A stretch of DNA of 64,000 nt, taken from Candidatus Saccharimonadales bacterium. Lineage in GTDB: Bacteria > Patescibacteriota > Saccharimonadia > QS-5-54-17. The notes under the pieces are model-generated. The model searched no databases and was not told where the DNA came from. It was given only the letters and a program-made list of their open reading frames with translations. Numbering within the stretch: the first letter of the stretch is position 1; the number at the start of each line of letters is the position of its first letter. Location of the stretch: the NCBI GenBank assembly GCA_040903985.1, contig JBBDUI010000002.1, forward strand, positions 599,633 through 663,632, read 5' to 3'. Positions 1 to 64,000 of this stretch are shown in pieces. Both the position numbers and the translations under genes were made by a program.

Positions 1-602
1 GCGGTTTGGGGGTCAATATCGTTTTGGGGATCGTATACGTTCCAGATGCGACAACCCTGTACGATTGAGTCCGAAGAGTACTGCTTAATACCATCGTGGT
101 AGCAATCATAGATATTACAGCCTACAGCAGCGAGTCGCGCATTAGCTGCGGTCCAGTAAATACCGTTCTCGCCCCCGCCGCCGGCACCTACGGCCTGCGA
201 ATGCTGACAGTACCAAGAGATGATTCGGTCGTTGCCGTTATCCCAGCCCGATCCTGCATGAAGGCGGAGCTCACGTTCAAATTTTAGACCCACAAACACT
301 ATCCGAGAACACCCCTCCATGGATAGTCTCTCATTGATAACCACGTTGCCTGGTGTTTCCGCCTTAAGAATCAACCAGTCGTCGTGGGTGGCATCGGCTA
401 GTAGACCGGCGCTATAGGTGCCGTTGGGTATGACTATAGTCTGTCCGCCGCTTTGATCAACGTAGGTTCTAAAATCGGGGCCCAGGTCGAGGGGCTCAGG
501 ATCTCCTGGTCCAGCACTCTGCTCCCACGCTACAGTAGAACCACTTTGAGCATTGACCCAACGGTTATTATCGGGATCGGCAAAGAAAGTATCTAAACTC
601 AT
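1..602 (-). CDS. Partial (C-terminus off window) right-handed beta-helix / pectate-lyase-fold protein, the downstream module of tail-fibre-like gene 599..1174. Its ATG at 602-600 overlaps the upstream TGA (ATGA).
   Basis: Manual translation of the minus strand gives MSLDTFFADPDNNRWVNAQSG...NGIYWTAANARLAAVGCNIYDCYHDGIKQYSSDSIVQGCRIWNVYD, with repeated beta-helix rungs of N-G-hydrophobic and Cys/His ladder residues. The ORF is absent from the track only because it runs off the window edge. Confidence 0.55.
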   Translation of the reverse strand, partial: MSLDTFFADPDNNRWVNAQSGSTVAWEQSAGPGDPEPLDLGPDFRTYVDQSGGQTIVIPNGTYSAGLLADATHDDWLILKAETPGNVVINERLSMEGCSRIVFVGLKFERELRLHAGSGWDNGNDRIISWYCQHSQAVGAGGGGENGIYWTAANARLAAVGCNIYDCYHDGIKQYSSDSIVQGCRIWNVYDPQNDIDPQT

Positions 603-1174
603 TCTGATGGTTTGACGAGACGGTCGCCAGAGTTAATATTAGCAGGAGTGGCGATTCCATTTTCGGGATCGGCCGGGTCTGAAGTATTAGATAGGCCAAC
701 GAAGACAATCGGATTGATTCCAGCTGACCTGGCCGGTGCGTCAGCAGACCAAACACCGGCTGCTGTCTCAATAATTGTAAGGCCCACCAAACTTGTTACT
801 CCGGCTCCGTTGTCAATTTCGGCTTTAGTGTAATAATCGGTGAGATCCGGCGTGGCCTTGAGGGTGTAGTTACCGTCCTCTGTTGTTGGAACCATGTCAT
901 CCGCTGCTTCAGTCGGGTCGGGTAGATTACCCTCACTACTTACGCCGCTCACCATATCATCTACGTACTGCTTAGTAGCGGCGTGAAGATCATTGGCGGG
1001 ATCGTCATTAAGGATGAGTGGGCCGGTTAAGGTGCCACCGTTGATGTCGAGTTTATTATCGATCTCAGCACCGCGTTTAAGTGTTCCATCGGAATTATGT
1101 TCAACGAGAAGATACTCGTTAAGGATATCTCCCCATACTCCTTGATCGGAACCTGGTATTGGTAGGCGCGCCAT
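599..1174 (-). CDS. Tail-fibre-like protein, N-terminal module only (191 aa): conserved leader plus collar motif.
   Basis: N-terminus MARLPIPGSDQGVWGDILNEYL is shared with 5 paralogs. GGTLTGPL...NDLHAATKQYVDD matches the phage tail-fibre / HylP-type collar motif. Confidence 0.7.
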   Translation of the reverse strand: MARLPIPGSDQGVWGDILNEYLLVEHNSDGTLKRGAEIDNKLDINGGTLTGPLILNDDPANDLHAATKQYVDDMVSGVSSEGNLPDPTEAADDMVPTTEDGNYTLKATPDLTDYYTKAEIDNGAGVTSLVGLTIIETAAGVWSADAPARSAGINPIVFVGLSNTSDPADPENGIATPANINSGDRLVKPSE

Positions 1175-1322
1175 AGGCAGTCTCCCCCGTGTTTATTTTC
1201 TAACTGCCTACGCTTATAGACACAAGTGAAGAGACGGGCTTAAGCTGTTGCATTTTAGCTTAATACTCATCTTCACTTTCTAATCTCACTCAGGCTTTAT
1301 GTATCCGATGAGTAAGGGCTTG

Positions 1323-1721
1323 TTAACCATCTAGGGGATCAACAAATCTAAGCTTAGTCCATTCACCAGTTGAGGGCTCATACGAGGCTAAATGTGCGAA
1401 GTAGATGGGCTGTTGCAGATGCTCTGGTATGAACTCTAGATCACCGTCTAGGGTTACCGCTAGGACGTGTTTAACTGTAGCTGCGCTAGGATCAAGGGTG
1501 AGGTTGTGCGTGGTAGCCATCGCGCTACATTTACCCTCTAGCTGATCACAAGTGGTAGCAGGAAGTAAGCTGTTTGATTGCTCAGCCATGAGCTGGCGGC
1601 ACGGGCGTAAGCCGGACAACTCTTGGATTATAACTGTTAGTGATCCATCAGTTACTTCGAAATCGCACCATGGGGTGGGGTGATTAGGATCGCGTCGAGA
1701 GACAATAGTCGAATCTATCAT
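1323..1721 (-). CDS. Hypothetical 132-aa protein whose start is coupled (TAATG overlap) to tail-fibre-like gene 1721..2458. Possibly a C-terminal receptor-binding or chaperone module.
   Basis: ORF with start/stop overlap to the upstream gene. I found no recognisable motif. Confidence 0.45.
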   Translation of the reverse strand: MIDSTIVSRRDPNHPTPWCDFEVTDGSLTVIIQELSGLRPCRQLMAEQSNSLLPATTCDQLEGKCSAMATTHNLTLDPSAATVKHVLAVTLDGDLEFIPEHLQQPIYFAHLASYEPSTGEWTKLRFVDPLDG

Positions 1722-2458
1722 TAGGTGCTCTCCATGGCGATAAGTGATTTACGAACGGCTGAAAAAGTATTATACGCACTGGCTCCAGTGGTAGAGCGAC
1801 TATAAACCTGAGCGAATGCCTGGTCTTGATTATTGGGATGCGCGGCTACTGTAACTACTGGGACTGTATTGAAGGCAGTGGTCCAGGTTACTGATTCGCT
1901 CTGAGCGGAACCGGCTGTAATTTTGGCTTCTATATGTGGTATGGGGGGTAAGTCAGCGTAAGCTAGGGCAGTCCCGGCGCCGTTGACTGTCGGCACTTGA
2001 CCCACTGTACCGATGGGGAGTCGGGTAGTGGTTGTGCCGTTGTGAGTTAAAAGATCACCTGATGTAGTAAGAGGAGTAGCACTCCCAAAAGCTACTCCGC
2101 CGCTTCCATCCGGTTGCAGTACTTTGCTAGCATCAACTTCCGTAGCGGCAAGTGACTCAATAACTAGCTCATCACTACCACCATTCTGGTGGCTAGCGGC
2201 ATGGGCACTAACCCCCAGGCTATCGACGTATCCTTTGGTAGCTGCATCACTATTATCGATAGGATTAGCTAGTCCAATGATGCGGTTACTACCTAAGTTA
2301 AGATTACCGCTCATAGTGCCACCACTTAGATTAAGTTTGGCATCTATATCACCCCCTCGCTTCAAGGTTCCGTCTGAGTCAAGCTCTACTTCAAGAAACT
2401 CATTGAGTATATGGCCCCAGGTTCCTTCATCGGCGCCCGGGATAGGTAATCGTGGCAT
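1721..2458 (-). CDS. Tail-fibre-like protein (245 aa) of the conserved-leader family.
   Basis: MPRLPIPGADEGTWGHILNEFLEVE leader. GGTMSGNLNL...DNSDAATKGYVDSL collar motif. Confidence 0.7.
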   Translation of the reverse strand: MPRLPIPGADEGTWGHILNEFLEVELDSDGTLKRGGDIDAKLNLSGGTMSGNLNLGSNRIIGLANPIDNSDAATKGYVDSLGVSAHAASHQNGGSDELVIESLAATEVDASKVLQPDGSGGVAFGSATPLTTSGDLLTHNGTTTTRLPIGTVGQVPTVNGAGTALAYADLPPIPHIEAKITAGSAQSESVTWTTAFNTVPVVTVAAHPNNQDQAFAQVYSRSTTGASAYNTFSAVRKSLIAMEST

Positions 2459-2729
2459 GGTGTGCTTGTATCCTTGTTTATTTCTTTGAAATACTCTTAA
2501 AAGAGGTGCAGCACACCTTAACTGTATCGCGGTTATGGTTTAGGGACAAGGGGGTGAACCTCCACCTGCCGGTAAAACTTATTTTTCTCGAGATACACCA
2601 AAGAGCTCTCAGCTGTTGCCCTTCGACATTGTTTACTTGCTGCAGGTGTCGGGTGTATATAGATGCAGAAAGCTTCAGTTACTGATCGATACAATGGTTC
2701 AACTAGGTATTACGGCGTAGAGGCCTGGC

Positions 2730-4232
2730 CTAATAGTGGCTAGCCTCTGGGGCTAGGAGCAGAGCCTCGGGCAGAGAATGTGGAAAAGTTATTGTAGATA
2801 GTTGTACGACACTTGTTGAGTAGGGTGTGAAGTACAGCTTGCCGTTAGGAGCTGCACACGCCCCTGAATTACTGATCCCAGAGCCGCTATAGATCTCCTC
2901 GACTTCTCCGGTAATCAAGTCACAAGCCACAAAGGCTGCCGGGACCGCGCTGCGATAGAAGTAGAGTCGTCCATCGTGCCCTAGCGCACCTGATCGGAAT
3001 ACCGCAGTTGTGGCGGGATGGACGAACTCTGCAGTCTGAGTCCACGGGTCAATACGAATATACCCCAGAGTCGCTGCAGTTGAAGAAGAGGGAAACAAAT
3101 ACACTGCACCATCAGGGCCAACACACCCGCCCACCCACTGACGGTTCGATTCCCCTTGAGCTCGGTCAAGCCCATAGTTTGTCTGCCAGGCTTCTTCAGT
3201 CTCGGGATCAATAACCAAGATGCCGTCCAGCGTATTTTGCAGACCATATGGAGCACAGTAGATCAACCCGTCAGGACCGAGCACTCCACCATGATATTTG
3301 AAGGACGCAGGCATATCTAGGCCCGGATCCCACCGCTTGGCGGTCCCTGCCACAGTGTCGATAATCAAGATATCGGTAGCGTTATACGGGATGCCCACAA
3401 TCTTGCCGGTAGCTGTTACTGCTGACCCATACCACTTGCCAGTGCCCGATAGGTCAAGGCCAAAGTTCTCAAGAGTAGCGGTGTTATCAGAAGGGTTAAT
3501 CACCAAGGAGAACTCACTGCTAGAGGGCATAGAGTAGACCTTGCCATCCAGGCCTAGTTGACCGCCCATCCATTTTGTGGAATCTGACATATCTAGTCCG
3601 AAATTTTCGAGAGTTGCCGTGTCGTTTGTCGAATCCACAACGATTACATTGTCGAAATTGCGAGGAAGCATATAGATCCGGCCATCAGGCGTAAGTACGC
3701 CACCACCCTCACATCGCTGACCAAAGGAGACCAAGCCTAGACCGTAGTCATTCATTGTAGCTACAGCAGAGGCTCCCTGTCGACGCAGGCCATGAACGTG
3801 TTGCTTCAGCAGGGAGACATAAGGCCCTTCATCTACCGTGGCAGAGAGAGGGGCCTTATCATCCAGTGCACTCTGGAGCCCGGAGACGGCGGCTATAGTA
3901 TGTACGCTACTGCCACTTGCATGATCGGAGAGTTCACTATCGGTGTAGCTCTCAGCTGTAGCTTCAGCTGCCGCTTGGGCCGCACCCACTAGACTGTCAA
4001 CGTAGGTCTTAGTTACGGCGTCTTGGGGGTCTTCTGGATCGGCTAGTCCGAGAATGCGGTTACTACTAAGTAATAACGGTCCAGTTAGAGTGCCGCCAGA
4101 TAAGCCAAGCTTACTGTCGATGTCACTACTGCGCTTTAGGCTACCGTCTGAATTCAGCTCGACACTCAAGAACTCGTTGAGAATATCACCCCAAACACCT
4201 TTATCCGAGCCAGGTATAGGTAGTCGAGCCAT
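2730..4232 (-). CDS. Tail-fibre-like protein (500 aa) with a C-terminal beta-propeller-like repeat domain.
   Basis: MARLPIPGSDKGVWGDILNEFL leader and GGTLTGPL...DAVTKTYVDSL collar. C-terminal half has about 6-7 repeats of approximately 47 aa with a G-x-L-x-P-D-G-x-I/V-Y-x-x-P pattern. Confidence 0.7.
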   Translation of the reverse strand: MARLPIPGSDKGVWGDILNEFLSVELNSDGSLKRSSDIDSKLGLSGGTLTGPLLLSSNRILGLADPEDPQDAVTKTYVDSLVGAAQAAAEATAESYTDSELSDHASGSSVHTIAAVSGLQSALDDKAPLSATVDEGPYVSLLKQHVHGLRRQGASAVATMNDYGLGLVSFGQRCEGGGVLTPDGRIYMLPRNFDNVIVVDSTNDTATLENFGLDMSDSTKWMGGQLGLDGKVYSMPSSSEFSLVINPSDNTATLENFGLDLSGTGKWYGSAVTATGKIVGIPYNATDILIIDTVAGTAKRWDPGLDMPASFKYHGGVLGPDGLIYCAPYGLQNTLDGILVIDPETEEAWQTNYGLDRAQGESNRQWVGGCVGPDGAVYLFPSSSTAATLGYIRIDPWTQTAEFVHPATTAVFRSGALGHDGRLYFYRSAVPAAFVACDLITGEVEEIYSGSGISNSGACAAPNGKLYFTPYSTSVVQLSTITFPHSLPEALLLAPEASHY

Positions 4233-4404
4233 AGTTTGTGTTGCCGCCCCTTGCTTGGACTAACTGCCACGTTATTTTATAATGTTTATGGTAGCTTAAA
4301 TCAGGTTTTAGGGCAAGGCGAAGTAAATCTCGGCCAGTAAAGCTCCCGTATTGTTATGTAGCAGAAGAAGCATTCACTGGGTCTGTTCTATATAACTACT
4401 GAGA

Positions 4405-4782
4405 TTAAGCACTCATGTTAAGCCGTTCTTTTACTTTAGTCACGATGTCTTCTAGCTCCCAATCGGCCTTGGTGAGATAGTCGGTTACACCTAGGTTTAA
4501 GAAATCCAGCACTTTATCACTAGTGTCAGAGTTGGTCAGCACCATGACTATGACTTTATCCCCATCGGGTAGCGCGCGCAGTTTTGTCAGCATCTCCTTG
4601 CCATCCATATTCGGCATGAGAATATCGAGTAATATAACGTCCGGTAGCCATGACTCAATGGTTGCAAGCGCTACCGCGCCGTCATCAGCGACTTTGACAA
4701 TAAACCCTTCATCTTCAAAGGTATCACTCAGTACATTGCGCAGCGATTTATTGTCTTCAACGATCAGTATTTTTTTATCCAT
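4405..4782 (-). CDS. Response regulator, receiver domain only (CheY-like).
   Basis: KILIVEDN...DVILLDILMP...DG receiver motifs. 125 aa. Sits immediately downstream of the kinase. Confidence 0.85.
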   Translation of the reverse strand: MDKKILIVEDNKSLRNVLSDTFEDEGFIVKVADDGAVALATIESWLPDVILLDILMPNMDGKEMLTKLRALPDGDKVIVMVLTNSDTSDKVLDFLNLGVTDYLTKADWELEDIVTKVKERLNMSA

Positions 4783-4784
4783 AG

Positions 4785-6566
4785 CTATTCCTCACTTGTT
4801 TTGGCCATTATATCATTATCCTGGTCTGGTATAGTGACTGAGAATTGGGTGCCTTTGCCAATCTTAGAGTCGAACCAGATCTCTCCGCCCAGCCGATCGA
4901 TAGCCGCTTTTGCAGTGTAGAGGCCCAGACCGGTGCCTTCTTCGCTACCAGTTACGGCATTTTTAGCGCGGAACAATTTAGTAAAGAGCTTCGACTGCTC
5001 ACCGGAAGGTATACCTATACCTGAATCCTCTATACTGATGACGGCACCACCTTTCAGATGCTCAGATTTACCAGAGTACGGTACTGAGGTTAGAGTGATC
5101 TCTCCGTCGGATGGGGTATATTTCACGGCGTTGGATATGAGGTTTTGCACTACCATCTCTAATAACCTCATATCCGATTTCAAGGCTAGTTTAGGTGCTA
5201 GCTTAGTAGTTACTTTTAGCGACTTCTCTTTAATTAGTGGCTGGAGATCATTGAGGGCTTCCTCGATGGCAGTGTTGGGATCGATAGTCTCAAGCTGCAG
5301 TTTAGCCGTTTTGAGCTCTAGGCGAGATACATTTAGGTAGTCACTAAGCAGGCCGGTGAGGCGAGCGCTATCTTCATGGATAGTTTCGAGGTAGCCGCGT
5401 TCTTTGGGCTTGAGATCAGTGCTTCTCAGTAATCGTTCGGTGTACCATTTAATCGCGCTTAAAGGTGTACGCAGCTGGTGGGAAGCTAGAGAGACGAACT
5501 CGTCTTTGGCCCGTGCGATAGCCTGTTCCTCGCTAATGTCGTGGAACACTTCAATCGCGCCAATGTGCTGATTATCTAGCACGATAGGTGTTGAGGTAAT
5601 AGCTACCGGCACCGGCTGGCCGTTGTAGTTGTGATAGTAGTAGGTGTCTTCATGTTCCGAGGTTTGAGTGGCCAGGGTTTTAAGCAGGGGTGTGTGTTTA
5701 GTCGGTATGACATGGCCCGTTTCATTATATAGACGGAACATCTCCGAGTAGCTTTTACCGATGAGGTTGCTTTCGTAGTAGTTAAACATCCGCTCCACTG
5801 TCGGATTGACCATAATAATACGTCCTTTAGAGTCGACAGCAATTACACCTTCGCCGATGCTTTGGAGCAGGGCAACGTCACGGGCTTTTTTACGCTCTAG
5901 AGTATCTAGGTTATTTTTCAATGATTCACTGATGATTTTACGCTGCCTGATCTCATCCTGCAGCTGGGTGTAGATATCGGCCAGTTGCTGTTCTCGCTCC
6001 TGGAAAAGGCTGGCCTTCTGGTCCAGGCTATCTTGGTAGAAGTAGAGGAAGCCGGCCACCAAGGAAACACTAAGTATCAACTGCTGGAATGTGCCGGCAT
6101 CGTAGGAGATAGTGAAGACTGCGATAGCGCCGATATCTACCGCCAGGAACATAGCCGCGAGGATTAAAACCAGAATTAACAGCCAGATACTGCCCCCCCT
6201 CTTACCCTTAAGGAAGGTCGCAACTACCGGGAAGATGAAGAACCAGAAGATAGTGCTATTACTTAACCCGCTAGAGAGAATAGAGGAGAGCACGACCGAC
6301 AGGCAGAGTAGTATGACTAGCGAAGAAGCTAGATCGTATGAGTAGCGTTTGAGGATCCAGAGACTCAGCCACAGGCCTAGTAGTACCAGACAGTTAAAGA
6401 CGGCCAGAGACAGGGCGTCGATAATGATAAAGTAGCCACTCTGACCGATTATCAGGGCGACTAGTAGCAGTACAAAGCGGTGCAGGAATTTCTCTTGATA
6501 AGCGGTATCTACCAGCTCGTTAACCGGCGTCTTGCGTTCTTTGCCTTCGTATTTCATATTAAGCAT
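4785..6566 (-). CDS. Sensor histidine kinase with N-terminal membrane domain and PAS domain.
   Basis: H-box ASHQLRTPLSAI. G-boxes GTGLGLYTAKAAIDRLGGEI. Multiple N-terminal TM helices. Confidence 0.85.
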   Translation of the reverse strand: MLNMKYEGKERKTPVNELVDTAYQEKFLHRFVLLLVALIIGQSGYFIIIDALSLAVFNCLVLLGLWLSLWILKRYSYDLASSLVILLCLSVVLSSILSSGLSNSTIFWFFIFPVVATFLKGKRGGSIWLLILVLILAAMFLAVDIGAIAVFTISYDAGTFQQLILSVSLVAGFLYFYQDSLDQKASLFQEREQQLADIYTQLQDEIRQRKIISESLKNNLDTLERKKARDVALLQSIGEGVIAVDSKGRIIMVNPTVERMFNYYESNLIGKSYSEMFRLYNETGHVIPTKHTPLLKTLATQTSEHEDTYYYHNYNGQPVPVAITSTPIVLDNQHIGAIEVFHDISEEQAIARAKDEFVSLASHQLRTPLSAIKWYTERLLRSTDLKPKERGYLETIHEDSARLTGLLSDYLNVSRLELKTAKLQLETIDPNTAIEEALNDLQPLIKEKSLKVTTKLAPKLALKSDMRLLEMVVQNLISNAVKYTPSDGEITLTSVPYSGKSEHLKGGAVISIEDSGIGIPSGEQSKLFTKLFRAKNAVTGSEEGTGLGLYTAKAAIDRLGGEIWFDSKIGKGTQFSVTIPDQDNDIMAKTSEE

Positions 6567-6694
6567 AATCGTTATCTACGATTGTAGCATGGGAAGTATC
6601 TTAACTTGCGTTAAACATCAGGGGAATCTACACTTTATGGGTGGTATAGTATGACGAGTTTCATGTAAGCTGGTAGTGCTTTCCATTATTTTGG

Positions 6695-6770
6695 GGCGAG
6701 ATAGCTCAGTTGGTAGAGCAGTGGCCTGAAGAGCCTCGTGTCCTCGGTTCGAATCCGAGTCTCGCCACCA
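6695..6770 (+). tRNA. tRNA-Phe (anticodon GAA).
   Basis: Manual cloverleaf fold. Acceptor GGCGAGA/TCTCGCC is perfect. D-arm GCTCAGTTGGTAGAGC. Anticodon loop CTGAAGA. T-arm CTCGG-TTCGAAT-CCGAG. CCA is encoded. There is one U-U mismatch in the anticodon stem. Confidence 0.75.
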
Positions 6771-6926
6771 TAAGTATGAACTGACCGAAGCGTCAGTTCA
6801 TACTTATGGATGACTAAAAGTCATGGATTCGAACCGAAACCCCGCCTTGGCGGGGCGGTACGCTGAAGCGATACAGCGCGCAGTTGCTCGCAGCGAGCAC
6901 TGTTGAGCGGAAATCGCGCAAGCGAT

Positions 6927-6945
6927 AATCCGAGTCTCGCCACCA
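6927..6945 (+). repeat. 19-bp exact direct repeat of the tRNA-Phe 3' end (AATCCGAGTCTCGCCACCA). An att-like duplicate or integration scar.
   Basis: Identical to 6752..6770. A perfect 14-bp-stem hairpin (6772..6808) lies between the two copies. Confidence 0.7.
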
Positions 6946-6961
6946 CGCCAGACTAAACCCA

Positions 6962-6993
6962 CAGCTTCCGCAAAAACAGCGGAAGCTGTTTTT
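6962..6993 (+). terminator. Rho-independent terminator-like hairpin: 10-bp stem CAGCTTCCGC/GCGGAAGCTG, then a T5 run.
   Basis: Perfect inverted repeat followed by TTTTT, read directly from the sequence. Confidence 0.55.
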
Positions 6994-7015
6994 GCTTCCA
7001 GCTTTCAGTTTGTCC

Positions 7016-7057
7016 TCCTCTTCCGATTAAAACGTTACTGTTTTAATCGGAAGAGGA
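7016..7057. repeat. Perfect 17-bp-stem inverted repeat (TCCTCTTCCGATTAAAA / TTTTAATCGGAAGAGGA).
   Basis: Read directly. No T-tract follows, so it is probably not a terminator. Confidence 0.6.
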
Positions 7058-7213
7058 CAAGGAGATACTTATGAATGACTGAAAATTATGGACTCGTATC
7101 TGAAGCCCCGCTATAGGCCGGGTGATTCTTTGGAGCGAGCCAGCGCGCAGATACTGTATTTAGCTTTTCGATCGACTTTACTTCTAATTATGATTTACAT
7201 ATATTGGCTATAA

Positions 7214-7822
7214 ATGACGTTTCAATACCGTTGGCCTTGGACCTATAAACTTTTTATTCCTCTTACTCAGCGGAAGCATGTGCTTGAAGCTTTCAAGCAG
7301 GCCGTGGGGGTTGACGTTACCGTTCTTGATGTTGCAGGTGGATTTGGCCATATGAGACGCGCCATGGATAGCTCTGTTATCTACCGAGGGATAGATATTA
7401 ATAAGACATTCATTGCCTATGCACAGAAGCGAGGCACAGACATGCGTTATGGTGATATCTTCTATCCTTCCGCGTATGAATCATCGGATGTCGTTGTCAT
7501 GTCGGACGTGCTACATCACATACCTCGTGATAAATGGCCGGATTTATTGCGCCTTACCCTTAGTAGCGCTCAGCAAAGACTTGTCATTCTGGAGCCGGCC
7601 TTCTTGGGCGTATCGAATCGTAATCGCATGTTCGGTCCTCTAGTGGACTGGTTATTTAAAAAGCTCGACAATGACGGCACTGGAGAAGTTGAGACCTGGT
7701 ATACGAAGGATGAGTACGTCGCTATGCTCGAAGGTGGGCTCGGGCTCAAAGAGGCTGATGAGTTTAGTTTTAGTTGCGAGGATGTATTCCCGTACCTTTT
7801 GATTACTTACAGTAGGAAATAA
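7214..7822 (+). CDS. Class I SAM-dependent methyltransferase.
   Basis: Motif I LDVAGGFG followed by acidic D (GIDIN). Post-I motif VVVMSDVLHH. Confidence 0.65.
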   Translation: MTFQYRWPWTYKLFIPLTQRKHVLEAFKQAVGVDVTVLDVAGGFGHMRRAMDSSVIYRGIDINKTFIAYAQKRGTDMRYGDIFYPSAYESSDVVVMSDVLHHIPRDKWPDLLRLTLSSAQQRLVILEPAFLGVSNRNRMFGPLVDWLFKKLDNDGTGEVETWYTKDEYVAMLEGGLGLKEADEFSFSCEDVFPYLLITYSRK

Positions 7823-7989
7823 TATGAGTGAATCTAACTTCGGCTGATACAGATATCCCGAACACTTACATCCAGATGAGCTTGTATCAGTTATCGTTCT
7901 GCCGTTGCAGAAGGGCAGATACTTTCAAGACCTTAAAAACAGGTCCGTTGCGTAAGGCGCGGTGATTTACTACAATTAATAGGCGTTAT

Positions 7990-8065
7990 GCGGGTGTAGC
8001 TCAGTTGATAGAGCGCGTCCTTGCCAAGGACGAGGCCACGAGTTTGAGTCTCGTCACCCGCACCA
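7990..8065 (+). tRNA. tRNA-Gly (anticodon GCC).
   Basis: Acceptor GCGGGTG/CACCCGC. Anticodon arm CGTCC-TTGCCAA-GGACG. T-arm ACGAG-TTTGAGT-CTCGT. CCA is encoded. Confidence 0.85.
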
Positions 8066-9580
8066 AAGTTGAGTTTTAGCGCCGTCAGGCGCTTTTTCTT
8101 TTTCCTCAATTACCAAGTTAAAAGGGTAATTCACGGTATATGACAAGTTTTTATCGTTCAGTTTAAGGTTAGAAACTAGGAATCCTAAGAGCTTGGAACG
8201 CTGCCCCTCATCTGCAAGCTGAAACAGCTCTGAAACTCGACTTACTAAATCTAACAGATATGAAGCGGTTACTAAGAAGTCCTTATTCCCTCTGGTTAGA
8301 ACATTTAGCCTATCATTGAGCTGTTGCTGTCTATTTGTTAATGTCTCTACAATTTTATCGTGTTGTTCTGGTGATATTTTTTCATCTACTAGTTTTTCAA
8401 ACCACATTTCAATTTTTTTGTCGATTGAATCATATTCCTCTCGAACTGATAGTAACGACTGTGAGTAATATTTTTGTTGGTCGTCGTGGTTATCTTTTAG
8501 TTCTTTAATAACTTTGTTTAATAGCTTTTCCGGAATATTTATCCTTTTTACAAGAGCTTCCATAGAGCCTAGTACGAGCGATTCTGCGGTGTTGGGGTTG
8601 CTACACTTAGAATTTGCACACTTGAGGTACACCCAACGTTTACACTGGAACGGGGAAATAGTACGACCACACTTACCGCAGCTTAGAATATCGCTAAAAT
8701 TGAAGTTTAGACTATCCCATTTGGTTTTCATTGATTTGCGCTTGTCTTTAATGAGCTGACACCTATTAAACAAGGCTCGGTCTATTAATGGTGCGTAATT
8801 ATGAGGGTAATCTTTTCCTTTCTGAGTCATCATTCCGTAATAAAACTTATTATTAATTATAGCTTCGACAGCCCCTTTGGATAGGGTAGTTTTACCAGTT
8901 TTACTGCTCGTAAAACCAGCTTTTGCTAATTCTTTAGCGATAAGGCTGTACGGCATTCCTATTGCCCTTAGCTCAAACGCTTTTACAATGTAATGCGCTC
9001 TTTGCTCATCGACCACAATATCTTTTAATGGCTTGTTGGGATTACTAGTAGGTATAGATATGTTTTGATATCCTATTGGCGCCCTGTGAACCCATATACC
9101 ATCATTTAACATCTGTTCAAAACGACGCTTTACATTGTCTCGGCTTGAATCGGAATAGTACTTAGCAAGCAGCATTCCTATACCAAGCCTGAATAAGTCT
9201 GTGGCTGGCGAACTAGATGATATGAATAAATTGTCTGATGGAAAATGTAGTTCTATTTTATCTTTTTCCACGAGCTGTCCCATTATTCTCACTTCTCTCT
9301 GTGAGGCGTCACGAGTAAAACGGTCTATTTTATCAAAGACAATTATCGCCTGTTCATTCAAAGACTGGATTTCATCTTCAATCAAAGAAGCGAATTTTTG
9401 CCTGGCGTCCTTGTAGGCACTTTCATCGAACTCATGGTATCGCCATTCTTTGTCTTTATAGTTCAAAGTTCTAGCATAGTTTTCAAGCCGTTGCTTCTGT
9501 GCGGGTAACGCTTTACGTTGCTGCACGTCCGATACCCTAGCGATTAATAGAATTGGTTTTTTATTGGTAGTAGCATTCAT
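8054..9580 (-). CDS. Large serine recombinase (integrase). Its stop codon overlaps the tRNA-Gly 3' end.
   Basis: N-terminal resolvase domain (ILLIARVSD catalytic Ser). Recombinase domain. C-terminal zinc ribbon CGKCGRTISPFQC...CANSKC. 508 aa. Confidence 0.85.
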   Translation of the reverse strand: MNATTNKKPILLIARVSDVQQRKALPAQKQRLENYARTLNYKDKEWRYHEFDESAYKDARQKFASLIEDEIQSLNEQAIIVFDKIDRFTRDASQREVRIMGQLVEKDKIELHFPSDNLFISSSSPATDLFRLGIGMLLAKYYSDSSRDNVKRRFEQMLNDGIWVHRAPIGYQNISIPTSNPNKPLKDIVVDEQRAHYIVKAFELRAIGMPYSLIAKELAKAGFTSSKTGKTTLSKGAVEAIINNKFYYGMMTQKGKDYPHNYAPLIDRALFNRCQLIKDKRKSMKTKWDSLNFNFSDILSCGKCGRTISPFQCKRWVYLKCANSKCSNPNTAESLVLGSMEALVKRINIPEKLLNKVIKELKDNHDDQQKYYSQSLLSVREEYDSIDKKIEMWFEKLVDEKISPEQHDKIVETLTNRQQQLNDRLNVLTRGNKDFLVTASYLLDLVSRVSELFQLADEGQRSKLLGFLVSNLKLNDKNLSYTVNYPFNLVIEEKEKAPDGAKTQLWCG

Positions 9581-9747
9581 GATTATATCCTTTACAAATA
9601 TATTATATTGTTATTTAGTAGTATTTTCTATCGTTTTAGCTTTAGCCTTTTGAGCTAGGTCTATTTGAATGAGTACATCTAGAAATCCTGCAAGGTTCTT
9701 TAAGTCTTTAGGAGTTTCTGTAGATGGATTGTTGGGTTGTTTGGGGG

Positions 9748-10275
9748 TTACCATTTGAAACCCCCGTAATGTGTCGAGAAAATATCCGCAATATTATTCT
9801 CAGTATTTTTTAATTTTGGTCTTTTTAGAACTTCATATTCTTTACTGGTCACTATTGAAGCAGGTACACTCCTCAATTTGTTCTGGTAATCTCCTTGTTT
9901 TCGAGGTAGCTGTGTACAAACTTTTTGGTGTTCGTACAGTTTTATGACACAAGGTATTAGGTCGTATGTGTTAGAAGTTCCTCGCTTATGTCTGCGTTTA
10001 ACGAACTGTTTTTCTTCCAGTTTTCTCAATCGTCTTTGAACGGTTGAATAACCTTTGTGAGAGAACTTGCATAGCCGAGTAATTGACGGGTATACCCGAC
10101 TATTGTGGCTGAACCAAAATGTTAGCAAGTGTATCAGTGTTAATGTCTCACCGTCTGTTAGCCCAAGATGACCCTGGCAAGCTAACAGTAAGTTTGGTAC
10201 CTGAGTGAAGTTAAACTCCTCTATTTCAGGTGACCATTTCTCTGAAAAACCGTATTCCTTGTTATTGGTTTTCAT
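9748..10275 (-). CDS. Winged-helix DNA-binding protein (replication-initiator or regulator-like), island-borne.
   Basis: FTQVPNLLLAC...LTDGETLTLIHLLTF...GYSTVQRRLRKLEEKQFVKR resembles wHTH replication or regulatory proteins of mobile elements. Confidence 0.4.
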   Translation of the reverse strand: MKTNNKEYGFSEKWSPEIEEFNFTQVPNLLLACQGHLGLTDGETLTLIHLLTFWFSHNSRVYPSITRLCKFSHKGYSTVQRRLRKLEEKQFVKRRHKRGTSNTYDLIPCVIKLYEHQKVCTQLPRKQGDYQNKLRSVPASIVTSKEYEVLKRPKLKNTENNIADIFSTHYGGFKW

Positions 10276-10425
10276 CGTATTTTCCTTTGCGATGAAGCCA
10301 GCCCAACGGAACGGTTGTTATTGGTGTTGGGTGGCTTCGTTGCCGTTCCAAACACCACTTTAGACATTAAAAAAGGAGCTGTAATAAAGCTCCTAAATTA
10401 CTCGATTTTAGTCGGTTTTAACTTC

Positions 10426-11283
10426 TTAGGTTGGTAATATTTCTCGGTTTGTTACGGTTTCGTCACGGTTAGATTTTAGCCATTTTTCGAACCACTCAAG
10501 TTGTTCTCCGCTTATCTCTTTCCAAGGGGTGAACCTTATTGTTTTCTGTGTAGTTCTTTCAAAAAATATCTTCTTTAACTCTCTATTGAAGTGGCAGTTT
10601 CTAACAAGTTCACTCAAATCGGTTTTCGTTTTACAGCCTTCAACTTTTTCTTGTATCTCGTGAATGCTTATCGGTCTATCATGATTTTTAAGAATATAAC
10701 GCATGAAGTTATACGGTGGGCTGTCGTATCTGAGTGGCTTGCCAAGTATTACATTTGCCCCTTCGATTAAATCAATACTTGCATACCTAAGTCCGACAGT
10801 TATTAAGTTATTTCGTAAATCAATAAAAATAATTTCTGACCTGTTTTTCTTGGTTTGGGTAGATTTATGTTTTTTATCAGTAAGGACGCTGTCGTGGTAC
10901 TGGTATTTTTCCAAATCTTTCTTTCTAGCTTTGTTTCTCACTGACTCAAAATTGTCCAGAATATTAACTTTATAATTTCTCAAAGACTTCATTTTTCCAA
11001 AAAGATAGTGATAGTCTACGTCAAGAATATCTGCCTTAAACGTTGGGTTGTTCAATGATATAGATCCATCATCTTCTAACTTTTTATTTGGCTTGGTGTA
11101 GGAGTACTTAATACATTCATAATCATCTTGTAATGCGTCTAGAATATATTTCTGGTCTTCAAGTCGTACACCCGCAACGTCCAAGTCCTCTGAGCTGAAA
11201 GATACCTTGTTACCCGATAATGATTCTTGCAGGAACCTATCAATCAGGTTGATTGCGATTAATATTTTTTCACGACCAGTCAT
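10426..11283 (-). CDS. Hypothetical protein (285 aa), island-borne. Possibly Abi-like.
   Basis: ORF only. AT-rich codon usage matches the island. No motif recognised. Confidence 0.35.
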   Translation of the reverse strand: MTGREKILIAINLIDRFLQESLSGNKVSFSSEDLDVAGVRLEDQKYILDALQDDYECIKYSYTKPNKKLEDDGSISLNNPTFKADILDVDYHYLFGKMKSLRNYKVNILDNFESVRNKARKKDLEKYQYHDSVLTDKKHKSTQTKKNRSEIIFIDLRNNLITVGLRYASIDLIEGANVILGKPLRYDSPPYNFMRYILKNHDRPISIHEIQEKVEGCKTKTDLSELVRNCHFNRELKKIFFERTTQKTIRFTPWKEISGEQLEWFEKWLKSNRDETVTNREILPT

Positions 11284-11349
11284 TAGTGTAAATTATACTC
11301 TATAATCCCATTCCTCACTGTTCCGCTCTTAGTTTTTGAATTTTTATTA

Positions 11350-11841
11350 CTAATGAAAACTAGTCGTGTAATGTACGAAAACCACTCGTTTGAGTGATGA
11401 GTTTGGGTGTCTGTCTGCAAAGTCTTCAACAGCTTTTTGAGCTATCATAATCACGTCTTCGTATGGATTGCCGTGTAAGCCTGAGCCTAACGCAGGAAAA
11501 GCCATGGACTCTACACCATAGTCATCTGCAAGTTCTAACGAAGTATAAAAGCACTTATAGAGTATCTTTGGCTCTTTACCTTTATGGTAGCCGTATATAG
11601 GCGCAACTGTGTGTATGACGTATTGAGCTGGTAAGTCGTAGGCTTCGGTAATCTTTGCTTCGCCATAATCACAGCCACCAAGTTCTTTACAGGCATTTGC
11701 TAGTTCGGGTCCTGCGATTGAATGGATTTTACTGTCTACACCACCGCCAGGAATGAGCTGAGTGTTGGCTGCATTCACGATAATATCTGCATGGAGTTTT
11801 GTTATATCCCAATTCATTTCTTCTAGTCTTAATGTACGCAT
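11350..11841 (-). CDS. Stand-alone macro domain protein (ADP-ribose binding or hydrolase).
   Basis: IVNAANTQLIPGGGVDSKIHSIAGPEL and GLHGNPYE motifs are canonical macro-domain signatures. Confidence 0.8.
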   Translation of the reverse strand: MRTLRLEEMNWDITKLHADIIVNAANTQLIPGGGVDSKIHSIAGPELANACKELGGCDYGEAKITEAYDLPAQYVIHTVAPIYGYHKGKEPKILYKCFYTSLELADDYGVESMAFPALGSGLHGNPYEDVIMIAQKAVEDFADRHPNSSLKRVVFVHYTTSFH

Positions 11842-11842
11842 T

Positions 11843-12085
11843 CTAGTATTCGTTCCTCATGGCATTAATAAAATCTAGTAATGCTGGTTTACGGTTCATG
11901 CCATATTTTTTGTTGAGTTCTTTAGTTTTGGCGATAGTTGCTTCGTTAATACGATATATTACTGGTTGAGCGAGCTGTTTGGCAGTTTCTCTATCTATTT
12001 CGCCCGTCCTATATTTGTGTTGAATAGTAGCGATATCAGCTCTGTTTTTGACTGCTTGCTCAATGTTCTTTTCCATACTTCGCAT
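11843..12085 (-). CDS. Small hypothetical protein (80 aa) ending 1 nt upstream of the macro gene start. Possible partner (toxin or regulator).
   Basis: ORF with 1-nt spacing to the macro gene. No motif. Confidence 0.35.
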   Translation of the reverse strand: MRSMEKNIEQAVKNRADIATIQHKYRTGEIDRETAKQLAQPVIYRINEATIAKTKELNKKYGMNRKPALLDFINAMRNEY

Positions 12086-12212
12086 TCTGTATAGAAAATT
12101 AGAGGAATGCGAGCCGTAAAGTAGCCTTTCTGAGCTATTCTCAGCCTCTCTACGCTGTGTTTAGTGCAGATTAATAACTATGGACTATAAACAGAGGTGT
12201 TTATAGCGTACA

Positions 12213-15200
12213 ATGTTGCATAATATGGCTAGTCTATTTGGTAAAAACAAACTTCGTGATATAGCGACAAAACTACAAACTTCTGACTTAGAAGATAAAA
12301 TTGCAATCGTTAAAACTTGGCACAATGATTATCACAAAGGTAGCTTAAAAGCAGATAAAGAAACTTCCCGCGAGCAAGCCTACAATCATGACTTTTTCAT
12401 AAAGATTTTAGGTTATAAAGAAAAACCTACAGTGCCGTATAGCTTTGAGCCAAAAGCTACTACTGATAAAGGTCAACTCCCTGACGCTGTTCTTAGCCAC
12501 ACTGACGTAACACAAGACATCAAGAATATTGCAGCTGTAGTGGAATTAAAGGGTGCAAGTATTGAGTTAGACAGACCACAACGGCGTGAGGGCAACATGA
12601 GTCCTGTGCAACAGGGGTTCAAGTACAAGACTCAGTATAGAAACTGTCCATTTGTGGTTGTCAGTAACTTTTGGGAGTTCAGGCTATACCACGACAATCA
12701 ACTTGATTATGAGCTATGGACACTCGATGACTTAGTTGACCCTGATGACGACTATCTCAAGTTCAAGACTTTCTACACACTTCTCCACAGTGATAACCTC
12801 ACAACACCAAAGGGAGCAAGCAAGACAGAGGGCTGGCTCAGTGATATACGTTATGAGCAGGAAGAAATCGGAAAGAAATTCTACAAGATGTACCGAGAAG
12901 CTCGTCTCGATCTGCTAAGAGACATTTACAGGCACAATCAAACTGTACGTTCAGATATTGATATGGGTATAGAAAAAGCCCAAAAGATTATTGACCGCAT
13001 AGTATTTGCCTGTTTCGCAGAGGACCGAGGCTTGCTTCCAGACAATACCTTGCAACGAGTTATTCAAGCTGCCGATAAGTCAGCGTTTGGTGGTTCGCTC
13101 TGGTCAACCTTCAAAGCGTTCTTTGAAGCAATTGATGTTGGTAGCGAAAAACTAGAAATACCAGACGGCTACAACGGTGGCTTATTTGCACATGATCCGA
13201 CTCTTAACGCCCTCAAAGTAAGTGATGAGCCACTACGAAAAGTAGCAAACATCAGTAACTACAACTTTGAGGAAGATTTAAGCGTTACGATTCTTGGCCA
13301 TATCTTTGAACAGTCTATTAGTGACCTAGAAGAAATCAAAAGCAAAGTCGAAGAAACTAAAAGCCTAGATTCTTTTCAGCAGTCACGAAGAAAAAAAGAC
13401 GGCATTTTCTATACTCCTGACTACATAGTGCGTTATATCGTTGATAATTCACTCGGTGCTTACTTGCGAGGTGAAGAAGAACGTCTAAAGTCTGAGTTTA
13501 AGCTCAAGGGCGACATTACAGACAAAAATTATGAAAAGAGAGAACGCCAAGCATACAGTAAGTATCAAGAATTTTTACAGAATGTAAAAGTCGTTGACCC
13601 TGCTTGTGGCTCAGGTGCATTTTTGGTTTATGTTTTTGATTATCTACTTGCAGAAAATAAACGTGTAGCAAGTATTCTCGGCAATAACTTGTTTAGTAGT
13701 GAGGATTACATAAAATCAATCCTACAGAACAATATTTATGGTGTTGACCTCAATGATGAATCGGTTGAGATTACTAAACTATCGCTTTGGCTTAAATCTG
13801 CTCAAAAAGGCAAAAAACTCACAACACTGGACAACAACATCAAATGTGGCAACAGTTTAATTGATGACTCGGAAGTTGCTGGCGATAAGGCGTTTGTGTG
13901 GGAAAAAGAATTTCCTGAAATCTTTGCCAAAGGTGGCTTTGATATAGTTGTCGGAAACCCCCCATGGGTGTTCACTCGTGAAGGTGGTTTTACGCAAGGC
14001 TCAAAAGATTTTATAAGTGCGTACATAGAAAATAAAAGCATTACTACTGAGTCCCGCGGTCTTAATATCCAAAAAGGCAAAATTAATCTATATGCAGTGT
14101 TTATCGCTAAGGGCTTAGACCTTCTTACGAAAGGCGGTGTACTTTCATACATTGTCCCGAATAGCATACTTCGAGCTACGCCTTATGAGGCGTTTCGAAA
14201 GTATTTACTCGATAACTTTGCCATTAAACAGATAGTTAATCTTGGAGCAGGTATATTCAGTGGAGTTACTGCTTCATCAGTCATATTGTCCATTGGAAGA
14301 AAAGAAGGCATATCTAGTAACTACGAAACAGAAATCATTATAGACATACAAAATCCAAATGAAAAATCTAGGCTAGAGCAAAATAACTTCTCGAACAACG
14401 CCAGTTACGTTTTTAACATACTCGCAAAAAAGGAAGAAGTAACGTTAACAACAAAAATACTATCAAATCATATCGTTCTAGGGAATATAGCAAAATTTAT
14501 TTCGCCAGGTATTGACGGTGATAAGTCTAAATATGTTAGTAAAGAACGGCTGAGTGATGATTATAAGCCATTATTATTTGGTAAATCATTCGGTAGGTAT
14601 ACGATCAATTTTGATAATAACTACATTCTCTATGACAGGTCAAAATTGAATAGGGCGAGAAAAGAAGAAATCTTCACATCAGACAAAATCATTATACAAA
14701 GAATAAGCGGCGGACTTAATCCTTTAAGATGTACGCTTGATGTAGAACAGTTCTATACGTTCAACTCAGTCAATAACGTCATACTTAAAGATGACAGTGG
14801 CGTTTCAGCTCATTATGTACTGGCGCTACTGAACTCAAGGCTGCTCAACTGGTACTATTCAACTAACTTCTCTAACAAATCAACTCTTACGGTAAATATA
14901 TCCAAGACTTTTCTTGAAAAGCTACCGATAGCAATAGGGTTAAAAGGTGAGCAGGACTCTTTAGAGAAATTGACCAAGAAAATACTTAGCTTATACAGTA
15001 AGCAAGACCAGGTTTTGACTCGTATAGAGAAAGTCATTTTGTCAGAATATCAAATAGAAAAATGGCCGACTAAACTCAATAAATGGTGGTTAATCGACTT
15101 TGCTACTTTCGTAAAAACACTCAAGATAACCCTCACGCTTTCACAAAAAGATGAATTGATGATACTTTACGAAAAATATCGCAAAGAGTTACTGGCGCTT

Positions 15201-15308
15201 GAGCAAGAAATCAAAAACACTGATTATGAAATCAACCAGTCTGTCTATTCACTGTACGGTTTAACAAATGAAGAAATTGAAATTATTGATAAGCAAACAA
15301 ATGAATAA
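12213..15308 (+). CDS. Type IIG/IIL single-chain restriction-modification enzyme (MmeI/Eco57I-like): N-terminal PD-(D/E)xK nuclease, gamma-class N6-adenine MTase, C-terminal TRD.
   Basis: N-terminal LPDAV...VVELKG (PD..ExK). MTase motif I VVDPACGSGAFLV and motif IV VVGNPPWVF. 1031 aa. Confidence 0.8.
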   Translation: MLHNMASLFGKNKLRDIATKLQTSDLEDKIAIVKTWHNDYHKGSLKADKETSREQAYNHDFFIKILGYKEKPTVPYSFEPKATTDKGQLPDAVLSHTDVTQDIKNIAAVVELKGASIELDRPQRREGNMSPVQQGFKYKTQYRNCPFVVVSNFWEFRLYHDNQLDYELWTLDDLVDPDDDYLKFKTFYTLLHSDNLTTPKGASKTEGWLSDIRYEQEEIGKKFYKMYREARLDLLRDIYRHNQTVRSDIDMGIEKAQKIIDRIVFACFAEDRGLLPDNTLQRVIQAADKSAFGGSLWSTFKAFFEAIDVGSEKLEIPDGYNGGLFAHDPTLNALKVSDEPLRKVANISNYNFEEDLSVTILGHIFEQSISDLEEIKSKVEETKSLDSFQQSRRKKDGIFYTPDYIVRYIVDNSLGAYLRGEEERLKSEFKLKGDITDKNYEKRERQAYSKYQEFLQNVKVVDPACGSGAFLVYVFDYLLAENKRVASILGNNLFSSEDYIKSILQNNIYGVDLNDESVEITKLSLWLKSAQKGKKLTTLDNNIKCGNSLIDDSEVAGDKAFVWEKEFPEIFAKGGFDIVVGNPPWVFTREGGFTQGSKDFISAYIENKSITTESRGLNIQKGKINLYAVFIAKGLDLLTKGGVLSYIVPNSILRATPYEAFRKYLLDNFAIKQIVNLGAGIFSGVTASSVILSIGRKEGISSNYETEIIIDIQNPNEKSRLEQNNFSNNASYVFNILAKKEEVTLTTKILSNHIVLGNIAKFISPGIDGDKSKYVSKERLSDDYKPLLFGKSFGRYTINFDNNYILYDRSKLNRARKEEIFTSDKIIIQRISGGLNPLRCTLDVEQFYTFNSVNNVILKDDSGVSAHYVLALLNSRLLNWYYSTNFSNKSTLTVNISKTFLEKLPIAIGLKGEQDSLEKLTKKILSLYSKQDQVLTRIEKVILSEYQIEKWPTKLNKWWLIDFATFVKTLKITLTLSQKDELMILYEKYRKELLALEQEIKNTDYEINQSVYSLYGLTNEEIEIIDKQTNE

Positions 15309-16023
15309 GGCCAACGATAACTTAAAAAACAATAAGCTAGACTGGACGGCTATAGTAACAAAAGCGAGCTTAGGCGCTGTCCCTATTGCAGGTAGTTTTT
15401 TAGCGGAGATTGTAGGAACGTTAATCCCTAATCAACGAATCGAAAGAATCGCTGAGTACGTTACAGAACTTAATAATAAGCTAGAGACTATCCCTGAACA
15501 TGTAGTAAAGAGATTAAGGAATAACGAAGAATTTATTGATTTAGTTGAGGAGAGTATTATTCGGGTCGCCCGCTCAATATCAGAAGAAAGACGCAAATAC
15601 ATTTTGAATATCGTTCAAAATGGTATTTCAGATGATGACTCAACTGTTAATAACGCAAAATATCTTTTGAGACTGTTATCAGAGATAAACGACAATGAAG
15701 TAATCTGGCTTCGTTATTTTCACGAGCGGACACTAAACGATAAGGCTCATTTTCAAGCATTGCACAAAAATATTCTTTCACCCGTACAAGTTGTACTAGG
15801 GTCTAGTAAAGAGGAACGCCAACGAGGGGCAGTTCAGGAAAGCTACAAAGAACATCTGGAACGACTTGGCTTAATTGAAAATAATATCAAAATGAACAAA
15901 GACCTTGGTGTGCCAGAATATGATACATTCACTAATAAGCCAAAGGTGTCATATACTCAGACCACAACATTGGGTAACATGCTCTTAGAGAAGATTGGTT
16001 TAATAAATAATGCAGCAAAATAG
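15301..16023 (+). CDS. Hypothetical protein (240 aa), translationally coupled to the RM gene (ATG 15301 overlaps RM stop 15306-15308).
   Basis: The track ORF 15268..16023 has an in-frame Met at 15301 that overlaps the RM stop. No motif recognised. Confidence 0.45.
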   Translation: MNKANDNLKNNKLDWTAIVTKASLGAVPIAGSFLAEIVGTLIPNQRIERIAEYVTELNNKLETIPEHVVKRLRNNEEFIDLVEESIIRVARSISEERRKYILNIVQNGISDDDSTVNNAKYLLRLLSEINDNEVIWLRYFHERTLNDKAHFQALHKNILSPVQVVLGSSKEERQRGAVQESYKEHLERLGLIENNIKMNKDLGVPEYDTFTNKPKVSYTQTTTLGNMLLEKIGLINNAAK

Positions 16024-16777
16024 TTTCAAACAAGTCGCATACGACATTCTAAAAGAAGCCGGTAACCCACTCCACAGTAAGGAGATTACTAAATTAGCAC
16101 TCCAACGAGGATTGCTAGTAACAGACGGCAAAACACCAGAGGCAACCATGAACGCTCAGCTAGTGGTTGATATTAATAAAAAAGGTATCAAATCAAAGTT
16201 TATCAAAACAGCCCCTTCAACATTTTATTTGAACGATAATTCTGAACCCATTGAAACAAAAGAAGAAATAGCAGAAGAAGCTAAAAAAGAAGCTGTCATC
16301 TCAAACGTATCATCAAAGCAGAAAGGCGATATTGCTGAGGCTAGAGTTGCCGAACTTATCACCCTCTACGGTGATAATGAGGTGTCTTGTTTCAAGCCAA
16401 TTTCCGATGACGAAGGAATTGACTTAATTGTAAAGCCTAAGGGGCAATTGAAATCACTGTATATTCAAATCAAGTCACGATTTGGCAGTAACCCAAGTGA
16501 AATATTCACCGCTACTGTCAAAGCCTCAGGGGTAGTAGAAAATTATTCAATGGTCTACTTGTTTTGCTACTTTGATACTTCAACTGGCGATATGTGGGAC
16601 TATGTATGGCTTGTCCCTGCACCAGACTTCAAACGGCTAGCGAACAATCTTCAAGGCGGTAGTTTGTATGGATTTGTAGCAGGTAGGAAAAAATCGGACA
16701 GTAATAAATGGGACCAGTATCTCATACACAAAACCGACTTATCGGAGTCAATAATTAATCAACTTTCAAGACTGTAG
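16010..16777 (+). CDS. HARE-HTH domain fused to a PD-(D/E)xK-type endonuclease domain (restriction-endonuclease-like).
   Basis: N-terminus FKQVAYDILKEAGNPLHSKEITKLALQRGL...KTPEATMNAQL matches the HARE-HTH pattern. C-terminus D-EGIDLIVKPK...IQIKSR is a D..E.D..K nuclease core. Confidence 0.55.
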   Translation: MQQNSFKQVAYDILKEAGNPLHSKEITKLALQRGLLVTDGKTPEATMNAQLVVDINKKGIKSKFIKTAPSTFYLNDNSEPIETKEEIAEEAKKEAVISNVSSKQKGDIAEARVAELITLYGDNEVSCFKPISDDEGIDLIVKPKGQLKSLYIQIKSRFGSNPSEIFTATVKASGVVENYSMVYLFCYFDTSTGDMWDYVWLVPAPDFKRLANNLQGGSLYGFVAGRKKSDSNKWDQYLIHKTDLSESIINQLSRL

Positions 16778-16788
16778 ATTTGTAAATT

Positions 16789-18261
16789 ATGTACCTGTCT
16801 AAATCTGACTTCCTAAAATATCAATGTTGTCCAAGTTATCTATGGCTATGGAAATACAAAAAAGAAGTCGTACCCGTAGATGATGAGGAAGCAATTAATC
16901 AGCGACTAGAACAAGGTAATGAAGTTGAGCGTTTTGCTCGTGGCTTATTTCCTAACGCTGTTCTGGTTGGTTCTTACGGTAAGAAGGCTCGTAACGAAAC
17001 CGAGAGGCTTGTAAGTAATGATGTGCAAGCAATATTCCAAGCTACTGTTTATACAGACAAAGAATTATTGGCAATGGCAGATATTATTGAATTTGATGAA
17101 GCCACGCAATCTTGGGATTTGTACGAAGTAAAATCTACCAACTCTGTTAAAAAAGAACATATATATGACCTTGCTTTTCAGCGAGTGGCATTTGAAGACG
17201 CTGGCTATAAAATTGGTAAGGTAATTGTCATTCATTTAGATAAAACTTACGTTCGCAAAACAGCAGTAGAGCCATCTGAACTTTTAACGCAAACCGATGT
17301 TACAGAAAAGGTTGAAAAAATACTACCAACAATACGGCAACAAGCCTATGACGCTATTGAAGTATTAAAACAAAACGATGAGCCAAAAAAGTGTAGTTGT
17401 AGACTTAAAACTCGTTCAGGACACTGCTCGACATTTAATTATCTTAATCCCGATATTCCTGAGTATTCTGTTTTTAATATTTCAAGAATAGGTGCTAAGA
17501 ATCTGGCAGTACTTGTAGATGGAGACATTCATAACGTACATGATGTACCAGAGGACATAAAACTTTCTATTGGTCAGAAAAATCAAGTACTGGTGGCTAG
17601 GAGTAAAGAGCCGATTATAAACAGGCCAGCTATTCAAGAATTGTTAAGCGAACTTGAATTTCCTCTTTATTTCCTAGACTACGAAACCGTTTCATCGGCC
17701 TTACCAATGTTTAATGGCTGTACACCATTCCAACAAATACCGTTCCAGTATTCTTTACACGTTCTGAGAGAGCCTGACGGCGAACTTGAGCATTATGAGT
17801 ATCTTGGGCGTGATAGCACCAATCCACCAATGCCAGAGCTACTCGCAAGCCTACAGAACAATATCGGAGATACAGGTAGCGTTATTGTTTGGTATAAAGT
17901 CTTTGAAACAGGACGCAACACAGAAATGGGTAAAGCATTCCCTGAATACGCGGAGTTCCTTGAGGGCATAAATAATAGAGTGTTTGATCTAATGGACATA
18001 TTCAGTAAACAGCATTATGTACACCACGATTTCAAAGGCAGTAGCTCAATCAAATATGTGTTACCAGTCCTTGTGCCTGAGTTCTCATACAAGGAAATGG
18101 ATATACAGAACGGATTAGTCGCTTCAATACGGTGGTATGACGCCGTTATGGGTGCAGTAGACGAAGAACAAGCCCAAAAGACTTACGAAGCACTCTTGAA
18201 GTACTGCTGTTTAGATACTTTGGCAATGGTTAAGATTTACGAATACTTAAAGAAACTATAA
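16789..18261 (+). CDS. Cas4-like / RecB-family PD-(D/E)xK nuclease with Fe-S cysteines, fused to a C-terminal domain of unknown function (DUF2779-like).
   Basis: N-terminal YQCCPSYLW. MADIIEFDE...LYEVKS (D..E.K). C-x-C-x8-C cluster CSCRLKTRSGHC. 490 aa. Confidence 0.55.
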   Translation: MYLSKSDFLKYQCCPSYLWLWKYKKEVVPVDDEEAINQRLEQGNEVERFARGLFPNAVLVGSYGKKARNETERLVSNDVQAIFQATVYTDKELLAMADIIEFDEATQSWDLYEVKSTNSVKKEHIYDLAFQRVAFEDAGYKIGKVIVIHLDKTYVRKTAVEPSELLTQTDVTEKVEKILPTIRQQAYDAIEVLKQNDEPKKCSCRLKTRSGHCSTFNYLNPDIPEYSVFNISRIGAKNLAVLVDGDIHNVHDVPEDIKLSIGQKNQVLVARSKEPIINRPAIQELLSELEFPLYFLDYETVSSALPMFNGCTPFQQIPFQYSLHVLREPDGELEHYEYLGRDSTNPPMPELLASLQNNIGDTGSVIVWYKVFETGRNTEMGKAFPEYAEFLEGINNRVFDLMDIFSKQHYVHHDFKGSSSIKYVLPVLVPEFSYKEMDIQNGLVASIRWYDAVMGAVDEEQAQKTYEALLKYCCLDTLAMVKIYEYLKKL

Positions 18262-18311
18262 GTTAAACGTAAGCAATATAGTTATCAACCAAACAACGAT
18301 ACAATAATCTT

Positions 18312-19787
18312 ATGGTTGCAAATCAACAAAAAGGAAAACAACTAATAACTCTCAATGAGCATATTGGTGTACCTGTAGAAAAACTTGAAGAACTGGGTAT
18401 CCTAAACGCAATAATCGGCATAGATACTAAATTATTCATTGACCCTAAGTTGATAAATGTTACTGATATACCTGAACTTGATAATGTTGTAGAGGACATT
18501 CGTGCCTATGTTCGTAAACTGATATCTGTAAATAATCAGGCAGCAAAATCCGAACGTATTAGACAGATTGCAATAAAGATGATTGCCATTGAAGAACCAA
18601 AAGGTCTATCAATCGGTTACGGAAACAGCAGGGATAGTGGTACTTCCATTTCAGAAAGTGTGGCAAGGAAATCACTGCAATCATTATCTGAAATGATTTC
18701 AATCGGTGTAGAAGACCTTGAAGTTATGGAAATGCTAGGACTGTTTATAAGCAGATTCGGAGCTGACAGCATTAGTGATTTAATATCACACATCATTTAT
18801 CCCCGACTTTGTGCGTATACCCAAAGAGTCTCAAAAGAACTTGGTATAAAGGTTAAGGTATTTGAAATAAACGAAGCAAAGTATAACCTACCTGCACACC
18901 CCAAAAAAGATACTCCGCTTATTTTTGTTCCATTAGTGATATTGAGCGAACTTCCATTGGCGACTAGTTGGGAAGAAATTGCAGTTGCCGCCCAGTTAAA
19001 CGAAAAATGCAGACAAGCCTTTAACGACTTAGTCGGAGCCGATATTGCAAATTACGCAAAAAAGATTAAGAAGAACCCAGCACTTGTTACTGGTTCAATT
19101 GAAGCAATGAAAACCCTTATAGCCATCTATGACGAAGCTGTTGTAAGACCATATGATAGACAAAAAGACCCCGCTGGATACGTTCGTCTAAGCAAATTCG
19201 CGGCACAACTTAACGACAAGCTGCAATCACCAAACACGGTTATTAAAAATACAAACGAAATGGTTGAGTTTATTGACGGACAAGTAATAGACCAGTTTCG
19301 TCGTAATATTGAAAAACTAGGAGCTAACACCTTGCTGTACCACCGAAAAGGTGAATCTCCTGATTATTTGAAGCCAGTCAGAGAAGACGCTGCACAGATT
19401 ATTTTCCATACAGCTGCTGACCACATCTGTCAAAATAACGACATTTTGGTAAGTAGGGAGCCAGCGGTTGGTAATGGTGCTGTGGATTTCACAATTGGTC
19501 AAGGTTCTAGCAATAAGGCGGTCGTTGAAATTAAAAAATCAAACAATAAGAACCTGATTGACGGATATAATTTACAATTACAAGAGTATGTGGAACGAGA
19601 GAAAGCGGCTATCGCATTCTATGTAGTTGTATTAGTAACTCAAGCAAGTGTGGATAACAAAGATTCACAGTTGAACGAACTTAAAAAAATGTATGCTTCT
19701 AAATTACGCAAAAAAGAACAATGCCCAAGATTAGTAATTATTAATGGTCTTGAACAATTAAGCCCAAGTAAGATGAGGAGCAATTAA
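18312..19787 (+). CDS. Hypothetical 491-aa protein with a C-terminal PD-(D/E)xK-like motif.
   Basis: GNGAVDFTIGQGSSNKAVVEIKKS (D-x13-E-x-K) near the C-terminus. The rest is unrecognised. Confidence 0.4.
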   Translation: MVANQQKGKQLITLNEHIGVPVEKLEELGILNAIIGIDTKLFIDPKLINVTDIPELDNVVEDIRAYVRKLISVNNQAAKSERIRQIAIKMIAIEEPKGLSIGYGNSRDSGTSISESVARKSLQSLSEMISIGVEDLEVMEMLGLFISRFGADSISDLISHIIYPRLCAYTQRVSKELGIKVKVFEINEAKYNLPAHPKKDTPLIFVPLVILSELPLATSWEEIAVAAQLNEKCRQAFNDLVGADIANYAKKIKKNPALVTGSIEAMKTLIAIYDEAVVRPYDRQKDPAGYVRLSKFAAQLNDKLQSPNTVIKNTNEMVEFIDGQVIDQFRRNIEKLGANTLLYHRKGESPDYLKPVREDAAQIIFHTAADHICQNNDILVSREPAVGNGAVDFTIGQGSSNKAVVEIKKSNNKNLIDGYNLQLQEYVEREKAAIAFYVVVLVTQASVDNKDSQLNELKKMYASKLRKKEQCPRLVIINGLEQLSPSKMRSN

Positions 19788-20039
19788 CTAAGTAATCAAA
19801 TCTGCCGACAGATTAAATTGCCTTACTAAATCCTGTAACTTATAATTGTCTACATTGCCTTGGTTAGCGGTTAGAAATACACCAGCTATCCGGCACCAAA
19901 TGCTTAATTATCAAACTATGAACAAACCCTGACTACTTTATTGAAGCTGAGTATGGACAATAACCCTAGACTGCACAGTTGCGCCATCAACCATAACCGC
20001 TGTAGAGTATGGATATAACAAACGGTAGTAAAACATTCT

Positions 20040-21407
20040 ATGCCCCGCCTACCAATCCCCGGATCAGACGAAGGAACATGGGGTGATATCCTCAACGAGT
20101 TCCTCAGCGTCGAACTAGCTAGTGATGGCTCTCTCAAACGCGGTACCGAGCTAACCCAGAAGCTCAACCGTAGTGGCGACACCATGGGCGGCAATCTCAG
20201 TCTTGGTGGAAACCGTATCATCGGGTTAGCCGACCCCACCAACGCTACTGATGCGGCTACTAAGAACTATGTAGATACAGCTGATATAGCATCCCACACC
20301 ACCACCCACCAATCCGGCGGAACTGACGAACTGAACGTCGATGGCCTCTCCGGTGAATTAGCCGACCCTCAAATACCGAAAGGCCACTCACTGGGTGGTA
20401 TAGAACACAGTGCTACCACCCTGGCTGCCCTCAACGCCAAGCTCAGTGACGCCACCCTTGATGATGCCAGTGCTACTCGTACCCCAACTGAGCACGGTAA
20501 TGAAGCCCATTCCGCTACCTTCATCACGGCTGCCGAAGCCCCTGTTCAGTCCGTCAACGGTAACACCGGTATTGTTTCACTCGATGCCAGTGATGTAGGA
20601 GCTGATCCCTCCGGTACCGCTACCACAGCTGTTACTGATCATGAGGCAGCAGCAGATGCACATTCAGCTACCAGCATTGAGTTCGATCCGACCGGCCTTT
20701 CATACACTACAGCGATAGATGTCCAACAAGCCATCACCGAGCATGATCAGGCGATTGGTGATGGTACGTCGGGGCCGCCGCAGGTAGACACGTTCACAGC
20801 GTCGGGGACATGGGTCAAGCCGACCGGAGCGAAGCTTGTCGTTGCTCATGTCGTTGCTGCCGGTGGGGGAGGATCAGAACAGGATGGGTTCGGCGACGGT
20901 GGCGGAGGTGGGGGCGGGTCGCTACTCATTGTTGTATCCGCTGATGAACTTGATGCGACCGAGATAGTCACGGTCGGCTCAGGAGGGGCTGGTGCAACGG
21001 CCGGTGCATCGGCGGGTAATGGTGGCAGCAGCGCTTTCGCAGGCTACAGTGTCACCGGCGGGGGAGGATCGCGTAACCCTACAGGAAACAGCAAAGGTGG
21101 CGGGCACGACGGAGGTGCCGGCAGCTCTGGTGGAGCCCCCGTCGGTGCAGCTTTTGGTGGTGGTGGGGGGGGCCGGAGTTCGGGCTCGGCAATCCCTGGG
21201 GCTGGTTCGGTCTACGGCGGCGGCGGCGGTAGTACAAATGGAGCAGCCGGTGGGCCTTCGACGTTCGCTGGTGCAGGTGGTGTTGGGTCGACTGGCAGCG
21301 GAACGGGCGGTGCGGGCGGCATTCCCGGCGGCGGCGGCGGCGGGTCGCTGACTGGAACGGGCGGAGCAGGTGCCCGTGGCGAGGTTCGTATTACAACCTA
21401 CTTCTGA
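20040..21407 (+). CDS. Tail-fibre-like protein (455 aa) with a C-terminal Gly-rich module.
   Basis: MPRLPIPGSDEGTWGDILNEFLSVE leader. GDTMGGNLSL...TNATDAATKNYVDT collar. FTASGTWVKPTGAKLVVAHVVAAGGGG followed by about 200 aa of Gly-rich sequence ending GGAGARGEVRITTYF. Confidence 0.7.
   Translation: MPRLPIPGSDEGTWGDILNEFLSVELASDGSLKRGTELTQKLNRSGDTMGGNLSLGGNRIIGLADPTNATDAATKNYVDTADIASHTTTHQSGGTDELNVDGLSGELADPQIPKGHSLGGIEHSATTLAALNAKLSDATLDDASATRTPTEHGNEAHSATFITAAEAPVQSVNGNTGIVSLDASDVGADPSGTATTAVTDHEAAADAHSATSIEFDPTGLSYTTAIDVQQAITEHDQAIGDGTSGPPQVDTFTASGTWVKPTGAKLVVAHVVAAGGGGSEQDGFGDGGGGGGGSLLIVVSADELDATEIVTVGSGGAGATAGASAGNGGSSAFAGYSVTGGGGSRNPTGNSKGGGHDGGAGSSGGAPVGAAFGGGGGGRSSGSAIPGAGSVYGGGGGSTNGAAGGPSTFAGAGGVGSTGSGTGGAGGIPGGGGGGSLTGTGGAGARGEVRITTYF
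21165..21172 (+). repeat. G8 homopolymeric tract inside the Gly-rich coding region of 20040..21407.
   Basis: Read directly (tggtGGGGGGGGcc). Confidence 0.8.
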
Positions 21408-21570
21408 TCGGGTTAGCATATGTGGTATGCGCAGTAATGATCGACAATGTCACCAGTCGTTCGCCTGTCCTCGAAATCGAATCTGGTATAAATAACGATA
21501 TTAATTTATTGCAAAACGATAAATAGTATGCAAGACTAGTCATAAGATAATTATAGAAAAGGTGCAATAG

Positions 21571-22032
21571 ATGAATCGAGGATCAACCATATTCTTAAGA
21601 CTAGTTATTCTTACAATCGGACTAGTAGTCCTGGCACTTTGTGTCTACGGGATTCCACAAGCACTTATGTCGGACGTTGGCGGGTATAGATTAATCCTAC
21701 TCGGTATGTATGTACCGGCTATTCCGTTTTTTATCGCTTTATACCAAGGGTTTAAGCTGCTAGATTATATCGATAAAAATCAAACTTTCTCGAACTCATC
21801 GACTAAAGTCCTAGGGAATATAAAGTACTGCGGGATTGTAATTAGCGGGCTATATGTACTGGGCATGCCGTATGTTCTCATCGTCGCTGAGCGAGATGAC
21901 GCTCCGGGAGTAGTACTAATCGGGCTTATCATTATTGGTGCTTCCCTCGTCATTGCCGCCGCAGCTGGCCTATTCCAGCGCTTACTTCAGAATGCTATCG
22001 ATATAAAGTCTGAAAACGACCTGACGGTCTAG
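21571..22032 (+). CDS. DUF2975-like polytopic membrane protein (YoaS-like).
   Basis: 4 TM helices. Adjacent to a YozG-like XRE regulator, as in the Bacillus yoaS-yozG pair. Confidence 0.45.
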   Translation: MNRGSTIFLRLVILTIGLVVLALCVYGIPQALMSDVGGYRLILLGMYVPAIPFFIALYQGFKLLDYIDKNQTFSNSSTKVLGNIKYCGIVISGLYVLGMPYVLIVAERDDAPGVVLIGLIIIGASLVIAAAAGLFQRLLQNAIDIKSENDLTV

Positions 22033-22038
22033 GAGTAG

Positions 22039-22266
22039 ATGATGGCGATAATCATTAACATCGATGTCATGCTCGCAAAGCGTAAGATGAGCGTGACGGA
22101 ACTAGCGGAGAAGGTAGGCATCACTCTGGCGAATATCTCTATTTTAAAGAATGGCAAGGCAAAAGCGGTGCGGCTGTCGACCTTGGAGGCAATTTGTGAA
22201 GCGCTTGGATGCCAACCGGGAGATATACTAGAGTATCGCAATAATGAAACGAAAGAAGAGGCTTAA
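22039..22266 (+). CDS. XRE-family HTH transcriptional regulator (YozG-like, 75 aa).
   Basis: MSVTELAEKVGITLANISILKNGKAKAVRLSTLEAICEALGCQPGDILEY is a Cro/C1-type HTH. Confidence 0.75.
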   Translation: MMAIIINIDVMLAKRKMSVTELAEKVGITLANISILKNGKAKAVRLSTLEAICEALGCQPGDILEYRNNETKEEA

Positions 22267-22268
22267 TA

Positions 22269-22574
22269 ATGGAGAATAATACCCAAGTTATAGGAAAGAG
22301 AAACATAATCCGTATCGTGCTGGGAACTGCACTCATCCTGCTCATTCCGCTTATCGCGATGCAATTCACTGATGAAGTAGACTGGAAGCTATTTGATTTC
22401 GTTATTATCGGCATACTGCTGCTTGGTACTGGATTCACCTATGAATTGCTAGCGAGCAAGATGAAAGCTCCGGCTCAGCGAGCGATGCTCGCGCTTGTGC
22501 TCGTAACACTGCTCTTTCTAATCTGGGCAGAGCTGGCTGTCGGTATCTTTGGCTCACCATTTGCGGGGTCGTAG
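22269..22574 (+). CDS. Small membrane protein (101 aa).
   Basis: Three predicted TM helices. ORF only. Confidence 0.45.
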   Translation: MENNTQVIGKRNIIRIVLGTALILLIPLIAMQFTDEVDWKLFDFVIIGILLLGTGFTYELLASKMKAPAQRAMLALVLVTLLFLIWAELAVGIFGSPFAGS

Positions 22575-22842
22575 AAGTAGGAAAATCTCGTTAGTGAATG
22601 GATCTTTAACGTCTAATGAAGTGATTAGCTGGATATTTGGCGTGGTATTCGCGGTAATCGGGGTACTGAATTTGATATTGGTGCATGTTGTGCCGGGAGT
22701 CTTTTATCTCTTTTTATCCCTCATATATTTTCCGGCGAAAAGTATTTTTGCAGGAATAAAATTCAATAATCGTATTCCACTAAGAGTCAAAATTATAATC
22801 GGACTGATGGTTCTCTGGGGGACTTTAGCTGTGGGGAGCTGA
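22549..22842 (+). CDS. Small membrane protein (97 aa).
   Basis: TM helices. ORF only. Confidence 0.4.
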   Translation: MAHHLRGRRSRKISLVNGSLTSNEVISWIFGVVFAVIGVLNLILVHVVPGVFYLFLSLIYFPAKSIFAGIKFNNRIPLRVKIIIGLMVLWGTLAVGS

Positions 22843-23001
22843 CAGAGATGTTTGGTCTATAATTCTGCACAGTTTAGCATCTCGCCTAAGCTAAATGGGT
22901 AGACATCATCTACTCATCGGCCTATAACTATAGCTATAAGGTCTCTAACTGGCCATAAAGCTTTTCATAAAGTAACAATTCAATAATCAAGGAGATTCAC
23001 C

Positions 23002-23643
23002 ATGGCACTACTGACTAAATCATACCCGGCTCGACTAGATATCGACTACCCTAAAGAACTGGACCGTTTTACTACTTTCGTCCGTATCTTGTGGGCAATT
23101 CCGATTGTAGTAATTCTTTTATTGCTCACTGCGACCGGTGACGAAACTATAGTTAATGAGGCCGGTAAAGAGGTAGCGACTAGTAGCGGCGGCATCGTAA
23201 GCGGCTTGTTCGTAGCGACTGCGCTCATGATTTTGTTTAGGCAGCGTTATCCCCGCTGGTGGTTTAACTTCGCTCTAGAGCTCAACCGTTTCAGCACGCG
23301 AGTAGGTGCGTACCTACTTTTGCTTACCGATAGCTACCCGTCTACCGTCGATAAACAATCTGTCCAGCTCGATCTTGACTATCCTAACGTCAAGAAGAAG
23401 CTGAACCGGTGGTTGCCATTAGTGAAGTGGCTATTAGCCCTACCGCACTACATAGTATTGATCGTGCTGGCAGTGGGCGTGGTATTAGCCACCATCGTGG
23501 CTTGGTTTGCCATTCTCTTTACAGGTCGTTATCCGCGAGCGCTGTTTGACTATGTGGTTGGAGTAATTCGCTGGGCGTGGCGAGTTGATGCTTACGCCTT
23601 TCTCCTAGTTACGGATGAATATCCACCCTTCCGTCTGTCTTAG
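23002..23643 (+). CDS. DUF4389-like membrane protein.
   Basis: Two-fold internal repeat, each half having TM helices (ILWAIPIVVILLLL / LLALPHYIVLIVLAV). Confidence 0.45.
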   Translation: MALLTKSYPARLDIDYPKELDRFTTFVRILWAIPIVVILLLLTATGDETIVNEAGKEVATSSGGIVSGLFVATALMILFRQRYPRWWFNFALELNRFSTRVGAYLLLLTDSYPSTVDKQSVQLDLDYPNVKKKLNRWLPLVKWLLALPHYIVLIVLAVGVVLATIVAWFAILFTGRYPRALFDYVVGVIRWAWRVDAYAFLLVTDEYPPFRLS

Positions 23644-23753
23644 GCTACTGCTCGTATAGTCTAGTTCGACACTTCAAGGAGATAGTCTCAGGCATGCTTA
23701 TTTATAGTGTAGTAGTTAGATAAACTAGGCTGAGAGCCAGTTTTATACTACGC

Positions 23754-24296
23754 TTGTGCTTGACGAATAGCGCGCCTAGGTTCTTAATCTCAGTTATGAC
23801 ACATCCAGATACTTCTAGGTCAATCGAGTCGGTAACAGCTGTAAGCGCAGAATCATTTCATCCGCACTTAAGCGCCGAAGAAACAGTACTTGAAGTTGCT
23901 GAACTAAACTTATCTTACCTACAGCCGGATTATGAGTTGCTCTTTAGTAGTGAGCTTTCTGATGGAAACCACCTGTACTACATGCGTGTTTTGTCTATTA
24001 GTGAAGGCGGTAATCCCAGAGTGGTGCTAAGAGAAGTGCGAGATAATCGTTCACCTTCAGGCCTATGTGCAATTCTACCCCAGGATACTTTGGATATAGC
24101 GTTAGTGATGGGTGGGTGTGAACGCATCGATCCAGGATGGGGAGCGGCTGAGGGCGTAGAGTCAGGCTGGTTGAGAGTGGGGATGCGAGCTTGGTATCTC
24201 AAGCCTATGCTTATAGATTCCGTGACACAGGACTTTTTGAAAGTAGAAGAGGCTGCTTCACCGCCGATTCAGAGAATAGCGTTTGTAGAAAACTAG
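23754..24296 (+). CDS. Hypothetical protein (180 aa).
   Basis: ORF only. Confidence 0.35.
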   Translation: MCLTNSAPRFLISVMTHPDTSRSIESVTAVSAESFHPHLSAEETVLEVAELNLSYLQPDYELLFSSELSDGNHLYYMRVLSISEGGNPRVVLREVRDNRSPSGLCAILPQDTLDIALVMGGCERIDPGWGAAEGVESGWLRVGMRAWYLKPMLIDSVTQDFLKVEEAASPPIQRIAFVEN

Positions 24297-24300
24297 CTAA

Positions 24301-24386
24301 TGGTGCCCGGGGTGGGACTCGAACCCACATGCCGGTTAGGCACGAAATTTTAAGTTTCGCGTGTAAACCAATTCCACCACCCGGGC
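24301..24386 (-). tRNA. tRNA-Leu (anticodon UAA), long variable arm.
   Basis: Reverse complement gives acceptor GCCCGGG/CCCGGGC, anticodon arm CGAAA-CTTAAAA-TTTCG, a long variable arm, T-arm GGGTTCGAGTCCC, and CCA. Confidence 0.8.
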
Positions 24387-24504
24387 ATATGAAATTACAC
24401 TCAGGCAAAACGTTACTGTTCTGCCTGATTAAGGAAGGATAGCGAAAAGTTGGAGCAATGAAAAGTGTACTTAGCATCGCGTAAACTGATAGCTTATCCT
24501 AACG

Positions 24505-24578
24505 TGGAGGCGCGTACCGGATTTGCACCGGTGTACAGGGTTTTGCAGACCCTTGCCTAACTCCTCGGCCAACGCGCC
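24505..24578 (-). tRNA. tRNA-Cys (anticodon GCA).
   Basis: Reverse complement gives acceptor GGCGCGT/ACGCGCC, anticodon arm AGGGT-CTGCAAA-ACCCT, T-arm CCGGT-GCAAATC-ACCGG, and CCA. Confidence 0.8.
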
Positions 24579-24688
24579 GTAGCTGACGGCTACTTAATGG
24601 TATATCAATCTATACACGAGCGCCAACCAGAGCTGGATATGGGGACTTACAGATGCTATAATATGGCCAAACTAAGAGGTATAAAATC

Positions 24689-25237
24689 ATGTGGATCGCT
24701 ATCACGATTATCGCCGTTGTACTGGTCGCTATAGTATTTATTTATAACAGTCTGGTACGGGCTAATGTGCGGACTGAAGAGGCGTGGAGCGATATCACTG
24801 TGCAGCTCAAACGCCGTCTAGACCTCATCCCTAACCTGGTTAACACCGTTAAAGGCTATGCCTCGCATGAGAAAGAGGTCTTTGAGAAGGTGACTCAAGC
24901 TCGGGCGCAAGCGCTTAACGCTAGTGGCGTAAAAGAGACCGCTGAAGCTGAGAATCAGTTCGAGGGAGCCCTGAAGAGTCTATTTGCCGTCGCTGAAGCC
25001 TATCCGGACCTTAAGGCTAGTGATAACTTCCGTGAGTTACAGACTGAGCTGGTCGACACTGAGAATAAGATTCAGGCCGCCCGTCGTTTCTACAACGGTG
25101 CAGTACGTGATCTCAATATTAAGACTCAGGTGTTCCCGACCAATTTAATCGCTGGTATGTTGGGCTTTACGGAGAAGGAATTCTTCGAAGTTGAAGACAT
25201 GGCCACCGTCCGTGAGCCGGTCGACGTCCAGTTCTAA
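24689..25237 (+). CDS. lemA: LemA family protein.
   Basis: N-terminal TM helix, then the conserved LemA region ([25 protein letters not shown]...). Confidence 0.8.
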
Positions 25238-25274
25238 TTAGAGTAGTTAATTAATACTAAAGAGGTGTGACTAG

Positions 25275-26168
25275 GTGTATTCCGCAGTCCGAAAAAACAA
25301 ACTGAAGACCGTACTTATCATCTTCGCCTTTGTGCTACTGATGAGTGCGCTGGGATGGGTAATCTCCGTTACTCTTGATACCCCGGGTTTCTTTATCCCG
25401 ATGTTGATTTTCGCCATTACTTACGCTGGGATTAGTTACTTCGCTAGTGCGAAGATGGCGATCGCTATGACTGGGGCCAAACCGGTAACAGCTCAGGAGG
25501 CTCCCCGCCTGTATAAGATAGTAGAGAACTTAAGCATTAGTGCCGGTATGCCGATGCCTAAGATTTATATCGTTAACGACCCGGCCCCCAATGCCTTTGC
25601 CACCGGGCGAGATCCGGAGCACGGCGTGGTAGCTGCTACGACTGGCATCCTCGATATATTAGACGATAGCGAGCTTGAAGGAGTGATGGCCCATGAGCTC
25701 AGTCATGTCCAGAACTATGACATTCGGGTCACTAGTATCGTTATCGCTCTCGTGACGATTATCGCTTTCGTTAGTGATTGGTTACTGAGAATCGGAATGT
25801 TCGGCGGTCTTGGCGATCGAGACTCGCGGGCGGGGGGAGTAATGCTGCTGGTCAGTATCGTAGCGGCCATCATCGCACCCTTAATCGCGATGATGCTGCA
25901 GCTGGCCGTCTCCCGGAAGCGAGAATTTCTCGCAGACGCGTCAGGAGCGTTAATGACCCGCTATCCGGAAGGACTAGCTAGCGCTTTGCAGAAGATTGAA
26001 AGTTCGGCTCGACCTATGCGTAAGGCCAACAACGCTACGGCTCACCTCTTTCTGGCCAATCCTTTCGGCCGGGAAAAGCGCGGCCAGTTCGTACGTAAGT
26101 TATTCAGTACTCACCCACCGACGGCCGATCGTGTGGCTCAGCTGAATCAAATGGGAACTGAGCTTTGA
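25275..26168 (+). CDS. htpX: Zinc metalloprotease HtpX (M48 family).
   Basis: HELSHV zinc motif. TM helices. PTADRV C-terminal motif. Confidence 0.85.
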   Translation: MYSAVRKNKLKTVLIIFAFVLLMSALGWVISVTLDTPGFFIPMLIFAITYAGISYFASAKMAIAMTGAKPVTAQEAPRLYKIVENLSISAGMPMPKIYIVNDPAPNAFATGRDPEHGVVAATTGILDILDDSELEGVMAHELSHVQNYDIRVTSIVIALVTIIAFVSDWLLRIGMFGGLGDRDSRAGGVMLLVSIVAAIIAPLIAMMLQLAVSRKREFLADASGALMTRYPEGLASALQKIESSARPMRKANNATAHLFLANPFGREKRGQFVRKLFSTHPPTADRVAQLNQMGTEL

Positions 26169-26932
26169 CAGCGCAGGCAGCGACTCGCCCTTTACCAACG
26201 GCCCGCCGACTGGCAAGAGTCGGTTTTGCGCGCTGGCGCTCGCTTATAACTTCACTTACCTTAGTCGCTTTGGTGGCGGTAGCTGTCGATTTCTTTATCG
26301 TTACTTCGTCCGATACAGCTACGTTTGCCGGCGAGATCTGGTTCGCCATTATCATGAGTGTACTTATCTGGCGTATTGCTAAAACTACAGATAAGCAGCA
26401 ACCAAATTTACGCCAGACATTCTATAGTGGTTCACGCGATTTCATCAAACAACTCTTAGTGCTACTAGTTTGGATACTCTACCTTATACCGTTCGCAGTC
26501 GGTGGGTTGTTTGTGGAGCAGGTGATGCGCTATCAGTTTGGCGCCTCAACACCGGAGCAGGTAGTAGCTAGCGTAGTCTGGTTCTTACTAGCCAGTCTAA
26601 GCCTATACTGGCTACTGCGTTCTTGGTTAGCACCGCTTTACGTGGCAGATAAGAGTCCGGTTGCAGCAATCAAGGCCGCCTGGGGCTTCAGCCGCAAACG
26701 TTTGTGGTGGCTGGCTCGCAGTGTGGGATTGGCCGTACTGATTGCTACAGTTCCATTAATCCTCGCTGTAGTACTACTCTATGTGCCGGCTTTAAATAAT
26801 GATTGGATGGTACTTGTCATCAATCTGCTGACGCGGTTTATACTAATCGCCTTCTCGCTAGCCTACTTGATAGCTGTAACTTATGAGATCAAACGACATG
26901 GCCCTCCAGTCCAACCAAAACGAAAAAGATAA
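26165..26932 (+). CDS. Polytopic membrane protein, hypothetical.
   Basis: About 6 TM helices. Start/stop coupled to htpX (ATGA). Confidence 0.45.
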   Translation: MTAQAATRPLPTARRLARVGFARWRSLITSLTLVALVAVAVDFFIVTSSDTATFAGEIWFAIIMSVLIWRIAKTTDKQQPNLRQTFYSGSRDFIKQLLVLLVWILYLIPFAVGGLFVEQVMRYQFGASTPEQVVASVVWFLLASLSLYWLLRSWLAPLYVADKSPVAAIKAAWGFSRKRLWWLARSVGLAVLIATVPLILAVVLLYVPALNNDWMVLVINLLTRFILIAFSLAYLIAVTYEIKRHGPPVQPKRKR

Positions 26933-28937
26933 GGCTAAAGCCCGCATAGTCAAACTCCGGCAGTTGATCGATGAGTACCGCCACGAATACCACGTGAATG
27001 ATCGTTCGATCATGAGCGAGGCGGCGGCCGATAGTCTCAAACACGAACTCACCGAGTTGGAAGAGCGTTATCCAGACCTGGTCACCATGGATTCACCGAC
27101 GCAGCGCGTGGCCGGCACGCCACTGCCACAGTTTAGTTCTGTAGCACACCGCTGGCCCATGCTGAGCTTAAATGATGTCTTCGATGCTAGTGAGCTAGAG
27201 TCATGGCAGCAGCGGGTAGAAAAGCTACTACCGGGAGAGAAGACAACCTATTTCATCGATCTCAAAATGGACGGTCTGGCCTGTTCACTAGTTTATGAGT
27301 ATGGACTGTTAGTGCGAGCGGTGACACGAGGTGATGGCAAGAACGGTGAAGATGTCACTCAGAATGCACGGACGATTAATTCAGTACCATTGCGTCTGCG
27401 AGAGGATGCTAGTAGACACCTGCTGCAGGGCTACACTGAGGTACGGGGTGAGATCGTTATGTATAAAGCCGACTTCGAGCAGTTAAATCGGGTGCGTGCA
27501 GTAGAAGGCCAGGCGTTGTTTGCTAATCCGCGCAATCTAGCGGCTGGAACTATGCGCCAGCTGGATGCCACGCTTGTAGCAGCGCGACCGTTACAGTTTC
27601 ATGCTTACGATTTACTGCGAGAGGATATGGACGATGTTCCGACTAGCGCAGCTAGTTATGAGTATTTACGTGAATTGGGCTTCAACGTTAATACTCAGGC
27701 TCAGCCAGCCAGTAATATAGCTGCGTTGCTCGAGTTTGCTGAACAGTGGCAGGAGAAGCGTCTCGATCTACCTTTCCATACTGATGGGTTAGTGATTAAA
27801 GTGAATGACCGCGAACAGTTCGATCGATTAGGTGTGGTGGGCAAGGCGCCACGGGGTGCCGTAGCTTATAAGTATCCGGCTGAGCAGGCTACTACGGTAG
27901 TGAAAGATATCGTCATCAGTATAGGTCGGACCGGTGCGGCGACGCCGGTGGCTGTTTTTGATCCCGTCGTAGTGGCCGGTACCACGGTGCAACATGCTAG
28001 TTTGCATAATGCTGATGAGATCGCCCGCAAAGATGTTCGTATAGGAGATACGGTAATCATCTATAAGGCCGGTGATATCATTCCTCAGGTCGAGCGTGTG
28101 CTGCCTGAGCTGCGACCAAATGGGACTAAGGCCTTTGATTTTTCCGCTGCACTAGCTCGTCAACACCCCGATTTAGAGTTTGAGCGACCAAGCGGTGAGG
28201 TGGTGACGCGAGTCAAAGGAGCTACCGGTCCGCTACTACTTAAACGAGCGCTTCGTCATTTCGCGAGTAAAGGGGCACTGGATATCGATGGTCTGGGCGA
28301 GAAGAATGCCATAGCCCTGGTAGATGCCGGTTTAATACAAGACTTAGCCGATGTGTACACGTTGGATAAGGAGAAGTTACTGGAGCTGGAGCGATTTGCT
28401 GAAATCTCAGCCGAGAAATTAGTCCAGGCGGTTAACCGAGCTAAACGGCCAGCGTTGCACCGTTTTATCTATGCTCTAGGCATTCGTCATGTCGGTGCGC
28501 AGACGGCGATCGATCTGGCTAATCACTTCGGCTCATTAGAGCGCTTGTCTCAAGCTACGCTGGACGATCTAAGTGCAGTTGATGGAGTGGGTCAGGTGGT
28601 AGCTGAGTCGATCGTGGGATGGTTTGGTGATGCGGATAATTTGAGCATGTTGGAGAAGTTTAAACAGTTGAATGTGGAGCCAGTGCAGGCATTAACTGCC
28701 GGAGGCTCCTTAGAGGGTAAGACTTTTGTTATCACTGGTAGCTTAGGGGAGATGAGCCGGGAAGAGGCGGCAGAGCGGATTCGTGCACTTGGAGGTAAGG
28801 TTACCGCTAGTGTATCGGCACAGACCAGTTATTTGGTGGCAGGAGAGAAGCCAGGGTCTAGTAAGGTCAAGCAGGCCGAAGATCATGGTACGGAACAGAT
28901 AGATGAGCAGGGATTACTAGAATTGCTCAAAGATTAG
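26883..28937 (+). CDS. ligA: NAD-dependent DNA ligase LigA.
   Basis: Adenylation KMDGLA motif. OB, Zn, HhH and C-terminal BRCT domains (FVITGSL...). 684 aa. Confidence 0.9.
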   Translation: MRSNDMALQSNQNEKDKAKARIVKLRQLIDEYRHEYHVNDRSIMSEAAADSLKHELTELEERYPDLVTMDSPTQRVAGTPLPQFSSVAHRWPMLSLNDVFDASELESWQQRVEKLLPGEKTTYFIDLKMDGLACSLVYEYGLLVRAVTRGDGKNGEDVTQNARTINSVPLRLREDASRHLLQGYTEVRGEIVMYKADFEQLNRVRAVEGQALFANPRNLAAGTMRQLDATLVAARPLQFHAYDLLREDMDDVPTSAASYEYLRELGFNVNTQAQPASNIAALLEFAEQWQEKRLDLPFHTDGLVIKVNDREQFDRLGVVGKAPRGAVAYKYPAEQATTVVKDIVISIGRTGAATPVAVFDPVVVAGTTVQHASLHNADEIARKDVRIGDTVIIYKAGDIIPQVERVLPELRPNGTKAFDFSAALARQHPDLEFERPSGEVVTRVKGATGPLLLKRALRHFASKGALDIDGLGEKNAIALVDAGLIQDLADVYTLDKEKLLELERFAEISAEKLVQAVNRAKRPALHRFIYALGIRHVGAQTAIDLANHFGSLERLSQATLDDLSAVDGVGQVVAESIVGWFGDADNLSMLEKFKQLNVEPVQALTAGGSLEGKTFVITGSLGEMSREEAAERIRALGGKVTASVSAQTSYLVAGEKPGSSKVKQAEDHGTEQIDEQGLLELLKD

Positions 28938-28996
28938 ATAGTTCGTATACTATACATTGTCTCCATAGCGATATGGCTAAAAGCATTACTTTTCAA

Positions 28997-29073
28997 GGGG
29001 CATTAGCTCAGTTGGCTAGAGCGCTTCGCTGGCAGTGAAGAGGTCGTCGGTTCGAATCCGACATGCTCCACCA
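28997..29073 (+). tRNA. tRNA-Ala (anticodon GGC) with the G3:U70 identity pair.
   Basis: Acceptor GGGGCAT/ATGCTCC with G3-U70 wobble. Anticodon loop CTGGCAG. T-arm GTCGG-TTCGAAT-CCGAC. CCA. Confidence 0.75.
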
Positions 29074-29229
29074 AGAAAAGAGTCTCGGCGTCAGCCGGGG
29101 CTTTTTTCTTGGAATAAATATGATGAGAACCGACCAGACCGCCGCCGTGGCGGGCCGGTGCGATAGAGAAGGAATCAATTCTATTACGAACCTATCATCC
29201 AAAGGCTATACGAATGGTACACTATACCT

Positions 29230-30504
29230 ATGCGAAAAATTTTACGGAATCTCGTTTTACAGCGCCTCGAAGCGTACGTAGAAAAACTACTAGGTAAGCA
29301 CCAGCCTAAAGTAATCGCTATTACGGGTAGTGTGGGCAAGACCTCGACGAAACAGGCCATCGCTCAGGTGCTTAGCTATAAATTCAGTGTGCTAGCTCAT
29401 GAGGGTAACTACAATACCGAGTTTGGTCTACCTTTGAGTTTGTTCGAGCTGGAGCCACCCGAGCGAACTACCGACGTCATTGGCTGGCTGAGAGTGTTTA
29501 AAACTATGCGCCAGACTATAGCGAATGACGACTATCCTTACGATGTGGTAGTGCTAGAAATGGGCGCCGATCGTCCGGGTGATATCAAACGCTTTATGAG
29601 CTATATCCGCCCCGACATCGGAGTAGTAACAGCCGTAGCTAAGGTCCATCTTGAGGAGTTTAAGTCGATTGAGGCGATACTGCGTGAGAAATGGCTGCTA
29701 GCCGAGACGAGTAAGCAGGTTTTTTACAATCATGATGACGAACGACTGCGAGACCATGGCGAGGCACAGTCGCATATGTACGGTTATGGGTTGAGCCCAG
29801 CTACTTACTGGATGGATCTGCAGCAGTTTGACGGGGAGAAAGGCTGGGGCGGCGATCTCTTCTTTGGTGACGAGGGGCTGCCATTGAGAGTTCCTGTCAT
29901 AGCGCGCCAGGCGGTCTATAGTTTGGTCGCAGCAGCAGCTGTAGCTCATAAGCTGGGTGTCGGTAAACGCGATATCATCGAGCAGTTAGCACAATTCCAG
30001 CAGCCGAAAGGCCGGATGCGTGTGCTGCAGGGTAAGAATGGCAGCATCATCCTAGATGACTCATATAATGCTAGCCCATATTCCGGAGTGGCTGCTCTCG
30101 ATGCACTGAGTCAGTTTACGGGACGCAAGCTGGCAATACTGGGCACGATGAATGAACTGGGTGAGTATGAGGCCGCTGGGCATAGATTGGTTGGCCGACA
30201 CTGTGGTTTTTTGGATAGGCTGATGACTATCGGGCAGCCAGCTAATGAACATCTGGTAGAGGCAGCTGAGAAAGCTGGAGTGGAGAGCGACAAGATACAG
30301 ACCTTCGCTAGTCCACAAGCTGCTGGAGAGGCTATGGTTAGCGAATTGCAGTCAGGAGATGTCGTCTTGGTTAAAGGCTCACAGAATGGCGTCTTCGCCG
30401 AAGAGGCAGTTAAACTACTACTAGCTGATCCGAAGGACGCAGATCAGCTCGTGCGACAAAGCCAGGGCTGGTTAGATAAAAAGCGAGAGCAGTTTAGAGT
30501 ATAA
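29230..30504 (+). CDS. murF: UDP-MurNAc-tripeptide--D-Ala-D-Ala ligase MurF (Mur ligase family).
   Basis: P-loop ITGSVGKTSTK. Mur ligase middle and C-terminal domain pattern. 424 aa. Confidence 0.7.
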   Translation: MRKILRNLVLQRLEAYVEKLLGKHQPKVIAITGSVGKTSTKQAIAQVLSYKFSVLAHEGNYNTEFGLPLSLFELEPPERTTDVIGWLRVFKTMRQTIANDDYPYDVVVLEMGADRPGDIKRFMSYIRPDIGVVTAVAKVHLEEFKSIEAILREKWLLAETSKQVFYNHDDERLRDHGEAQSHMYGYGLSPATYWMDLQQFDGEKGWGGDLFFGDEGLPLRVPVIARQAVYSLVAAAAVAHKLGVGKRDIIEQLAQFQQPKGRMRVLQGKNGSIILDDSYNASPYSGVAALDALSQFTGRKLAILGTMNELGEYEAAGHRLVGRHCGFLDRLMTIGQPANEHLVEAAEKAGVESDKIQTFASPQAAGEAMVSELQSGDVVLVKGSQNGVFAEEAVKLLLADPKDADQLVRQSQGWLDKKREQFRV

Positions 30505-30511
30505 TAGCTAC

Positions 30512-31258
30512 ATGTTTGCCCCTATAATAAAAAAACTCAGAACAATCCAGCAGAACGGGCTTACCACTTCGGTAATACAGCTGGGACGGAAAGCACCCGC
30601 GGCGGAGTTAGAACGGGTGCAGAATGCCATCCGTCAGGAGCTAGAGTGGATGAGTGGATTTGAACCTTACAATAATAATGAAGATATCGATCGGGCGGTA
30701 GCCGACGGTGAGTTGGTGCCAGTGACAGAGGATGATAATTTGCGTCCCGTCATGCGCTACCGGAATCCGGAGTTGATCCGAGACTATCCTCCCTACTTAA
30801 GGCAAAAGCCTTACCAATTACTACAGATCATCGGCCAACGCTGGCGTGATTTGATGCGAGAGAGGGGTCTCTCGGAGGATATAAAACTGGCGGTCTCGAT
30901 GCTAACGTGCACCAAGGAGTACCAGCAGAAGTTAATTCAGGGGGGCAAGCTGGCAGTAGACAAAGGACCGCATAGCTGCGGATTCGCCTTTGACATAGAC
31001 GGTTGCGGGTATTATCTCGGCGACACGCCCATCAATCCGCGCCCTGATAAGCAGTCGGCTTACACTCAGGCCTTTGCTTCCGCTGGCTCGAGAGTGGTAC
31101 CTTTTGGTAGTTACGAGCAGTACGATCGACAGGTTCACCTGTTATTGGATCAGGTACTGGACAGTCTGGCTTCCGAAGGTTTGATTCATTTCATACTAGA
31201 ATATCCTGACAGCAACAACAGCTCCTACCATATATGTACCAATCCCGAGACTCCATAG
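30512..31258 (+). CDS. Hypothetical protein, possibly a LAS/M15-like peptidase.
   Basis: HSCGFAFDID resembles the H-x-x-G-x-A-x-D zinc motif of M15 D-Ala-D-Ala peptidases. The match is weak. Confidence 0.3.
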   Translation: MFAPIIKKLRTIQQNGLTTSVIQLGRKAPAAELERVQNAIRQELEWMSGFEPYNNNEDIDRAVADGELVPVTEDDNLRPVMRYRNPELIRDYPPYLRQKPYQLLQIIGQRWRDLMRERGLSEDIKLAVSMLTCTKEYQQKLIQGGKLAVDKGPHSCGFAFDIDGCGYYLGDTPINPRPDKQSAYTQAFASAGSRVVPFGSYEQYDRQVHLLLDQVLDSLASEGLIHFILEYPDSNNSSYHICTNPETP

Positions 31259-31390
31259 TATAGTCTGTGCATTCGACGCCTTTAAGGGTGGGGCGCCTGT
31301 TAGACAACGTCTGAGCCGTCGTAGAGAGCCTTATAGATTCGCTAATTCCCCCTAACAGACCGGGTTCTATCTGATATAATCAGCTTTGTT

Positions 31391-33844
31391 ATGAAACTTT
31401 ATGATCCAAAGTCGATTGAAACCAAATGGCAGGCCGTCTGGACGGATACTGGGATATATAGGACCGATTCGAACCCTAAGAAGCCTTACTACTACAACTT
31501 AACTATGTTTCCCTACCCTTCCGGGGATCTACATACCGGTCACTGGTACGCCCTAACTGCACCGGATGTGCTGGCTCGTTATCAGCGTCGTCAGGGAAAG
31601 AATGTACTGTTTCCGATGGGTTGGGATGCTTTCGGTCTGCCGGCGGAAAATGCCGCCCTTAAACGTAATATCCCTCCCGCCGAGTGGACACGGAGTAACA
31701 TCGCCAGTATGAAGGTACAGCTGGCCCGGATGGGGGCTAGCTTTGATTGGGACAAGGAACTTTCAACGGCCAGTCCAGAGTATTATCGGTGGACTCAGAG
31801 GCTATTTTTGCTCTTGCATGAAAAAGGTCTGGCTTACCGAAAAGAAGGTTTACAGAACTGGTGTCCTTCCTGCCAGACGGTACTGGCTAATGAACAGGTA
31901 GTCGGGGATGATCATCACTGTGAACGCTGCGGTACGCCGGTTATTAAGAAAGAGTTAGAGCAGTGGTTTTTCAAAATCACTGACTATGCTGATCGTTTGC
32001 TGGAAGATCTAAATGAAATCGACTGGCCAGAGAAAGTAAAGACGATGCAGGTTAATTGGATCGGCCGTAGTGAAGGGGCTAAGATTAGTTTTGCAGTGGC
32101 AGACTCATCAGAAGTAGTTGAAGTATATACTACCCGTCCTGATACCCTGTTCGGGGCTACTTATATGGTGTTAGCTCCAGAACACCCGCTAGTTGATACG
32201 CTGATGAGTCAGGAGCAGGCTAAGGCAGTAGTGCAGTATCAAACACAGGCTGCTCGCCTGAGTAATGTTGACCGGATGAGTGAAGGGGAGAAGACAGGTG
32301 TCTTTACTGGAGCTTACGCCATCAATCCGGTGAATGAGGCGAGGATTCCGATCTGGATTGCCGACTACGTATTAATGGATTACGGGACGGGAGCGATCAT
32401 GGCCGTTCCGGCTCATGATGAGCGAGACTATCAGTTCGCCACTAAGTTTGAGTTACCGATCGTGCAGGTGGTAGAACCTACAGGCGAGGCCACCGCCCTG
32501 CCTTTTAGCGGTGAAGGACAGCTAATTAACTCCAGTGTGTATGACGGTATGGTAAGTAATGAGGCACGAATAGCCATCACGAAAGCTCTGCAGCGGGACG
32601 GTACCGGCAAAGCCACGACTCAATATAAGCTGCGCGACTGGCTGATATCCCGTCAGCGCTACTGGGGTGCACCGATTCCGATTATCTATTGCGATAAGTG
32701 TGGTACAGTGCCGGTTCCAGAAGATCAGCTGCCGGTGTTACTACCTGAGGATGTAGAGTTTGAGCCGACCGGTAAATCGCCGCTAGTTGCCCGGGAGGAC
32801 TTCGTTAGCACTAACTGCCCAAAGTGTGATGCCCCGGCTCGGCGTGAGGTCGATACTATAGATACTTTTGTCGATTCGTCCTGGTACTATTTGCGTTATC
32901 CTAATCCCCATTATACCGAGGGTATGTTTGACCCAGAAGAGGTTAGTGAGTGGCTACCGGTAGACCACTACATGGGCGGTATCGAGCACGCTATTTTGCA
33001 CCTGCTCTATTCGCGCTTTATCACAAAAGTTTTATACGACCATGCCGGTTTAGAGTTCAGCGAACCGTTTAAGAAGCTAAGCAATCAGGGAATGATCCTC
33101 GGTCCTGACGGTCAGAAGATGAGTAAGTCGCGCGGTAACGTCATCAGTCCGGACGAGGTAATCGATTCTGGCTACGGGGCCGATGCTTTTCGAACTCATA
33201 TGCTCTTCATCGGTCCCTGGACTGATGGTGGGCCATTTACAACGGAAGGGCTCGCCGGTACCTACCGTTTCATCAATCGCATCTGGCGACTAGTAGGAGA
33301 ATACCAAGATGGTGAAGCTACCGATAAGGTTGACAACCAGAGCGAGCTTGAGACAGCTCTCATAACTCATACCCACCGCACCATAGCTAAAGTTAGTAAT
33401 GATATCGAGAACATGAGTTTTAACACAGCCATTGCTGCGCTCATGGAGTTTACTAACTACCTTTATAAACAGAAAGAAGTTTTTCAACCAACGACTGATA
33501 ATACCGTCTGGAAGGATGCGATAGAGGCATTACTACTCTTACTGGCACCTTTTGCTCCTCATGTATGCGAGGAGCTGTGGTCTGAGCTGGGGGGTGCGGA
33601 GAGTATTCATATTGCAGGGTGGCCGGTCTGGAATGAGGAGTACCTTACCGAGGAGATGGTAACTATCGTAGTGCAGATTGACGGTAAAGTCCGGGCGCAA
33701 ATTAGTGCGCCCGCCGGGCTCGATCAAACAGAGACAGAGGAGCTCGCTCGTCAGGATGCGAAGATTTCAAAGCAGCTCGAAGATGTGACGGTGAGTAAAG
33801 TTATCGTTGTGTCCGATCGACTGATAAACTTCGTGATCGGCTAG
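31391..33844 (+). CDS. leuS: Leucyl-tRNA synthetase.
   Basis: HIGH-type motif HTGHWY. KMSKS (QKMSKSRGN). Editing domain. 817 aa. Confidence 0.9.
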   Translation: MKLYDPKSIETKWQAVWTDTGIYRTDSNPKKPYYYNLTMFPYPSGDLHTGHWYALTAPDVLARYQRRQGKNVLFPMGWDAFGLPAENAALKRNIPPAEWTRSNIASMKVQLARMGASFDWDKELSTASPEYYRWTQRLFLLLHEKGLAYRKEGLQNWCPSCQTVLANEQVVGDDHHCERCGTPVIKKELEQWFFKITDYADRLLEDLNEIDWPEKVKTMQVNWIGRSEGAKISFAVADSSEVVEVYTTRPDTLFGATYMVLAPEHPLVDTLMSQEQAKAVVQYQTQAARLSNVDRMSEGEKTGVFTGAYAINPVNEARIPIWIADYVLMDYGTGAIMAVPAHDERDYQFATKFELPIVQVVEPTGEATALPFSGEGQLINSSVYDGMVSNEARIAITKALQRDGTGKATTQYKLRDWLISRQRYWGAPIPIIYCDKCGTVPVPEDQLPVLLPEDVEFEPTGKSPLVAREDFVSTNCPKCDAPARREVDTIDTFVDSSWYYLRYPNPHYTEGMFDPEEVSEWLPVDHYMGGIEHAILHLLYSRFITKVLYDHAGLEFSEPFKKLSNQGMILGPDGQKMSKSRGNVISPDEVIDSGYGADAFRTHMLFIGPWTDGGPFTTEGLAGTYRFINRIWRLVGEYQDGEATDKVDNQSELETALITHTHRTIAKVSNDIENMSFNTAIAALMEFTNYLYKQKEVFQPTTDNTVWKDAIEALLLLLAPFAPHVCEELWSELGGAESIHIAGWPVWNEEYLTEEMVTIVVQIDGKVRAQISAPAGLDQTETEELARQDAKISKQLEDVTVSKVIVVSDRLINFVIG

Positions 33845-33902
33845 GATGCCCAAGACTACAGAGAAGGATCAGTTAACATTACCTTCCAAGGAGCGACGTA
33901 GT

Positions 33903-34541
33903 ATGTCTCACCGCTTGGCAGCTGGCAGTTTGCTGCTCACCCTCGCCTGTACGAGCGAGACAGCTGAAGTATCCTCGCAGTCGCTCGAGCAGTCTGAACA
34001 GCTAGTGCAGCAGTCTGAGCGTGCTGAAGCTCTAGGACAGAAAGCCGTCACTGAGCTTAGAGATAAGATTAGAGGTGGTGTAGAGGTTGATTTCGAGTTA
34101 GCCCTGGATCAGTGTGTTTTTTGGCCCGATATTGAAGGTTTTTATCTGGTTGTCTACAATCCGATCATCTATCGTTACCAGGAAGACGGTGAGATATTGG
34201 AGTTCTTTCCCTTTATACCCCCAACCCCGAATACAGAGATACTAACAGTCATGAATGGACCCTATCGTTATGGCCTGACTGATGAGGACCATGGCTTTAA
34301 GGTAGTGGTCGACGATATCGGATCGGCCGATGATGCTATCATGTTTACTCTTGAATATAGCGAGATCTTAAGCTTGGGGCAGGGCGACAAACAAGAGATG
34401 TTCACTCCAGCCTGGGCTTATACAAGCGATGAGGTGCCAATTATCGAGACTCATATCGTAGCTGAGAGTGATATAGAACGAGCTATGCGAGATATCTGTG
34501 GACTAGAACCGGTCATAGATGATGGGACTTCAACTACCTAG
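33903..34541 (+). CDS. Putative lipoprotein (lipobox LTLAC). The track ORF starts at 33846, but the internal Met at 33903 gives a signal peptide.
   Basis: MSHRLAAGSLLLTLAC lipobox with acidic mature region. Confidence 0.45.
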   Translation: MSHRLAAGSLLLTLACTSETAEVSSQSLEQSEQLVQQSERAEALGQKAVTELRDKIRGGVEVDFELALDQCVFWPDIEGFYLVVYNPIIYRYQEDGEILEFFPFIPPTPNTEILTVMNGPYRYGLTDEDHGFKVVVDDIGSADDAIMFTLEYSEILSLGQGDKQEMFTPAWAYTSDEVPIIETHIVAESDIERAMRDICGLEPVIDDGTSTT

Positions 34542-34623
34542 GCTTGCAACTTCGCTTGTTATGGCGGGTGGTCTTCGTTATACTTTTATGTAAAGTATAA
34601 ATTAAAGCATGACAGGAGTCGGC

Positions 34624-34756
34624 AATGGGAATGCCCAAGAAGCGCCGCAGCCCACGCAAGCAAGGCCTGCACCGTTCACATTTGGTGCGACAGCTCGCCG
34701 AGCGGGTTAATAAGCGGTCACCGGTAAAGGTGAAATTAGGAAACAAGCAGTCGTAA
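34624..34756 (+). CDS. rpmF: Ribosomal protein bL32 (about 43 aa). Not in the ORF track because it is under 60 aa. Coordinates are approximate to within 1 nt: my hand count and the track frame disagree by 1 nt in this stretch.
   Basis: Manual translation gives M(GM)PKKRRSPRKQGLHRSH..., matching the bL32 N-terminal PKKRTSKSRRDxRRSH pattern. Confidence 0.5.
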
Positions 34757-34781
34757 ATTTAAAGTACGGGTACATTAAAAC

Positions 34782-35231
34782 ATGGCTTCAAATCGGCACC
34801 TTGGCAGGATAGTAGCACTTCAGAGTTTGTATGAATACGATTTTCGGGTAGACGAAAAGCCCGATATTGATGCCATAACTCAGCGCAATCTAGATCAGTA
34901 CGATGGTGTGATCGACGACACTGAGTTTGTCTATGATATGACGCGGTCGGTTTTAGTCGAGCAAGAGCGAATTGATGCCATCATCCAGCCAGCTGCACCA
35001 GAGTGGCCGATCGCTCAAATCGCCCGGATCGACAAGATTGTGCTTAGGATGGCAGTATATGAGCTGGTCGTGCAGCAGAAGATCCCGCCGAAAGTAGCCA
35101 TTAACGAGGCTGTCGAACTCGGCAAACGATTCGGCGGTGACAGCTCATCAAAATTTATTAACGGAGTATTAGGAACTATTTATCGTGAACAAATCGAAAC
35201 CAAATCAGACCAACCAACAGCAGCCGAGTAA
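34782..35231 (+). CDS. nusB: Transcription antitermination factor NusB-like.
   Basis: [13 protein letters not shown]... NusB fold pattern. 149 aa. Position upstream of rnc/rpsP. Confidence 0.65.
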
Positions 35232-35772
35232 GCCGCAGAATTCATCAAACGGAAGTAATCAACCTCGTTCTGGCTCACGGCCACGCGGTCATAAGCCGAA
35301 ACTGAATAAATTTCGGCAGATTCGTCAGCGTATTCGCAAGACCGTACCGGAAGAGACGGCGGGTGGAGTGGTATTTCGGCGCACTGAGCGAGGGATCGAA
35401 ATACTAATGATCCAGGATGCCAAGGACCGTTGGACCATCCCCAAAGGACATGTCGAGCCAGGTGAGCGGATTGAAGAAACAGCGGTGCGGGAGATTGAAG
35501 AAGAGACTGGATTGGGTGATCTACGTATTCTCGATCGACTAGGTAAGATCGATTTTCGTTATCGCAAACAAGACAAACTTATCTTGATGACGACGCATAT
35601 TTTCCTGATTCATGCCTTTAAGAACACAGAGGATTACGTACCGGAAGAGAACGAGGGGATTAAGGACGTCGAGTGGTTCCCAGCTAATAAAGCACTTGAT
35701 CTTATCGAGTACGACGACATCGGTAAGCTATTTCTAATCGCCCTAAAGAAGATACGCCATGCCGGATATTAA
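35185..35772 (+). CDS. Nudix hydrolase (GTG start).
   Basis: Nudix box [23 protein letters not shown]. Confidence 0.75.
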
Positions 35773-36451
35773 AGATTTACAAGCTGTTATCGGGGTGACG
35801 TTCACTCAGGTGGATTTGTATGAAACGGCCTTAACCCATCGCTCTTACCTGAACGAGAAGGGTAGATCCCAAGTAGAGCATAACGAGCGGATGGAGTTTC
35901 TCGGTGATGCCGTGCTGGAGTTGGTAGTCACCGAATACCTCTATCGTAACTATCAAGAGCCAGAAGGTATCTTAACTAACTGGCGCAGCGCGTTGGTTAA
36001 GACCGAGTCGCTTAGTAGCGTAGCTGAGACTTTAGAGATCGAGCAGTGGCTGCGGCTGAGTCGGGGTGAACGGAAGGGCAGTCGTCGAGCCCGACGGCAG
36101 ATTCTCGCCAACACCATAGAGGCTATTATCGGTGCTATTTATCTCGATCAGGGCTATGGACCGGCTCAGCTATTCATTACTAACAACATTATCTCTACCC
36201 TGCCAAAGATCCTGGCTGAGGGTAGTTGGCAGGATAGTAAGACAAAGTATCAGGAATTAGTGCAGGAGCGAGAAGGACACACGCCGGAATATGAAGTGAT
36301 ATCCGAAACTGGACCAGATCACGATAAGCGGTTTACGGTTGGAGTTTATGTCGACGGCCAATTACGGGGGCAGGGAGACGGCACTAGTAAGCAGATCGCC
36401 CAGCAGGAAGCAGCGACCGCGGCGTTAGCCGAAGTCGAAGTGTCTGAGTAA
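35759..36451 (+). CDS. rnc: Ribonuclease III.
   Basis: ERMEFLGDAVLELVVTEYLY RNase III signature. C-terminal dsRBD. Confidence 0.85.
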   Translation: MPDIKDLQAVIGVTFTQVDLYETALTHRSYLNEKGRSQVEHNERMEFLGDAVLELVVTEYLYRNYQEPEGILTNWRSALVKTESLSSVAETLEIEQWLRLSRGERKGSRRARRQILANTIEAIIGAIYLDQGYGPAQLFITNNIISTLPKILAEGSWQDSKTKYQELVQEREGHTPEYEVISETGPDHDKRFTVGVYVDGQLRGQGDGTSKQIAQQEAATAALAEVEVSE

Positions 36452-36480
36452 TTGACACCTGTGCTTCAGATGGGTACAAT
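36452..36480 (+). promoter_or_regulatory. Consensus sigma70-type promoter (TTGACA-17 bp-TACAAT) upstream of rpsP, followed by a leader hairpin (36519..36548) and T-run.
   Basis: Read directly. Perfect -35 and -10 hexamers with 17-bp spacer. Confidence 0.55.
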
Positions 36481-36564
36481 AGAGCAGGTTGTGATAAGAA
36501 ATTATGATATTTCACACTTATCCGCTCTCAAAATCAGAGCGGATTTTAATTCTGAAGAGGTGAC

Positions 36565-37035
36565 ATGCTAACAATTAGACTTGCCCGTACCGGTCGTAAG
36601 AAGCTCGCTCACTATCGTGTAGTAGCGGCCGATTCGCGCCGCGCGGCTACCGGGAAGTTTGTCGCTCAACTCGGTCATTATAATCCACACTCTAAAGAGC
36701 TGGTCCTCGATGAGGCTCTCACTCAACACTACCTTGATAAGGGGGCTCAACCTTCCAGTCGAGTGGTGCGTTTACTGCAGAATAACAAGGGCGTGAAACT
36801 ACCTGAGTGGGCTCTGAAGAATCTGGTGGTTAAAGCCGAACAGGCCAAAGTCGAGCCCGAAGTTGAAGCGGCTGAGACTACTCCGGCTGAAACCACTGAA
36901 GCTACAACTGAGCCGGAAACAGAAGTCGAGTCCACAGCTGAGACTACGGAGCCTGATAAGGCCGCATCAGAAGAAGATGCCGCCAGTGAGGCGGCTGAGC
37001 CGGAAGCCTCTACTGACGACAGTAAAAAAGAGTAG
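36565..37035 (+). CDS. rpsP: Ribosomal protein bS16 with an acidic C-terminal extension.
   Basis: MLTIRLARTGRKKLAHYRVVAADSRR is the canonical bS16 N-terminus. Confidence 0.9.
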   Translation: MLTIRLARTGRKKLAHYRVVAADSRRAATGKFVAQLGHYNPHSKELVLDEALTQHYLDKGAQPSSRVVRLLQNNKGVKLPEWALKNLVVKAEQAKVEPEVEAAETTPAETTEATTEPETEVESTAETTEPDKAASEEDAASEAAEPEASTDDSKKE

Positions 37036-37131
37036 CCTTTTCGCCCGTAAAAAGGCTGAGATCACCGCTTGAACCGGCGGCCTGACCATATGCTATGATG
37101 AGATGAGTTAAGTAAGCAGGAGATTCCGGGT

Positions 37132-37572
37132 ATGGCAGACACTATAGATCAACAGTTTATCGAGTATATAGCTAAAACTCTCGTCGAAAACGAAGACGCC
37201 GTTCGGGTGGAGCGCACTATTGATGAGCGGGGTGTACTACTTCAGCTCCATGTAGCGCCGGAAGATCTTGGCCGAGTTATTGGCCGGGCTGGTAGTACGG
37301 CTAAGAGTATGCGTACGCTTCTGCGGGCGTTAAGTGTGAAAAACGATGCTCGTTATAACTTAAAGATTGTTGATTCGGGCGATCCAGTTGCTAGCGTGAG
37401 TGACGATGCGGTAAGCCATGATGATGTAGATGCAACTCCGCCGGCTGAGCCGGTAGCCACGGATGAACCGATGGATATTCCAGACCATTCTGAAGAAAGC
37501 GACGCCGAAAGTGATAGCCTAAGTCGCAGCCGCCGGGAAATCGCTGATTTGACCGACGACCTCGATATTTAG
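37132..37572 (+). CDS. KH-domain RNA-binding protein (YlqC-like) with an acidic tail.
   Basis: VIGRAGSTAKSMRTL contains the KH GxxG loop. Conserved position between rpsP and trmD. Confidence 0.75.
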   Translation: MADTIDQQFIEYIAKTLVENEDAVRVERTIDERGVLLQLHVAPEDLGRVIGRAGSTAKSMRTLLRALSVKNDARYNLKIVDSGDPVASVSDDAVSHDDVDATPPAEPVATDEPMDIPDHSEESDAESDSLSRSRREIADLTDDLDI

Positions 37573-37580
37573 GATACCTA

Positions 37581-38225
37581 ATGAAGATAAGTATAGTTAC
37601 CCTTTTCCCTGACATGTTTGCCGGGCCATTTGCGATGAGTATGTTAGCTAAGGCGCAGGAGAAGGGGCTAGCGGAGATAGAGTTGATCGACCTGCGAGAT
37701 TTCGGCATCGGACCGCGACGGCAGGTCGATGATATACCGTATGGTGGCGGTGACGGTATGGTACTGCGTCCAGAGCCACTGTTTGCTGCGGTTGAATCGG
37801 TCAGAACATCTGAGAGCACAGTCATCTTATTGAGTCCACAAGGTGATACTCTGCGGCAGGAGCTGGTCCAAGACTTCAGTCAGTTGCCCCATTTGATCTT
37901 ACTTTGCGGCCACTACGAAGGATTTGACGAACGTATCCGCACGCTGGCCGATCATCAGATATCGATCGGTGATTATGTGTTGACGGGTGGCGAGTTACCG
38001 GCAATGGTTCTAACCGATGCTGTAGTGCGACTTATCCCCGGAGTGCTCGGGGGTGAGCGCTCGGCGCTCGATGAATCTTTTAGTGACGGCGTAACGTTAG
38101 AGCATCCGCACTATACACGGCCAGAAGAGTTTCGCGGTATGTCTGTGCCGGATGTGCTCCTCAGCGGTCACCACCAAAAGATCGATGATTGGCGTAAGCA
38201 AAAGAGTCGACGCAAGAACAGTTAG
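37581..38225 (+). CDS. trmD: tRNA (guanine37-N1)-methyltransferase TrmD.
   Basis: MKISIVTLFPDMF N-terminus. SPOUT knot motifs. 214 aa. Confidence 0.9.
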   Translation: MKISIVTLFPDMFAGPFAMSMLAKAQEKGLAEIELIDLRDFGIGPRRQVDDIPYGGGDGMVLRPEPLFAAVESVRTSESTVILLSPQGDTLRQELVQDFSQLPHLILLCGHYEGFDERIRTLADHQISIGDYVLTGGELPAMVLTDAVVRLIPGVLGGERSALDESFSDGVTLEHPHYTRPEEFRGMSVPDVLLSGHHQKIDDWRKQKSRRKNS

Positions 38226-38275
38226 CTTAAACACCGTATAATTAGTGGGGATAGTCGAAGTTAGGAGGCTTCAGA

Positions 38276-39016
38276 ATGAGTGAAGATTCAGAGAGCCGTT
38301 TATCTCACCCGGCCGCAGCCGGAAAAAAGCTAGAGCTGGAGCTCAGCGCACGGATAGCCGATCATGCCGCCAGAGCCGCCAGCTTGTTGGCACGGTTAGA
38401 GGCACCGGAGGAGCTACTGGATGGAGTTCGGGGGCAGGCCGAGCTAGGGGTGATTAGTGAGCAGAATAGAAGTAGTTATAATTTTCGACGCTACTACGCT
38501 CTTTTCGCTGAACCATTAGCTGAGGTTAGCTTAACTTTAGAGGATATAGATAGGGAGTGGCTGAGCCAGCTACTCTTGAACTGGTTCGGGGTTGATCAAG
38601 TGGTCCGTCAGGCCGCACAACGGCACATCGGAGCGCAGCTTTCTTCGGTAGCGAGCTATACAGACTGGCAGGATAAGATCGTCAAGCCACGTCTAGACCG
38701 TATCCCGACGGACTTACTACCTACGCAAGCCCGGGGGCAGACCCAGTTCGAGTCGGCGTACTATAGCCATATCAGAGTGGCCGCCTATGCGGCCGGAATC
38801 GGCCTCAGTTTTTTACGCTATGAGCTAGGCGATCAGTATCCGACCACTACTGTCGATAACATCCAGGATATTCAACTGCGTAAATATCTAGAGCGTGTGT
38901 CCGATAAGGACTTGCAGCAACAGGCAAATGCATTAACAGAACACCAGGCTAGTGCGTTTGCCTTTGACGATGTCTTTATTATCGATACGCACCGACAGTA
39001 CGTTGAGCAGGAGTGA
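38276..39016 (+). CDS. Hypothetical protein (246 aa) at the position where rimM/rplS usually follow trmD.
   Basis: ORF only. No motif. Confidence 0.35.
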   Translation: MSEDSESRLSHPAAAGKKLELELSARIADHAARAASLLARLEAPEELLDGVRGQAELGVISEQNRSSYNFRRYYALFAEPLAEVSLTLEDIDREWLSQLLLNWFGVDQVVRQAAQRHIGAQLSSVASYTDWQDKIVKPRLDRIPTDLLPTQARGQTQFESAYYSHIRVAAYAAGIGLSFLRYELGDQYPTTTVDNIQDIQLRKYLERVSDKDLQQQANALTEHQASAFAFDDVFIIDTHRQYVEQE

Positions 39017-39047
39017 TATACTAAAACGAAAGATAATCGGAGGGGAC

Positions 39048-39446
39048 ATGAAACGTTTACTTATGAAATTAGCGACTCCAGTCCAGGCTCACTGTGACTT
39101 AGCCTGTGGAGTATACGATCCAGCCCAGGCTAGAGTAGAAGCCGAATCGGTCAAGGCGATTCAGGAGAAATATCAAGCTTCAGATGATGCGACATTTAAG
39201 CAGCGCTGCGTACTGATAAAAGAAGAGCGGGCCCAATTAGTGAAGGAGCACCTCTGGGTACTGTGGACCGACTATTTTAAGCCGGAGCATCTAGAGGTGT
39301 ATCCAGATCTGCACGATCTGTTTTGGCGAGCGACTAAGCAGGCTGGAGAGTGCAAGAAATCGACCGACCCAGCTACCGGGCAGAAGTTACTTGATCTTGT
39401 GGCAGAAGTTGAGTCTGTCTTTACCGCTACCAAACAGCAGCAGTAA
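39048..39446 (+). CDS. sodN: Nickel superoxide dismutase precursor (14-aa propeptide, then the HCDLACGVYDP Ni-hook).
   Basis: The mature sequence HCDLACGVYDPAQARVEAESVKAIQEKY...VLWTDYFKPEHLEVYPDLH aligns nearly residue-for-residue with Streptomyces NiSOD. RBS GGAGGGG precedes ATG 39048. Confidence 0.85.
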   Translation: MKRLLMKLATPVQAHCDLACGVYDPAQARVEAESVKAIQEKYQASDDATFKQRCVLIKEERAQLVKEHLWVLWTDYFKPEHLEVYPDLHDLFWRATKQAGECKKSTDPATGQKLLDLVAEVESVFTATKQQQ

Positions 39447-39449
39447 CCT

Positions 39450-39740
39450 ATGTTTGGTTGGCCTTGGCTTAAGCTCTACCGGGTGGAAGGAGAGTCAATG
39501 TCCCCTACTCTTCGCCCCGGAGTTCTGTTCCTAGGCTCTGGGCTGATTACTGCGAAAGCTGGTCATATAGTTGTTATCAAGCGTAAACCTCTGAGCATTA
39601 AGCGAATAAAATCACTCGACACCGATGGAGTATGGGTAGAAGGTGACAATAAATCAGCCAGTACCGATAGCCGAATTTACGGCCCGGTAAAGAGAGAACA
39701 GATAGAGGCTATAATTTTTTTTCGGGTAGTAAGTAGGTGA
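39450..39740 (+). CDS. sodX: NiSOD maturation protease SodX (S26 signal-peptidase-like).
   Basis: GESMSPTL (signal peptidase I Ser motif) and STDSR. Sits immediately downstream of sodN. Confidence 0.7.
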   Translation: MFGWPWLKLYRVEGESMSPTLRPGVLFLGSGLITAKAGHIVVIKRKPLSIKRIKSLDTDGVWVEGDNKSASTDSRIYGPVKREQIEAIIFFRVVSR

Positions 39741-40003
39741 AAGTTAAATTAAAAATTATAATCTATGCAAGGTATCTAGACGTACGCCTTATTAGGCGCG
39801 GGCGTGTAGTATAGTTTGACCATAAAACGGATATAACTCAGATATTCTGTAAACTGTACTTGGTCCATTAGCTAAGTGAGGGTGTAGTTGTTTGCACCCC
39901 TTAACCATAAATGGTAAAATTGAGATATTGTAATCAATCGTTACCACGGAGGCTAATCTGCCTATTATGAACAGTAATTTATTTCTGAGCATAAGGTTAA
40001 CTT

Positions 40004-40987
40004 ATGTCTAGACTTCCTATTCCCGGCTCTGACGATGGAGTCTGGGGAGACATTCTAAACGAATACCTCCAGCACGAGCATAACGAGGATGGTACGCATA
40101 AAACAGTTCCTGTTTCCAGGGGCGGTACCGGTGCTATCAACGCTTCTGCCGCTAGAACAAACTTGGATGCTGCAGCTAGCGATCATAACCACGATGTCGA
40201 TTACGAAGTCGCCGGAGCAGTCTCTACTCATGCTTCCGAGGTTACAAGTGTGCATGGTATCGCTGACACCTCAGTGCTTGAAACTACTACCGGTGCTCAA
40301 GGTAAGGTGGATACCCATGCCTCCGATACAACAAGTGTCCACGGCATAGCCGATACTTCGGTCCTCGAGACTTCAGCCGGTGCTCAAGCAAAAATTGATG
40401 CACACACCGAGGCAAGTGATCCTCACTCTAATTACTTAGATACGACTCGCCATGAGGCTTTAGACCACTCCTCTGTACTTGCTACAGCCGCCTTATCAGA
40501 CCTCGGATCACTGGATGCCGGTTCGAGCAGAATCACAAATATAATCGACCCATCCAGCCCTCAGGACGCCGCAACAAAAGATTATGTAGATACCAATATT
40601 CCTTCAGCATTAAATGACTTGTCTGATGTTGATACTTCGGGCGGATCCGAGGGCGACTCTCTTACTCAGCAGGCTGATGGAACGTTTGCACCGCAGCAAA
40701 ACACGCACCCTACAAGCCTTCGCCCGCATACCTCAACGCTAGGCCCAGTGGCGTACAGGATGTCGAGAACCGGAAAGGATGAAAACGGTATTTTCACTAC
40801 GGTTAACTGGCATCGTCCTGACGACACCCTTGCCGTTCAGTCGGTACTGTCGGGTGGAACAACACCAACCTATACTGCTCGAACAGTTACGGAATATGCA
40901 GCAAATGGTGTCGATGTGTTGGAAACCACGACCTACACGCTTTCTTACGATGGTGACGGTGATCTTATTGCGGAGATATTCGCATGA
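40004..40987 (+). CDS. Tail-fibre-like protein (327 aa) with internal tandem approximately 27-aa repeats.
   Basis: MSRLPIPGSDDGVWGDILNEYL leader. Repeats TSVHGIADTSVLETTTGAQGKVDTHASDT appear twice. ATKDYVDT collar motif. Confidence 0.7.
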   Translation: MSRLPIPGSDDGVWGDILNEYLQHEHNEDGTHKTVPVSRGGTGAINASAARTNLDAAASDHNHDVDYEVAGAVSTHASEVTSVHGIADTSVLETTTGAQGKVDTHASDTTSVHGIADTSVLETSAGAQAKIDAHTEASDPHSNYLDTTRHEALDHSSVLATAALSDLGSLDAGSSRITNIIDPSSPQDAATKDYVDTNIPSALNDLSDVDTSGGSEGDSLTQQADGTFAPQQNTHPTSLRPHTSTLGPVAYRMSRTGKDENGIFTTVNWHRPDDTLAVQSVLSGGTTPTYTARTVTEYAANGVDVLETTTYTLSYDGDGDLIAEIFA

Positions 40988-41646
40988 TTAGTATGCTCGA
41001 CGCACATGGCATCGTTGGCGGCGGAGGTAATGCAGAGAAAGTTCTAATGAGTCAGGCATTTACTGTATCTGGACAGTTCGTCGTACCTAGCGGAGTTACT
41101 GAGATATTAATCTCTGCTATTGGCGCTGGCGGGGGTGGCGGGTATGCCCATAATGGAGGATATGGCTGGTCGATGCGAGGCGGCGGCGGAGGTAGTGGTT
41201 ACTACTTTCCAAAGACTCGATACACCGTTACGCCAGGTATCACTCTGACGGTTACTATTGGCTCGGGCGGGGCAGGCCAATCTAGTGGAAATTCTTCCCC
41301 TGGCCCCGGTGGTAGTACTGTAGTTTCTGGCACGGGAGTATCAATTACTGCTGGCGGAGGAGCAGCGGGTAATGGTGCTGCTGAAGGCAATCCTGGGTCT
41401 GGCACAGGTTCTAGTCACTTTTGGCGGGGTGGGGCGGCTGGACGTGCAGGCTACGTTCAGAACGGCAGTGGTTCTGGTGCAGGCGGAGGTCCGTTAGGTG
41501 GAGCGAGTAAGACGTCGGGAGGCTCGGGCAATGCTGGTGGAGTAGGATCCGGTGGAAGCGGTGGGCATAACTCAACAGGTAGCGGGAGTGTCTACGCTGG
41601 TGGAGCAGGAGGTCGTGGAGAAGTCTTGATTGAGTGGTACGAATAA
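40984..41646 (+). CDS. Gly-rich tail-fibre C-terminal module encoded as a separate ATGA-coupled gene (220 aa).
   Basis: FTVSGQFVVPSGVTEILISAIGAGGGGG...GGAGGRGEVLIEWYE is homologous to the C-terminal half of 20040..21407. Confidence 0.6.
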   Translation: MISMLDAHGIVGGGGNAEKVLMSQAFTVSGQFVVPSGVTEILISAIGAGGGGGYAHNGGYGWSMRGGGGGSGYYFPKTRYTVTPGITLTVTIGSGGAGQSSGNSSPGPGGSTVVSGTGVSITAGGGAAGNGAAEGNPGSGTGSSHFWRGGAAGRAGYVQNGSGSGAGGGPLGGASKTSGGSGNAGGVGSGGSGGHNSTGSGSVYAGGAGGRGEVLIEWYE

Positions 41647-41742
41647 GAGAAGACTACAAACTAAGACATGAGCAGCCTATACAGCAAGCGGACATTAATA
41701 ACTGGCTAATTCAGTAATAATTTGTTAAAACTTATATAGTGT

Positions 41743-41817
41743 TGGCGCGTGGCCAAATGGTAAGGCACCTGGTTCTGGTCCAGGGGATTCTAGGTTCGAG
41801 TCCTAGCGCGCCAGCCA
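41743..41817 (+). tRNA. tRNA-Gln (anticodon CUG).
   Basis: Acceptor TGGCGCG/CGCGCCA (U1-A72). Anticodon arm CCTGG-TTCTGGT-CCAGG. T-arm CTAGG-TTCGAGT-CCTAG. Discriminator G plus CCA. Confidence 0.8.
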
Positions 41818-41875
41818 AGCATAAGCATTATGCACTCCTCTATCATGAGAAGCATGTTGTTGGTATAGTTACTGC

Positions 41876-42403
41876 ATGAATTTGATATTTATTTATGGTC
41901 CGCCTGCATCTGGGAAGCTAACCGTAGCAAAAGAGCTGTCAAAACTAACGGGCTATCCAGTATTTCATAATCATTTGACTCGCGACCTTGTACGGAGCCT
42001 ATATCCAGGCAAAGTAGATGATCATTATGACCTTGTAGATACTTTGCGTGAAGAGGTGATGAAGCATTGCACTATCCATGGTACAAATCTAATTTTTACA
42101 ATGGTGTATGATGGCCCAGAAGACGATGAGGTAGTAGCAAGGCGAGTTAATACAGTTATTGAGAATGGAGGAAGCGTACTCTTTGTCGAATTAACTGCTC
42201 CACACGATATTTTGCTTGAGCGAGTCTCCAATGAGTCTCGTAAGCAACATAAAAAGATTGAAGACCGCGAATTACTGGCGTCATTGCTCAATACAAAAGC
42301 CTACTCATCCGTTCCATACGGCAATATCTTAAAGATCGATACATCTATCATGAGCCCGCAACAAGCAGCAAAAGAAATTGCTAGTCACCACAAACTCACC
42401 TAA
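41876..42403 (+). CDS. P-loop kinase / AAA-type NTPase (zeta-toxin or chloramphenicol-phosphotransferase-like fold).
   Basis: Walker A IYGPPASGKLT. 175 aa. Confidence 0.55.
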   Translation: MNLIFIYGPPASGKLTVAKELSKLTGYPVFHNHLTRDLVRSLYPGKVDDHYDLVDTLREEVMKHCTIHGTNLIFTMVYDGPEDDEVVARRVNTVIENGGSVLFVELTAPHDILLERVSNESRKQHKKIEDRELLASLLNTKAYSSVPYGNILKIDTSIMSPQQAAKEIASHHKLT

Positions 42404-42652
42404 TTTTTAGTTAGAACAGTAACTATGGTTACGATAGCGTCTGCTACGTCCCTTCTAGTTTAATAATTTAGGAAATAAGTGATCGTATGGTCGAAATCGT
42501 TGCTGGATTAACCTTGTCTGGCAAGGTTCGAAAATCGGACCACAAGCCCAGCCATAAGAAAGTAGCTACATACTTGAAGCTACTTTCTTATGGCTGGGGT
42601 GTGTACACCACAGAGTCTACTAGGTTATGATACCGGTATAAACAAAGTCACT

Positions 42653-43339
42653 ATGTCAGAAACTAACTCACGTCATCAGTCAGCTCAGCATTTTGAGCTA
42701 CACCATGAGGATAATGGTGAGGCTATTGTCTGTATGTCGCATGATAACGAATGCTCGGTTTTAGCGCAGATTGCCGCCGAGTATTCCGATGTTGAGGAAG
42801 AGTTTTTAGCAACTTCAGTAGAGCAGGCTCTGTCTGCTATCGATAATTACATGGAGGGACGGGCGAGCGAGGTATTTCAGGGACTACATATAGTTCTAGG
42901 GGAGGATCTGACTTCGGGTGGTGCGGAAGCGTTACCCGCAGAAAATCGAGTTTTGCTTAATGGTAGAAAGCTATCGATGAGCATAGCTGACATGCGCAAT
43001 ACTCTCGATTCGTATAGTGACGATGAACTGACGGGTGGAAGTATAGATGAGCACGATCCTAGTGGAGCACTGCAGTACACATTAGTACATGAGATGGGGC
43101 ACATATTAGATGAGAGAACTTTGACCGGTGAATCCCGCCATCGAGTAGATGCGGGTGAAAGTCCCACAGCGTATGGCCGTGTACCTGATGAGTGGCATGA
43201 TGAGAAGGATCATGAAGCATTTGCTGAAGGGTTTGCGCACCTAGTTTTCGGAATACCGGTCAGCTCTGTCTTAGAAACTGCCGTCGCGGAAACTATAGAG
43301 TCGCGGCTAGATGAGGTTGACGCCGCTAAGACTCAGTAA
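42653..43339 (+). CDS. Putative HExxH zinc metallopeptidase (start moved to internal Met 42653).
   Basis: TLVHEMGHILDE HExxH motif. Confidence 0.45.
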   Translation: MSETNSRHQSAQHFELHHEDNGEAIVCMSHDNECSVLAQIAAEYSDVEEEFLATSVEQALSAIDNYMEGRASEVFQGLHIVLGEDLTSGGAEALPAENRVLLNGRKLSMSIADMRNTLDSYSDDELTGGSIDEHDPSGALQYTLVHEMGHILDERTLTGESRHRVDAGESPTAYGRVPDEWHDEKDHEAFAEGFAHLVFGIPVSSVLETAVAETIESRLDEVDAAKTQ

Positions 43340-43562
43340 AAGACTGTTTTCTTTTCTGGGTAAGCTTAACATATCTATATATGGAGTAGCTTAGAGTTGC
43401 CACTACGACAACCATTATCAGCCAACCGCCACCAGTAGTCGGCAGGGAGTCCGGTAGAGTAATACCACCCGATTCGGTAGTCTCATTGTACTCTTGTGCC
43501 CCATAGGTGCTGGTGCCATACTGGGAAATCATACGAAGTGCTAAAAGTGTTATCTGATCCAT
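43326..43562 (-). CDS. Small (78 aa) LPxTG-type sortase substrate-like protein.
   Basis: C-terminal LPTTGG, then a hydrophobic stretch WLIMVVVVATLSYSI and a basic tail KLTQKRK. Confidence 0.45.
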   Translation of the reverse strand: MDQITLLALRMISQYGTSTYGAQEYNETTESGGITLPDSLPTTGGGWLIMVVVVATLSYSIYRYVKLTQKRKQSFTES

Positions 43563-43651
43563 ATTTATTTTCTACCCTGTACCGTTGTTACTTGAAGGTT
43601 ATTGTATTAAACTTATGTTAGCATAGCAACTAAGAACAAGCGAGGGATAAA

Positions 43652-43828
43652 GTGCCAGGATTAGGATTAACAGAATTACTAGTAATATTAGGTATATTGA
43701 TGCTACTTTTCGGCTCTAAGAAGTTGCCGGAATTAGCGAAGAGCATAGGAAGCTCAGTCCAAGAACTACGCAAGGGAGTGAGTACGGAGCCTAAGAGCGA
43801 CGACTCTAAAGACGATACGACTCTATAG
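43652..43828 (+). CDS. tatA: Twin-arginine translocase subunit TatA/E (58 aa, GTG start).
   Basis: Manual translation gives PGLGLTELLVILGILMLLFGSKKLPELAKSIG, the canonical TatA TM plus FG-KKLP hinge. RBS GAGGGA upstream. Confidence 0.7.
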   Translation: MPGLGLTELLVILGILMLLFGSKKLPELAKSIGSSVQELRKGVSTEPKSDDSKDDTTL

Positions 43829-43853
43829 CTCTACCTAAAGATAAAAGGAGAGT

Positions 43854-44936
43854 ATGGGTATGAGTAGTGGGACATACCAACAGACGTTACTTGACCATCT
43901 AGTTGAGCTACGTCAGCGTCTGTTTTGGGTGGCATTGACGTTAGTATTCGCATCTGCAGCGGGTTATTTGATATTGGATCAGATAATAGATGTATTGATG
44001 AGTCCTCTGGCCACTGACCAGCCGCTAATTTACACCTCTCCGGCCGGTGGATTGGAGTTTCTGTTTAAGATCTGCTTATTTTTTGGCTTTTTACTGACAA
44101 TACCGGTCCTGCTGTACCACATAATTAAGTTTATCGAGCCGATGATATTTAAGCAGTCGGTGCGCTCACTGATCACTTTGATCAGTGTTTCTATTATACT
44201 GATGGTCCTGGGGGCCAGTTTCGCCTATTTCGTCAGCCTACCGGCGGCGCTGCACTTTCTAACCGGTTTTAATACTGATCAACTACAGGCGTTGCTTTCG
44301 ACGAATGAATACCTATCATTTGTCATGATTTACGTCGCCGGTTTCGCCCTGATATTCCAGCTGCCGTTGCTGATGATATTTATCAATCGAATTAACCCAC
44401 TACAGCCACAGAAGTTATGGTCGACTATGCGTTATGTGATAGTTATCAGTTTTATCGTAGCCGCTATTATCACCCCTACACCGGATCCTATGAACCAGGC
44501 CCTAATGGCTGGTCCAATTATAATTATGTATATCATCGGTGTTGGCGCTGTCTGGTTGATTAATCGGAGTAAGGCAGTGTCGGTTACTGACCCTGATATT
44601 GACCCCAGTTATTTCGACAATCTAACTGAGACGGCTAGTGAATTAAGACCGGAGACTCCGGTAATCGGTCCAAGCCTTTGCGGTGCTAACTCTACTTCAG
44701 TAATAGATTATTCTCAGGCTAACGCTGAGTTACGAACCGAGACATCTAACTTACTTGATTTGACGAGCCGACCCCGAGCGAAACTTCAAGCAGCAGAAAC
44801 TGTTGTGGACTTACCCCTGGTAGTGCCGGGCGCTCCTCTTGCCCCGCATATTGCAGATAGTGATTCTGGGCCAACTGTAAAACCGCCACTCCGACCGCGA
44901 ATAGGGTCGTCTCACGTGCTTGATCCGCGCAGCTAG
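43854..44936 (+). CDS. tatC: Twin-arginine translocase TatC with a roughly 110-aa C-terminal extension.
   Basis: HLVELRQRLFWVAL N-terminus. 6 TM helices. 360 aa against a typical 250. Confidence 0.8.
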   Translation: MGMSSGTYQQTLLDHLVELRQRLFWVALTLVFASAAGYLILDQIIDVLMSPLATDQPLIYTSPAGGLEFLFKICLFFGFLLTIPVLLYHIIKFIEPMIFKQSVRSLITLISVSIILMVLGASFAYFVSLPAALHFLTGFNTDQLQALLSTNEYLSFVMIYVAGFALIFQLPLLMIFINRINPLQPQKLWSTMRYVIVISFIVAAIITPTPDPMNQALMAGPIIIMYIIGVGAVWLINRSKAVSVTDPDIDPSYFDNLTETASELRPETPVIGPSLCGANSTSVIDYSQANAELRTETSNLLDLTSRPRAKLQAAETVVDLPLVVPGAPLAPHIADSDSGPTVKPPLRPRIGSSHVLDPRS

Positions 44937-45021
44937 CTTGACAGCGCCTGCCAGACTAGTATTATAAGAATAAGCGTAAAGCAAAATTGAAGCAAAATAA
45001 AAAACTAAAAAGGAAACAACA

Positions 45022-45219
45022 ATGAATTCCAACGACACCAAACAAGCTATTACTAATATAGTTAACACTCCGATGGATCGAAAACAGTTCCTGACCTATG
45101 TCGGCGCCGGCGCAGTAGCGGTATCGGGCATTAATGCCGGACTTAAGCTATTTAGTGGCAACAAAAGAGGTATAGGTACTGTAACTAGTGGTTACGGCGG
45201 TAGCGCTTACGGCGCCTAG
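45022..45219 (+). CDS. Small protein (65 aa) with a Tat-like RK-QFL signal region, directly downstream of tatAC.
   Basis: DRKQFLTYVGAGAVAVSGINA resembles a degenerate twin-arginine motif plus h-region. Confidence 0.3.
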   Translation: MNSNDTKQAITNIVNTPMDRKQFLTYVGAGAVAVSGINAGLKLFSGNKRGIGTVTSGYGGSAYGA

Positions 45220-45628
45220 TCGTAGCAGATTGTTCTACGTTTTACGAAACAAGCGTAAACATAGCGAGGGTAGAAATTAAAGATTTACCTGGCGTTAAGA
45301 CTCTTATATGTTATTAGCTTAGAGAATTAAAATTACAATTTGGTTTATCTTACCTTCCAGCACTAAGCGAAAAATTGCTATAAAGGCTTCAGCTTGAAGT
45401 AGCGGCATACTTTAGTACTTATGCTAGAATGTGGTGCGTAATGAAAGGTTGATGAAGTGATAGTTGCTGATATACACAAACTTGCAGCGATTACTCTTGA
45501 AATTAAAATTGATTTGGCCAGGATTACTGCAAATGTTATCAGTATCAGCTGGGTTTCTCGTACTACTGCAGCTAGCCTCACCATGAGAGATGAGGCAGCA
45601 TTTTTTATACACAGAGTGAGAGTCTGTA

Positions 45629-47155
45629 ATGGCAGTTATTGATACCTCAACCGTATCTACCGCCACAGCTTACAGCAATCAGCGTAAGGTTGATCGATGT
45701 CAGAATGGTGTACTTTGGTCGTTCTTTAATAATGGTTCTGGAGTAGTTGAACCTTGGTATTCAGAAGATGATGGGGTTACTTGGACGAACGGAGGCGCTA
45801 ATTTCTCTACCAACAACGCTTCATATACTCCTAATTTCTCAGTATTCATTGATTTAGATGATTATTGCCATGTTGTGTATAAGAACGGTAACTCTGGGTA
45901 TATTGAATATCGACGAGGAACACCAAACGCTGGACGCACTGCCTGGACTTGGACGAGTGCACATGAAGTTTTTGGTCATGCATCCTTCAACTATCCCGAT
46001 CTTGTCGCTCACCGGGAGGGGAGTGGCTGGGCTGTTCATCTAGCGGCGGGGTACGTAACTACAGGCTATGCCCAGATGTACGGCCACCGTTTCGATATTG
46101 ACTCAGGGGGAACTATTACTCCGGTATCATTGGGTGTCATAACGAATAACTATAATAGTGGTGTACAGCTCTTTCCTTCCATCGATTTTAATCATACTGG
46201 TGACGGGAAAACTGTGGCTGGGAGCACTCCACATATTTATATGGCTTGGTCGGCTGGAGCCACCGGCACTGGTAATGGTGTTCGGTTCAAGAAAGCTACC
46301 TATTCCGGTGGCTCATGGACGTGGGGCACTGAACGGGAGATTGATTCAACTAGGTACTTCCCATTCTCTAATAGAAATGCAGTATGCTTATTTGACGGCA
46401 CAAGGGTTATTATTGCTGGTCACGTGTATGATGCTAGCGGTAATGATGATATCGTACTATATGAACGTGATGTAGCAGACACTACTACAACTACTCGTAT
46501 TTTATTAGATAATGCTAATTCTAATCAATGGCATTTGGTCGGCTCATATACCTATGACGGTGAAGGCAATGTGTATTATTTTGGAGTAAATAACGGTGAA
46601 TTAATCTACCGTAAGTGGGTTAGAGCTACTACCACATTTGAAGCAGAAGTTATTATTGACAGCACTAATATAAGTAATAGTGCGGCTTGGGTATCAACGA
46701 AACGCGGCCACTCTAGCAACCGTATCGAGTACATCTACACCGATGGCGTTTCATCCCCATATAATATTACTTACGGTTCAATCCTACTTAACACTGCGCC
46801 CACTACCCCAACTATTCTTACACCGATAGTAAATGAGCGAGTTCACCATAACAGTATAGACTTCTCCTGGAGCTTTAACGATCCTGACGGCGGAGACTCT
46901 CAAAGTGCCTATGCCCTTCGGCGACAGCTCGATGGTGGGAGTGAAGAGTGGTGGGATGGTAGCACTTGGGTGGGTAGCGAGGTATTTGTCTCAACTGCTA
47001 GTACTACAGTGTCTATTCATTCCGACACTTTCGAGTCTGGTACCTATAGTTGGAGTGTGGTTACCCAGGATCAGGCCGGTGCAACTTCCGGCTACTCAAT
47101 ACCTCAGAACCTTAAGATTATTCGCTTTGAGCGGTGGGGAGCGGTACAGATATGA
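45629..47155 (+). CDS. BNR/Asp-box (sialidase-like beta-propeller) protein with a conserved C-terminal Ig/FN3-like domain ending FERWGAVQI.
   Basis: Asp-box YSEDDGVTWTNG. The C-terminal 110 aa are paralogous to the C-terminus of 47218..48195. Confidence 0.55.
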   Translation: MAVIDTSTVSTATAYSNQRKVDRCQNGVLWSFFNNGSGVVEPWYSEDDGVTWTNGGANFSTNNASYTPNFSVFIDLDDYCHVVYKNGNSGYIEYRRGTPNAGRTAWTWTSAHEVFGHASFNYPDLVAHREGSGWAVHLAAGYVTTGYAQMYGHRFDIDSGGTITPVSLGVITNNYNSGVQLFPSIDFNHTGDGKTVAGSTPHIYMAWSAGATGTGNGVRFKKATYSGGSWTWGTEREIDSTRYFPFSNRNAVCLFDGTRVIIAGHVYDASGNDDIVLYERDVADTTTTTRILLDNANSNQWHLVGSYTYDGEGNVYYFGVNNGELIYRKWVRATTTFEAEVIIDSTNISNSAAWVSTKRGHSSNRIEYIYTDGVSSPYNITYGSILLNTAPTTPTILTPIVNERVHHNSIDFSWSFNDPDGGDSQSAYALRRQLDGGSEEWWDGSTWVGSEVFVSTASTTVSIHSDTFESGTYSWSVVTQDQAGATSGYSIPQNLKIIRFERWGAVQI

Positions 47156-47217
47156 TACTAATCGTTCATTATCACCGTAGAATAAGTATTGATTATGTGA
47201 GAAAAGAGATACAGTAA

Positions 47218-48195
47218 ATGTCAGCACCCTCTTTCGTAAACTCAGCTTACTATAATAGCGGTGGCGGTTTGAATGCCACGGTCAATAAGCCTACCGGTAC
47301 TGGCTCGGGACACCTAATGCTCGCTTTTATTCATACCGGGGGTGACAACCCGACTAGCATAACTGCTCCGTCTGGCTGGTCGACACTACAAAGTCATTTC
47401 GCTCAGTACGTAGGATTTGCGTGCTTCTATAGGTGGGCAGGATCATCAGAACCTTCATCCTATCAGTTTAGTTGGAATAGCAACGGATGGGGTGTAGGCG
47501 GAATCCTGACCTTCTCTTCGGTCGGCTCTATCGGTAGTAGTGCAAAAAATTATACTTCTGGTACGACAGTTAGTGTCAGTGCGCCCTCACTTGCGATGAA
47601 TGCTAATTCGGTACTTGTAGCTGGATTTGGATTTAAGGGTAATGGATCGGTCTCTTCACCTTCCGGTATGACAGAGAGAATCGATGCGCCCCACACAAAT
47701 AACAACTACCCGACTACGCTAGGGGCATCTACGCAAGATTACCTTTCAGCGGCTTCCTCAGGGGCAAAGACAGCGACAATATCCGCATCATCAGACAGAA
47801 GCGCGGCTGTATCGGTAGAGTTACTAGGCACCAACTCTAACCCAGACACACCAACTCTTCTTACCCCGGCTGACAATCTTCGACAGCAGGGCGGGAATGT
47901 AGACTTTAGTTGGTCTCATTCTGATCCAGATGGCAACCCACAAGCCGCCTATGCTCTTCGTCGTCAAAAGATTGGTGATAGCTATGAGTGGTGGAATGGG
48001 TCTAATTGGGTTGCTACTCAAACATTTGTTAGCTCATCTACAGGGTCGGCCACTATTGATGCATCAACGTTTGAGAGAGGTGTGTATACATGGAGCGTTG
48101 CCACTCGTGACAGCATGAATGCTACTAGTGCATATTCTTCGCAGCGGACATTAGAAGTCATTAAGTTTGAACGGTGGGGAGCGGTACAGATTTAA
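47218..48195 (+). CDS. Paralog of 45629..47155: different N-terminal domain, same C-terminal domain (ends FERWGAVQI).
   Basis: Shared C-terminal block FSWSxxDPDG...AYALRRQ...WW.GS.WV...FVS...FE.G.Y.WSV.T.D...YS..Q.L..I.FERWGAVQI. Confidence 0.55.
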   Translation: MSAPSFVNSAYYNSGGGLNATVNKPTGTGSGHLMLAFIHTGGDNPTSITAPSGWSTLQSHFAQYVGFACFYRWAGSSEPSSYQFSWNSNGWGVGGILTFSSVGSIGSSAKNYTSGTTVSVSAPSLAMNANSVLVAGFGFKGNGSVSSPSGMTERIDAPHTNNNYPTTLGASTQDYLSAASSGAKTATISASSDRSAAVSVELLGTNSNPDTPTLLTPADNLRQQGGNVDFSWSHSDPDGNPQAAYALRRQKIGDSYEWWNGSNWVATQTFVSSSTGSATIDASTFERGVYTWSVATRDSMNATSAYSSQRTLEVIKFERWGAVQI

Positions 48196-48318
48196 GGTAC
48201 TTATCTGTTGTTTGTGTTGGTTATACATAGTAAAATAGACGCAAGCGTGAAGACCTACATATTCTTCTGGTAGTGCGCTCCAATAATATTTACTAAAAAC
48301 TAAAAGCAAGGGATAGAG

Positions 48319-49608
48319 ATGCCACGTTTACCGATACCGGGTTCTGATGAAGGAACATGGGGTGACCTCCTCAATGAGTTTCTTGAGGTAGAACATAGTG
48401 CTGACGGTACTCTAAAACTCACCGATACTATAGCTAGTAAATATGTGAAGCCCACTTCCGGTATTCCGAAGTCAGATCTAGCCGCCCCGGTTCAGTCTTC
48501 ACTTGATGCGGCCGATGCCGCAGCGGCACAATCGGCTTTGGATGATCATGTTAACGACACTTCGGCCGCCCATGCTGCTTCAGCTGTTTCATTTGCGCCA
48601 GCTGGTGCTATCTCGGCTACTACGGTGCAGGCGGCTATTGAAGAAGTGGCAACGGAAGCAGGCTCTTCGATCACTTTATCTGATGCTAGCCCTTCAGCCC
48701 TAGCAGCGGCCGCAGCTGCTGGTGTGTCAAATGAGATATCTCGCCATGACCATGTCCATCCCGATACCGGTTTAGCTACTGAGACGGCTCTCGATAGCCA
48801 TACTACTGCTACCACTGGCGTGCATGGTATTGCGGATACATCAGTACTTGAGACTAGTACCGGTGCTCAGACTAAAGTTGACGCCCATGCTGGAGACACT
48901 ACCGCCGTGCACGGTATTGCCGATACTTCAGTATTAGAGACGACCACTGGAGCACAGGCTAAGGTAGACGTACATACTGGAGACGGCGTTGATGCCCATG
49001 CTGCTACAGCTATCTCTTATGATAATACGGCCTCAAGTCTAACTGCTACTGACAGCCAAGCGGCTATCGATGAGTTAGTAACTACGTTATCCAGCACTCA
49101 ATTAGCCGACCTCGCCGATGTGGTTGAGACTGCTGCAAGCGATGGGCAGGTTTTAACCTTTGACACCACCAACGGTTGGCAGCCAGAGACTCCAGCAGTC
49201 GGGATAACCAGTCATAGCGGCTTAAGCGATCTTGGAGCTGATGATCATCTCCAGTACCAGATCGCCGATATAGCGCAGTTTGCTAGGGAGGGCACTCTAT
49301 CGGTGGCTAGTGGACGTGGCCGCTACCGTTTTCCTTATACTGCTACTATCTTGGGTGTCTCAGCCGCCGTCGATACGGCGCCGGTTGGATCCGGGATAAC
49401 GATCGATGTGAACAAGAACGGCACCACTATCTACACCACTCAGGGCAACCGTCCTAGTGTAAGTGATGGAACTAACGATGCTGCTGAGACTACACCGGAT
49501 GTCACTGCCGTGGCTAGTGGTGATCATTTAACAGTAGATATCGATACGGTTGGCTCATCTACTCCGGGAGCGGATTTGACGGTTTTCGTCCGTTATGCAC
49601 GAGCCTAA
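48319..49608 (+). CDS. Tail-fibre-like protein (429 aa) of the conserved-leader family.
   Basis: MPRLPIPGSDEGTWGDLLNEFLEVE leader. The same approximately 27-aa repeats (TTGVHGIADTSVLETSTGAQTKVDAH) as in 40004..40987. Confidence 0.7.
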   Translation: MPRLPIPGSDEGTWGDLLNEFLEVEHSADGTLKLTDTIASKYVKPTSGIPKSDLAAPVQSSLDAADAAAAQSALDDHVNDTSAAHAASAVSFAPAGAISATTVQAAIEEVATEAGSSITLSDASPSALAAAAAAGVSNEISRHDHVHPDTGLATETALDSHTTATTGVHGIADTSVLETSTGAQTKVDAHAGDTTAVHGIADTSVLETTTGAQAKVDVHTGDGVDAHAATAISYDNTASSLTATDSQAAIDELVTTLSSTQLADLADVVETAASDGQVLTFDTTNGWQPETPAVGITSHSGLSDLGADDHLQYQIADIAQFAREGTLSVASGRGRYRFPYTATILGVSAAVDTAPVGSGITIDVNKNGTTIYTTQGNRPSVSDGTNDAAETTPDVTAVASGDHLTVDIDTVGSSTPGADLTVFVRYARA

Positions 49609-49617
49609 AGCTAGCGC

Positions 49618-51138
49618 CTAACGCGGCACAAATTGGAGGTGACGGGATTCACTCCCGAAAATGAGCGGTTGCAGTGCTTTTTGAGTAGTAACGTTAATCT
49701 GCTCGACGCTTTGGTTGGGCCAATACCAGTTGGGGTTGCTGCGCACGATGAAGCTCACTACACCCCCGCCTTGGAGGAAAAGCAGGATCGTTAGGGTGGC
49801 TAGGGCGATTTTGAGCTTGGGTTTAGCGGTGAATATTGGCGTCATAGCGTGGCCGAAAATAATGATGACGGCTGGGATAATTAACAGTAAATAACGGCCG
49901 TTAAGGGCTGATATACGACCCAGGCTACTGTAGCCAGCATAGCTTTGGTACCACAATATTAGGATGTAGCTTATTATTATGGCAGCTAGAAAGCCGAGGA
50001 AAGGTTTAGTGCGAAAGATCTGGCGAGGCCGTCTTAACACAGAGAGTAGGCCGAAGCTAAATATGGCTACAGCTGAGAGAGCCGGTAGCGGGAGGGGTGG
50101 GAAGTTGTGGTAGCGGTCGGCAGCTAGGTCACCGTTAATCATGAAGAAAAGGCGGTACCACATCCCACTGAGCCATGTACCGATGTGGGTTTGGGGCGAG
50201 GGTTCAAAGTTTGGGTCTGCCGTTTGTCGGTAGCCAGCGTTCCGCTCATAGGGGCCAAACTCCAGACACTGTTCCACACTGATAACCTGATCACAATCAG
50301 GCACTAGCGTGTGGTAGCGGAGGAGATTCAGACCGAAACGCTCAAAGCATAAGAGACCACCGATAAGTAGCATGATAGGGAGTATAACCTTCAGTGGTCG
50401 TGCGATTCGGTGCCAACTTCTGCGGATTAGAGCGATGGTTGATCGCAGTGAATAGGAACGAAAAGTTAAGTAGGTATAGAGCAAGATGAAGCCGACGCCA
50501 CCGAGAAGAATCGGCAGTACGGCGTACTTAACGATAGAGGCAAAGAGGGCGACTATACCGATAATGAGCAGTTGCTGCAGGGGCAGCTGGTGCGCTTTTA
50601 GAGTACTTAAGGCGGAGTGAGAGACAAGCAGTAGCCAAGCGATGAGCAGCATCAGGCCGTTGTCGTAATTAATATGGGCGGCTAGCATAGGCACAATAGG
50701 GATTAAGGTAAAGAGCAGCAGACCGACATGGGTGAGAGCGTGAGATAGACCGGTAAGGGTAAATATCTTCCGATACAGCACGATCGTATAGGCGAAGATA
50801 CCGACATTGATCAGTCGTAGTGTGATTATCTGGACGGTTGGGGATTCACTAAAGAGGGTGATTATACGGAAGGGAAAACTAAGCAGGTAGTTATAGAAGT
50901 AGGAGGGCTCACGGGTGACTGAGTTAAGGTTGTAGCCCTCCGGATGTTCACCTAAGAAGGGTAGCCATTGTTCGGAGTAGACGCGGATGAAATTAAAGTG
51001 GTAGGCTTCATCAAAGGCCATGGGATAGCGAGCCGAGAAGACAAACCACAAGGCTTGGACGAGGAAAAGAGCTAGGATGAACCAAAAGAATTTCGGTGCA
51101 GCTATGATACTGTAGGCCCGAGAGTAGACTCTATTCAT
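49618..51138 (-). CDS. Polytopic membrane protein, GT-C-type glycosyltransferase-like (PMT/ArnT-like).
   Basis: More than 10 TM helices. N-terminal periplasmic-loop acidic motif (AFDEAYHF). Confidence 0.45.
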   Translation of the reverse strand: MNRVYSRAYSIIAAPKFFWFILALFLVQALWFVFSARYPMAFDEAYHFNFIRVYSEQWLPFLGEHPEGYNLNSVTREPSYFYNYLLSFPFRIITLFSESPTVQIITLRLINVGIFAYTIVLYRKIFTLTGLSHALTHVGLLLFTLIPIVPMLAAHINYDNGLMLLIAWLLLVSHSALSTLKAHQLPLQQLLIIGIVALFASIVKYAVLPILLGGVGFILLYTYLTFRSYSLRSTIALIRRSWHRIARPLKVILPIMLLIGGLLCFERFGLNLLRYHTLVPDCDQVISVEQCLEFGPYERNAGYRQTADPNFEPSPQTHIGTWLSGMWYRLFFMINGDLAADRYHNFPPLPLPALSAVAIFSFGLLSVLRRPRQIFRTKPFLGFLAAIIISYILILWYQSYAGYSSLGRISALNGRYLLLIIPAVIIIFGHAMTPIFTAKPKLKIALATLTILLFLQGGGVVSFIVRSNPNWYWPNQSVEQINVTTQKALQPLIFGSESRHLQFVPR

Positions 51139-51196
51139 TTATCTCATTGTACAGATTGAGCGTGATTTCGCCCAGCTGTACTGCTATGATTAGTCT

Positions 51197-51508
51197 ATGA
51201 GCCTAGAAAAGCACCCTTATCGTACGCCAGTGATTCTCACAATTATTACGATTGCTCTAGGTGCTAGCTTCTATCACTTTTTTGAGCAGTTCTCCTGGGT
51301 GGATGCCTACTACTTCACGGTCGGTACGATGTTTACTGTCGGCTATGGCGATCTAGCACCTAGCACCGACCTGGGGAAGATATTCACGACTTTCTACATG
51401 TTTATCGGTGTCGGCATTATCGGTGGCTTTATCCGAGCTATCTTTCACCACCGTCTAGAGAACTCGAAGATTACCTATTTACATCGTAACGACGAGTCTG
51501 GACAGTAG
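51197..51508 (+). CDS. Minimal 2-TM potassium channel (103 aa).
   Basis: K+ selectivity filter TVGYGD between two TM helices. Confidence 0.7.
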   Translation: MSLEKHPYRTPVILTIITIALGASFYHFFEQFSWVDAYYFTVGTMFTVGYGDLAPSTDLGKIFTTFYMFIGVGIIGGFIRAIFHHRLENSKITYLHRNDESGQ

Positions 51509-51517
51509 CCAAAGGAG

Positions 51518-53101
51518 CTAGTTAAGACTAGTTGCTTGGGGTCTGCGCCGCCGAGAGATGAGGCTGCGGATATCGTAGCGCCATTCCCAGACACCATAGC
51601 CAGCGGCTAAGAGTACAACTACCCCGGCCACCCACCAGGAAAGTGGCGTACCTGTTGATTCGACTTTTATATCTTTAACGCCAGCTATAGTGCCGTCATT
51701 GGGAGCTCCGACTCGGCGACAGCGATTAGTCTCCGGATTACGCTCTTGATCGGGTCCGCACGGCACCAGTTCAGAGGTAGCGGCTGCAATCTTTCGACAG
51801 CGATTAGTGTCTGGGTTGCGCTCTCTACCGGGACCGCAATCGGCTAGCTCTGAGGTAGTAGGAGCGATATTACGACAGCGGTTGGTCTCCGGATTGCGCT
51901 CCCGTCCCGGTTCACAAGGGATTAAACTGGAGGTCGCAGTTACTACATTTCTACAACGGTTAGTCTCCGGATTTCGACTTTGTCCTTCTGGGCAAGGGCG
52001 GAGTGGTAATATCTCATTTAGTGCATTCGGTGTCGGAGTATATGTTAGTGCCCAGTCATCTCCATCCAGCCAAGCCCAGGCTGCATCGTCCGGCATGGCA
52101 GCCGGATAGCTGGCACTGTATAGCTCGTCCGTATCGGAATTAAGTAGAAATACCGTACCGCCAGAAGAAATAGTAAGCCAGACGTCGGTTTCGTAATCGT
52201 AGAAGGCGCGGTAGCTCCCCGGTGACAGTGTAATATCGTTGAACCAATAGATATTATCGTTGTGGGTGCTTTGGAGTCCGCAGCCCGCTAGATCAATAAT
52301 GTCCGTGGTGGGGTTATAAATTTCTATGAACTGCCGGCCGGTCGCTGCCCCTTCCGGATTAGCGAAGATCTCCGATATTACGACTTCTTCACAGGGTGAG
52401 TCGGAGCTACTCCCTGTATCAGTCTCTTCATCGTCCTCAATTTCGTCCTGGGCCGTCGTGCAGGCCTGCTTGAGGCCGGGCTGCGGGGTTTCACTAACAT
52501 GGAAATCGTGTGAATTATCTCGAGTATCGACTATATCGTCTCCATTAAAACAGCGATGGATCGACTGACCAGCTGCTGGTGGAGGGGCTGGAGCTCCGAG
52601 GTAATATTCCGGCATACCATAACCTACCATATCGACAACAGCAGCGGACTCATCTAATAGCTGTAGAGTACCGTCGTTATAATTAAGCCCTAAAGTCGAC
52701 CCGAGCGTGATAAAAAAGTCCGCCTCAGCCAAGTAGCTCTCTCGACTGACGATAAAGTACTCACCCGGCTCTATCTCATAGTGTAGTTCAAGCGCAGGGT
52801 CGTCGTTAAATTCGGCGATGAACCGACTGCTACTACCACTTTTATTAGTGAACTTAAGCCGCCAACCGTCTAGCGATACTGTCATCTCACTTGCGTTGTA
52901 CAGTTCGACAAATTCATCCGTACCAACTGAGCCGCCAGCATTATTCACGCCACGAGTTTGTAAGCCGCTAATTAATACGACGGGATCCTCAGGCAGCGGA
53001 TCGGTGACGTCTTCACTGGCATAAATCTGGTTATTCACTGGCATAAGCCCCAGCGTTAAGACAGCAAATATAGGCAGTATAAGTTTCCCCATAAACTTCA
53101 C
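51518..53101 (-). CDS. Secreted, membrane-anchored protein with two lamin-tail domains (LTD) and about 3.5 Cys-containing 26-aa tandem repeats.
   Basis: Signal peptide. LTD signatures DEFVELYNAS...LDGWRL and RQFIEIYNPT...LAGCGL. Repeats CxPGRERNPETNRCR. C-terminal TM. Confidence 0.6.
   Translation of the reverse strand: MKFMGKLILPIFAVLTLGLMPVNNQIYASEDVTDPLPEDPVVLISGLQTRGVNNAGGSVGTDEFVELYNASEMTVSLDGWRLKFTNKSGSSSRFIAEFNDDPALELHYEIEPGEYFIVSRESYLAEADFFITLGSTLGLNYNDGTLQLLDESAAVVDMVGYGMPEYYLGAPAPPPAAGQSIHRCFNGDDIVDTRDNSHDFHVSETPQPGLKQACTTAQDEIEDDEETDTGSSSDSPCEEVVISEIFANPEGAATGRQFIEIYNPTTDIIDLAGCGLQSTHNDNIYWFNDITLSPGSYRAFYDYETDVWLTISSGGTVFLLNSDTDELYSASYPAAMPDDAAWAWLDGDDWALTYTPTPNALNEILPLRPCPEGQSRNPETNRCRNVVTATSSLIPCEPGRERNPETNRCRNIAPTTSELADCGPGRERNPDTNRCRKIAAATSELVPCGPDQERNPETNRCRRVGAPNDGTIAGVKDIKVESTGTPLSWWVAGVVVLLAAGYGVWEWRYDIRSLISRRRRPQATSLN
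51717..51995. repeat. About 3.5 copies of an imperfect 78-bp tandem repeat inside CDS 51518..53101.
   Basis: Unit starts at 51717, 51795 and 51873 (cgacagcgattagtctccgg...). Confidence 0.75.
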
Positions 53102-53168
53102 AGCGTAATCTACTCTTTTTAATCTACCTGCTTACTTTTAGCGTATGGCACCGTTAAGAACTGGGTCA

Positions 53169-53214
53169 AATAATCTTCAAAAAGTGTCCGATCGGACACT
53201 TTTTGAAGATTATT
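53169..53214. promoter_or_regulatory. Perfect 46-bp palindrome (AATAATCTTCAAAAAGTGTCCGA|TCGGACACTTTTTGAAGATTATT). A half-site copy lies at 53702..53729, upstream of the same gene.
   Basis: Read directly and verified base-by-base. The palindrome overlaps the stop of 53213..53689. A 26-nt half-site recurs in its promoter region. Confidence 0.7.
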
Positions 53215-53689
53215 ATTGCAAGATCCGAGCTACAAATATGCGGACGTATTTTTCTAAGTCAGAGGCCCTACACTCCTGCTTCAAATATTGGCCATAGCGG
53301 TAGCGCGACACCCAGACACTTTTCTGTACTTGTTCGAATCCAAGCTCGCGGAGTAAAGTGCGGATGAAGCGTCGTTTATGCCGGTCCGTCTCCGGAATGT
53401 CGAACGCCACTACCAAGTAGCGGCCGTCTTTAAGCTTAGCTGGTTCACCTGCTTGCAGCTGACGCCGTCCTTCTTTGGTAAGTGACGGTCTGCGCTGCAA
53501 GTCGAGCTCTATCAGTCCTGATTTTACCGAGCGGTAGTAAGCCGACTGTAAGGTCTTTTTCTTGTATTTCGAGTGTTTTTCCAGTTCATTAAAGAACTTA
53601 TTGGGTGTGAAAGACAACAGAAGATTAGGCCGTGTATACGGGATTAAAGCTTTGAGTATATAAGCCGTGCTGGGGCTTAAGCGCTTCAT
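53213..53689 (-). CDS. Small basic protein with a Cas2/VapD-like or PaaX-like C-terminal pattern. Likely a DNA-binding regulator.
   Basis: YLVVAFDIPETDRHKRRFIRTLLRELGFEQVQKSVWVS resembles the Cas2/PaaX_C beta-alpha-beta core. Flanked by the palindrome and its half-site. Confidence 0.35.
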   Translation of the reverse strand: MKRLSPSTAYILKALIPYTRPNLLLSFTPNKFFNELEKHSKYKKKTLQSAYYRSVKSGLIELDLQRRPSLTKEGRRQLQAGEPAKLKDGRYLVVAFDIPETDRHKRRFIRTLLRELGFEQVQKSVWVSRYRYGQYLKQECRASDLEKYVRIFVARILQ

Positions 53690-53755
53690 ACTTTATTATC
53701 TTCAAAAAGTGTCCGATCGGTCAAATTCTGCAAATGAATTACCTAGTTAGAAGGG

Positions 53756-55228
53756 TTACACTATAGGGTTGTAGCGACGGAAGTTATGTTTGGTCACCCG
53801 CCAGAGGTAGACCATGAGTAGTGTGATTAGGACGTAGCTAATCGCTACAGCTGTGACGGAAAAGTTTAGTTCGCTAGTGGCATAGGGTGATAGGGCTAGC
53901 CAGTCGGTTACGGTCGTCATGCCGAGGAGTAAGGCGTAGGCCGGAGCACCAAAGATAGAGGCTAGAGAGGGAAGGAAGGCCGCTCCGAGACCGCTGAGTA
54001 GGGTCAGTCCCATTGTAATTGGGATGAAGGGTAGGAGTAGGAGGTTAGCCAGTAGTGCGAGTGGTGAATACTGGCCGAAGACGAGGGCTACGACAGGAAA
54101 GGTTGTAATCTGGGCTGCAATTGTGCCGACAGCTATATGGCGAACGGCTCCAGGTTCTTTGTCCGAACCCCAGAAGAAGTCGTGCAATAAAGGTGCTAGG
54201 ATGATTACGCCGGTAAAAGCGGTGAAAGAGAGGAACCAGCCGATGTCACCCCAGATAACCGCCGGATCGATCAAGACAGTTGTGGCTGCAACAGATAGTA
54301 GTAATACTATCGGGTGAATCTGTCGGCCATAGTACCAAGCTAGTAAACTTAAACTGGCTACGAGAGAAGCACGTACCATCGAGGTACTAAAGCCGGTTAG
54401 CAAAAGGAAGCTAGCGATCACCGTGAGGCTAAAGAAAGTGGTTAGGTATTTTGAGATCGGCCGGAGTAGTTTATGAAAGTAGCGGGTCACAATCGTGAGA
54501 TGAAAACCACTAGCTACGACGATATGGGCCAGTCCAAGTAGTCGTAGCTGCTGGCTTATATCACCCGGCAGTAGTCCCCGCTGCCCGGTTAAGTAACTGA
54601 CACCGAGCAGGGACTGTGGTTCGGGAATAGCTAGCCGGACATAGTCGGTGAATCGATCTCGGACACGCCGCGCAATATCTCCAGGGCTAGGCCTGATAGC
54701 TTCAATTAGAGTGGCGCGGAAGAGGGTGGCGGACATCGAACCGAAACCAGGCTCGAGCTGACCCTTGAGCTGAATGTGATCACCGCGCTTGAGTTCTATT
54801 TGGGTCATGGTGCTTGTCCAGACCTCACCTGGGAGCCGGCGGCCGTCGATAGTTATGTGGTTGAGACGGAGCTGGAGCTCGCCGCGACTACTGTAGGTGG
54901 TGTCATCGGCTATATGTCCACTGAGATGAACCATCTGGCCAAAGTAAGGTTCATACTTAGCTAGACGACTATCTGCTACAGAGCCGGAGTATAGACCGAG
55001 AATGAGGCCACTAATGAATGCGCCGATAACTAACCACCGCTGGCGCCCTAGCAACAGTGGTAATAGTAGAGCTATCACCACTAAGAGCCAGCGACTGTCC
55101 GTAAAAGTATAGTCGGTTAGCACTGGAATTAATGCCGTCCCAGCTAGGATGCCGGCCGCTAGGCCCGTTAGATGCCATGAAAAGTGCAGGGGCTTATTGA
55201 GTAGAGTGCTTAATTCAACCTGCCGCAT
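53756..55228 (-). CDS. comEC: ComEC/Rec2 DNA-uptake channel protein (competence domain, no beta-lactamase domain).
   Basis: N-terminal DUF4131-like region followed by a ComEC polytopic membrane domain. 490 aa. Confidence 0.7.
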   Translation of the reverse strand: MRQVELSTLLNKPLHFSWHLTGLAAGILAGTALIPVLTDYTFTDSRWLLVVIALLLPLLLGRQRWLVIGAFISGLILGLYSGSVADSRLAKYEPYFGQMVHLSGHIADDTTYSSRGELQLRLNHITIDGRRLPGEVWTSTMTQIELKRGDHIQLKGQLEPGFGSMSATLFRATLIEAIRPSPGDIARRVRDRFTDYVRLAIPEPQSLLGVSYLTGQRGLLPGDISQQLRLLGLAHIVVASGFHLTIVTRYFHKLLRPISKYLTTFFSLTVIASFLLLTGFSTSMVRASLVASLSLLAWYYGRQIHPIVLLLSVAATTVLIDPAVIWGDIGWFLSFTAFTGVIILAPLLHDFFWGSDKEPGAVRHIAVGTIAAQITTFPVVALVFGQYSPLALLANLLLLPFIPITMGLTLLSGLGAAFLPSLASIFGAPAYALLLGMTTVTDWLALSPYATSELNFSVTAVAISYVLITLLMVYLWRVTKHNFRRYNPIV

Positions 55229-55973
55229 CTATCGGTTCTTCGATTGGTAGTACCTGGAGCGGGCAGGTGTTAAGTACGCGCCGCATCGCAGCTAGTTCAG
55301 TTCGAGTGATCCAGAGTAGATACTTTAGCTTGATGGCAGTTTGACGGGCTACGTAACGGCAGCGATAGTTTGGGTGCGGCAGCCAATGGGCGGCATCGGC
55401 ATCACCTTTATCCATATTAGCTTCTGCTGAGGTAGCGATTAAGTTTAGGGGGTCGTTGTAAAAGGTGTGACGCTCGGCCGCGCTTAGGTCCTGGGCTCCC
55501 TTGCGCCAGGCATCAGAAACGGCGACGATATGGTCGATGTGTACCGTATCGGTCTGATTACCGTAGATGAACCCGACTTCAGTCTCGGTATAAGGGTCAG
55601 GATTAAGTGTACCGGCTAGAACCTGGCAATTATCAGCATCTAAGATAATATTTCTCAGATCACGCTGAAGAATACGGTTACGCATATCGCAGCCGTCGAC
55701 TATGGCCCAGCCTGGGCTGAACCGTTCCCGACTGTAGCCGTGACGCGAGAGAGGGTCGGCTACAGGTAGGGTTTGGAGCGCATCACTGGCTAGCTGGTAG
55801 GGTGTATCAGGATCAAGCGGTAACTCGGATGCGGGTGCATTCTCACCGCTAGAGAACCAGTCAAGCGAGTTGAGATTTGTAAGGCTAATGTAGATGAGTA
55901 GCAGTAGCATGAGCAGTGCAACGGCTGAGAAACGCCGGCGTCGGGCAATGTAGGTGGATTGATCATCGTTCAT
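55215..55973 (-). CDS. Membrane-anchored extracellular His-Me finger (HNH/DUF1524-type) nuclease.
   Basis: N-terminal TM. DHIVAVSDAWRKGA...NDPLNLIATSAEANMDKGD matches the DUF1524 HNH motif. Coupled to comEC. Confidence 0.55.
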   Translation of the reverse strand: MNDDQSTYIARRRRFSAVALLMLLLLIYISLTNLNSLDWFSSGENAPASELPLDPDTPYQLASDALQTLPVADPLSRHGYSRERFSPGWAIVDGCDMRNRILQRDLRNIILDADNCQVLAGTLNPDPYTETEVGFIYGNQTDTVHIDHIVAVSDAWRKGAQDLSAAERHTFYNDPLNLIATSAEANMDKGDADAAHWLPHPNYRCRYVARQTAIKLKYLLWITRTELAAMRRVLNTCPLQVLPIEEPIDAAG

Positions 55974-56051
55974 AATGAGCGATCGTACTCGTTAGCTACC
56001 TTACTAATATTATGGAGTACTAGGTAACTATAATTCAAATTGAGCGGCCAT

Positions 56052-56816
56052 CTAGTAGGTAGAAGCCGGTGGTAGATCGAAGAACTCTTCCAGAGTTGGG
56101 TTGTCTTGTCGGTGTAGCTCTCTTGCTAGTTCAGTCCCAACGTAGCGGAAGTGCCATGGCTCGTAGCTGTAGCCGGTAATGTCGGCCATCCCTTCACGGT
56201 AGCGGAGGATGAAGCCGTACTCATGGGCGTGAGCAGCTAGCCACTGACCTTCGGCGGTTTCATCGAAACAAGCTTCGATGAAACATTCGCCATCACGACG
56301 GACAAAATCGACGGCTAGGCCGCTCTGATGCTCGCTGTGGCCGGGACGAGCACTGAAAGTGTCGGCCGCTGTCTGGCCTTCGCGTTCGACATATAGATTA
56401 TAGATGCCACTTTGGTAACTAGCGGAGCGGTAAGCACTACCGAGGGCGAGTTGAAGTCCCTCGCTGGTAGCGCTGGCTACCAGAGCTTTGAGGTGATCTG
56501 TAATCCGGCTGTCGACCTGCATGTTTTCTGCGTCACTTGGGCCGTAGAGTGGGATATCGGGTGTGGTGAGGTGAGGGACATAGCTTTCCGGTAGAGGGCG
56601 CTGTTTGTTGACGATGAACCAGAGGCTACCTGGTTCATCGAGTGAGTAAAGTTCACGGTCAAACGCTGCACTCTCGGCGTCTGGATTATTAGGGTCAGAG
56701 TTCGGAGAAGCTGCGCGCTCGACGAAGTACCAGCTTACAAGTCCAAGTAGGACAATTAGTCCGATGACTAAAGGAAAATGCGATCTGGTTTTTGTTTGTT
56801 TGATTGGTGGGCGCAT
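56052..56816 (-). CDS. D-alanyl-D-alanine carboxypeptidase (VanY/M15B family), membrane-anchored.
   Basis: SAYRSASYQ and GHSEHQSGLAVD zinc-binding motifs. N-terminal TM. Confidence 0.75.
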   Translation of the reverse strand: MRPPIKQTKTRSHFPLVIGLIVLLGLVSWYFVERAASPNSDPNNPDAESAAFDRELYSLDEPGSLWFIVNKQRPLPESYVPHLTTPDIPLYGPSDAENMQVDSRITDHLKALVASATSEGLQLALGSAYRSASYQSGIYNLYVEREGQTAADTFSARPGHSEHQSGLAVDFVRRDGECFIEACFDETAEGQWLAAHAHEYGFILRYREGMADITGYSYEPWHFRYVGTELARELHRQDNPTLEEFFDLPPASTY

Positions 56817-57050
56817 GGAGTTAGATTATAGGGGATTGAAGCCAGCCTGCAAGCGGTGTGTAGTTGACATAATAGAGAGAAATATGTATAAAAAGTAAGT
56901 CTATACTTGATATAGTGCTGCTTGAAATAGAGTTAAGGTGAGTGAAATTTGAAGAGGGTTGAGTGGTTTTGGGCTTAAAGTCACCCAACCCTCTTCAAAT
57001 TAGGAGGGTTAGTCGATCCTAGGTGAAAATCTAGGGAGAGGATATCGATC

Positions 57051-57605
57051 ATGCCCATCACTGATCTCGCTACCAATCCCTTCTGGCTGCTGTTCTATAG
57101 CACCGGTCAGCTGGCAGGTGTCATCGCTATCGCCCTGGTGGTCGTATTCCTGCGCGCCCTATGGGTGAAGAGGAAGGTCACGCTTCTGTCCGTCAGCTAC
57201 CTTGGTGCCGCCGGCGTCATGGGCCTCGCTACCTACGAGCTGTCCGCGTTCAGGATGCGATCACCGCTCGGGCCTATCCCAGGAGTAGCAGTCTTACTGC
57301 TGATCCTGTTGGTCGTGCTTGGCGGCAGACTCGTGCACGAGTCTGTGAACCAACAGCTGATCGGGTTGATGGTGACCTTCTTCATGGTGCTGGTTACTGC
57401 CGCCATGCTGGCTGAGCTACTGCCTGTAGGTATGGGCTCGGTGGCATTGGCCAACCTGCTGCTGTGGTTGGCGCTTCTGTTGGGGCTTGCGACGCTCTTG
57501 GTCCACTTCCGGCAACGACAGAGTCGAGACTCCCAGATCGCTCCTCGCAGTGGGTCACATCGGCGCGACACCTCTGGCTCCCGGATCGTCGATCAGTCGG
57601 CCTGA
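57051..57605 (+). CDS. Polytopic membrane protein encoded in an anomalously high-GC (about 60%) segment.
   Basis: 4-5 TM helices. Composition clearly differs from the flanks. Followed by a 14-bp-stem hairpin at 57615..57663. Confidence 0.45.
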   Translation: MPITDLATNPFWLLFYSTGQLAGVIAIALVVVFLRALWVKRKVTLLSVSYLGAAGVMGLATYELSAFRMRSPLGPIPGVAVLLLILLVVLGGRLVHESVNQQLIGLMVTFFMVLVTAAMLAELLPVGMGSVALANLLLWLALLLGLATLLVHFRQRQSRDSQIAPRSGSHRRDTSGSRIVDQSA

Positions 57606-57795
57606 GACCCTCGCTAGTGCGGACGAGACGGCTCTTTGAGTCTGTACTCGTCCGCACTAGCGGAACTACTTAAGTTACATAACCTTATTTTTTATGCTTA
57701 CTTCTTTATAACTAATTTATTACGCTTAAGCTGGACTGACTCAGCGTTCTTTGCTATATTTCAGCCTAGTTTCAATAACAAAAAGAGTCCGTCTT

Positions 57796-58287
57796 ATGAA
57801 TCGACCGAGTCAGAGCACACAGATTATCGGCATTATCCTTATTCTCATGACGGTGGTGGTCTTAGCAGTGGTGGGCTGGATGTGGCTTGAGGCGGCCGAG
57901 TCTAGTCGTCAAGTCGATAACACTCCCAGCGAGAATACTACCTTAGCTACCGAGTACACGTCAGAGTCTGGGGTGAAGGTTCGGGTGACTGCCCCGGAGA
58001 GTGGGGTAGTAGTATCCTCCCCGCTAGTAGTCCGAGGCGAAGTTCCAGGTAACTGGTCGTTTGAAGCCAGTTTTCCAGTGCGATTGCTGGATGAGGAGGG
58101 CGTTGAATTGGCAACCGCTATCGCGACTTTGGAAGATGACTGGATGACGGAAGAGCTAGTATCTTTTAGTGCTGAGCTGGAATTTGATGCACCTGAGAGC
58201 GAGCGCGGTACCCTGGTACTTGAGAAGAGTAATCCGAGCGGTTTGGCTGCCCAAGCCGATAAAGTCACACTGCCGCTGCGTTTCTAG
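57796..58287 (+). CDS. Secreted or membrane-anchored hypothetical protein (start at Met 57796).
   Basis: N-terminal TM/signal IIGIILILMTVVVLAVVGW. Confidence 0.45.
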   Translation: MNRPSQSTQIIGIILILMTVVVLAVVGWMWLEAAESSRQVDNTPSENTTLATEYTSESGVKVRVTAPESGVVVSSPLVVRGEVPGNWSFEASFPVRLLDEEGVELATAIATLEDDWMTEELVSFSAELEFDAPESERGTLVLEKSNPSGLAAQADKVTLPLRF

Positions 58288-59030
58288 CTTGCTGCTCCGG
58301 CTGAACTCGGTTTAGTCTGTTCGATAATCTTAATGATCTCATCGAAATCATCGGTTAAGGTATAGAGCTGAGTGTCGTTCTCTCCGATGGTTTGATTTTG
58401 TTTTTGCAGAGTGGTTTCGATGTAATCTAGTAGCGGCTGCCAAAAACTACTACCCACCAGAATGATAGGAATCGGTTTAATCTTTCCAGTCTGCTTCAAA
58501 GTTAAAATTTCGAAGAATTCGTCCATAGTACCGAATCCGCCCGGGAAGTAAACGTAGGCTCGGGCAGCGAAGGCGAGGGCGACTTTACGACTGAAAAAGT
58601 AGTAGAAGTCGCTGGAGTGAGTGACGAATTCATTTGTCACTTGTTCGTAAGGCAGCTCTATCGTCATACCGACCGAGTCGCCGTTAACATCGTGTGCCCC
58701 ACGGTTAGCGGCCTCCATAATACCGCGACCACCACCACTGACTATAGTGATGCCTAGCTCTTGAGCGATTCGCTTAGCTAGGTGACGTGCTTGCTGATAG
58801 TACTCGTTATGCTCGTCGAAACGGGCCGAGCCGAAGAAAGATACGGTATTGGGGTGGTTCTGGATGATGCGAAAGCCGCTTTCAAAGTCAGAGTGGATCC
58901 GTTTCATACGGATACGAATGTCATCGTTGCTGAGTGCCCGAATCTCACGATCCTCACGTTCGGCTACGGTGCGAAGGGAGGAGTGGCGCCGGCTACTGGG
59001 CTGGAAAATCTGTTTGAGTTTTTTCTTCAT
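58284..59030 (-). CDS. LOG family protein (cytokinin riboside 5'-monophosphate phosphoribohydrolase-like / TIGR00730).
   Basis: GGGxGxMEAxNRGA and PGGFGTMDE(F)FE motifs. Confidence 0.8.
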   Translation of the reverse strand: MKKKLKQIFQPSSRRHSSLRTVAEREDREIRALSNDDIRIRMKRIHSDFESGFRIIQNHPNTVSFFGSARFDEHNEYYQQARHLAKRIAQELGITIVSGGGRGIMEAANRGAHDVNGDSVGMTIELPYEQVTNEFVTHSSDFYYFFSRKVALAFAARAYVYFPGGFGTMDEFFEILTLKQTGKIKPIPIILVGSSFWQPLLDYIETTLQKQNQTIGENDTQLYTLTDDFDEIIKIIEQTKPSSAGAAS

Positions 59031-59160
59031 ATCTATTTTTTACACTTTAGGTTAGCTAGCGTTATGGTAGCAGATTACCGTCCTAAGATAAAAGAGTCTT
59101 TTCTCGCTTCAATAACTTGAATGCGTTAATATGGGGTGAGAAGTAAACATAAGCAGAAAA

Positions 59161-61704
59161 GTGAACTCATCCGTGAAGGCCTATTACCAACAGTCTACTA
59201 CTGAGCTCTATGAGCAGCTTAAGACCGGCGAGCATGGGCTCAGCAGCGCTGAGGCTACCGCACGGCTAGCTGAGTACGGTCCTAATACTATTCAGGTAGA
59301 GACGGAATCGCTCTGGCATAAGCTCAGCGAACCGTTTCGGAGTGTCTTCATGTTGATCTTAGCGATTGCAGCCGGAGCCAGTCTTGCGACTAATGAGCAG
59401 CTCGATGCGGTGATAATTTTTGCCATTATCGTGATATCGGTCGTAATCTACTACTTACAGCGGTTCTCGGCCGATCGGGTATTGCGAGCACTGGAGCAGA
59501 CTGACCGTCAGCTGATTAAGGTTTTCCGCGACGGAGTCGAGCATGAACTGCCGGTAGAGCAGTTGGTGCCCGGGGATGTGGTCGAGCTACATGAAGGAGA
59601 GAAAGTGCCGGCCGATGCGCGCTTAGTCACAGCCGATAACGTTCGGAGTGATGAGGCGCTACTCACCGGCGAATCGGCACCGGTCGCAAAAGTCATCCAG
59701 CCAGCCCGGGCGAAAAAACAGGTGTACGATCAGACCAATATGTTGTTTCGCGGTGCCTTCATAGTTTCTGGGACGGCTGTGGCAGTAGTAGTAGCCACTG
59801 GAAACGCTACAGAGTTCGGCCAAATCGCAGCCCTCTCTCGGCGTACCGACTTAACTAGTCCGGTTCGGGCTAAAATCGACCGGCTTATTTCGCAAATAGT
59901 CGGTGTAGTAGCCCTGATATCTCTGGGTGTATTTGGGCTGGGTTTTTATCGAGGGCTAGATCTGGCTGAGTCGATTCGTCTAGTACTAACCTTATCGGTT
60001 GCGGTGATTCCAGAGGGGCTACCGATCGCTATCTCGGTCATTCTAGTGCTTGGTATGCGGCGAATGGCCAAACAACAGGCGTTAGTCCGGAGTATGAGTG
60101 CCATTGAGAATATCGGCAGCATTACTACGATTGCTACCGATAAAACTGGTACTCTAACTCAGAACAAGCTATCGATCCAAGATGTCTGGTTGCCGAGTGA
60201 ACCGCTTGAGTTACGTCAGGTGGCGGAGGCTGTCTATTTGTCGGTTAATCAGGGCAAAGGGGAGTTGTTTGATCCCTTGGATAGTGCCCTAATGGCGTTT
60301 GCGACTTCCTACCATGTCTCCAGCGTTACCGGACATGATCTGGTGTCTAGCCTGACTTTTGAGCAGGAACAGGCGATGAGTGGTAATGTCTGGCAAGATG
60401 CTAAAGGGTATGAGACTTATGTCAAAGGTGCACCGGAACGCATAGTGGCCGCTAGTTCTCTAAGTGACAAACGCCGCCAGGCAATCGAGGAGCGCCTGCA
60501 CGCCCTCACGGCAAAAGGTTATCGAGTGATTGCCTTAGCCCGTATCCATCGGGGTAAGGAAGTGCCTCAGACATTAACGGCCGTCCGCGAAGAGGGGCTA
60601 GAGTTTCTCGCTTTAATTGCGGTAGCTGATGAGTTAAGAGCCGAAGCTAAACAATCGGTGCTGGATGCCCAAGCAGCTGGGGTGAATGTTCGTATGGTTA
60701 CCGGTGACCATGCGGAGACAGCTTTTGCGATCGGGAAAGAGCTCGGCCTAGTCGAACAACGCAGCCAGGTGTTTGACTGTACCGCTATTGACCAGCTGTC
60801 CGAATCGGAGCTGAAAGAGAAGGTAAATAATGCCCAGGTCTTCGCTCGGGTGCTACCGGAGTATAAACATCGTATTCTCAGCATTCTAAAGACGAGCCAG
60901 ATCGTAGCTATGACTGGTGATGGCGTTAATGACGTACCGGCCCTAACCAATTCTCATATCGGTATCGCCATGGGTAGTGGTTCGCAGATAGCCAAGGAGG
61001 CTGGTGATATCGTGCTCTTAGACGACAATTTTAGCAGTATTACAGCGGCGCTGAGGCAAGGGCGCGTTATATTCGACAACATTCGGCGCATGCTCTACTA
61101 CCTGCTATCTAGTAATCTGGGTGAGGTTCTAACGGTTGTAGCGGCCTTAGTGGTAGGTCTACCGTTACCGCTGCTGCCGGTGCAGATACTTTGGATTAAC
61201 TTAGCTACCGATACGTCAATGGTAATTCCGCTGGGTTTGGAGCCGGCTGAGTATGATGTGATGAGTCGTCCACCGCGTCCACCTAAGCAGCCGATTTTTA
61301 CAAAAGCTATGATCTCAAGGATGGCTCTAGCCGGGGTAACGATGGCTATCGTTGCAATTGCATTCTTCCAGTATCATTTACAGACCGAGAGCGCTGACTA
61401 TGCGCGCACGGTCGTGTTTAATATCTTAATCGTGATCCAGCTGGCCCACGCCTTTAATGCTCGGAGTGAGTGGCAGTCAGTTTTCGCGCGCCTAGGAGTG
61501 ATGAACTTTAAATTTTATGTCGGACTCATACTGACTGTCGGCCTGCACGTTCTCTCTCTGCGTGGACCGCTAGGGCCGATTCTGCATCTTGAGCTGATTA
61601 CACTAGAAGATATTATTATTAGCGGTGGGGTGGCTCTGACCGCTATATTAGCCGTAAGCGAACTACATAAGTTCATTGGACGCCGTTATTTTCAGCGGAA
61701 CTAG
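59161..61704 (+). CDS. P-type cation-transporting ATPase (type IIA/IIIB-like, Ca2+/Mg2+).
   Basis: DKTGTLT phosphorylation site. TGDGVNDVPAL hinge. 10 TM helices. 847 aa. Confidence 0.9.
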   Translation: MNSSVKAYYQQSTTELYEQLKTGEHGLSSAEATARLAEYGPNTIQVETESLWHKLSEPFRSVFMLILAIAAGASLATNEQLDAVIIFAIIVISVVIYYLQRFSADRVLRALEQTDRQLIKVFRDGVEHELPVEQLVPGDVVELHEGEKVPADARLVTADNVRSDEALLTGESAPVAKVIQPARAKKQVYDQTNMLFRGAFIVSGTAVAVVVATGNATEFGQIAALSRRTDLTSPVRAKIDRLISQIVGVVALISLGVFGLGFYRGLDLAESIRLVLTLSVAVIPEGLPIAISVILVLGMRRMAKQQALVRSMSAIENIGSITTIATDKTGTLTQNKLSIQDVWLPSEPLELRQVAEAVYLSVNQGKGELFDPLDSALMAFATSYHVSSVTGHDLVSSLTFEQEQAMSGNVWQDAKGYETYVKGAPERIVAASSLSDKRRQAIEERLHALTAKGYRVIALARIHRGKEVPQTLTAVREEGLEFLALIAVADELRAEAKQSVLDAQAAGVNVRMVTGDHAETAFAIGKELGLVEQRSQVFDCTAIDQLSESELKEKVNNAQVFARVLPEYKHRILSILKTSQIVAMTGDGVNDVPALTNSHIGIAMGSGSQIAKEAGDIVLLDDNFSSITAALRQGRVIFDNIRRMLYYLLSSNLGEVLTVVAALVVGLPLPLLPVQILWINLATDTSMVIPLGLEPAEYDVMSRPPRPPKQPIFTKAMISRMALAGVTMAIVAIAFFQYHLQTESADYARTVVFNILIVIQLAHAFNARSEWQSVFARLGVMNFKFYVGLILTVGLHVLSLRGPLGPILHLELITLEDIIISGGVALTAILAVSELHKFIGRRYFQRN

Positions 61705-61761
61705 TAGTTGACTGCGTAAACCATAAGCATATAATTAAGACCAGTTTAACTGGTAGTAGAG

Positions 61762-62478
61762 ATGAACAAGATCGCTATAGTATCAACAGTAGTCGGAGCG
61801 TTATTTGTTACGACCGTGACTTTTTCTACCGTAACCGCTCAGGCTCAGCTAATCGATAGAGCAGCTGAGTCGTCTGAAGCGCTTCAGCAAGAAGTCGACC
61901 GGCGAGCTCAACAGACCCCACTGCAGAGGGGTAATTTGGCACCAGATACACCAGTAACCTCAGAAGACGAATCACCTGCGACCACCCCGATGCGCACAAC
62001 TCAAACGGACGCGCGTGATAATCGATCAAGCTGCACCAACAGGGCCACCGCAGTTAATACTATCGCTGAACGATTTGTGCGCTTAAGTGAACGCCAGCTT
62101 TTAGTGATAGGCACGATCGTTGAGCGAGTGGATGGTTACTACAGAGAAAGTGGTCTAGAGGCGGATGGTTACGCTGACTACTTGGCTGCCAACCAAGAGC
62201 GACGGGTACAGCTGGAGACAGCGATCGCACAGATTACTGCCACTCAAACAGAGCTAGCCTGCCCTGAGGCTGCTCTGCGTGAGCAGCTAAGGGATTTACG
62301 TGTTCAGCTGCAAACAGTTGTGACCCGGGTAGGTGAATACCGACGTACAGCCCGGGAGCTAGTAGTGGTGGTGCGAACGGCTGCTCAAGCCGCCGCCACT
62401 GAAGGCGAGACCGAAGGAGAGAATGATTCCGCTCCGGAGGAGCCAGTTATCAATGCCACGGACAGCCCGGATGCGTAA
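61762..62478 (+). CDS. Secreted hypothetical protein with signal peptide.
   Basis: N-terminal IAIVSTVVGALFVTTVTFSTVTAQA signal. Coiled-coil-like remainder. Confidence 0.4.
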   Translation: MNKIAIVSTVVGALFVTTVTFSTVTAQAQLIDRAAESSEALQQEVDRRAQQTPLQRGNLAPDTPVTSEDESPATTPMRTTQTDARDNRSSCTNRATAVNTIAERFVRLSERQLLVIGTIVERVDGYYRESGLEADGYADYLAANQERRVQLETAIAQITATQTELACPEAALREQLRDLRVQLQTVVTRVGEYRRTARELVVVVRTAAQAAATEGETEGENDSAPEEPVINATDSPDA

Positions 62479-62758
62479 GTATCGTCTTACCCCGATTGAG
62501 CTGTTTCTTATCGCGGCTACCGTTTTTGTGGTTGGGTTTGTCGGTTATGCGGTCTACCAGACCCAGCAGATTGCCGAACAGCCGCTAGAAGAGACGGAGA
62601 TAGCCCCCCGCGATGATGCGGCCGATCGCGTCCCGGATGCGCCAGAGGTAGAGTCGGCACAAGATCTCGATGCTGCCGTTCAAACTTTAGACGAGATCGA
62701 TCCAGAGGCCGGCCTAGAGGAGGATAGCGAGTTAGAATCTCAAGCCAGCGAACTCTAA
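62423..62758 (+). CDS. Small single-TM protein with an acidic C-terminus. The real start is probably an internal Met.
   Basis: TM FLIAATVFVVGFVGYAVY. Overlaps the previous ORF by 56 nt. Confidence 0.35.
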   Translation: MIPLRRSQLSMPRTARMRKYRLTPIELFLIAATVFVVGFVGYAVYQTQQIAEQPLEETEIAPRDDAADRVPDAPEVESAQDLDAAVQTLDEIDPEAGLEEDSELESQASEL

Positions 62759-62839
62759 GTTCTAAGTTTGCCGCCAGCTAGAAAACTCCCGCGAAATTAT
62801 TCCGTGGGAGTTTTACGTCTGTAGTTAGAGTTGGTTGTC

Positions 62840-63094
62840 CTAGCGCCGGAGAGCGCGAACGATAGCTAGGAGGATCACCGCACCGACTGTGGCGACAATT
62901 AGCCTACCGATAATATTAGCATCTACCTCGAAACCGAGTGCCTCAAAGACGATACTGCCGATAAAACTACCGATAATACCAACGATAACGTTCATTACTA
63001 AGCCCTGTTGGGCGGCCGTTTTCATGATCAGTGAGGCTAGCCATCCGGCTAGACCACCGACAATTAAGGTCATGATAATTACAGGTCCATCCAT
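62840..63094 (-). CDS. GlsB/YeaQ/YmgE family stress-response membrane protein.
   Basis: MTLIVGGLAGWLASLIMK...IVGIIGSFIGS family signature. 84 aa. Confidence 0.75.
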   Translation of the reverse strand: MDGPVIIMTLIVGGLAGWLASLIMKTAAQQGLVMNVIVGIIGSFIGSIVFEALGFEVDANIIGRLIVATVGAVILLAIVRALRR

Positions 63095-63165
63095 AGTGAT
63101 TTTCTCCTTAGCTTTATAAACCCCACAATTATAGCATTGAGATCCGTTGCAATTAAGTTTTGTTT

Positions 63166-63206
63166 ATAGAAAAACCGCCCGAGGCTTTGATGGCCACTGG
63201 GCGGTT
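63166..63206 (-). terminator. Rho-independent terminator downstream of 63229..63927 (stem AACCGCCC/GGGCGGTT, then T-run on the minus strand).
   Basis: Read directly. Confidence 0.55.
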
Positions 63207-63228
63207 CTCTAAAGTGCTAGCGCGCAGG

Positions 63229-63927
63229 TTACTTGCGGCGCGGAGACTTTTCGCTACGTGTGTAGGCTCGCTCGATGATTCGAGCGGCGGTGTCGCGTCC
63301 ACCGAGTCCGAAAGCGAGAGCGAGTCCTAACATTACACCGGCTACGATAACCGTAATGTTAGCGGTTAGGATGGTAGTGTCGAAGCCAAGCTGGTCGACG
63401 GCCATCAGTGAACCGAATGCTACTAGTGAGTAGAATGCTACAGTGGCAATCGGTGAGGCGAAGTCGACACTCATGCGGGCTAGTCCAACCGCAACGGCGT
63501 CCCGTACTAAGCGCGCACCAGCTACGGTCACAGTCAATACGATAGCGGCAGCTAGAACGTTAGGCAGGTAGTTTAGTAGCTCGCGGATCACATCGCGCAT
63601 GGCGTTCAGTTCGAGCACATCAGCGGCAGTGAGGGCGAAGATGACGATTACTACCCAGAAGACTACTCGAGCGGCTAGGCCTACCCAGTCAGCTTCAAGA
63701 CCGGTAGTTCTAAGCGTTTGAGCTACAGTTTTGTTAGTCTTTAGTTTGTTAATTCCAATAAATTCGAGCACCTTCTTAGTTAGGCTTTCTGCTAGCTTAG
63801 CCACTAGCGCACCTAAGATAATAAGTAGGATCGCTCCTAGCAACTTCGGCATGAATGTGCCGATTGATTGCCAGAATTCGTTGGCTGAATCCGTAACGAG
63901 ATCGGTGAAGTTTTGTACTTCCTGCAT
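63229..63927 (-). CDS. Mechanosensitive-channel-family membrane protein with two 'conserved TM helix' repeats.
   Basis: Two copies of the TM_helix repeat pattern (LPKLLGAILLIILGALVAKL / LPNVLAAAIVLTVTVAGARL). Confidence 0.5.
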   Translation of the reverse strand: MQEVQNFTDLVTDSANEFWQSIGTFMPKLLGAILLIILGALVAKLAESLTKKVLEFIGINKLKTNKTVAQTLRTTGLEADWVGLAARVVFWVVIVIFALTAADVLELNAMRDVIRELLNYLPNVLAAAIVLTVTVAGARLVRDAVAVGLARMSVDFASPIATVAFYSLVAFGSLMAVDQLGFDTTILTANITVIVAGVMLGLALAFGLGGRDTAARIIERAYTRSEKSPRRK

Positions 63928-64000
63928 CGTTTCCTCCTAATGTTTAATTTACAACGATATAAACATAGTATACCCAATCAAATTCGATTGTGCAAACGCA

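Follow-up and report, generated by a model that had tools for sequence, protein, structure and literature searches.

The window, a stretch of 64,000 nucleotides, carries six genes that begin with a common N-terminal leader, and this leader defines a very large, hitherto unannotated family, found mainly in MAGs of Saccharimonadales. The leader genes lie outside prophages, and their commonest neighbourhood, an unexpected one, consists of tatA and tatC together with the gene of a Tat-signal mini-protein of ~65 residues. On balance, we favour the reading that they form a chromosomal, cell-owned family of fibres or spikes resembling phage receptor-binding proteins (RBPs), equipped with a docking leader, captured from phages and domesticated. 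Each protein consists of three parts, namely an invariant N-terminal module of ~33 residues starting from residue 1, a stack of fibre modules of trimeric type (HylP-type collar, BppL_N, DUF5907, collagen), and an exchangeable distal domain with a binding or carbohydrate-degrading function. The leader would serve as a shared docking peptide tying every paralogue to one conserved partner, and the proteins probably represent interchangeable fibres of the tiny epibiotic cell itself, used for host binding. An earlier note on this DNA had interpreted the genes as a host-encoded tail-fibre scaffold; the present results support that interpretation, while surface display and adhesion are inferred.

Leader peptide and the genes of the window

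The relevant features of the window are listed below.

1–602, minus strand: leaderless β-helix-like protein, N-terminal ~200 residues, assigned from sequence motifs
599–1174, minus strand: leader gene 1, 191 residues; leader, collar (GGTLTG…HAATKQYVD), and short tail
1323–1721, minus strand: leaderless ORF, 132 residues, between leader genes 1 and 2
1721–2458, minus strand: leader gene 2, 245 residues; leader, collar, and unique C-terminal part
2730–4232, minus strand: leader gene 3, 500 residues; leader, collar, and seven G-x-[DNT]-G-x-[IVL]-[YV] repeats
20040–21407, plus strand: leader gene 4, 455 residues; leader, collar, and Gly_rich_2 distal domain (phrog_863)
40004–40987, plus strand: leader gene 5, 327 residues; leader, GGTGA…AR-x-NL motif, HGIADTSVLET repeats, and collar at residues ~170–197
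40984–41646, plus strand: leaderless Gly_rich_2 protein, 220 residues; start overlaps the stop of leader gene 5
43326–43562, minus strand: YG mini-protein, 78 residues; QYGTSTYGAQEY motif, acidic linker, LPTTG, TM segment, and KRK tail
43652–43828, plus strand: tatA, 58 residues, GTG start
43854–44936, plus strand: tatC, 360 residues; Pfam TatC over residues 14–221
45022–45219, plus strand: Tat-signal mini-protein, 65 residues; …MDRKQFL, h-region, and …SGYGGSAYGA
45629–48195, plus strand: two leaderless genes, 508 and 325 residues, no signal peptides, flanked by the tat locus and leader gene 6
48319–49608, plus strand: leader gene 6, 429 residues; leader, KYVKPTSGIPKSDL extension, HGIADTSVLET repeats, and phrog_27064 C-terminal domain; no collar

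The six leader ORFs were recovered with the same coordinates and strands as previously given. A six-frame motif scan found exactly six leader copies in the window and no seventh, in agreement with a degenerate DNA pattern (R-L-P-x-P-[GD]-x-D-x3-W-[GD]-x-x-L-N) that yielded 6 matches there, as against 0 in 100 shuffles. Their consensus is M-[PAS]-R-L-P-I-P-G-[SA]-D-x-G-[TV]-W-G-[DH]-[IL]-L-N-E-[FY]-L-x-x-E-x-x-x-D-G-[ST]-[LH]-K, with 19 invariant columns and a mean column identity of 81% in the alignment (n = 6, 36 residues). Within the ~33 residues, a Pro-rich arm (RLPIPGSD) precedes an amphipathic helix (WGxILNxFL), after which comes DG[ST]LK; a low-confidence AlphaFold model (pLDDT 65) has coil at residues 1–12 and a helix at 13–25. 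The leader has no match in Pfam, NCBIfam, PHROGs, or the PDB. As the earlier note had held for the leader, all six proteins lack signal peptides and TM segments, the maximum Kyte-Doolittle 19-residue mean being ≤1.4 in each of them. The leader was also rejected as a Tat signal, having a single Arg and no h-region.

Pairwise identity among the six copies is 0.77 for amino acids versus 0.38 for third codon positions, the same codon is used at just 32% of identical residues, and no conservation was seen in the DNA upstream of the six genes. Conservation is thus confined to the protein level and reflects purifying selection on the leader, not recent duplication or gene conversion.

The collar had been described as following the leader and as characteristic of phage tail fibres and HylP. 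This type was confirmed, since in a comparison of the A1 profile with the PDB the collar matches HylP hyaluronidases 2dp5 and 2c3f (E 2e-5), and the matches to PHROGs tail-fibre families are confined to it. Its position, with the motif GGT[ML][TS]G…DA[AV]TKxYVD (HAATKQYVD in leader gene 1), is directly behind the leader in four of the six genes, but it comes later in leader gene 5 and is missing from leader gene 6. The parts beyond the collar, earlier taken to be unrelated, proved related in three pairs, namely leader genes 2 and 4 (42% identity over 209 residues), leader genes 5 and 6 (a common repeat module of 187 residues, 41% identity), and the Gly-rich C terminus of leader gene 4 with the leaderless 220-residue protein (39% identity). 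In the third pair, one distal module is thus either fused or a separate subunit, and the overlap of the leaderless gene with the stop of leader gene 5 suggests translational coupling. The window paralogues share modules in a mosaic fashion, with leaderless partner genes coupled to leader genes.

At the left edge of the window, which cuts the gene, the leaderless protein has a full length of 339 residues (10573–11592 in locus L094); the start of its gene overlaps the stop of leader gene 1 by 4 nt, and a further leaderless gene (232 residues) comes next, outside the window. No Pfam match is on record for the 339-residue protein, in which we read parallel β-helix-like repeats. Leader gene 1 probably acts as an adaptor for these downstream leaderless genes. 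The start of the 132-residue ORF, for which no family match was found, abuts the stop of leader gene 2, and a search of 5.8 billion proteins returned no full-length homologue of leader gene 2 besides itself. The repeats of leader gene 3 appear to form a propeller-like domain (DUF6923, 29.6 bits versus a cut-off of 27). The leaderless 508- and 325-residue proteins have a common C-terminal domain (121 residues, 55% identity) and may be partner subunits, their membership being uncertain. The KYVKPTSGIPKSDL extension of leader gene 6 is also present in Streptomyces phage BRock gp186 (36% over 130 residues, E 3e-21).

Distribution and modular make-up of the family

The leader family comprises 6,071 clusters at 50% identity with E ≤ 1e-3 (2,789 with E ≤ 1e-10), and the leader is N-terminal, starting at residues 1–5, in 146 of the best 150 clusters. 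In GTDB species genomes, 151 leader sites were confirmed, mostly in Saccharibacteria MAGs, with proteins of 40 to 1,588 residues and tandem arrays of up to five. The leader is thus conserved far outside the window, which removes the objection, raised in the earlier note itself, that it might be confined there. Since part of the loci labelled as other phyla are mislabelled Saccharibacteria contigs, a spread beyond Saccharibacteria is not secure.

The modules are arranged in series after the leader. A Pfam census of 118 members gave BppL_N (21), DUF5907 (17), Pect-lyase (11), Collagen (8), Beta_helix (7), and Gly_rich_2 (4), as well as End_N_terminal, Gp10_C, GH5, GH39, CBM5_12, LamG, and Mtd_N; GDSL lipase, GHL15, and cellulase domains also occur in the family. 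Beside a small-protein gene that is 100% identical between strains, the cassette turns over, with a single leader gene in one variant, a 725-residue LamG gene flanked by two leader genes in another, and, in the third, a truncated leader that precedes a 504-residue LamG gene, with a leader gene of full length after it. Census and turnover together bear out the swappable distal domains proposed earlier. Protein P0121 has three tandem leader modules ahead of a GHL15 glycosyl-hydrolase-like domain, in keeping with a docking site that requires three leaders. Distal subunits are found likewise in branched phage RBP complexes, the leader family often having leaderless ones encoded just downstream. 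The closest analogue of the family is the Bdellovibrio MAT fibre family.

Catalytic-type domains in many members (pectate-lyase β-helices, GDSL lipase, GH5, GH39, GHL15, cellulase) and the lack of an anchoring motif in the six window proteins would also suit released enzymes or effectors, an option listed in the earlier note. The proteins would then be secreted glycan depolymerases or bacteriocin-like proteins attacking the envelope of a host or competitor, leaving the cell by some route such as lysis of some cells or vesicles, and the leader would tag them for export or assembly rather than anchor them. We regard this as unlikely, since many members are purely fibre- or lectin-like and non-catalytic (collagen, Gly-rich, propeller, LamG), the extreme conservation of a short N-terminal peptide on otherwise unrelated paralogues fits a common physical partner, and genes for membrane-anchored (Tat-signal) and LxxTG-anchored mini-proteins accompany the family.

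Genomic context and occurrence in viruses

No phage structural gene is present in the window or within 10 kb past each end, as the earlier note had stated for the vicinity of the leader genes; the window and its flanks contain housekeeping genes plus one defence island. Leader gene 4 sits just outside a low-GC island. In a census of 148 dereplicated ±2 neighbours from 79 loci, head, portal, terminase, tape-measure, and baseplate families are absent from the 25 families shown, none of which exceeds two members, and phage structural families are likewise absent from about 10 Pfam-annotated metagenome contexts of leader genes. The possibility, raised in the earlier note, of genes inside prophages or a tailocin cluster is thus not borne out in the inspected region of this genome or in 79 related loci.

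A sensitive DNA pattern that finds essentially all leader genes in 94 loci nevertheless matches just 2 of 2.9 M IMG/VR contigs, both of them high-GC and actinophage-like, not CPR phages. The leader occurs in 6 of 50,697 phage genomes and in none of 72,556 plasmids. Except for one unassigned contig with a GC content of 0.62, the leader-bearing viruses are Streptomyces phages, and the leader stands at the head of BRock gp186 and of GiJojo gp34, a β-helix protein. In the GC-0.62 contig, it heads a 1,292-residue tail spike in a fibre-then-endolysin module. The leader is thus not purely cellular, since a few tail spikes of actinophages begin with it as well, and its place on a virion tail spike in the one clear phage module makes a virion-type partner conceivable.

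These genes could be ordinary virion parts, that is, fibres or spikes belonging to some prophage, tailocin, or GTA-like particle with structural genes elsewhere in the genome and the leader as a baseplate adaptor. Every module is of phage RBP type, the leader belongs to a genuine fibre-plus-endolysin module and is present in six Streptomyces phages, the layout of fibre plus leaderless subunit is like that of branched phage RBPs, and the inspected stretch covers about 84 kb of a 739-kb contig; the Rhodobacter GTA likewise has its genes for fibres and head spikes outside its main cluster. We consider this explanation quite improbable, given the lack of structural genes in all the contexts listed above and the near absence of the leader from IMG/VR, together with six copies per 64 kb in a 0.74-Mb genome, thousands of family variants, and a GC content of the leader genes that is host-like, unlike that of the adjacent integrated island. 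For the favoured cell-owned fibres, the actinobacterial phage tail spikes with the same leader suggest, as the likeliest origin of the module set, capture from phages of the Actinobacteria on which Saccharibacteria live. Once domesticated, the captured modules would serve to recognise and bind the host envelope and to digest it locally.

The Tat neighbourhood

TatC is the single commonest neighbour family of leader genes. Both tatC and tatA are present in 23 of 79 leader-centred loci versus 1.2–2.1 expected (P ≤ 1e-16), or in 17 once the loci are dereplicated at 70% TatC identity. From tat to the nearest leader gene, the distance is often less than 700 bp, and the Tat-signal mini-protein is often encoded 0–150 bp upstream of that leader gene. 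Reciprocally, a leader gene lies within 6 kb in four of six independent mini-protein families, with none nearby for the other two.

In the window, the C-terminal tail of TatC, the remaining ~140 residues, is non-conserved. Among the window ORFs of ≥60 residues (greedy, non-overlapping), the 65-residue mini-protein is the sole product whose first 45 residues contain a Tat-like motif. NCBIfam NF038009, 'twin-arginine translocation system-associated protein', is a related family, and the mini-protein may simply be a Tat component. The gene of the 78-residue YG mini-protein, which carries a sortase-type sorting signal, is divergent from tatA, and relatives that conform to YG-x-G-x-Y[GN]…L-x-[DN]-T-G-TM-basic are found beside tat in at least 15 other loci, scoring 13–15 bits with the LPXTG_anchor model versus a cut-off of 15.9.

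The tatA–tatC locus, of which the earlier note had mentioned tatC merely among the core genes around the leader genes, is thereby a concrete candidate for the export route, Tat being the one known general route for pre-folded proteins. Tentatively, the leader proteins would fold in the cytoplasm without a signal peptide and reach the surface, or be retained there, by way of the adjacent TatA/TatC translocase, in a hitch-hiker or anchor arrangement with the NF038009-like Tat-signal mini-protein and/or the LxxTG-anchored YG mini-protein as docking partner of the leader.

It is also possible, if doubtful, that the Tat neighbourhood is coincidental, reflecting an ancestral recombination hotspot or an envelope-gene island of Saccharimonadales in which variable genes build up, with any export by another route and the family otherwise as described. 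The TatC proteins at leader loci are all at least 40% identical, so that part of the linkage could be due to inherited synteny or to a recombination hotspot next to tat; the tat region is exactly where the strain-level cassette turnover takes place, other leader copies have tRNA genes and an integrated island nearby, the leader is unlike a Tat signal, and a tat gene within 10 kb is lacking in 70% of leader-centred loci. However, the linkage holds to 40–50% TatC identity despite changes in gene order, orientation, and leader-protein type, and so diverged a gene order normally persists only where genes are functionally linked. The capacity of Tat for pre-folded proteins also suits leader proteins that lack a signal peptide, and in three loci (L027, L063, and L067) the mini-protein adjoins leader genes with no tatC within 10 kb.

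The N-terminal leader and the extent of its family

The six open reading frames that the earlier note had described as beginning with a common leader are all present in the window:

599-1174, minus strand, leader gene
1721-2458, minus strand, leader gene (g1721)
2730-4232, minus strand, leader gene, product with a propeller-like distal domain
20040-21407, plus strand, leader gene (g20040)
40004-40987, plus strand, leader gene (g40004)
48319-49608, plus strand, leader gene (g48319)

Their leaders follow the consensus M-[PAS]-RLPIPG[SA]D-x-G-[TV]-WG[DH][IL]LNE[FY]L-xx-E-xxx-DG[ST][LH]K, with 19 invariant columns and a mean identity of 81% over 36 residues. Exactly six copies are found in the window by a six-frame motif scan, and the same number by a degenerate DNA pattern of the invariant residues, which gives 6 matches in the window versus 0 in 100 shuffles; the pattern for counting leader genes is MGNYTNCCNNNNCCNGRNNNNGAYNNNNNNNNNTGGGRNNNNNTNYTNAAY. 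The likeness of the six leaders is limited to the protein level. Their pairwise amino-acid identity is 0.77 versus an identity of 0.38 at third codon positions, the same codon is used at just 32% of identical residues, and alignment of the leader DNA together with 120 nt upstream reveals scrambled synonymous sites and no alignable conservation of the upstream DNA. The leader is thus kept by long-standing purifying selection and is not the product of recent duplication; a shared promoter, 5' element, DNA cassette or gene conversion is ruled out by the unconserved upstream DNA and the scrambled synonymous sites.

As proposed before for the leader, the six proteins lack a signal peptide and a transmembrane segment, a hydrophobic segment being absent in all six (maximum KD19 no higher than 1.4). 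Searches with the leader of Pfam, NCBIfam, PHROGs, and the PDB gave zero matches; the family lies outside every curated family and, since no curated model covers the leader, its genes are annotated as hypothetical proteins. A literature search found no paper on the leader, on a tail-fibre-like family of Saccharibacteria or Patescibacteria, or on the Tat-signal mini-protein described below. An AlphaFold2 model of a 97-aa leader mini-protein, calculated with 33 homologues, consists of an extended Pro-rich arm (residues 1-12) and a helix (13-25) at low confidence (pLDDT 65), and a model of the family protein P0121, calculated without an alignment, is uninformative (pLDDT 35); both are too poor for fold searches.

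The doubt as to whether the leader is conserved beyond the window can be put aside. When the 36-aa leader alone was used in an exhaustive HMM search, 6,071 cluster representatives at 50% identity were obtained with E<=1e-3 (2,789 with E<=1e-10), the leader being located at the N terminus, with its start at residue 1-5, in 146 of the best 150 proteins, and a scan of GTDB species, each represented by one genome, yielded 151 confirmed leader sites. The 79 leader loci examined come mostly from Saccharibacteria MAGs; their 96 leader ORFs encode proteins of 40 to 1,588 aa, and up to five leader genes stand in tandem. Spread to other phyla is not secure. Loci labelled Verrucomicrobiia and Bacillota bear housekeeping genes 65-81% identical to those of Saccharibacteria loci, and loci labelled Limnocylindrales and Levyibacteriota encode TatC at least 50% identical to TatC of the window. 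The labels of the MAGs concerned (loci L019, L036, L049, and L073) are unreliable, given the 50-81% identity of their housekeeping or TatC proteins to those of Saccharibacteria, and the loci probably represent mis-binned or mislabelled Saccharibacteria contigs. The taxon is ambiguous for L027 and L063, both from Microbacteriaceae MAGs and with a GC content of 0.62, as well as for L067 (Anaerolineae).

Modules behind the leader and their turnover

A collar motif of the HylP/tail-fibre type (GGTMTG...DAATKxYVD), reported previously for every leader gene, follows the leader directly in four of the six, one of these having the variant HAATKQYVD; it is displaced to residues ~170-197 in g40004 and absent from g48319. 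The distal parts, in turn, are not unrelated as had been stated, being rather mosaic, with modules common to some of the window genes. The products of g1721 and g20040 are 42% identical over 209 aa, a 187-aa repeat module is common to g40004 and g48319, and the Gly-rich C terminus of g20040 is 39% identical to the product of a leaderless neighbour, gene 40984-41646. Leaderless genes follow leader genes, their starts overlapping the stop of the gene before. After gene 599-1174 come genes for a 339-aa protein resembling a parallel beta-helix and for a 232-aa protein, and after g40004 a gene for a Gly_rich_2 protein. Two further leaderless genes, located between the tat locus and g48319, lack signal peptides and have a common 121-aa C-terminal domain (55% identity):

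45629-47155, leaderless gene, product with a weak Ig_Rha78A_N match
47218-48195, leaderless gene

Short leader proteins often precede an overlapping leaderless beta-helix-like gene (as at locus L092, 10001-11139) and may be adaptors. A well-populated subfamily of ~97 aa (P0026-P0117; L064, 7592-7888) consists of the leader, KGGTGAT..AR-x-NLG, and a C-terminal LWIQTGLGxxGxDMTFWVEDG beta unit.

The family has the kind of collar, shoulder, and repeat modules that characterize tail fibres. The collar profile matches the HylP prophage hyaluronidases in the PDB (2dp5, 2c3f; E 2e-5), with the motifs KLNL-GG-x-[ML]TG-x-L and D-x-x-x-x-[DH]AATK-x-YVD in common; PHROGs tail-fibre families match window proteins with E of 1e-5 to 1e-17, and matches of Pfam Phage_T7_tail are sub-threshold (13-21 bits versus the cut-off of 25.2). 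Behind the leader, phage receptor-binding protein (RBP) modules are arranged in series, with BppL_N or DUF5907 at residues ~78-110. A Pfam census of 118 representatives gave BppL_N in 21, where it lies at residues ~78-97 as a likeness to lactococcal TP901-1 BppL, DUF5907 in 17, pectate-lyase-like domains in 11, Collagen in 8, Beta_helix in 7, and Gly_rich_2 in 4, as well as End_N_terminal (endosialidase N-extension), T4 Gp10_C, GDSL lipase, GH5, GH39, CBM5/12, LamG, fn3, and Mtd_N. As to the idea of a DGR target, Mtd_N occurs in 1 of the 118 members and a reverse transcriptase near one locus only (L092). The modular build with a variable distal end resembles that of siphophage and prophage RBPs such as HylP and BppL. 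However, the latter are leaderless virion components encoded in tail modules, whereas the window genes sit among housekeeping genes, and the leader of the window proteins precedes the collar, unlike the arrangement in HylP and BppL.

Two other classes were rejected. A trimeric autotransporter adhesin does not agree with the absence of a signal and of a YadA-type anchor in the window proteins, and no such anchor is among the 25 census families listed; one JGI record gives a relative this name, which reflects collar-like motifs only. For polymorphic toxins, the C-terminal domains are instead fibre, lectin or glycan-active ones, no toxin family is found among the 25 families listed for the 118 members, and the genes downstream encode large beta-helix or Gly-rich proteins instead of immunity proteins.

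That the tips are swappable, as had been suggested, is borne out by a comparison of strains, which shows cassette turnover beside an unchanged neighbour gene. In four metagenomic contigs (L081-L084, 6001-10100) the mini-protein gene is 100% identical, while the cassette between it and tatC differs. This cassette holds one leader gene in L081 and L082, two leader genes flanking a 725-aa Laminin_G_3 gene in L083, and, in L084, a 25-codon leader remnant, a Laminin_G_3 gene of 504 aa, and then a leader gene of full length. Turnover is also illustrated by g1721, for which a search of 5.8 billion proteins gave no full-length relative.

More than one copy of the leader module can occur within one protein, as in P0121, P0212, and P0123. 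P0121 (523 aa, from a Logan contig) carries three tandem leader copies of ~40 aa (SLPTVGGSSGxWGTxLNNWLLVAHNxDGTLK) ahead of a GHL15-type glycosyl-hydrolase domain, and may be a single-chain mimic of a trimeric N terminus.

Non-prophage setting and homology to actinophage spikes

The leader genes lie outside prophages, are rare in viruses, and are homologous to spike genes of actinophages. Their core-gene setting without phage structural genes, as recognized in the earlier note, is confirmed for the window and for 10 kb past each of its ends. The window lies on a 739-kb contig of a Candidatus Saccharimonadales MAG (GCA_040876815.1), its genes having the locus tags WD467_03265 to WD467_03520. 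The six genes are surrounded by those of a PAS histidine kinase, a response regulator, tRNAs, LemA, and an M48 peptidase, as well as by ligA, trmD, sodN, tatA, tatC, comEC, and a P-type ATPase gene, and the 10-kb flanks contain uvrABC, secG, and genes of glycolysis and the pentose-phosphate pathway. Other features of the window are the following:

7990-19800, low-GC island (GC 0.38, range 0.36-0.40, versus ~0.50 elsewhere), starting at tRNA-Gly
51518-53101, minus strand, Lamin-tail-domain protein with an N-terminal signal sequence, beside comEC
53213-53689, minus strand, Cas2-like PaaX_M protein, beside comEC; no CRISPR array noticed
55215-55973, minus strand, GmrSD_C nuclease, beside comEC

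The island encodes a large serine recombinase, a DnaD-like HTH protein, a Macro-domain protein, a 1,031-aa restriction-modification enzyme of the MmeI/Eco57I type, Abi_alpha, a HARE-HTH/PD-(D/E)XK protein, and DUF2779, and looks like an integrated defence island. Gene g20040 lies just outside it and has a GC content of 0.54.

Among the 25 families (each with two members at most) listed for 148 dereplicated immediate neighbours from the 79 loci, there is no head, portal, terminase, tape-measure or baseplate PHROG, and phage structural families were not seen in about ten Pfam-annotated metagenomic contexts. A phage tail-module setting was not seen in the window, its flanks, the families listed for the neighbours or the metagenomic contexts, and was found only in L103, a rare viral contig with a GC content of 0.62. 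The degenerate DNA pattern matches essentially every leader gene in 94 loci and 2 of 2.9 million IMG/VR contigs; by tblastn, the leader occurs in 6 of 50,697 phage genomes, and a set of 72,556 plasmids gave no match. The leader proteins might nevertheless serve as fibres in some phage-like particle whose genes lie in another part of the genome, about 84 kb of which was inspected, but all inspected contexts and the near-absence of the leader from viral contigs speak against this explanation and make it very unlikely.

All of the phage-genome matches belong to Streptomyces phages (BRock, GiJojo, pSt2308, Alone3, LuckySocke), and the second IMG/VR match is IMGVR_UViG_3300047160_020923, a viral contig with a GC content of 0.62 and no assigned host. 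The phage proteins are true homologues of the leader, with 52-67% identity over residues 1-33, and have beta-helix or spike-like bodies, as in the cellular family; they are present in one copy per genome and are very rare compared to the thousands of cellular copies. The body of GiJojo gp34 is pectate-lyase-like, whereas BRock gp186 is 36% identical to the product of g48319 over 130 aa (E 3e-21), a region spanning the KYxKPxxGIPxSDL extension. In BRock-type phages, the leader gene is located inside a tRNA array, near a minor tail protein gene, and in L103 the leader heads a 1,292-aa tail spike, whose gene belongs to a series of genes for spikes and collagen-like fibres with an endolysin gene at its end. 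No Saccharibacteria locus examined has a homologue of the three small ORFs situated upstream of this spike gene, and no homologue of the mini-protein is found at the phage loci. In the deposited CDS of BRock gp186 (L090, 8791-9738), 210 nt precede the codon of the leader Met, and the CDS overlaps tRNA-Lys (8845-8918); judging by the conservation of the leader, the true start would be locus position 9001.

The leader thus stands at the N terminus of actinophage spikes of a rare class and has undergone an enormous expansion in Saccharimonadales chromosomes. Since it is found in actinophage spikes, and since cultivated Saccharibacteria are epibionts of Actinobacteria (PMC10633639), capture of the modules from the phages of the hosts would be the simplest origin. 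An epibiont with such modules would find and grip its host by means of RBPs of the host's own phages.

Cell-domesticated families of phage RBPs are already known in bacteria living on other bacteria, and the leader family would join this kind. The mosaic adhesive trimer (MAT) proteins of Bdellovibrio bacteriovorus, encoded by 21 dispersed phage-fibre-like genes with a conserved cell-proximal end and mosaic tips (PMC10769870), may be regarded, judging by their published description, as the closest functional analogue. Both families are cell-encoded, dispersed, and tail-fibre-like, belong to bacteria that live off other bacteria, and have one conserved end (serving in MAT for cell retention) and one mosaic end, which in MAT carries lectin, TNF-like or beta-sandwich adhesive domains. 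The differences are also considerable. MAT proteins possess a Sec signal and a beta-rich domain of ~130 aa, whereas the leader proteins have no signal and a conserved part of 33-35 aa; an S74 chaperone-protease domain forms the end of many MATs and is absent among the 25 census families listed here. The organism with MAT is a Gram-negative predator and not a CPR epibiont, no Tat linkage is reported for MAT, unlike the leader family with its linkage and, in addition, two YG mini-proteins, and the leader family, for its part, has direct homologues at the N terminus of actinophage spikes.

For the recognition and holding of specific hosts by Saccharibacteria and further CPR epibionts, the known candidates are type IV pili and a few adhesins (PMC10633639). 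With its huge size, fast turnover, phage RBP modules, and a leader in common with actinophage spikes, the leader family is a concrete, testable candidate for a host-range determinant. It should be possible to match the variable tips to glycans of the host cell wall, and the leader provides a one-line search key for cataloguing the family in any metagenome.

Linkage to tat genes and mini-proteins

The leader family is linked to the genes of the Tat system and to a small protein with a Tat-type signal. The elements of this locus in the window are:

43326-43562, minus strand, YG mini-protein of the LPTTG type
43652-43828, plus strand, tatA
43854-44936, plus strand, tatC
45022-45219, plus strand, Tat-signal mini-protein (~65 aa), with a Tat-type n-region [STD]R[RKAT][EDQK]F[LI], an h-region, and a C-terminal GYG-x-S-x-YG

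Clustering of the ORFs from the 79 leader-centred loci gives TatC as the commonest neighbour family, followed by the ~65-aa protein and then by TatA. According to HMM scans, tatC and tatA are both present in 23 of the 79 loci, versus 1.2-2.1 expected from random sampling of 0.6-1.0-Mb genomes (P<=1e-16), and the tat-positive loci, dereplicated at 70% TatC identity, represent 17 lineages. The usual order is tatA, tatC, mini-protein gene, and leader gene or genes, although inverted and interleaved orders are also seen, and the leader proteins encoded beside tat have many different C-terminal types. In a reciprocal test with six mini-protein families outside the first set, a leader gene was present within 6 kb in four, in two of them directly downstream. 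Inherited synteny or a recombination hotspot might by itself account for this neighbourhood. All TatC proteins at leader loci are at least 40% identical and 70% of the leader loci lack tat, so such an origin has to be taken seriously while falling short of probable; it agrees with the general claim that the proteins are fibres and conflicts with export by Tat.

Within a greedy non-overlapping set of window ORFs of at least 60 aa, the Tat-signal mini-protein alone has a Tat-like motif among its 45 N-terminal residues. Its family nearly always adjoins tatC and has no Pfam match. NCBIfam NF038009 (twin-arginine translocation system-associated protein) is aligned end to end over its 70-position profile, with E of 7e-12 to 1e-20 for three members; the window protein scores 45.5 bits and its relatives 48-73, short of the 100 bits set as the curated cut-off, so that the mini-protein is related to NF038009 without being a member. 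The two are similar in length, and the name of NF038009 implies the same adjacency to tat, but, unlike the mini-protein, it has no recorded link to fibre proteins. L027, L063, and L067 each have a mini-protein homologue adjacent to a leader gene and lack tatC within 10 kb. The homologue at L067 (9571-9951, on a contig of GC 0.59 labelled Anaerolineae) is a 126-aa protein with a canonical TRRAFLK Tat signal, the motif GTAYGSGLYGQG, and a dockerin-like C terminus, encoded 32 bp upstream of a pectate-lyase-like leader gene.

A second small protein, the YG mini-protein, recurs at tat loci. It comprises an N-terminal YG-x-G-x-Y[GN], a Thr/Ser-rich linker, LPTTG or L-x-[DN]-T-G, a transmembrane segment, and a basic tail. 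LPTTG, the transmembrane segment, and KRK are visible in the window member, its relatives having L-x-[DN]-T-G, and the C terminus reads as a putative sortase-type sorting signal, with scores for TIGR01167 of 13-15 bits versus the cut-off of 15.9. Only some YG mini-proteins have a Sec signal, and a sortase gene is adjacent in one lineage (L081). A Tyr-Gly motif is common to the YG and the Tat-signal mini-proteins.

Loci with relatives of the two mini-proteins (coordinates are those of the individual loci)
Tat-signal mini-protein: L009, L014, L028, L033-L035, L037, L039, L041, L046, L048, L049, L056, L059, L062, L066, L069, L072, L073, L075, L078, L081-L088, L098-L101
YG mini-protein: L009 206-577; L028 9573-9923; L039 9691-9933; L041 12384-12596; L042/L054 ~8700-9010; L056 8371-8652; L075 8347-8622; L078 4358-4570; L081 5656-5919; L085 4437-4808; L098 7144-7644; L100 1732-1935

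Several other routes were considered and rejected. The leader is not a Tat signal, having a single Arg and no h-region instead of a motif of the [ST]RRxFLK type, and a Sec signal, a type IV pilin signal, and the LXG/WXG classes do not apply to the leader proteins either. The C-terminal tails of TatC, variable in length and unconserved, were dropped as a possible docking site.

In phages, folding and trimerisation of such fibres take place in the cytoplasm, and Tat is the one known general route for folded proteins. In E. coli HybOC, a signal-less subunit hitch-hikes on a signal-bearing partner. Such hitch-hiking is established for PaoABC (PMC4273604), and Tat-integrated anchored proteins are also known (PMC10924467). 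The leader proteins resemble HybO/HybC and PaoABC in being signal-less, in being expected to fold in the cytoplasm, and in being encoded next to tatAC and a signal-bearing protein, the resemblance being one of strong genomic linkage. In contrast, the known hitch-hikers are one-to-one redox-enzyme complexes with sizeable signal-bearing subunits, whereas here a single signal-bearing peptide of ~65 aa would serve a whole multigene family through a 33-aa leader.

We propose that the family proteins are probably cell-owned fibres or spikes of the phage RBP type, and that the shared leader would be a docking peptide for one conserved partner, whose docking site would take three leaders, as supplied by a trimeric fibre. 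The three tandem leaders of P0121 fit such a site, and we infer that the fibres may be trimeric. Given the absence of a signal peptide, folding in the cytoplasm, the nature of Tat, and the precedent of hitch-hiking, the partner might be the Tat-signal mini-protein, the putatively wall-anchored YG mini-protein, or both, providing export, anchoring or both. Passage of the leader proteins through Tat is conceivable, if doubtful. The mini-protein would be essentially a detachable twin-arginine signal peptide with a GYGxSxYG motif, which may double as an anchor, and YG mini-proteins anchored in the membrane and cell wall would then present the exported fibres. The fibres may be displayed at the surface and there bind the host or digest its glycans; that they are released as depolymerases or effectors, rather than anchored, seems unlikely. 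Taken as a whole, the model of a universal docking peptide, with pre-folded, trimeric fibres of phage origin exported by Tat in trans on a detachable signal of ~65 aa (perhaps also an anchor), shown on anchored YG mini-proteins, and built of modules from the phages of actinobacterial hosts, is a tentative one, and we consider it rather unlikely to be correct. If it were true, one trans-acting signal peptide would serve many cargoes, a categorically new mode of export. Tat is not universal in Saccharibacteria (PMC6031116), and the link, if true, would explain its retention in environmental Saccharimonadales (PMC6031116).

A GT4-family glycosyltransferase of ~388 aa (Glycos_transf_1, and weakly GT4-conflict) is encoded repeatedly at a distance of a few genes from tatC, mini-protein or leader genes (L009, L021, L030, L035, L046, L066, L088, and L098), and may glycosylate the fibres or the YG peptides.

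What the first reader, a model, noticed from the sequence alone, without database searches (positions are those of the whole stretch)
1..4232. Three tandem family members with ATGA/TAATG-coupled separate C-terminal module genes
Within 4.2 kb, three leader genes lie head-to-tail on the minus strand. Two of them are truncated, N-module-only proteins (191 and 245 aa). Their stops overlap the start of a downstream gene: TGA/ATG at 599-602 leads into a pectate-lyase-like beta-helix protein that continues off the window, and TAA/ATG at 1719-1723 leads into a 132-aa protein. The third, 2730..4232, has leader and beta-propeller fused. Split and fused architectures therefore coexist. This suggests module exchange by recombination at the collar, or heteromeric fibres assembled from an anchor subunit plus a distal subunit. 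The beta-helix module is the fold of polysaccharide depolymerases and tailspikes, which fits cell-surface glycan recognition or degradation.
Basis: seen in the sequence. Interest (0 to 1): 0.7.

Follow-up and report, generated by a model that had tools for sequence, protein, structure and literature searches.

The report
Phage-fibre-like gene family in Saccharibacteria
Three neighbouring operons of a tiny parasitic bacterium (Saccharibacteria) encode proteins built like phage tail fibres, sharing a 33-residue start but carrying different sugar-binding or sugar-cutting ends that are either fused on or supplied by a tightly coupled next gene, which looks like a mix-and-match surface-recognition kit.

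Summary
Three minus-strand genes (599-1174, 1721-2458, 2730-4232) share a conserved N-terminus, and the ATGA and TAATG stop/start overlaps are exact.

The window is chromosome of a Candidatus Saccharimonadales MAG. It holds three more paralogues. Relatives were found mostly in Saccharibacteria genomes, and in Streptomyces phages.

All have a 33-aa leader. Most then have the "collar" motif of podophage fibres and HylP, followed by variable shafts and tips.

About 40% of family genes are followed by a coupled gene. These encode beta-helix, Gly_rich_2, lectin, glycosidase or esterase modules.

Corrections:
- The 245-aa protein is not truncated. Its tip and the 132-aa partner form a two-gene cassette also found in a 68% GC phage-like contig, so the partner looks like a tip-specific accessory or chaperone.
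- The beta-helix call for the 339-aa protein is weak, and that protein is an orphan.
- The operon has a third coupled gene beyond the window.

Frameshift artefacts are very unlikely. How the leader works (anchor, cap or export tag) is unknown. I found no description of the family in the literature I could search.

The parts
1..602 (-). First 200 of 339 codons of A339, the gene coupled to A191. It is possibly a right-handed beta-helix protein and continues beyond the window. A third, GTGA-coupled 232-aa gene (A232) follows it outside the window.
   Evidence: Translation. The full gene and its neighbours come from the source contig. Pfam Beta_helix E 6e-4, below the cut-off. No homologue in 5.8 billion proteins. 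The AlphaFold2 model is unusable.
599..1174 (-). A191: a short 'stub' family member. It has the leader (codons 1-33, 1076-1174), a shortened collar (956-1072) and a tail ending ...ATPANINSGDRLVKPSE. No recognisable tip domain.
   Evidence: No Pfam or NCBIfam domain. Its C-terminal tail resembles those of other short coupled leaders, e.g. L061 ...APANRQPGDHIIDTGA.
1323..1721 (-). B132: the 132-aa partner of B245. Its start overlaps the B245 stop (TAATG), and an SD-like GGAGAG lies 8 nt upstream.
   Evidence: It has one homologue (P0123, 49% identity), which is also a separate gene with the same 1-nt overlap after a fibre gene. No family, fold or PHROG match.
1721..2458 (-). B245: a complete small fibre. 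It has the leader (2360-2458), the collar (2219-2356), a shaft with a DUF5907-like stretch, and a C-terminal tip. Residues 66-227 (1778-2263) are shared with a foreign fibre.
   Evidence: 42% identity over 171 aa to the L085 fibre, E 1e-21. PHROG tail-fibre hits. The collar matches solved podophage fibres.
2730..4232 (-). C500: a fused family member. It has the leader (4134-4232), the collar (3993-4130), an Ala-rich linker, and seven ~46-aa propeller-like repeats (about 2748-3704).
   Evidence: Pfam DUF6923 at 29.6 bits against a cut-off of 27. Seven repeats at residues 177, 223, 269, 315, 368, 415 and 457.
20040..21407 (+). D455: a paralogue with the leader, the collar and a fused Gly_rich_2 domain.
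40004..40987 (+). E327: a paralogue with the leader, His/Thr-rich repeats and an internal collar motif. It is ATGA-coupled to the next gene.
40984..41646 (+). E220: a separate Gly_rich_2 protein coupled to E327. It is the split counterpart of the D455 C-terminus.
   Evidence: Pfam Gly_rich_2 E 1.3e-10 over the full profile. Junction ATGA. SD-like GGAG 8 nt upstream.
48319..49608 (+). F429: a paralogue with the leader, repeats and a C-terminal tip of the '...TVDIDTVGSSTPGADLTV...' type. It has no coupled gene.
   Evidence: The same tip type is followed by a DMFA2_C gene in L016 and L060.

Best explanation
The 4.2-kb stretch holds three separate operons of a multigene family found mostly in Saccharibacteria. 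The family encodes phage-tail-fibre-like, probably trimeric, modular proteins.

Every member starts with a 33-residue leader (M-x-R-L-P-I-P-G-x-D-x-G-x-W-G-x-x-L-N-E...) that is under strong protein-level constraint. In most members the leader is followed by the 'collar' motif. In podophage fibres and HylP hyaluronidases, that motif joins the attachment domain to the shaft. After the collar come interchangeable shafts and distal modules.

The distal module is either fused or supplied by a downstream gene that is translated by termination-reinitiation.
- C500 has a fused seven-repeat propeller-like domain.
- A191 is a stub. I infer that its function is completed by A339 (probably a beta-helix) and A232, encoded in coupled genes, as a heteromeric fibre or complex.
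- B245 is a complete fibre. B132 is most likely a tip-specific assembly chaperone or accessory that is inherited together with the tip.

I infer that the family diversifies by swapping cassettes at the leader and collar junctions. I also infer that it serves glycan recognition or degradation on other cells, plausibly the actinobacterial host of this epibiont.

Shown: the gene structure, the homology, the coexistence of fused and split forms, the cassette conservation, and the domain content. Inferred: trimeric state, physical association of the partners, extracellular location, and the role of the leader.
For: Family and anatomy:
- establish the genes and the shared N-terminus.
- Leader third-codon positions are only 27-52% identical, while the peptide is 64-88% identical. 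This points to selection on the peptide, not recent gene conversion.
- The collar matches solved podophage fibres (23sh_r, 8i4m_e, 8vbx_R, T7 gp17) and HylP. It also matches Pfam BppL_N and Phage_T7_tail.

Genuine genes rather than frameshifts:
- An independent assembly is identical over 12.6 kb, including all junctions.
- The downstream frames are closed upstream of their ATGs.
- An SD-like GGAG lies 6-9 nt before three of the four downstream starts.
- 27 of 44 downstream starts in other loci lie within -4 to +3 nt of the leader gene's stop.

Fused and split forms:
- Searches show the same modules in both states.
- Coupled leaders are shorter, median 277 aa against 476 aa.
- L061 is an architectural twin: a 119-aa leader, then a 314-aa Beta_helix protein, then a 338-aa protein.
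- Phage GiJojo gp34 is the leader fused to a pectate-lyase beta-helix.

Cassette:
- The B245 tip and B132 are conserved as two genes in the 68% GC phage-like contig L085, with homology starting at the collar.

Glycan theme:
- Downstream domains include GH16, GH64, GDSL and BD-FAE esterases, Laminin_G_3 and F5/8 type C.
Against: - None of the five proteins tested (A191, the N-terminal 200 aa of A339, B245, B132, C500) has a hydrophobic N-terminal stretch that could be a signal peptide or membrane anchor. Export is therefore unexplained.
- No baseplate-like or other phage structural genes lie nearby. What the leader would attach to is unknown.
- A339, A232 and B132 have no functional annotation. 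Their structure predictions failed or were weak.
- Physical association of the partners is untested.
- The same leader sits in Streptomyces phage genes outside the tail module. That argues against a simple 'anchor to the cell' role.
- Only one homologue supports the B245/B132 cassette.
Confidence: 0.6

Rival explanations
1. The downstream genes are ordinary operon partners with no physical link to the fibre. In this reading they are enzymes and lectins that are merely co-expressed with a leader protein, and the fused forms are unrelated domain accretions.
For: - ATGA and TAATG overlaps are common in compact bacterial operons (established knowledge).
- A339, A232 and B132 share no detectable docking motif with each other.
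- No complex could be modelled.
Against: - The same module types recur both fused to the leader and as the next gene.
- Short leaders lacking a tip are the ones followed by coupled genes.
- The tip and partner co-inherit across very distant genomes.
Confidence: 0.2
2. This is a polymorphic toxin-immunity system. The leader would be a trafficking domain, the variable C-termini or downstream enzymes would be cell-wall-degrading effectors, and small downstream proteins such as B132 would be immunity proteins.
For: - A conserved N-terminus with hypervariable C-termini, many paralogues, small tightly coupled downstream ORFs and hydrolase domains all resemble polymorphic toxin loci (established knowledge).
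Against: - The only B132 homologue follows a tail-fibre gene in a phage-like structural cluster.
- Most downstream proteins are larger than the leader proteins and are lectins or enzymes rather than immunity-sized proteins.
- Shaft, collar and collagen content is fibre-like.
- No known toxin domain was found.
Confidence: 0.07
3. These are tail-fibre genes of a resident or decayed prophage or tailocin, and the leader docks on its baseplate.
For: - Tail-fibre homology.
- The leader is present in Streptomyces phages.
- A mobile island with a serine recombinase lies 4 kb away.
Against: - Six paralogues are scattered among housekeeping genes over 49 kb, with no capsid, tail or baseplate genes.
- The three-gene cluster has the genome's own 50% GC, unlike the 38% GC island.
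- Positional conservation next to tatC holds across many Saccharibacteria.
- No match in IMG/VR, although that scan was pattern-limited.
Confidence: 0.08
4. The split genes are frameshifted pseudogenes or assembly errors of single long ORFs.
For: All three overlaps put the downstream gene in the -1 frame. A single-base error could in principle create this.
Against: - A second assembly of the reads is identical.
- An ATG or GTG lies exactly at each junction, and the frame is closed 9-10 codons upstream.
- SD-like motifs lie inside the upstream gene.
- The B245/B132 split is conserved, with the same TAATG overlap, at 42-49% protein identity.
- The same split architecture occurs in L061, L058 and L076.
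Confidence: 0.03

Closest known systems
Podophage tail fibres and tailspikes with the T7 gp17-type junction motif, and prophage HylP hyaluronidases (PDB 23sh, 8i4m, 8vbx, 7boz, 2dp5)
   Same: They share the collar motif (GGT-x-x-G-x-L...N-R-I-x-G-L-x-x-P...D-A-x-T-K-x-Y-V-D) at the start of the shaft. They also share a modular shaft and distal beta-helix, lectin or enzyme modules.
   Different: The ~100-150-aa virion-attachment domain is replaced by a 33-aa leader with no PDB or Pfam match. The genes are chromosomal and multi-copy, with no virion genes nearby.
Branched dual receptor-binding-protein systems of Klebsiella phages (KP32 gp37/gp38 type; PMC13082707, PMC13579863)
   Same: There is an anchor protein plus a separately encoded enzymatic receptor-binding protein in the adjacent gene. 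The N-terminal structural part is modular and the C-terminal specificity part is exchangeable.
   Different: In the phage systems the second protein docks on a T4 gp10-like branching domain of the first. A191 has no such domain. Only a few other family members carry Collar plus Gp10_C. Docking here is untested.
Tail-fibre tip plus Tfa-type chaperone or adhesin cassettes (lambda Stf/Tfa, Mu S/U, T4 gp37/gp38; from established knowledge)
   Same: A small gene lies immediately downstream of the fibre gene. It overlaps that gene and is inherited with the fibre tip while the N-terminal part differs. The B245 tip/B132 pair against the L085 fibre/P0123 pair shows this pattern.
   Different: B132 has no sequence or fold similarity to known Tfa or gp38 families. 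Chaperone activity is inferred only.
Leader-bearing genes of Streptomyces BE-cluster phages (BRock gp186, GiJojo gp34, pSt2308, LuckySocke, Alone3)
   Same: They carry the same leader, 49-61% identical over the first 33-58 residues. It is fused to collagen repeats or a pectate-lyase beta-helix.
   Different: There is a single copy per phage. It lies within the tRNA array rather than next to tail genes. No collar motif was noted in GiJojo gp34.
Polymorphic toxin systems
   Same: A conserved N-terminal module, variable C-termini, many paralogues and tightly linked downstream genes.
   Different: No toxin or immunity domains were found. The content is fibre, lectin and glycosidase modules.

Membership tests
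Phage tail-fibre / receptor-binding-protein-like proteins | Sequence motifs of fibre shafts and junctions (T7 gp17 N-terminal end, BppL_N, DUF5907, collagen, Collar) | tested here: met
Phage tail-fibre / receptor-binding-protein-like proteins | Encoded in a virion or tail gene module and attached to a particle | tested here: not met
   The neighbours are a two-component system, tRNAs, ligase, LeuRS, rpsP and tatAC. No capsid or tail genes are present.
Phage tail-fibre / receptor-binding-protein-like proteins | Homotrimeric fibre structure | not testable with these tools
   Only monomer AlphaFold2 was available, and both jobs went to the partner proteins.
Right-handed beta-helix / pectate-lyase-like fold (for A339) | Significant match to a beta-helix profile, or a confident beta-helix model | tested here: inconclusive
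   Pfam PF13229 E 6.4e-4, 19.8 bits against a cut-off of 25.9. No PDB, NCBIfam or PHROG hit. AlphaFold2 pLDDT 35. The analogous L061 gene does pass the Pfam threshold, but it is not detectably homologous to A339.
Beta-propeller (for the C500 C-terminus) | Tandem blades of about 40-50 aa | tested here: met
   Seven repeats about 46 aa apart. Pfam DUF6923 above threshold. The fold itself was not modelled.
Anchor-branch heteromeric receptor-binding-protein system | Short anchor protein lacking a distal domain, followed by a separately encoded distal protein | tested here: met
   A191 followed by A339 and A232. L061, L058, L076, L032 and L056 are analogous.
Anchor-branch heteromeric receptor-binding-protein system | Physical docking of the second protein on the first | not testable with these tools
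   No multimer prediction and no experiment.
Fibre tip plus Tfa-like chaperone cassette (B245/B132) | Small downstream gene co-inherited with the tip while the N-terminal part differs | tested here: met
   Only one independent example.
Fibre tip plus Tfa-like chaperone cassette (B245/B132) | Homology to known Tfa, gp38 or gp57 families | tested here: not met
Tat substrates | N-terminal S/T-R-R-x-F-L-K motif followed by a hydrophobic h-region | tested here: not met
   The leader has a single Arg, is acidic and has no hydrophobic stretch. Only synteny with tatC is seen.
Frameshifted pseudogenes | Homology or an open frame continuing across the junction, and fused orthologues of the same sequence | tested here: not met

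The most novel reading that the evidence does not exclude
Saccharibacteria have domesticated a combinatorial set of phage receptor-binding modules. The 33-residue leader would be a dedicated assembly, anchoring or export tag. It would mount interchangeable lectin and depolymerase tips, fused or as coupled subunits, on the epibiont surface to recognise and open the envelope glycans of actinobacterial hosts.

Three leads point this way:
- A tip cassette is shared with a 68% GC actinophage-like element.
- The leader is shared with Streptomyces phages.
- Leader genes lie beside tatC in about a quarter of the loci. That hints that folded fibres might leave the cell by a non-canonical, possibly Tat-linked, route.
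Probability: 0.3. Interest if true: 0.85.

Novelty: new variant of a known kind. Interest (0 to 1): 0.6.

Why it matters
How ultra-small epibiotic Patescibacteria choose and attach to their hosts is largely open. Type IV pili and unnamed adhesins are the known players (PMC10633639, PMC12206443).

A large, rapidly diversifying chromosomal family of phage-fibre-like proteins carrying lectin and depolymerase modules would be an obvious candidate for host-range determinants. Its modules are shared with actinophages.

It would also give a natural example of fused and split receptor-binding architectures side by side, and a defined 33-residue tag whose partner can be sought experimentally.

If instead the proteins are intracellular or phage remnants, the finding reduces to an ordinary modular gene family.

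Tried and rejected
- **AlphaFold2 of A339 without homologues:** pLDDT 35, unusable, so no fold search was run.
- **AlphaFold2 of B132 with a two-sequence alignment:** pLDDT 57. Foldseek against BFVD gave nothing with E below 0.79.
- **Exhaustive HMM search with the 81-column leader-plus-collar profile:** it was swamped by the collar repeat (14,651 hits, many with 5-35 copies per protein). It says little about the leader itself. A leader-only profile should have been used.
- **Homologue searches for A339** returned only itself.
- **Searches for A232** found nothing in phages or in JGI metagenomes.
- **Searches for B132** found no further relatives in metagenome or viral contigs.
- **Local jackhmmer** of A339, A232, B132 and the A191 C-terminus against 707 proteins of the related loci found nothing.
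- **IMG/VR scan for the leader** was negative, but it was limited to exact peptide patterns.
- **NCBIfam** gave nothing.
- **Literature searches** on Saccharibacteria plus tail fibre or collagen-like, on DUF5907, and in the Southlakia paper and its supplements found no description of the family.
- **Recent gene conversion among the paralogues** was considered and rejected, because third-codon positions are near saturation.
- **Programmed -1 frameshifting** was considered. No slippery heptamer is evident by eye at the junctions, and no systematic search was run.

Full report
**Source and context**

The 191-aa protein is identical to WD467_03255 of a Candidatus Saccharimonadales MAG (GCA_040876815.1, contig JBBDOY010000002.1, 739 kb). 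The window is ordinary chromosome. It carries a PAS histidine kinase and response regulator, tRNAs, DNA ligase, LeuRS, rpsP, trmD, tatA/tatC, comEC and a P-type ATPase. A 38% GC island at about 8-20 kb lies next to tRNA-Gly. It carries a serine recombinase and a MmeI-type restriction-modification enzyme, and it is a separate mobile element.

**Checking the observation**

The three minus-strand ORFs are at the stated coordinates: 599-1174 (A191), 1721-2458 (B245) and 2730-4232 (C500).

Their first ~80 residues are 53-70% identical, with tblastn E values of 1e-22 to 1e-32 inside the window. Three more paralogues lie at 20040 (D455), 40004 (E327) and 48319 (F429).

Eighteen positions of the first 30 residues are invariant among the six. 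Thirteen are invariant among 79 members from other genomes. Third-codon positions of the leader are only 27-52% identical, while the peptide is 64-88% identical. So the similarity reflects purifying selection on the peptide in old paralogues, not recent conversion.

The overlaps are exact: ATGA at 599-602 and TAATG at 1719-1723.

**Extending the contig**

- The gene that runs off the window is 339 aa (A339).
- It is followed by a third gene, A232, whose GTG start overlaps the A339 stop (GTGA). tRNA-like sequence follows it in the intergenic DNA.
- Operon A is therefore A191, then A339, then A232.
- Operon B is B245, then B132.
- C500 stands alone.
- Intergenic gaps of 148 and 271 nt separate the three units.

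**Are the split genes artefacts?**

Very unlikely, for five reasons.

- A Logan assembly of run SRR27977661 is identical to the NCBI contig over 12,607 nt, covering every junction.
- The downstream frames are closed 9-10 codons upstream of their start codons.
- An SD-like GGAG sits 6-9 nt before the starts of B132, E220 and A232.
- The only homologue of B132 (P0123, 49% identity) is also a separate gene. It starts with the same TAATG overlap after a fibre gene on another contig.
- The split leader/beta-helix and leader/Gly-rich arrangements recur in unrelated genomes.

**What the proteins are**

Residues ~35-80 (the 'collar') match several known motifs:
- the end of the Pfam T7 tail-fibre N-terminal domain and BppL_N;
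- PHROG tail-fibre families;
- solved podophage fibres at their residues ~105-155, and HylP hyaluronidases.

This motif is a widespread repeat unit. The leader-plus-collar profile hit 14,651 representative proteins, and the listed top hits aligned mainly through the collar part. Many carry 5-35 copies.

Residues 1-33 (the 'leader') have no Pfam, NCBIfam or PDB match.

A pattern scan of 185,579 species genomes gave 148 confirmed sites. Most of the 79 loci kept are from MAGs labelled Saccharibacteria or Saccharimonadales. Several genomes appear in more than one locus, and several loci carry two or three leader genes. A few contigs are labelled as other phyla. They have Saccharibacteria-like GC, and two of them carry Saccharibacteria-like LepA or TatC.

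Among 50,697 phage records, the leader occurs only in Streptomyces BE-cluster phages.
- In BRock it heads a collagen-repeat protein.
- In GiJojo gp34 it is fused directly to a pectate-lyase-type beta-helix.

**Domain census**

| Pfam family | 79 leader proteins | 38 tightly following genes |
|---|---|---|
| Collagen | 18 | - |
| DUF5907 | 16 | - |
| BppL_N | 8 | - |
| Pect-lyase_RHGA_epim | 5 | - |
| Gly_rich_2 | 4 | 4 |
| Beta_helix | 3 | 2 |
| DUF4082 | 3 | - |
| PTR | 3 | - |
| Laminin_G_3 | - | 4 |
| DMFA2_C | - | 2 |
| fn3 | - | 2 |
| Gp80 | - | 2 |
| Phage_tail_C | 1 | 1 |

Single leader proteins also carry Collar, CBM_5_12 or DUF6923. Single downstream proteins carry GH64, GH16, GDSL lipase, BD-FAE, alpha/beta hydrolases or F5/8 type C.

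**Fused against split**

Automatic detection found a same-strand ORF starting within 30 nt of the stop for 43 of 84 leader genes. After I removed ten doubtful cases, 33 remained. Of the 44 downstream starts found, 27 lie within -4 to +3 nt. Coupled leaders are shorter, median 277 aa against 476 aa.

Three module types occur in both states:
- **Gly_rich_2** is fused in D455, L043 and L038. It is separate in E220, L058 and twice in L076.
- **Beta-helix / pectate-lyase** is fused in eight Saccharibacteria members and in GiJojo gp34. It is separate in L061 and, weakly, in A339.
- **A ~115-aa tip** forms the C-terminus of L057, L062, L021 and L029. It is a separate 158-aa gene in L064.

**Two kinds of coupled leader**

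*Stubs.* Very short leaders (92-280 aa) lack a tip. They mostly end in a similar tail, such as ...P-x-G-T-P-x-G-T-I/L-I/V... or ...G-D-I-W.... A191 (...ATPANINSGDRLVKPSE) belongs here. So does its architectural twin L061 (119 aa...APANRQPGDHIIDTGA). In L061 the leader is followed by a 314-aa protein that passes the Pfam Beta_helix threshold and then by a 338-aa fn3 protein.

*Complete fibres.* Other coupled leaders have their own tip. B245 is one. Residues 66-227, running almost to its C-terminus, are 42% identical (E 1e-21) to the distal half of a 346-aa fibre on L085. L085 is a 68% GC contig with overlapping phage-like structural genes, and its fibre matches actinophage proteins. That fibre has a different N-terminal domain, and the homology starts exactly at the collar's P-x-x-x-x-D-A-x-T-K-x-Y-V-D. 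It is followed by the B132 homologue.

A tip plus a small downstream gene inherited as a unit behind different N-termini is the classical pattern of tip-specific chaperone or adhesin cassettes (lambda Stf/Tfa, Mu S/U, T4 gp37/gp38; established knowledge). I therefore read B132 as such an accessory, not as a detached C-terminal module. There is no sequence or fold evidence for this.

**Weak points**

- A339 is an orphan. Its beta-helix assignment rests on a sub-threshold Pfam hit, and the structure model failed.
- A232 has only a faint paralogue in the window, at 47218-48195 (pairwise E 5e-4).
- The five proteins tested have no signal-peptide-like hydrophobic stretch, and no particle genes are nearby.
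- Where these proteins act, and what the leader does, therefore remain inferred. The leader could be an anchor, a trimer cap or an export tag.
- The leader's presence in phage genes outside the tail module fits a self-contained cap or a tag better than a cell-specific anchor.

**A lead on export**

tatC lies within 6 kb of a leader gene in 20 of 79 loci. It is usually immediately upstream or divergent. In the window, tatA/tatC sits between E327/E220 and F429.

The leader is not a canonical Tat signal: it has a single Arg, is acidic and has no h-region. The loci are also partly orthologous, so this is a lead, not evidence of Tat export.

**Verdict**

It is wrong in detail for B245 and B132, and the beta-helix call for A339 is over-confident.

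The kind of thing, modular phage receptor-binding proteins with cassette exchange and accessory genes, is well known. Its existence as a conserved multi-copy chromosomal family in an epibiotic phylum is a new variant. The family has a distinctive leader shared only with Streptomyces phages. I found no description of it in the literature I could search.

Noticed in passing
window 43652-44936 (tatA/tatC); loci L018, L020, L041, L046, L047, L050, L055, L061, L064, L066, L072 and others: tatC lies within 6 kb of a leader gene in 20 of 79 Saccharibacteria loci, usually directly upstream or divergent. lepA recurs in 10 loci. In the window, tatAC sits between E327/E220 and F429. The leader is not a canonical Tat signal.
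   Followed up: partly
window 45022-45219 (+): A 65-aa ORF lies just after tatC. It has a Tat-like n-region (D-R-K-Q-F-L), then a hydrophobic stretch, and a tail ending ...GYGGSAYGA. Small ORFs with YG(G/C)GxYG-like motifs also lie near tatC in L018, L066, L069 and L084.
   Followed up: no
window about 8000-20000: A 38% GC island (the genome is about 50%) lies beside tRNA-Gly (7990-8065). It carries a serine recombinase (8054-9580, -), a Macro-domain protein, a MmeI-type restriction-modification enzyme (12213-15308), HARE-HTH, DUF2779 and DUF8370/8371. It is probably an integrated mobile or defence element, and paralogue D455 starts right after it.
   Followed up: no
window 2533-2540 (-), 19989-19996 (+), 39903-39910 (+): AACCATAA lies 44-94 nt upstream of three leader genes (B245, D455, E327). 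There are 5 matches in the window against 2 expected. B245 and D455 share the longer AACCATAACCGC. This may be a shared promoter or operator.
   Followed up: partly
L087 7001-8398 (Streptomyces phage GiJojo gp34); L086 6001-6738 (BRock gp186): The only isolated phages with the leader are Streptomyces BE-cluster phages. The gene sits inside their tRNA array rather than next to tail genes. The annotated starts appear to lie upstream of the conserved leader Met; in BRock the annotated CDS overlaps a tRNA.
   Followed up: partly
window 45629-47155 and 47218-48195 (+): Two paralogous proteins (508 and 325 aa) share a C-terminal Ig_Rha78A_N-like domain. They lie between tatC and F429. The 325-aa protein is faintly similar to A232, the third gene of operon A.
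   Followed up: partly
proteins P0124-P0273: The collar motif is a repeat unit present 5-35 times in giant proteins of up to about 5,400 aa. The leader-plus-collar profile gave 14,651 representative proteins, and the listed top hits aligned mainly through the collar part.
   Followed up: no
L047 7567-9048; L064 7492-8970: GH64 beta-1,3-glucanase plus fn3 proteins are the third genes of leader operons. They begin M-x-x-F-(G/T)-R-R-L-Q, a twin-arginine-like motif without an obvious h-region.
   Followed up: no
C-termini of short coupled leaders (A191 at window 599-650; L030, L032, L045, L049, L056, L058, L061, L070, L076, L078): Stub leaders end in a recurrent short tail, such as ...P-x-G-T-P-x-G-T-I/L-I/V... 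or ...G-D-I-W.... This may be a docking strand for the downstream protein.
   Followed up: partly

Follow-up and report, generated by a model that had tools for sequence, protein, structure and literature searches.

The window, 64,000 nt of contig JBBDUI010000002.1 (positions 599,633 to 663,632), comes from a metagenome-assembled genome of Candidatus Saccharimonadales (Saccharibacteria, CPR), the host of an island running from 8060 to 19900, that is, from the last 6–8 nt of a tRNA-Gly(GCC) gene to a second copy of a short core at 19893–19900. The DNA between the two cores (8068–19892) is 11,825 bp (11.8 kb) long. The features of the locus, in window coordinates, are as follows.

7990–8065, plus strand: tRNA-Gly(GCC), the host target (ARAGORN and sequence)
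8054–9580, minus strand: large serine recombinase (LSR) of 508 aa, as truncated by integration, with TQLWCG before the stop; resolvase and recombinase domains
8060–8067, plus strand: attL core, GCACCAAA, identical to the 8-mer at 19893–19900
8078–8103, plus strand (that of the tRNA): intrinsic-terminator-like hairpin, AGCGCC-GTCA-GGCGCT, with a T-run; called by a terminator scan
9602–9630, minus strand: promoter-like site, TAGAAA-17-TATAAT, upstream of the LSR start; weak consensus match (10/12 positions)
9611–9754, minus strand: 47-aa ORF between the DnaD-like gene and the LSR, called as a gene in Logan contig L003
9748–10275, minus strand: DnaD_N/HTH_36 protein (Pfam HTH_36 4.6e-9, DnaD_N 2.3e-7; PHROG replication-initiation families 5.7e-8)
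10426–11283, minus strand: 285-aa protein whose C-terminal part recurs in L010, L069 and L075
11350–11841, minus strand: macro-domain protein (Pfam Macro 1.3e-35)
11843–12085, minus strand: 80-aa protein, paired with the macro gene in a unit of two genes (PHROG 10302, 1.3e-7)
12213–15308, plus strand: type IIG (MmeI-like) restriction-modification (RM) enzyme (PADLOC REase_MTase_IIG 4.6e-118)
15268–16023, plus strand: 251-aa protein weakly resembling Abi_alpha (Pfam 7.3e-5; 23.3 bits, cut-off 29)
16010–16777, plus strand: HARE-HTH protein (1.4e-18) with a possible PD-(D/E)XK nuclease domain (PDDEXK_5 3.6e-4, under cut-off)
16789–18261, plus strand: DUF2779 protein (6.5e-42) with a Cas4/RecB-like N-terminus (PADLOC Cas4 3.6e-6)
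18312–19787, plus strand: 491-aa DUF8370/DUF8371 protein (Pfam), a candidate defence gene (PADLOC PDC-M36A 1.4e-11; PHROG 30194 7.5e-63)
19788–19898, minus strand: displaced LSR 3′ end, 36 codons and a stop, WCRIAGVFLTANQGNVDNYKLQDLVRQFNLSADLIT, including the P arm of attP
19893–19900, plus strand: attR core, GCACCAAA, the last 8 nt before host DNA
19901: host DNA restarts (GC step at 19850–20000; Logan contig L090 crosses attR and ends at 20083)

The GC content of 8068–19892 was 38.0%, against 49.4% for the rest of the window, with abrupt steps at about 8.1 kb and 19.85–20.0 kb. The ranges of the 1-kb bins did not overlap, at 35.5–40.6% inside the island and 40.7–55.0% outside (Mann-Whitney p = 2.5e-7). 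The sharp drop described in the first-pass annotation is thus real, but its figure of 30–36% was too low: no 1-kb bin fell below 35%, and only a few 300-nt windows reached 31–34%. The right boundary that it had set near 19.9 kb coincides with the attR core and the GC step. Both junctions are present in independent Logan assemblies, L003 spanning attL and L090 spanning attR, and the ends of the island can be placed to the single base. The right-hand neighbour, which lies outside attR and had been called tail-fibre-like, encodes a Gly_rich_2 protein of host-like or higher GC content; its resemblance to a relative's Mtd_N protein is confined to a short tail-fibre-type motif.

The tRNA gene remains intact after insertion, its CCA being genome-encoded, and the island-free tRNA-Gly genes of relatives finish in the identical CACCCGCACCA. 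Across the family the core is GCACCA (8060–8065), comprising the last base pair of the acceptor stem, the discriminator A and CCA, and attL and attR of 17 other elements match each other over TGGTGC only. No long flanking repeats were seen at the island, and there is no duplication of 15–50+ bp of the tRNA end. A short att core had been proposed for both junctions and was found there as GCACCAAA. Taken alone, this 8-bp sequence is without statistical significance (4 matches against 1.7 expected); support comes from the homology of its inner flanking sequence to intact attP junctions elsewhere. The reconstructed attP reads …GCTATCCG-GCACCAAA-GTTGAGTTTTAGC… and the reconstructed attB …GTCACCC-GCACCAAA-TGCTTAATTATC…, the latter giving no match in an exact search of JGI metagenomes. 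Comparison with related genomes, as had been suggested, showed relatives (L083–L087) with an orthologous histidine kinase (52–66% identity) and adjacent tRNA-Phe/tRNA-Gly genes, followed by no recombinase and no island genes, so that the insertion is not refuted in favour of an ancestral region. A precise empty site with the same flanks on both sides was not found for the host species, the right flank being non-syntenic in the nearest relatives. The segment 8060–19900 is very probably an 11.8-kb Saccharibacterial integrative element, put into the GCACCA end of tRNA-Gly(GCC) by its own LSR.

The recombinase matched Pfam Resolvase (5.6e-13), Pfam Recombinase (4.2e-11) and the PHROG 95 integrase family (2.2e-54). 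R15, S17 and four Cys are invariant in its family, a homologue's AF2 model gave a match to full-length serine integrases (E 7.6e-16), and the best PDB sequence match of the family profile is the catalytic domain of TP901-1 (E 2e-4). Its stop codon does overlap the tRNA by 12 nt, as first annotated: the gene closes with the four codons TGG TGC GGG TGA, which in reverse complement give 8054–8065. The C-terminal W-C of the family is encoded by TGG TGC, the reverse complement of GCACCA. In L007, L024, P0045, P0047, P0062, P0099 and P0101, the ORF reads beyond TGGTGC into a conserved tail with the motif WC-x-I-x-D-x-(F/L)-Q-T...DYKLK..L...F.LSG.L(I/L). In about 25 loci, a segment coding for this tail, from TGGTGC on the LSR strand, lies 5–10 kb upstream of the LSR, and the elements bounded by it measure 6.5–11.4 kb and have a common P arm. 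A tblastn search with the tails of attP-form homologues matched 19898–19791 in the window, and the nucleotide sequence of the displaced tail is homologous to that following TGGTGC in L007. Comparison shows attP to lie within the 3′ coding sequence of the LSR, the enzyme of the circular, attP form being some 36 residues longer (predicted 544 aa); in the excised circle the tail segment would rejoin the LSR in frame. As attP lies inside coding sequence, the C-terminus of the LSR depends on the integration state: integration shortens the enzyme by about 36 residues and sets an element-borne putative terminator behind the tRNA.

That terminator, inferred from its sequence, is the hairpin and T-run lying antisense in the last 15 or so codons of the LSR, where the T-run is, on the coding strand, a stretch of Lys/Glu codons (EEKEKA for the window and, for most of the relatives, KKK, AAGAAAAAG). 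Of 41 distinct sequences of the family, 38 have a GC stem of 5–7 bp with a T-run at the same position, built from no fewer than 10 different stem sequences and with a median z of −3.6; the GC hairpin covaries across the family. Crossover within GCACCA parts the tail from the LSR gene and carries it to the other end of the element (19788–19898). The LSR ORF then enters the tRNA and ends at WCG with a TGA taken from the acceptor stem; the tRNA stays whole and has its downstream sequence swapped for element DNA bearing the antisense hairpin, which may end tRNA transcription and guard the convergent LSR gene against read-through. The full-length LSR, produced from the circle only, may be the integrating form, and the truncated LSR, produced from the chromosome only, may differ in stability, activity or directionality, so that the enzyme would record the integration state.

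It is possible, if on balance doubtful, that, with both boundaries and split gene granted, the C-terminal exchange is without regulatory meaning, the tail being kept for its overlap with the P arm of attP or for an unrelated function, and the truncated enzyme being tolerated or inactive after a one-way insertion. LSRs need only their catalytic, recombinase and zinc-ribbon domains, all of which are kept here, consistent with the fold match. The conserved P arm, TGGTGC-a(a/g)gATAGTTGACGc, occupies the same stretch as the first 25 or so nucleotides of the tail, and the AF2 model assigns the tail a pLDDT below 50, which gives no structural hint of its function. Conservation, however, extends 50–105 nt from the core, well past the size of an LSR half-site. 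The tail, which persists at the far end of every element, also carries a coding signature, remaining open for at least 35 codons in 20/20 distinct sequences, with substitutions distributed 29/21/50% over the three codon positions, and the peptide motif is kept in the tRNA-Asn clade despite a different DNA sequence. This pattern shows that the tail peptide, whatever its role, is under selection.

Among the remaining genes, a macro-domain protein and an MmeI-like RM enzyme had been annotated at the outset, and both were recovered. The former matched the NCBIfam O-acetyl-ADP-ribose deacetylase model (7.4e-46, under the model cut-off) and is probably a hydrolase of the ADP-ribose/O-acetyl-ADP-ribose type. 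Its 80-aa partner has a 77-aa counterpart in L171 (71% identity), followed there by an ADP-ribosylglycohydrolase in place of the macro domain. The type IIG enzyme (Pfam Eco57I 9.5e-42, TaqI_C 3.6e-23, MmeI_Mtase 1.2e-14, MmeI_N 8.7e-6) opens a tightly packed, co-oriented block of five genes and is the sole recognised defence system; the other cargo assignments are weak. Three of the proteins had been labelled nuclease-like, for which the PDDEXK_5, Cas4 and PDC-M36A matches listed above, with NucS_C at E 0.08 for the 491-aa protein, give weak support. The HARE-HTH protein is 35% identical to one adjoining a type III RM system in L171, and the DUF2779 protein recurs as cargo (66–76% identity in L033, L035, L027, L042 and L007). 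No match was obtained for the 251-aa protein in PADLOC, nor for the 285-aa protein in Pfam, PADLOC, NCBIfam or PHROG. The DnaD_N/HTH_36 protein, whose homologues adjoin the recombinase in L004, L006, L010 and L171, is a backbone gene of this sub-clade of elements and may be replication-initiator-like or regulatory. No recombination directionality factor was identified; the 47-aa ORF, which has no family matches, is a candidate by position. Promoter-like sites such as that at 9602–9630 are no commoner in the region than in shuffled sequence.

Two independent Logan assemblies break at 12206–12221, between the divergent gene blocks, and the defence block varies among sister elements with a similar backbone (the window against L171). 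A composite origin, from a small LSR element at 8.06–12.2 kb and an unrelated RM/defence block acquired separately at 12.2–19.9 kb, is nevertheless improbable. Both halves have a uniform GC content, and because the displaced LSR tail and P arm lie at 19788–19900, the RM block falls within attL–attR and would leave together with the LSR on excision. The main explanation leaves room for exchange of modules within a single element.

A prophage, prophage remnant or phage satellite is, at most, a slim prospect. The PHROG 95 assignment would suit one, LSRs being typical phage integrases, as would the DnaD-like protein's similarity to phage replication initiators and the tail-fibre-type motif of the right-hand neighbour. 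That neighbour, however, belongs to the host side of attR by position and GC content, and the 11.8 kb contains no capsid, terminase, portal, tail or lysis genes (Pfam, PHROG). There was no megablast match among 50,697 phage records and no relative of the LSR family in IMG/VR, while sister elements carry metal-resistance, CrcB, reductase and regulator genes.

The LSR family is large and almost purely Saccharibacterial. In 112 of the 153 copies examined, the LSR 3′ end runs antisense into a tRNA 3′ end (74 Gly-GCC, 23 Asn, 9 Arg, 2 Trp, 2 Ser, 1 Gln and 1 Gly-TCC). The initial placement of the island at a tRNA-Gly 3′ end with an LSR was upheld, relatives having neither LSR nor island genes after tRNA-Gly and other genomes with the LSR at tRNA-Gly carrying different cargo. 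Two elements stand in tandem in L024, and LSR remnants are present in L007, L008 and L030. L162, of the tRNA-Asn clade, is a circle of low coverage, as judged from the 55-bp terminal repeat of its 10.7-kb contig; its LSR is full length and the tRNA is absent. The tRNA-Asn clade shares about 40% identity with the tRNA-Gly clade. L163 carries the same LSR (99.6% aa identity), and its homology to the circle breaks off at precisely 6 nt inside tRNA-Asn. For the tRNA-Gly clade itself, the analysis found no circular form. Although LSR homologues adjoin tRNA-Gly in many Saccharibacteria, which could be read as a conserved arrangement, an ancestral chromosomal block with a domesticated recombinase and no recent insertion is scarcely credible, being already contradicted by nearest relatives that are without the block, cargo that differs in every genome, a GC content 11 points under that of the host, an attL/attR pair bounding the element with the displaced gene end still intact, and the tandem, remnant and circular copies.

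The evidence supports a horizontally acquired island with defence-type cargo and an LSR at the tRNA-Gly 3′ end. Transfer of the element between Saccharibacterial lineages would account for 38% GC in a 49% GC host, and the host may benefit through the type IIG RM enzyme with its four associated genes and the small-protein/macro-domain module. The initial description of a "classic" island does not hold, given a serine recombinase, a core of 6–8 bp at the CCA end, an attP within the recombinase's own coding sequence and a putative terminator for the tRNA.

No description was found in the literature of an attP within the LSR gene, an enzyme truncated on integration and an element terminator behind the tRNA. 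The LSR resembles PhiC31, Bxb1, TP901-1 and A118/LI Int in its domain order (resolvase catalytic domain with nucleophile serine, recombinase domain, zinc ribbon with coiled coil), its very short core, the lack of long flanking repeats and an attP adjoining int. It differs from these phage and ICE serine integrases in its remote sequence relationship, in its target, which is a tRNA 3′ CCA end and not a protein-coding gene, and in the position of attP inside coding sequence, which makes the C-terminus of the enzyme depend on integration state. A large survey of LSR targets never mentions tRNA (PMC10083194), and the tRNA attB sites of mycobacteriophages are described for tyrosine integrases (PMC9262239).

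In the integration-dependent immunity of BPs-type mycobacteriophages (clusters G, N and P), attP lies in coding sequence, the target is a tRNA 3′ end, and integration removes a C-terminal segment, host sequence then providing a new stop codon (PMC9262239; PMC4557955), all of which have their likeness in the island. Those systems, however, are phages with a tyrosine integrase and a common core of about 35 bp, and it is the repressor that is cut, whereas elements of the island type are not phages, and the LSR itself is cut at a core of 6–8 bp. The part lost in the BPs type is an ssrA-like degradation tag, while the LSR tails are without -LAA-type endings.

The archaeal SSV-type ("suicidal") integrases likewise have attP in the integrase gene, which is partitioned by integration into a tRNA gene, so that the integrase is complete only in the episomal form; they are stated to occur only in archaea (PMC8371274). 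They are tyrosine recombinases from which large parts are separated, with presumed inactivation, unlike the present bacterial (CPR) serine recombinase, which loses a tail of about 36 aa and keeps all recognised domains intact. With P4-type tRNA islands, finally, the element shares the tRNA 3′ end, a tRNA left functional, atypical composition, variable adaptive or defensive cargo and tandem accretion; it has neither their tyrosine integrase nor their tRNA-end repeats of 15–50+ bp, and, in contrast to them, appears to bring its own terminator for the tRNA.

The first-pass annotation described an integrative island inserted by a large serine recombinase (LSR) at the 3' end of a tRNA-Gly gene, and in substance this was correct, as borne out by the domains of the LSR, its overlap with the tRNA, both junctions and the existence of recombinase-free relatives. 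The tRNA-Gly(GCC) gene was located by ARAGORN at window positions 7990-8065 on the + strand. As the acceptor 3' strand, the discriminator A and CCA of this tRNA, read in reverse complement, give the last LSR codons (TGG TGC GGG TGA), the 12-nt overlap previously reported between recombinase stop and tRNA is exact. GC content falls at ~8.1 kb and climbs back between 19.85 and 20.0 kb, the composition steps that a GC profile had been expected to reveal. The island (8068-19892, 11,825 bp) has a GC content of 38.0% compared with 49.4% for the remaining window, and non-overlapping 1-kb bins range from 35.5 to 40.6% inside it and from 40.7 to 55.0% outside (p = 2.5e-7). The location and extent originally proposed for a low-GC island were therefore upheld, but the proposed GC content of 30-36% was too low. 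The right boundary, placed beforehand near 19.9 kb, was supported by the GC step, by an 8-mer core at 19893-19900 and by a segment of recombinase tail sequence at 19898-19791. The left junction lies inside Logan contig L003 and the right junction inside Logan contig L090 (ending at 20083), and since these come from independent assemblies of two sequencing runs, the island is not a binning or assembly artefact. It represents ~1.6% of a genome of roughly 0.75 Mb, and the host, a Candidatus Saccharimonadales MAG and hence a member of the Saccharibacteria (TM7, CPR), has an unusually high GC content of ~49%.

Genes of the island (window coordinates, strand, description)
8054-9580, - strand: LSR, 508 aa; Resolvase 5.6e-13, Recombinase 4.2e-11
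9611-9754, - strand: 47-aa ORF without family match
9748-10275, - strand: DnaD_N/HTH_36 protein; weak matches to replication-initiator families
10426-11283, - strand: 285-aa protein, no match
11350-11841, - strand: macro-domain protein; Macro 1.3e-35
11843-12085, - strand: 80-aa protein; PHROG 10302, 1.3e-7
12213-15308, + strand: MmeI-like type IIG restriction-modification (RM) enzyme; PADLOC 4.6e-118
15268-16023, + strand: Abi_alpha-like protein, under the Pfam cut-off
16010-16777, + strand: HARE-HTH protein; sub-threshold PD-(D/E)XK match
16789-18261, + strand: DUF2779 protein with a Cas4-like N-terminus
18312-19787, + strand: DUF8370/8371 protein; PADLOC candidate PDC-M36A 1.4e-11, PHROG 30194

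The LSR contains a catalytic domain (PF00239, 5.6e-13, residues 12-156), in which R15, the nucleophile serine S17 and D18 do not vary among 19 homologues, together with a recombinase domain (PF07508, 4.2e-11; PF13408 in several homologues) and four invariant zinc-ribbon cysteines (C301, C304, C321 and C326). Long helices span 342-421 in an AF2 model of an LSR homologue, for which Foldseek ranked full-length serine integrases highest (9dxd, 7.6e-16; PhiC31; 4kis). A PDB sequence search with the LSR itself returned no match, and the family profile reached the catalytic domain of TP901-1 only. The fold match, taken with the invariant serine and four cysteines, argues for membership in the LSR family, and assignment of the protein to a distant branch of that family is well supported by model and conserved residues. 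Serine integrases catalyse recombination of attP with attB, the reverse reaction requiring a directionality factor; no recombination directionality factor was identified. Activity on attP and attB is predicted for the present family on indirect support only, namely the occurrence of one LSR (99.6% aa identity) in circular and integrated forms whose homology breaks at the tRNA end.

More than 680 LSR homologues were recovered at E < 1e-20, and the best 120 of these were 50-71% identical and about 500 aa in length, the named ones all belonging to Saccharibacteria. The C-terminus ...(L/I)WCG is nearly invariant among homologues, and longer ones run on as ...WCGLGDSNSWPLPWQGSALTTELNPH, the product of translating a tRNA antisense. 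Scanning of 79 genome and 79 metagenome loci for tRNAs, covering 153 recombinase copies, showed that 112 of these LSR genes end at the 3' end of a tRNA gene lying on the other strand: Gly(GCC) in 74, Asn in 23, Arg in 9, Trp and Ser in 2 each, and Gln and Gly(TCC) in 1 each. The tRNA species tracks the LSR clade: LSRs sharing ~49% identity or more with that of the window are found at Gly(GCC), with two at 49-50% found at Trp, and copies 36-42% identical mostly at Asn, Arg or Ser (a few depart from this, such as loci L058 at tRNA-Gly(GCC) and L062 at tRNA-Gly(TCC)). Outside the Saccharibacteria, relatives were seen in a Kitasatospora sp. (38% identity) and on a 3-kb contig of a Gammaproteobacteria MAG (46%), neither with an adjacent tRNA within the available sequence; the latter contig may be mis-binned.

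The position of attP became apparent from homologues in which the LSR ORF continues for ~35 codons past TGGTGC. These homologues, a few copies without an adjacent tRNA, comprise loci L007 and L024 and proteins P0045, P0047, P0062, P0099 and P0101, and their tails share the peptide WC.I.D.(F/L)QT......DYKLK.L...F.LSG.L(I/L). The nucleotides that follow TGGTGC in L007 (TTTGGTGCCAGATAGCC...AATGTAGAC...CAATTTAACCTAGCGGGAGATTTG) are homologous to those on the - strand of the window just inside 19893-19900 (TTTGGTGCCGGATAGCTGG...AATGTAGAC...CAATTTAATCTGTCGGCAGATTTG). With such attP-form tails as queries, tblastn recovered the tail-coding segment at window 19898-19791 and in about 25 further loci, where it invariably lies on the LSR strand, starts from TGGTGC and sits 5-10 kb upstream of the LSR. 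The segment marks the distal junction in every element, and elements bounded by it measure 6.5-11.4 kb and have a common inner arm, TGGTGC-a(a/g)gATAGTTGACGc. The two junctions of any one element agree over TGGTGC only (GCACCA on the tRNA strand), a core of 6 bp across the family that extends in the window to the 8-bp GCACCAAA. A short att core had been anticipated at both junctions and is present, but the 8-mer is not significant by itself (4 matches compared with 1.7 expected), and its validation comes from the flanking homology. No long direct or inverted repeats joining the island ends, and no repeat longer than chance, were found.

On this comparative evidence attP is located inside the 3' end of the LSR gene, and the reconstructed junctions are predicted to read GTCACCCGCACCAAATGCTTAATTATCAAAC for attB and CCAGCTATCCGGCACCAAAGTTGAGTTTTAGCGCC for attP. 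Crossover within GCACCA detaches ~36 LSR codons and carries them to the opposite end of the element, so that the integrated ORF finishes WCG-stop on tRNA sequence; the excised window LSR, predicted at 544 aa, would end WCRIAGVFLTANQGNVDNYKLQDLVRQFNLSADLIT before its stop codon. In each of the 20 distinct detached tails the frame stays open over at least 35 codons, and the differences among them fall on codon positions 1, 2 and 3 in proportions of 29%, 21% and 50%. A recombinase half-site is expected to span ~25 bp, and the open frames and third-position excess therefore indicate protein-level selection on the tails well beyond it. Tail ends (...DLIT, ...LLQA, ...LITA, ...NLI, ...NLLY) include no consistent -LAA, the truncated LSR keeps all recognised domains, and in the AF2 model of an attP-form homologue the tail had a pLDDT below 50, making the model uninformative on tail docking.

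Mobility of the family was apparent from several loci. The tRNA-Asn clade includes a 10,728-bp contig, L162, whose two ends share a 55-bp direct repeat, marking it as a circle; it has a full-length 534-aa LSR and no tRNA. The same LSR (99.6% aa) is integrated in locus L163 (2480-6425), where nucleotide homology stops exactly 6 nt into tRNA-Asn (L162:3953 = L163:6425), and the LSR of locus L165 (85% aa) ends in tRNA-Asn with its tail at the far end of the element. Locus L024 holds two elements in tandem (LSRs at 10007-11605 and 19914-21401), one LSR ending in tRNA-Gly and the second lying 8.3 kb further in; the second has its full length, since the distal arm of the first element adjoins its 3' end. 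C-terminal LSR remnants were present in loci L007 (7600-7779), L008 (6-125) and L030 (2743-3063). The full LSR of L007 is inverted relative to the remnant, which abuts tRNA-Gly. A 5.7-kb contig with an attP-form LSR (L091) was considered as a further circle and rejected, as it is not circular. Other elements have a GC content of 39-45%, similar to their hosts, so the 38% of the window island in a 49% host points to a lower-GC Saccharibacterial donor lineage.

An empty tRNA-Gly site had been expected in related genomes. Relatives with an orthologous histidine kinase (52-66% identity) possess adjacent tRNA-Phe and tRNA-Gly genes as in the window, followed by a GATase, Mtd_N or DUF2238 protein gene and no recombinase, and their tRNA-Gly ends in the same CACCCGCACCA. 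The island-free tRNA was therefore found, but an exact empty site in this species was not, the downstream genes of the relatives being different. No right-flank synteny was seen in the nearest relatives, exact-protein look-ups of both flanking genes returned only the genome itself and its reads, and an exact search of JGI metagenomes for the reconstructed attB junction returned nothing.

The surroundings of the island showed further irregularities. The tRNA-Phe and tRNA-Gly genes of the window are 1.2 kb apart (6771-7989) with a 202-aa class I methyltransferase gene between them; this spacing is 6-44 nt in the island-free relatives (L083-L087) and 7 nt to about 8 kb in other Saccharibacteria, and the 3' side of tRNA-Phe may be a second insertion hotspot. 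Relative to one of these relatives (L086, 9711-12149), the block of histidine kinase, response regulator, tRNA-Phe and tRNA-Gly (window 4405-8065) is inverted with respect to its flanks, a FAD oxidase on one side and tRNA-Leu/tRNA-Cys/LemA on the other; rearrangements are concentrated near these tRNA genes. To the right of the island, the C-terminal half (20750-21400) of a Gly_rich_2 gene (20040-21407) has 63-71% GC directly beside the 38% island, and GC dips to 36% at 21500-21800, ahead of a DUF2975 and HTH_3 gene pair. Contigs L003 and L090 both break at ~12.2 kb (12206-12221), between the divergent backbone and RM gene blocks, and the end of L090 at 20083 is just inside the Gly-rich gene; variation between strains (module exchange) or an effect of coverage could account for these breaks.

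The recombinase 3' end also carries a terminator-like signal on the opposite strand. Starting 13 nt past CCA on the tRNA strand, the terminator scan called a hairpin, AGCGCC-GTCA-GGCGCT, followed by TTTTCTTTTT (8078-8103), both within the last ~15 LSR codons. The T-run is antisense to Lys/Glu codons, encoding EEKEKA in the window protein and KKK (AAGAAAAAG) in most relatives. When the family was folded sequence by sequence, a GC stem of 5-7 bp, a tetraloop-size loop and a T-run were present at this position in 38 of 41 distinct sequences, with a median z of -3.6 against shuffles. At least 10 different stem sequences occur and the encoded peptide varies with the stem (for example APDGA, PPEGG, SLSAH, ALSGS), indicating that pairing and not sequence is maintained; a fixed-register covariation count was abandoned because the stems lie in slightly different registers. 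The hairpin would act as a terminator, restoring tRNA 3'-end formation and blocking read-through into the convergent LSR gene. GC hairpins, spaced from the core as the element-borne one is, were also observed in the host-side distal arms of loci L018 (~2290-2318), L020 (~4080-4109), L021, L023 and L030, where they are probably native tRNA-Gly terminators displaced by integration. No hairpin was found in the host-side arm of the window (19901-19950).

With respect to cargo, a prophage was rejected, as PHROG and Pfam searches over the island ORFs found no virion structural, packaging or lysis genes; megablast of window 6-22 kb against phage records and a search of IMG/VR with the LSR family profile also returned nothing. 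The five + strand genes from 12213 onwards form a co-oriented, tightly packed block. Defence-type cargo including three nuclease-like proteins had been proposed; the type IIG RM enzyme stands as the only recognised defence system, but the nuclease calls were overstated, resting on sub-threshold or candidate matches or a Cas4-like N-terminus. Remaining cargo gave candidate or sub-threshold matches (PDC-M36A; Abi_alpha; the Cas4-like N-terminus; DarG, 0.009), and PDB sequence searches with the DUF2779 and DUF8370/8371 proteins gave no matches. Cargo of 16 other elements comprised HTH/MerR regulators, cation efflux, DUF305, CsoR-type repressors, CrcB, aldo-keto reductases, deaminases, methyltransferases and nucleotidyltransferases.

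Individual modules recur among elements. The DUF2779 gene, 66-76% identical in loci L033 (96-1559), L035 (151-1617), L027 (298-1764), L042 (965-2422) and L007 (18417-19880), is better conserved than the recombinases found with it there (52-60%), and this suggests cargo exchange or strong selection among elements. The 80-aa protein upstream of the macro-domain gene (region 11350-12085) is 71% identical to a 77-aa protein of sister element L171 (7149-8395), where the next gene encodes an ADP-ribosylglycohydrolase instead of a macro domain. The arrangement resembles one conserved small protein that partners either of two non-homologous ADP-ribose-removing enzymes, and may constitute a module reversing ADP-ribosylation (anti-toxin or anti-defence). 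The DnaD_N/HTH_36 protein lies upstream of the LSR in the window and in loci L004, L006, L010 and L171; that place is taken in L011-L039 (~6.6-10.0 kb per locus; LSRs 54-60% identical to that of the window) by a different backbone of ~430-, ~72- and ~390-aa proteins, none of which had a Pfam match.

The element and its anatomy are accordingly described with high confidence. Comparison of loci shows, at the level of sequence, the target (tRNA 3' end), core, boundaries, and the split with its reversibility, as well as the occurrence of circles, integrated copies and tandem arrays in the superfamily. That the tail has a regulatory role is possible but somewhat doubtful. Full-length LSR, which could be made only from the circle, would carry out integration, the truncated LSR made from the chromosome would differ in stability, activity or directionality, and the RM block would protect host or element. 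The broadest reading is speculative and on balance unlikely to hold in full: a large, undescribed Saccharibacterial (CPR) serine-integrase superfamily would target the universal tRNA CCA end, switch tRNA species by clade and sense integration state through attP in its own gene, the episomal enzyme with its conserved 36-aa tail being biased to integration or marked for turnover and the tailless chromosomal enzyme being excision-competent or quiescent, so that the site would partly encode directionality or a regulatory role, with the opposite strand of these few dozen nucleotides encoding a tRNA terminator.

Serine integrases have been described at protein-coding or intergenic sites, tRNA targeting being treated as a hallmark of tyrosine integrases, and a whole serine-integrase family anchored on the tRNA CCA end alters that picture of target choice. 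Three points go beyond the first-pass annotation: the Saccharibacteria-wide CCA-end serine integrases, the integration-dependent LSR C-terminus and the antisense terminator in the same codons. With attP in the gene, the recombinase sequence itself reports integration state, offering a natural system for directionality control in which the question is reducible to two defined proteins and four short DNA sites. The dual coding of an LSR C-terminus on one strand, and of a covarying terminator and tRNA end on the other, imposes overlapping constraints. Very little is known about mobile elements in Saccharibacteria and other CPR bacteria, and few genetic tools exist for them; the integration module is compact and self-contained, its tRNA-Gly attB is defined and occurs in most Saccharibacteria, and it is an obvious candidate tool. 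To this genome, the island brings an RM system from what is probably a lower-GC donor lineage.

The label "classic" initially given to the island did not survive comparison with known systems. Like a classic tRNA island, it is inserted at a tRNA 3' end with the tRNA left intact, which holds for the 112 of 153 family members. Unlike one, it has no tyrosine (P4/lambda-type) integrase, as no Phage_integrase domain was present in any island ORF and its sole recombinase is of the serine type, and in place of a distal repeat of at least 15 bp of the tRNA 3' part, only GCACCAAA is common to both ends. Characterised serine integrases resemble the window enzyme in architecture and in having a short core; protein-coding genes are the targets described for them, tRNA goes unmentioned in a survey covering thousands of LSR target sites (PMC10083194), and in mycobacteriophages it is tyrosine integrases for which tRNA attB sites have been reported (PMC9262239; PMC8092301). 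A literature search for serine recombinases or integrases at tRNA genes in Saccharibacteria or Patescibacteria found nothing relevant, and as its coverage was incomplete, the arrangement is apparently undescribed and not certainly new. By analogy, the two closest functional counterparts are BPs-type immunity and SSV-type integrases. In BPs-type integration-dependent immunity, attP lies in the repressor gene, integration is into a tRNA and the stop codon comes from host sequence; the integrase is of the tyrosine class, the core measures 35 bp and the tag is ssrA-like (PMC9262239; PMC4557955). In the archaeal SSV-type "suicidal" integrases, which are tyrosine recombinases confined to archaea according to a review, attP is within int, which is split on integration (PMC8371274). 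The window element is distinguished from both by its recombinase class, its core length, how much of the gene is split off and the added terminator, and resembles them in having attP within coding sequence, such that integration alters the encoded protein.
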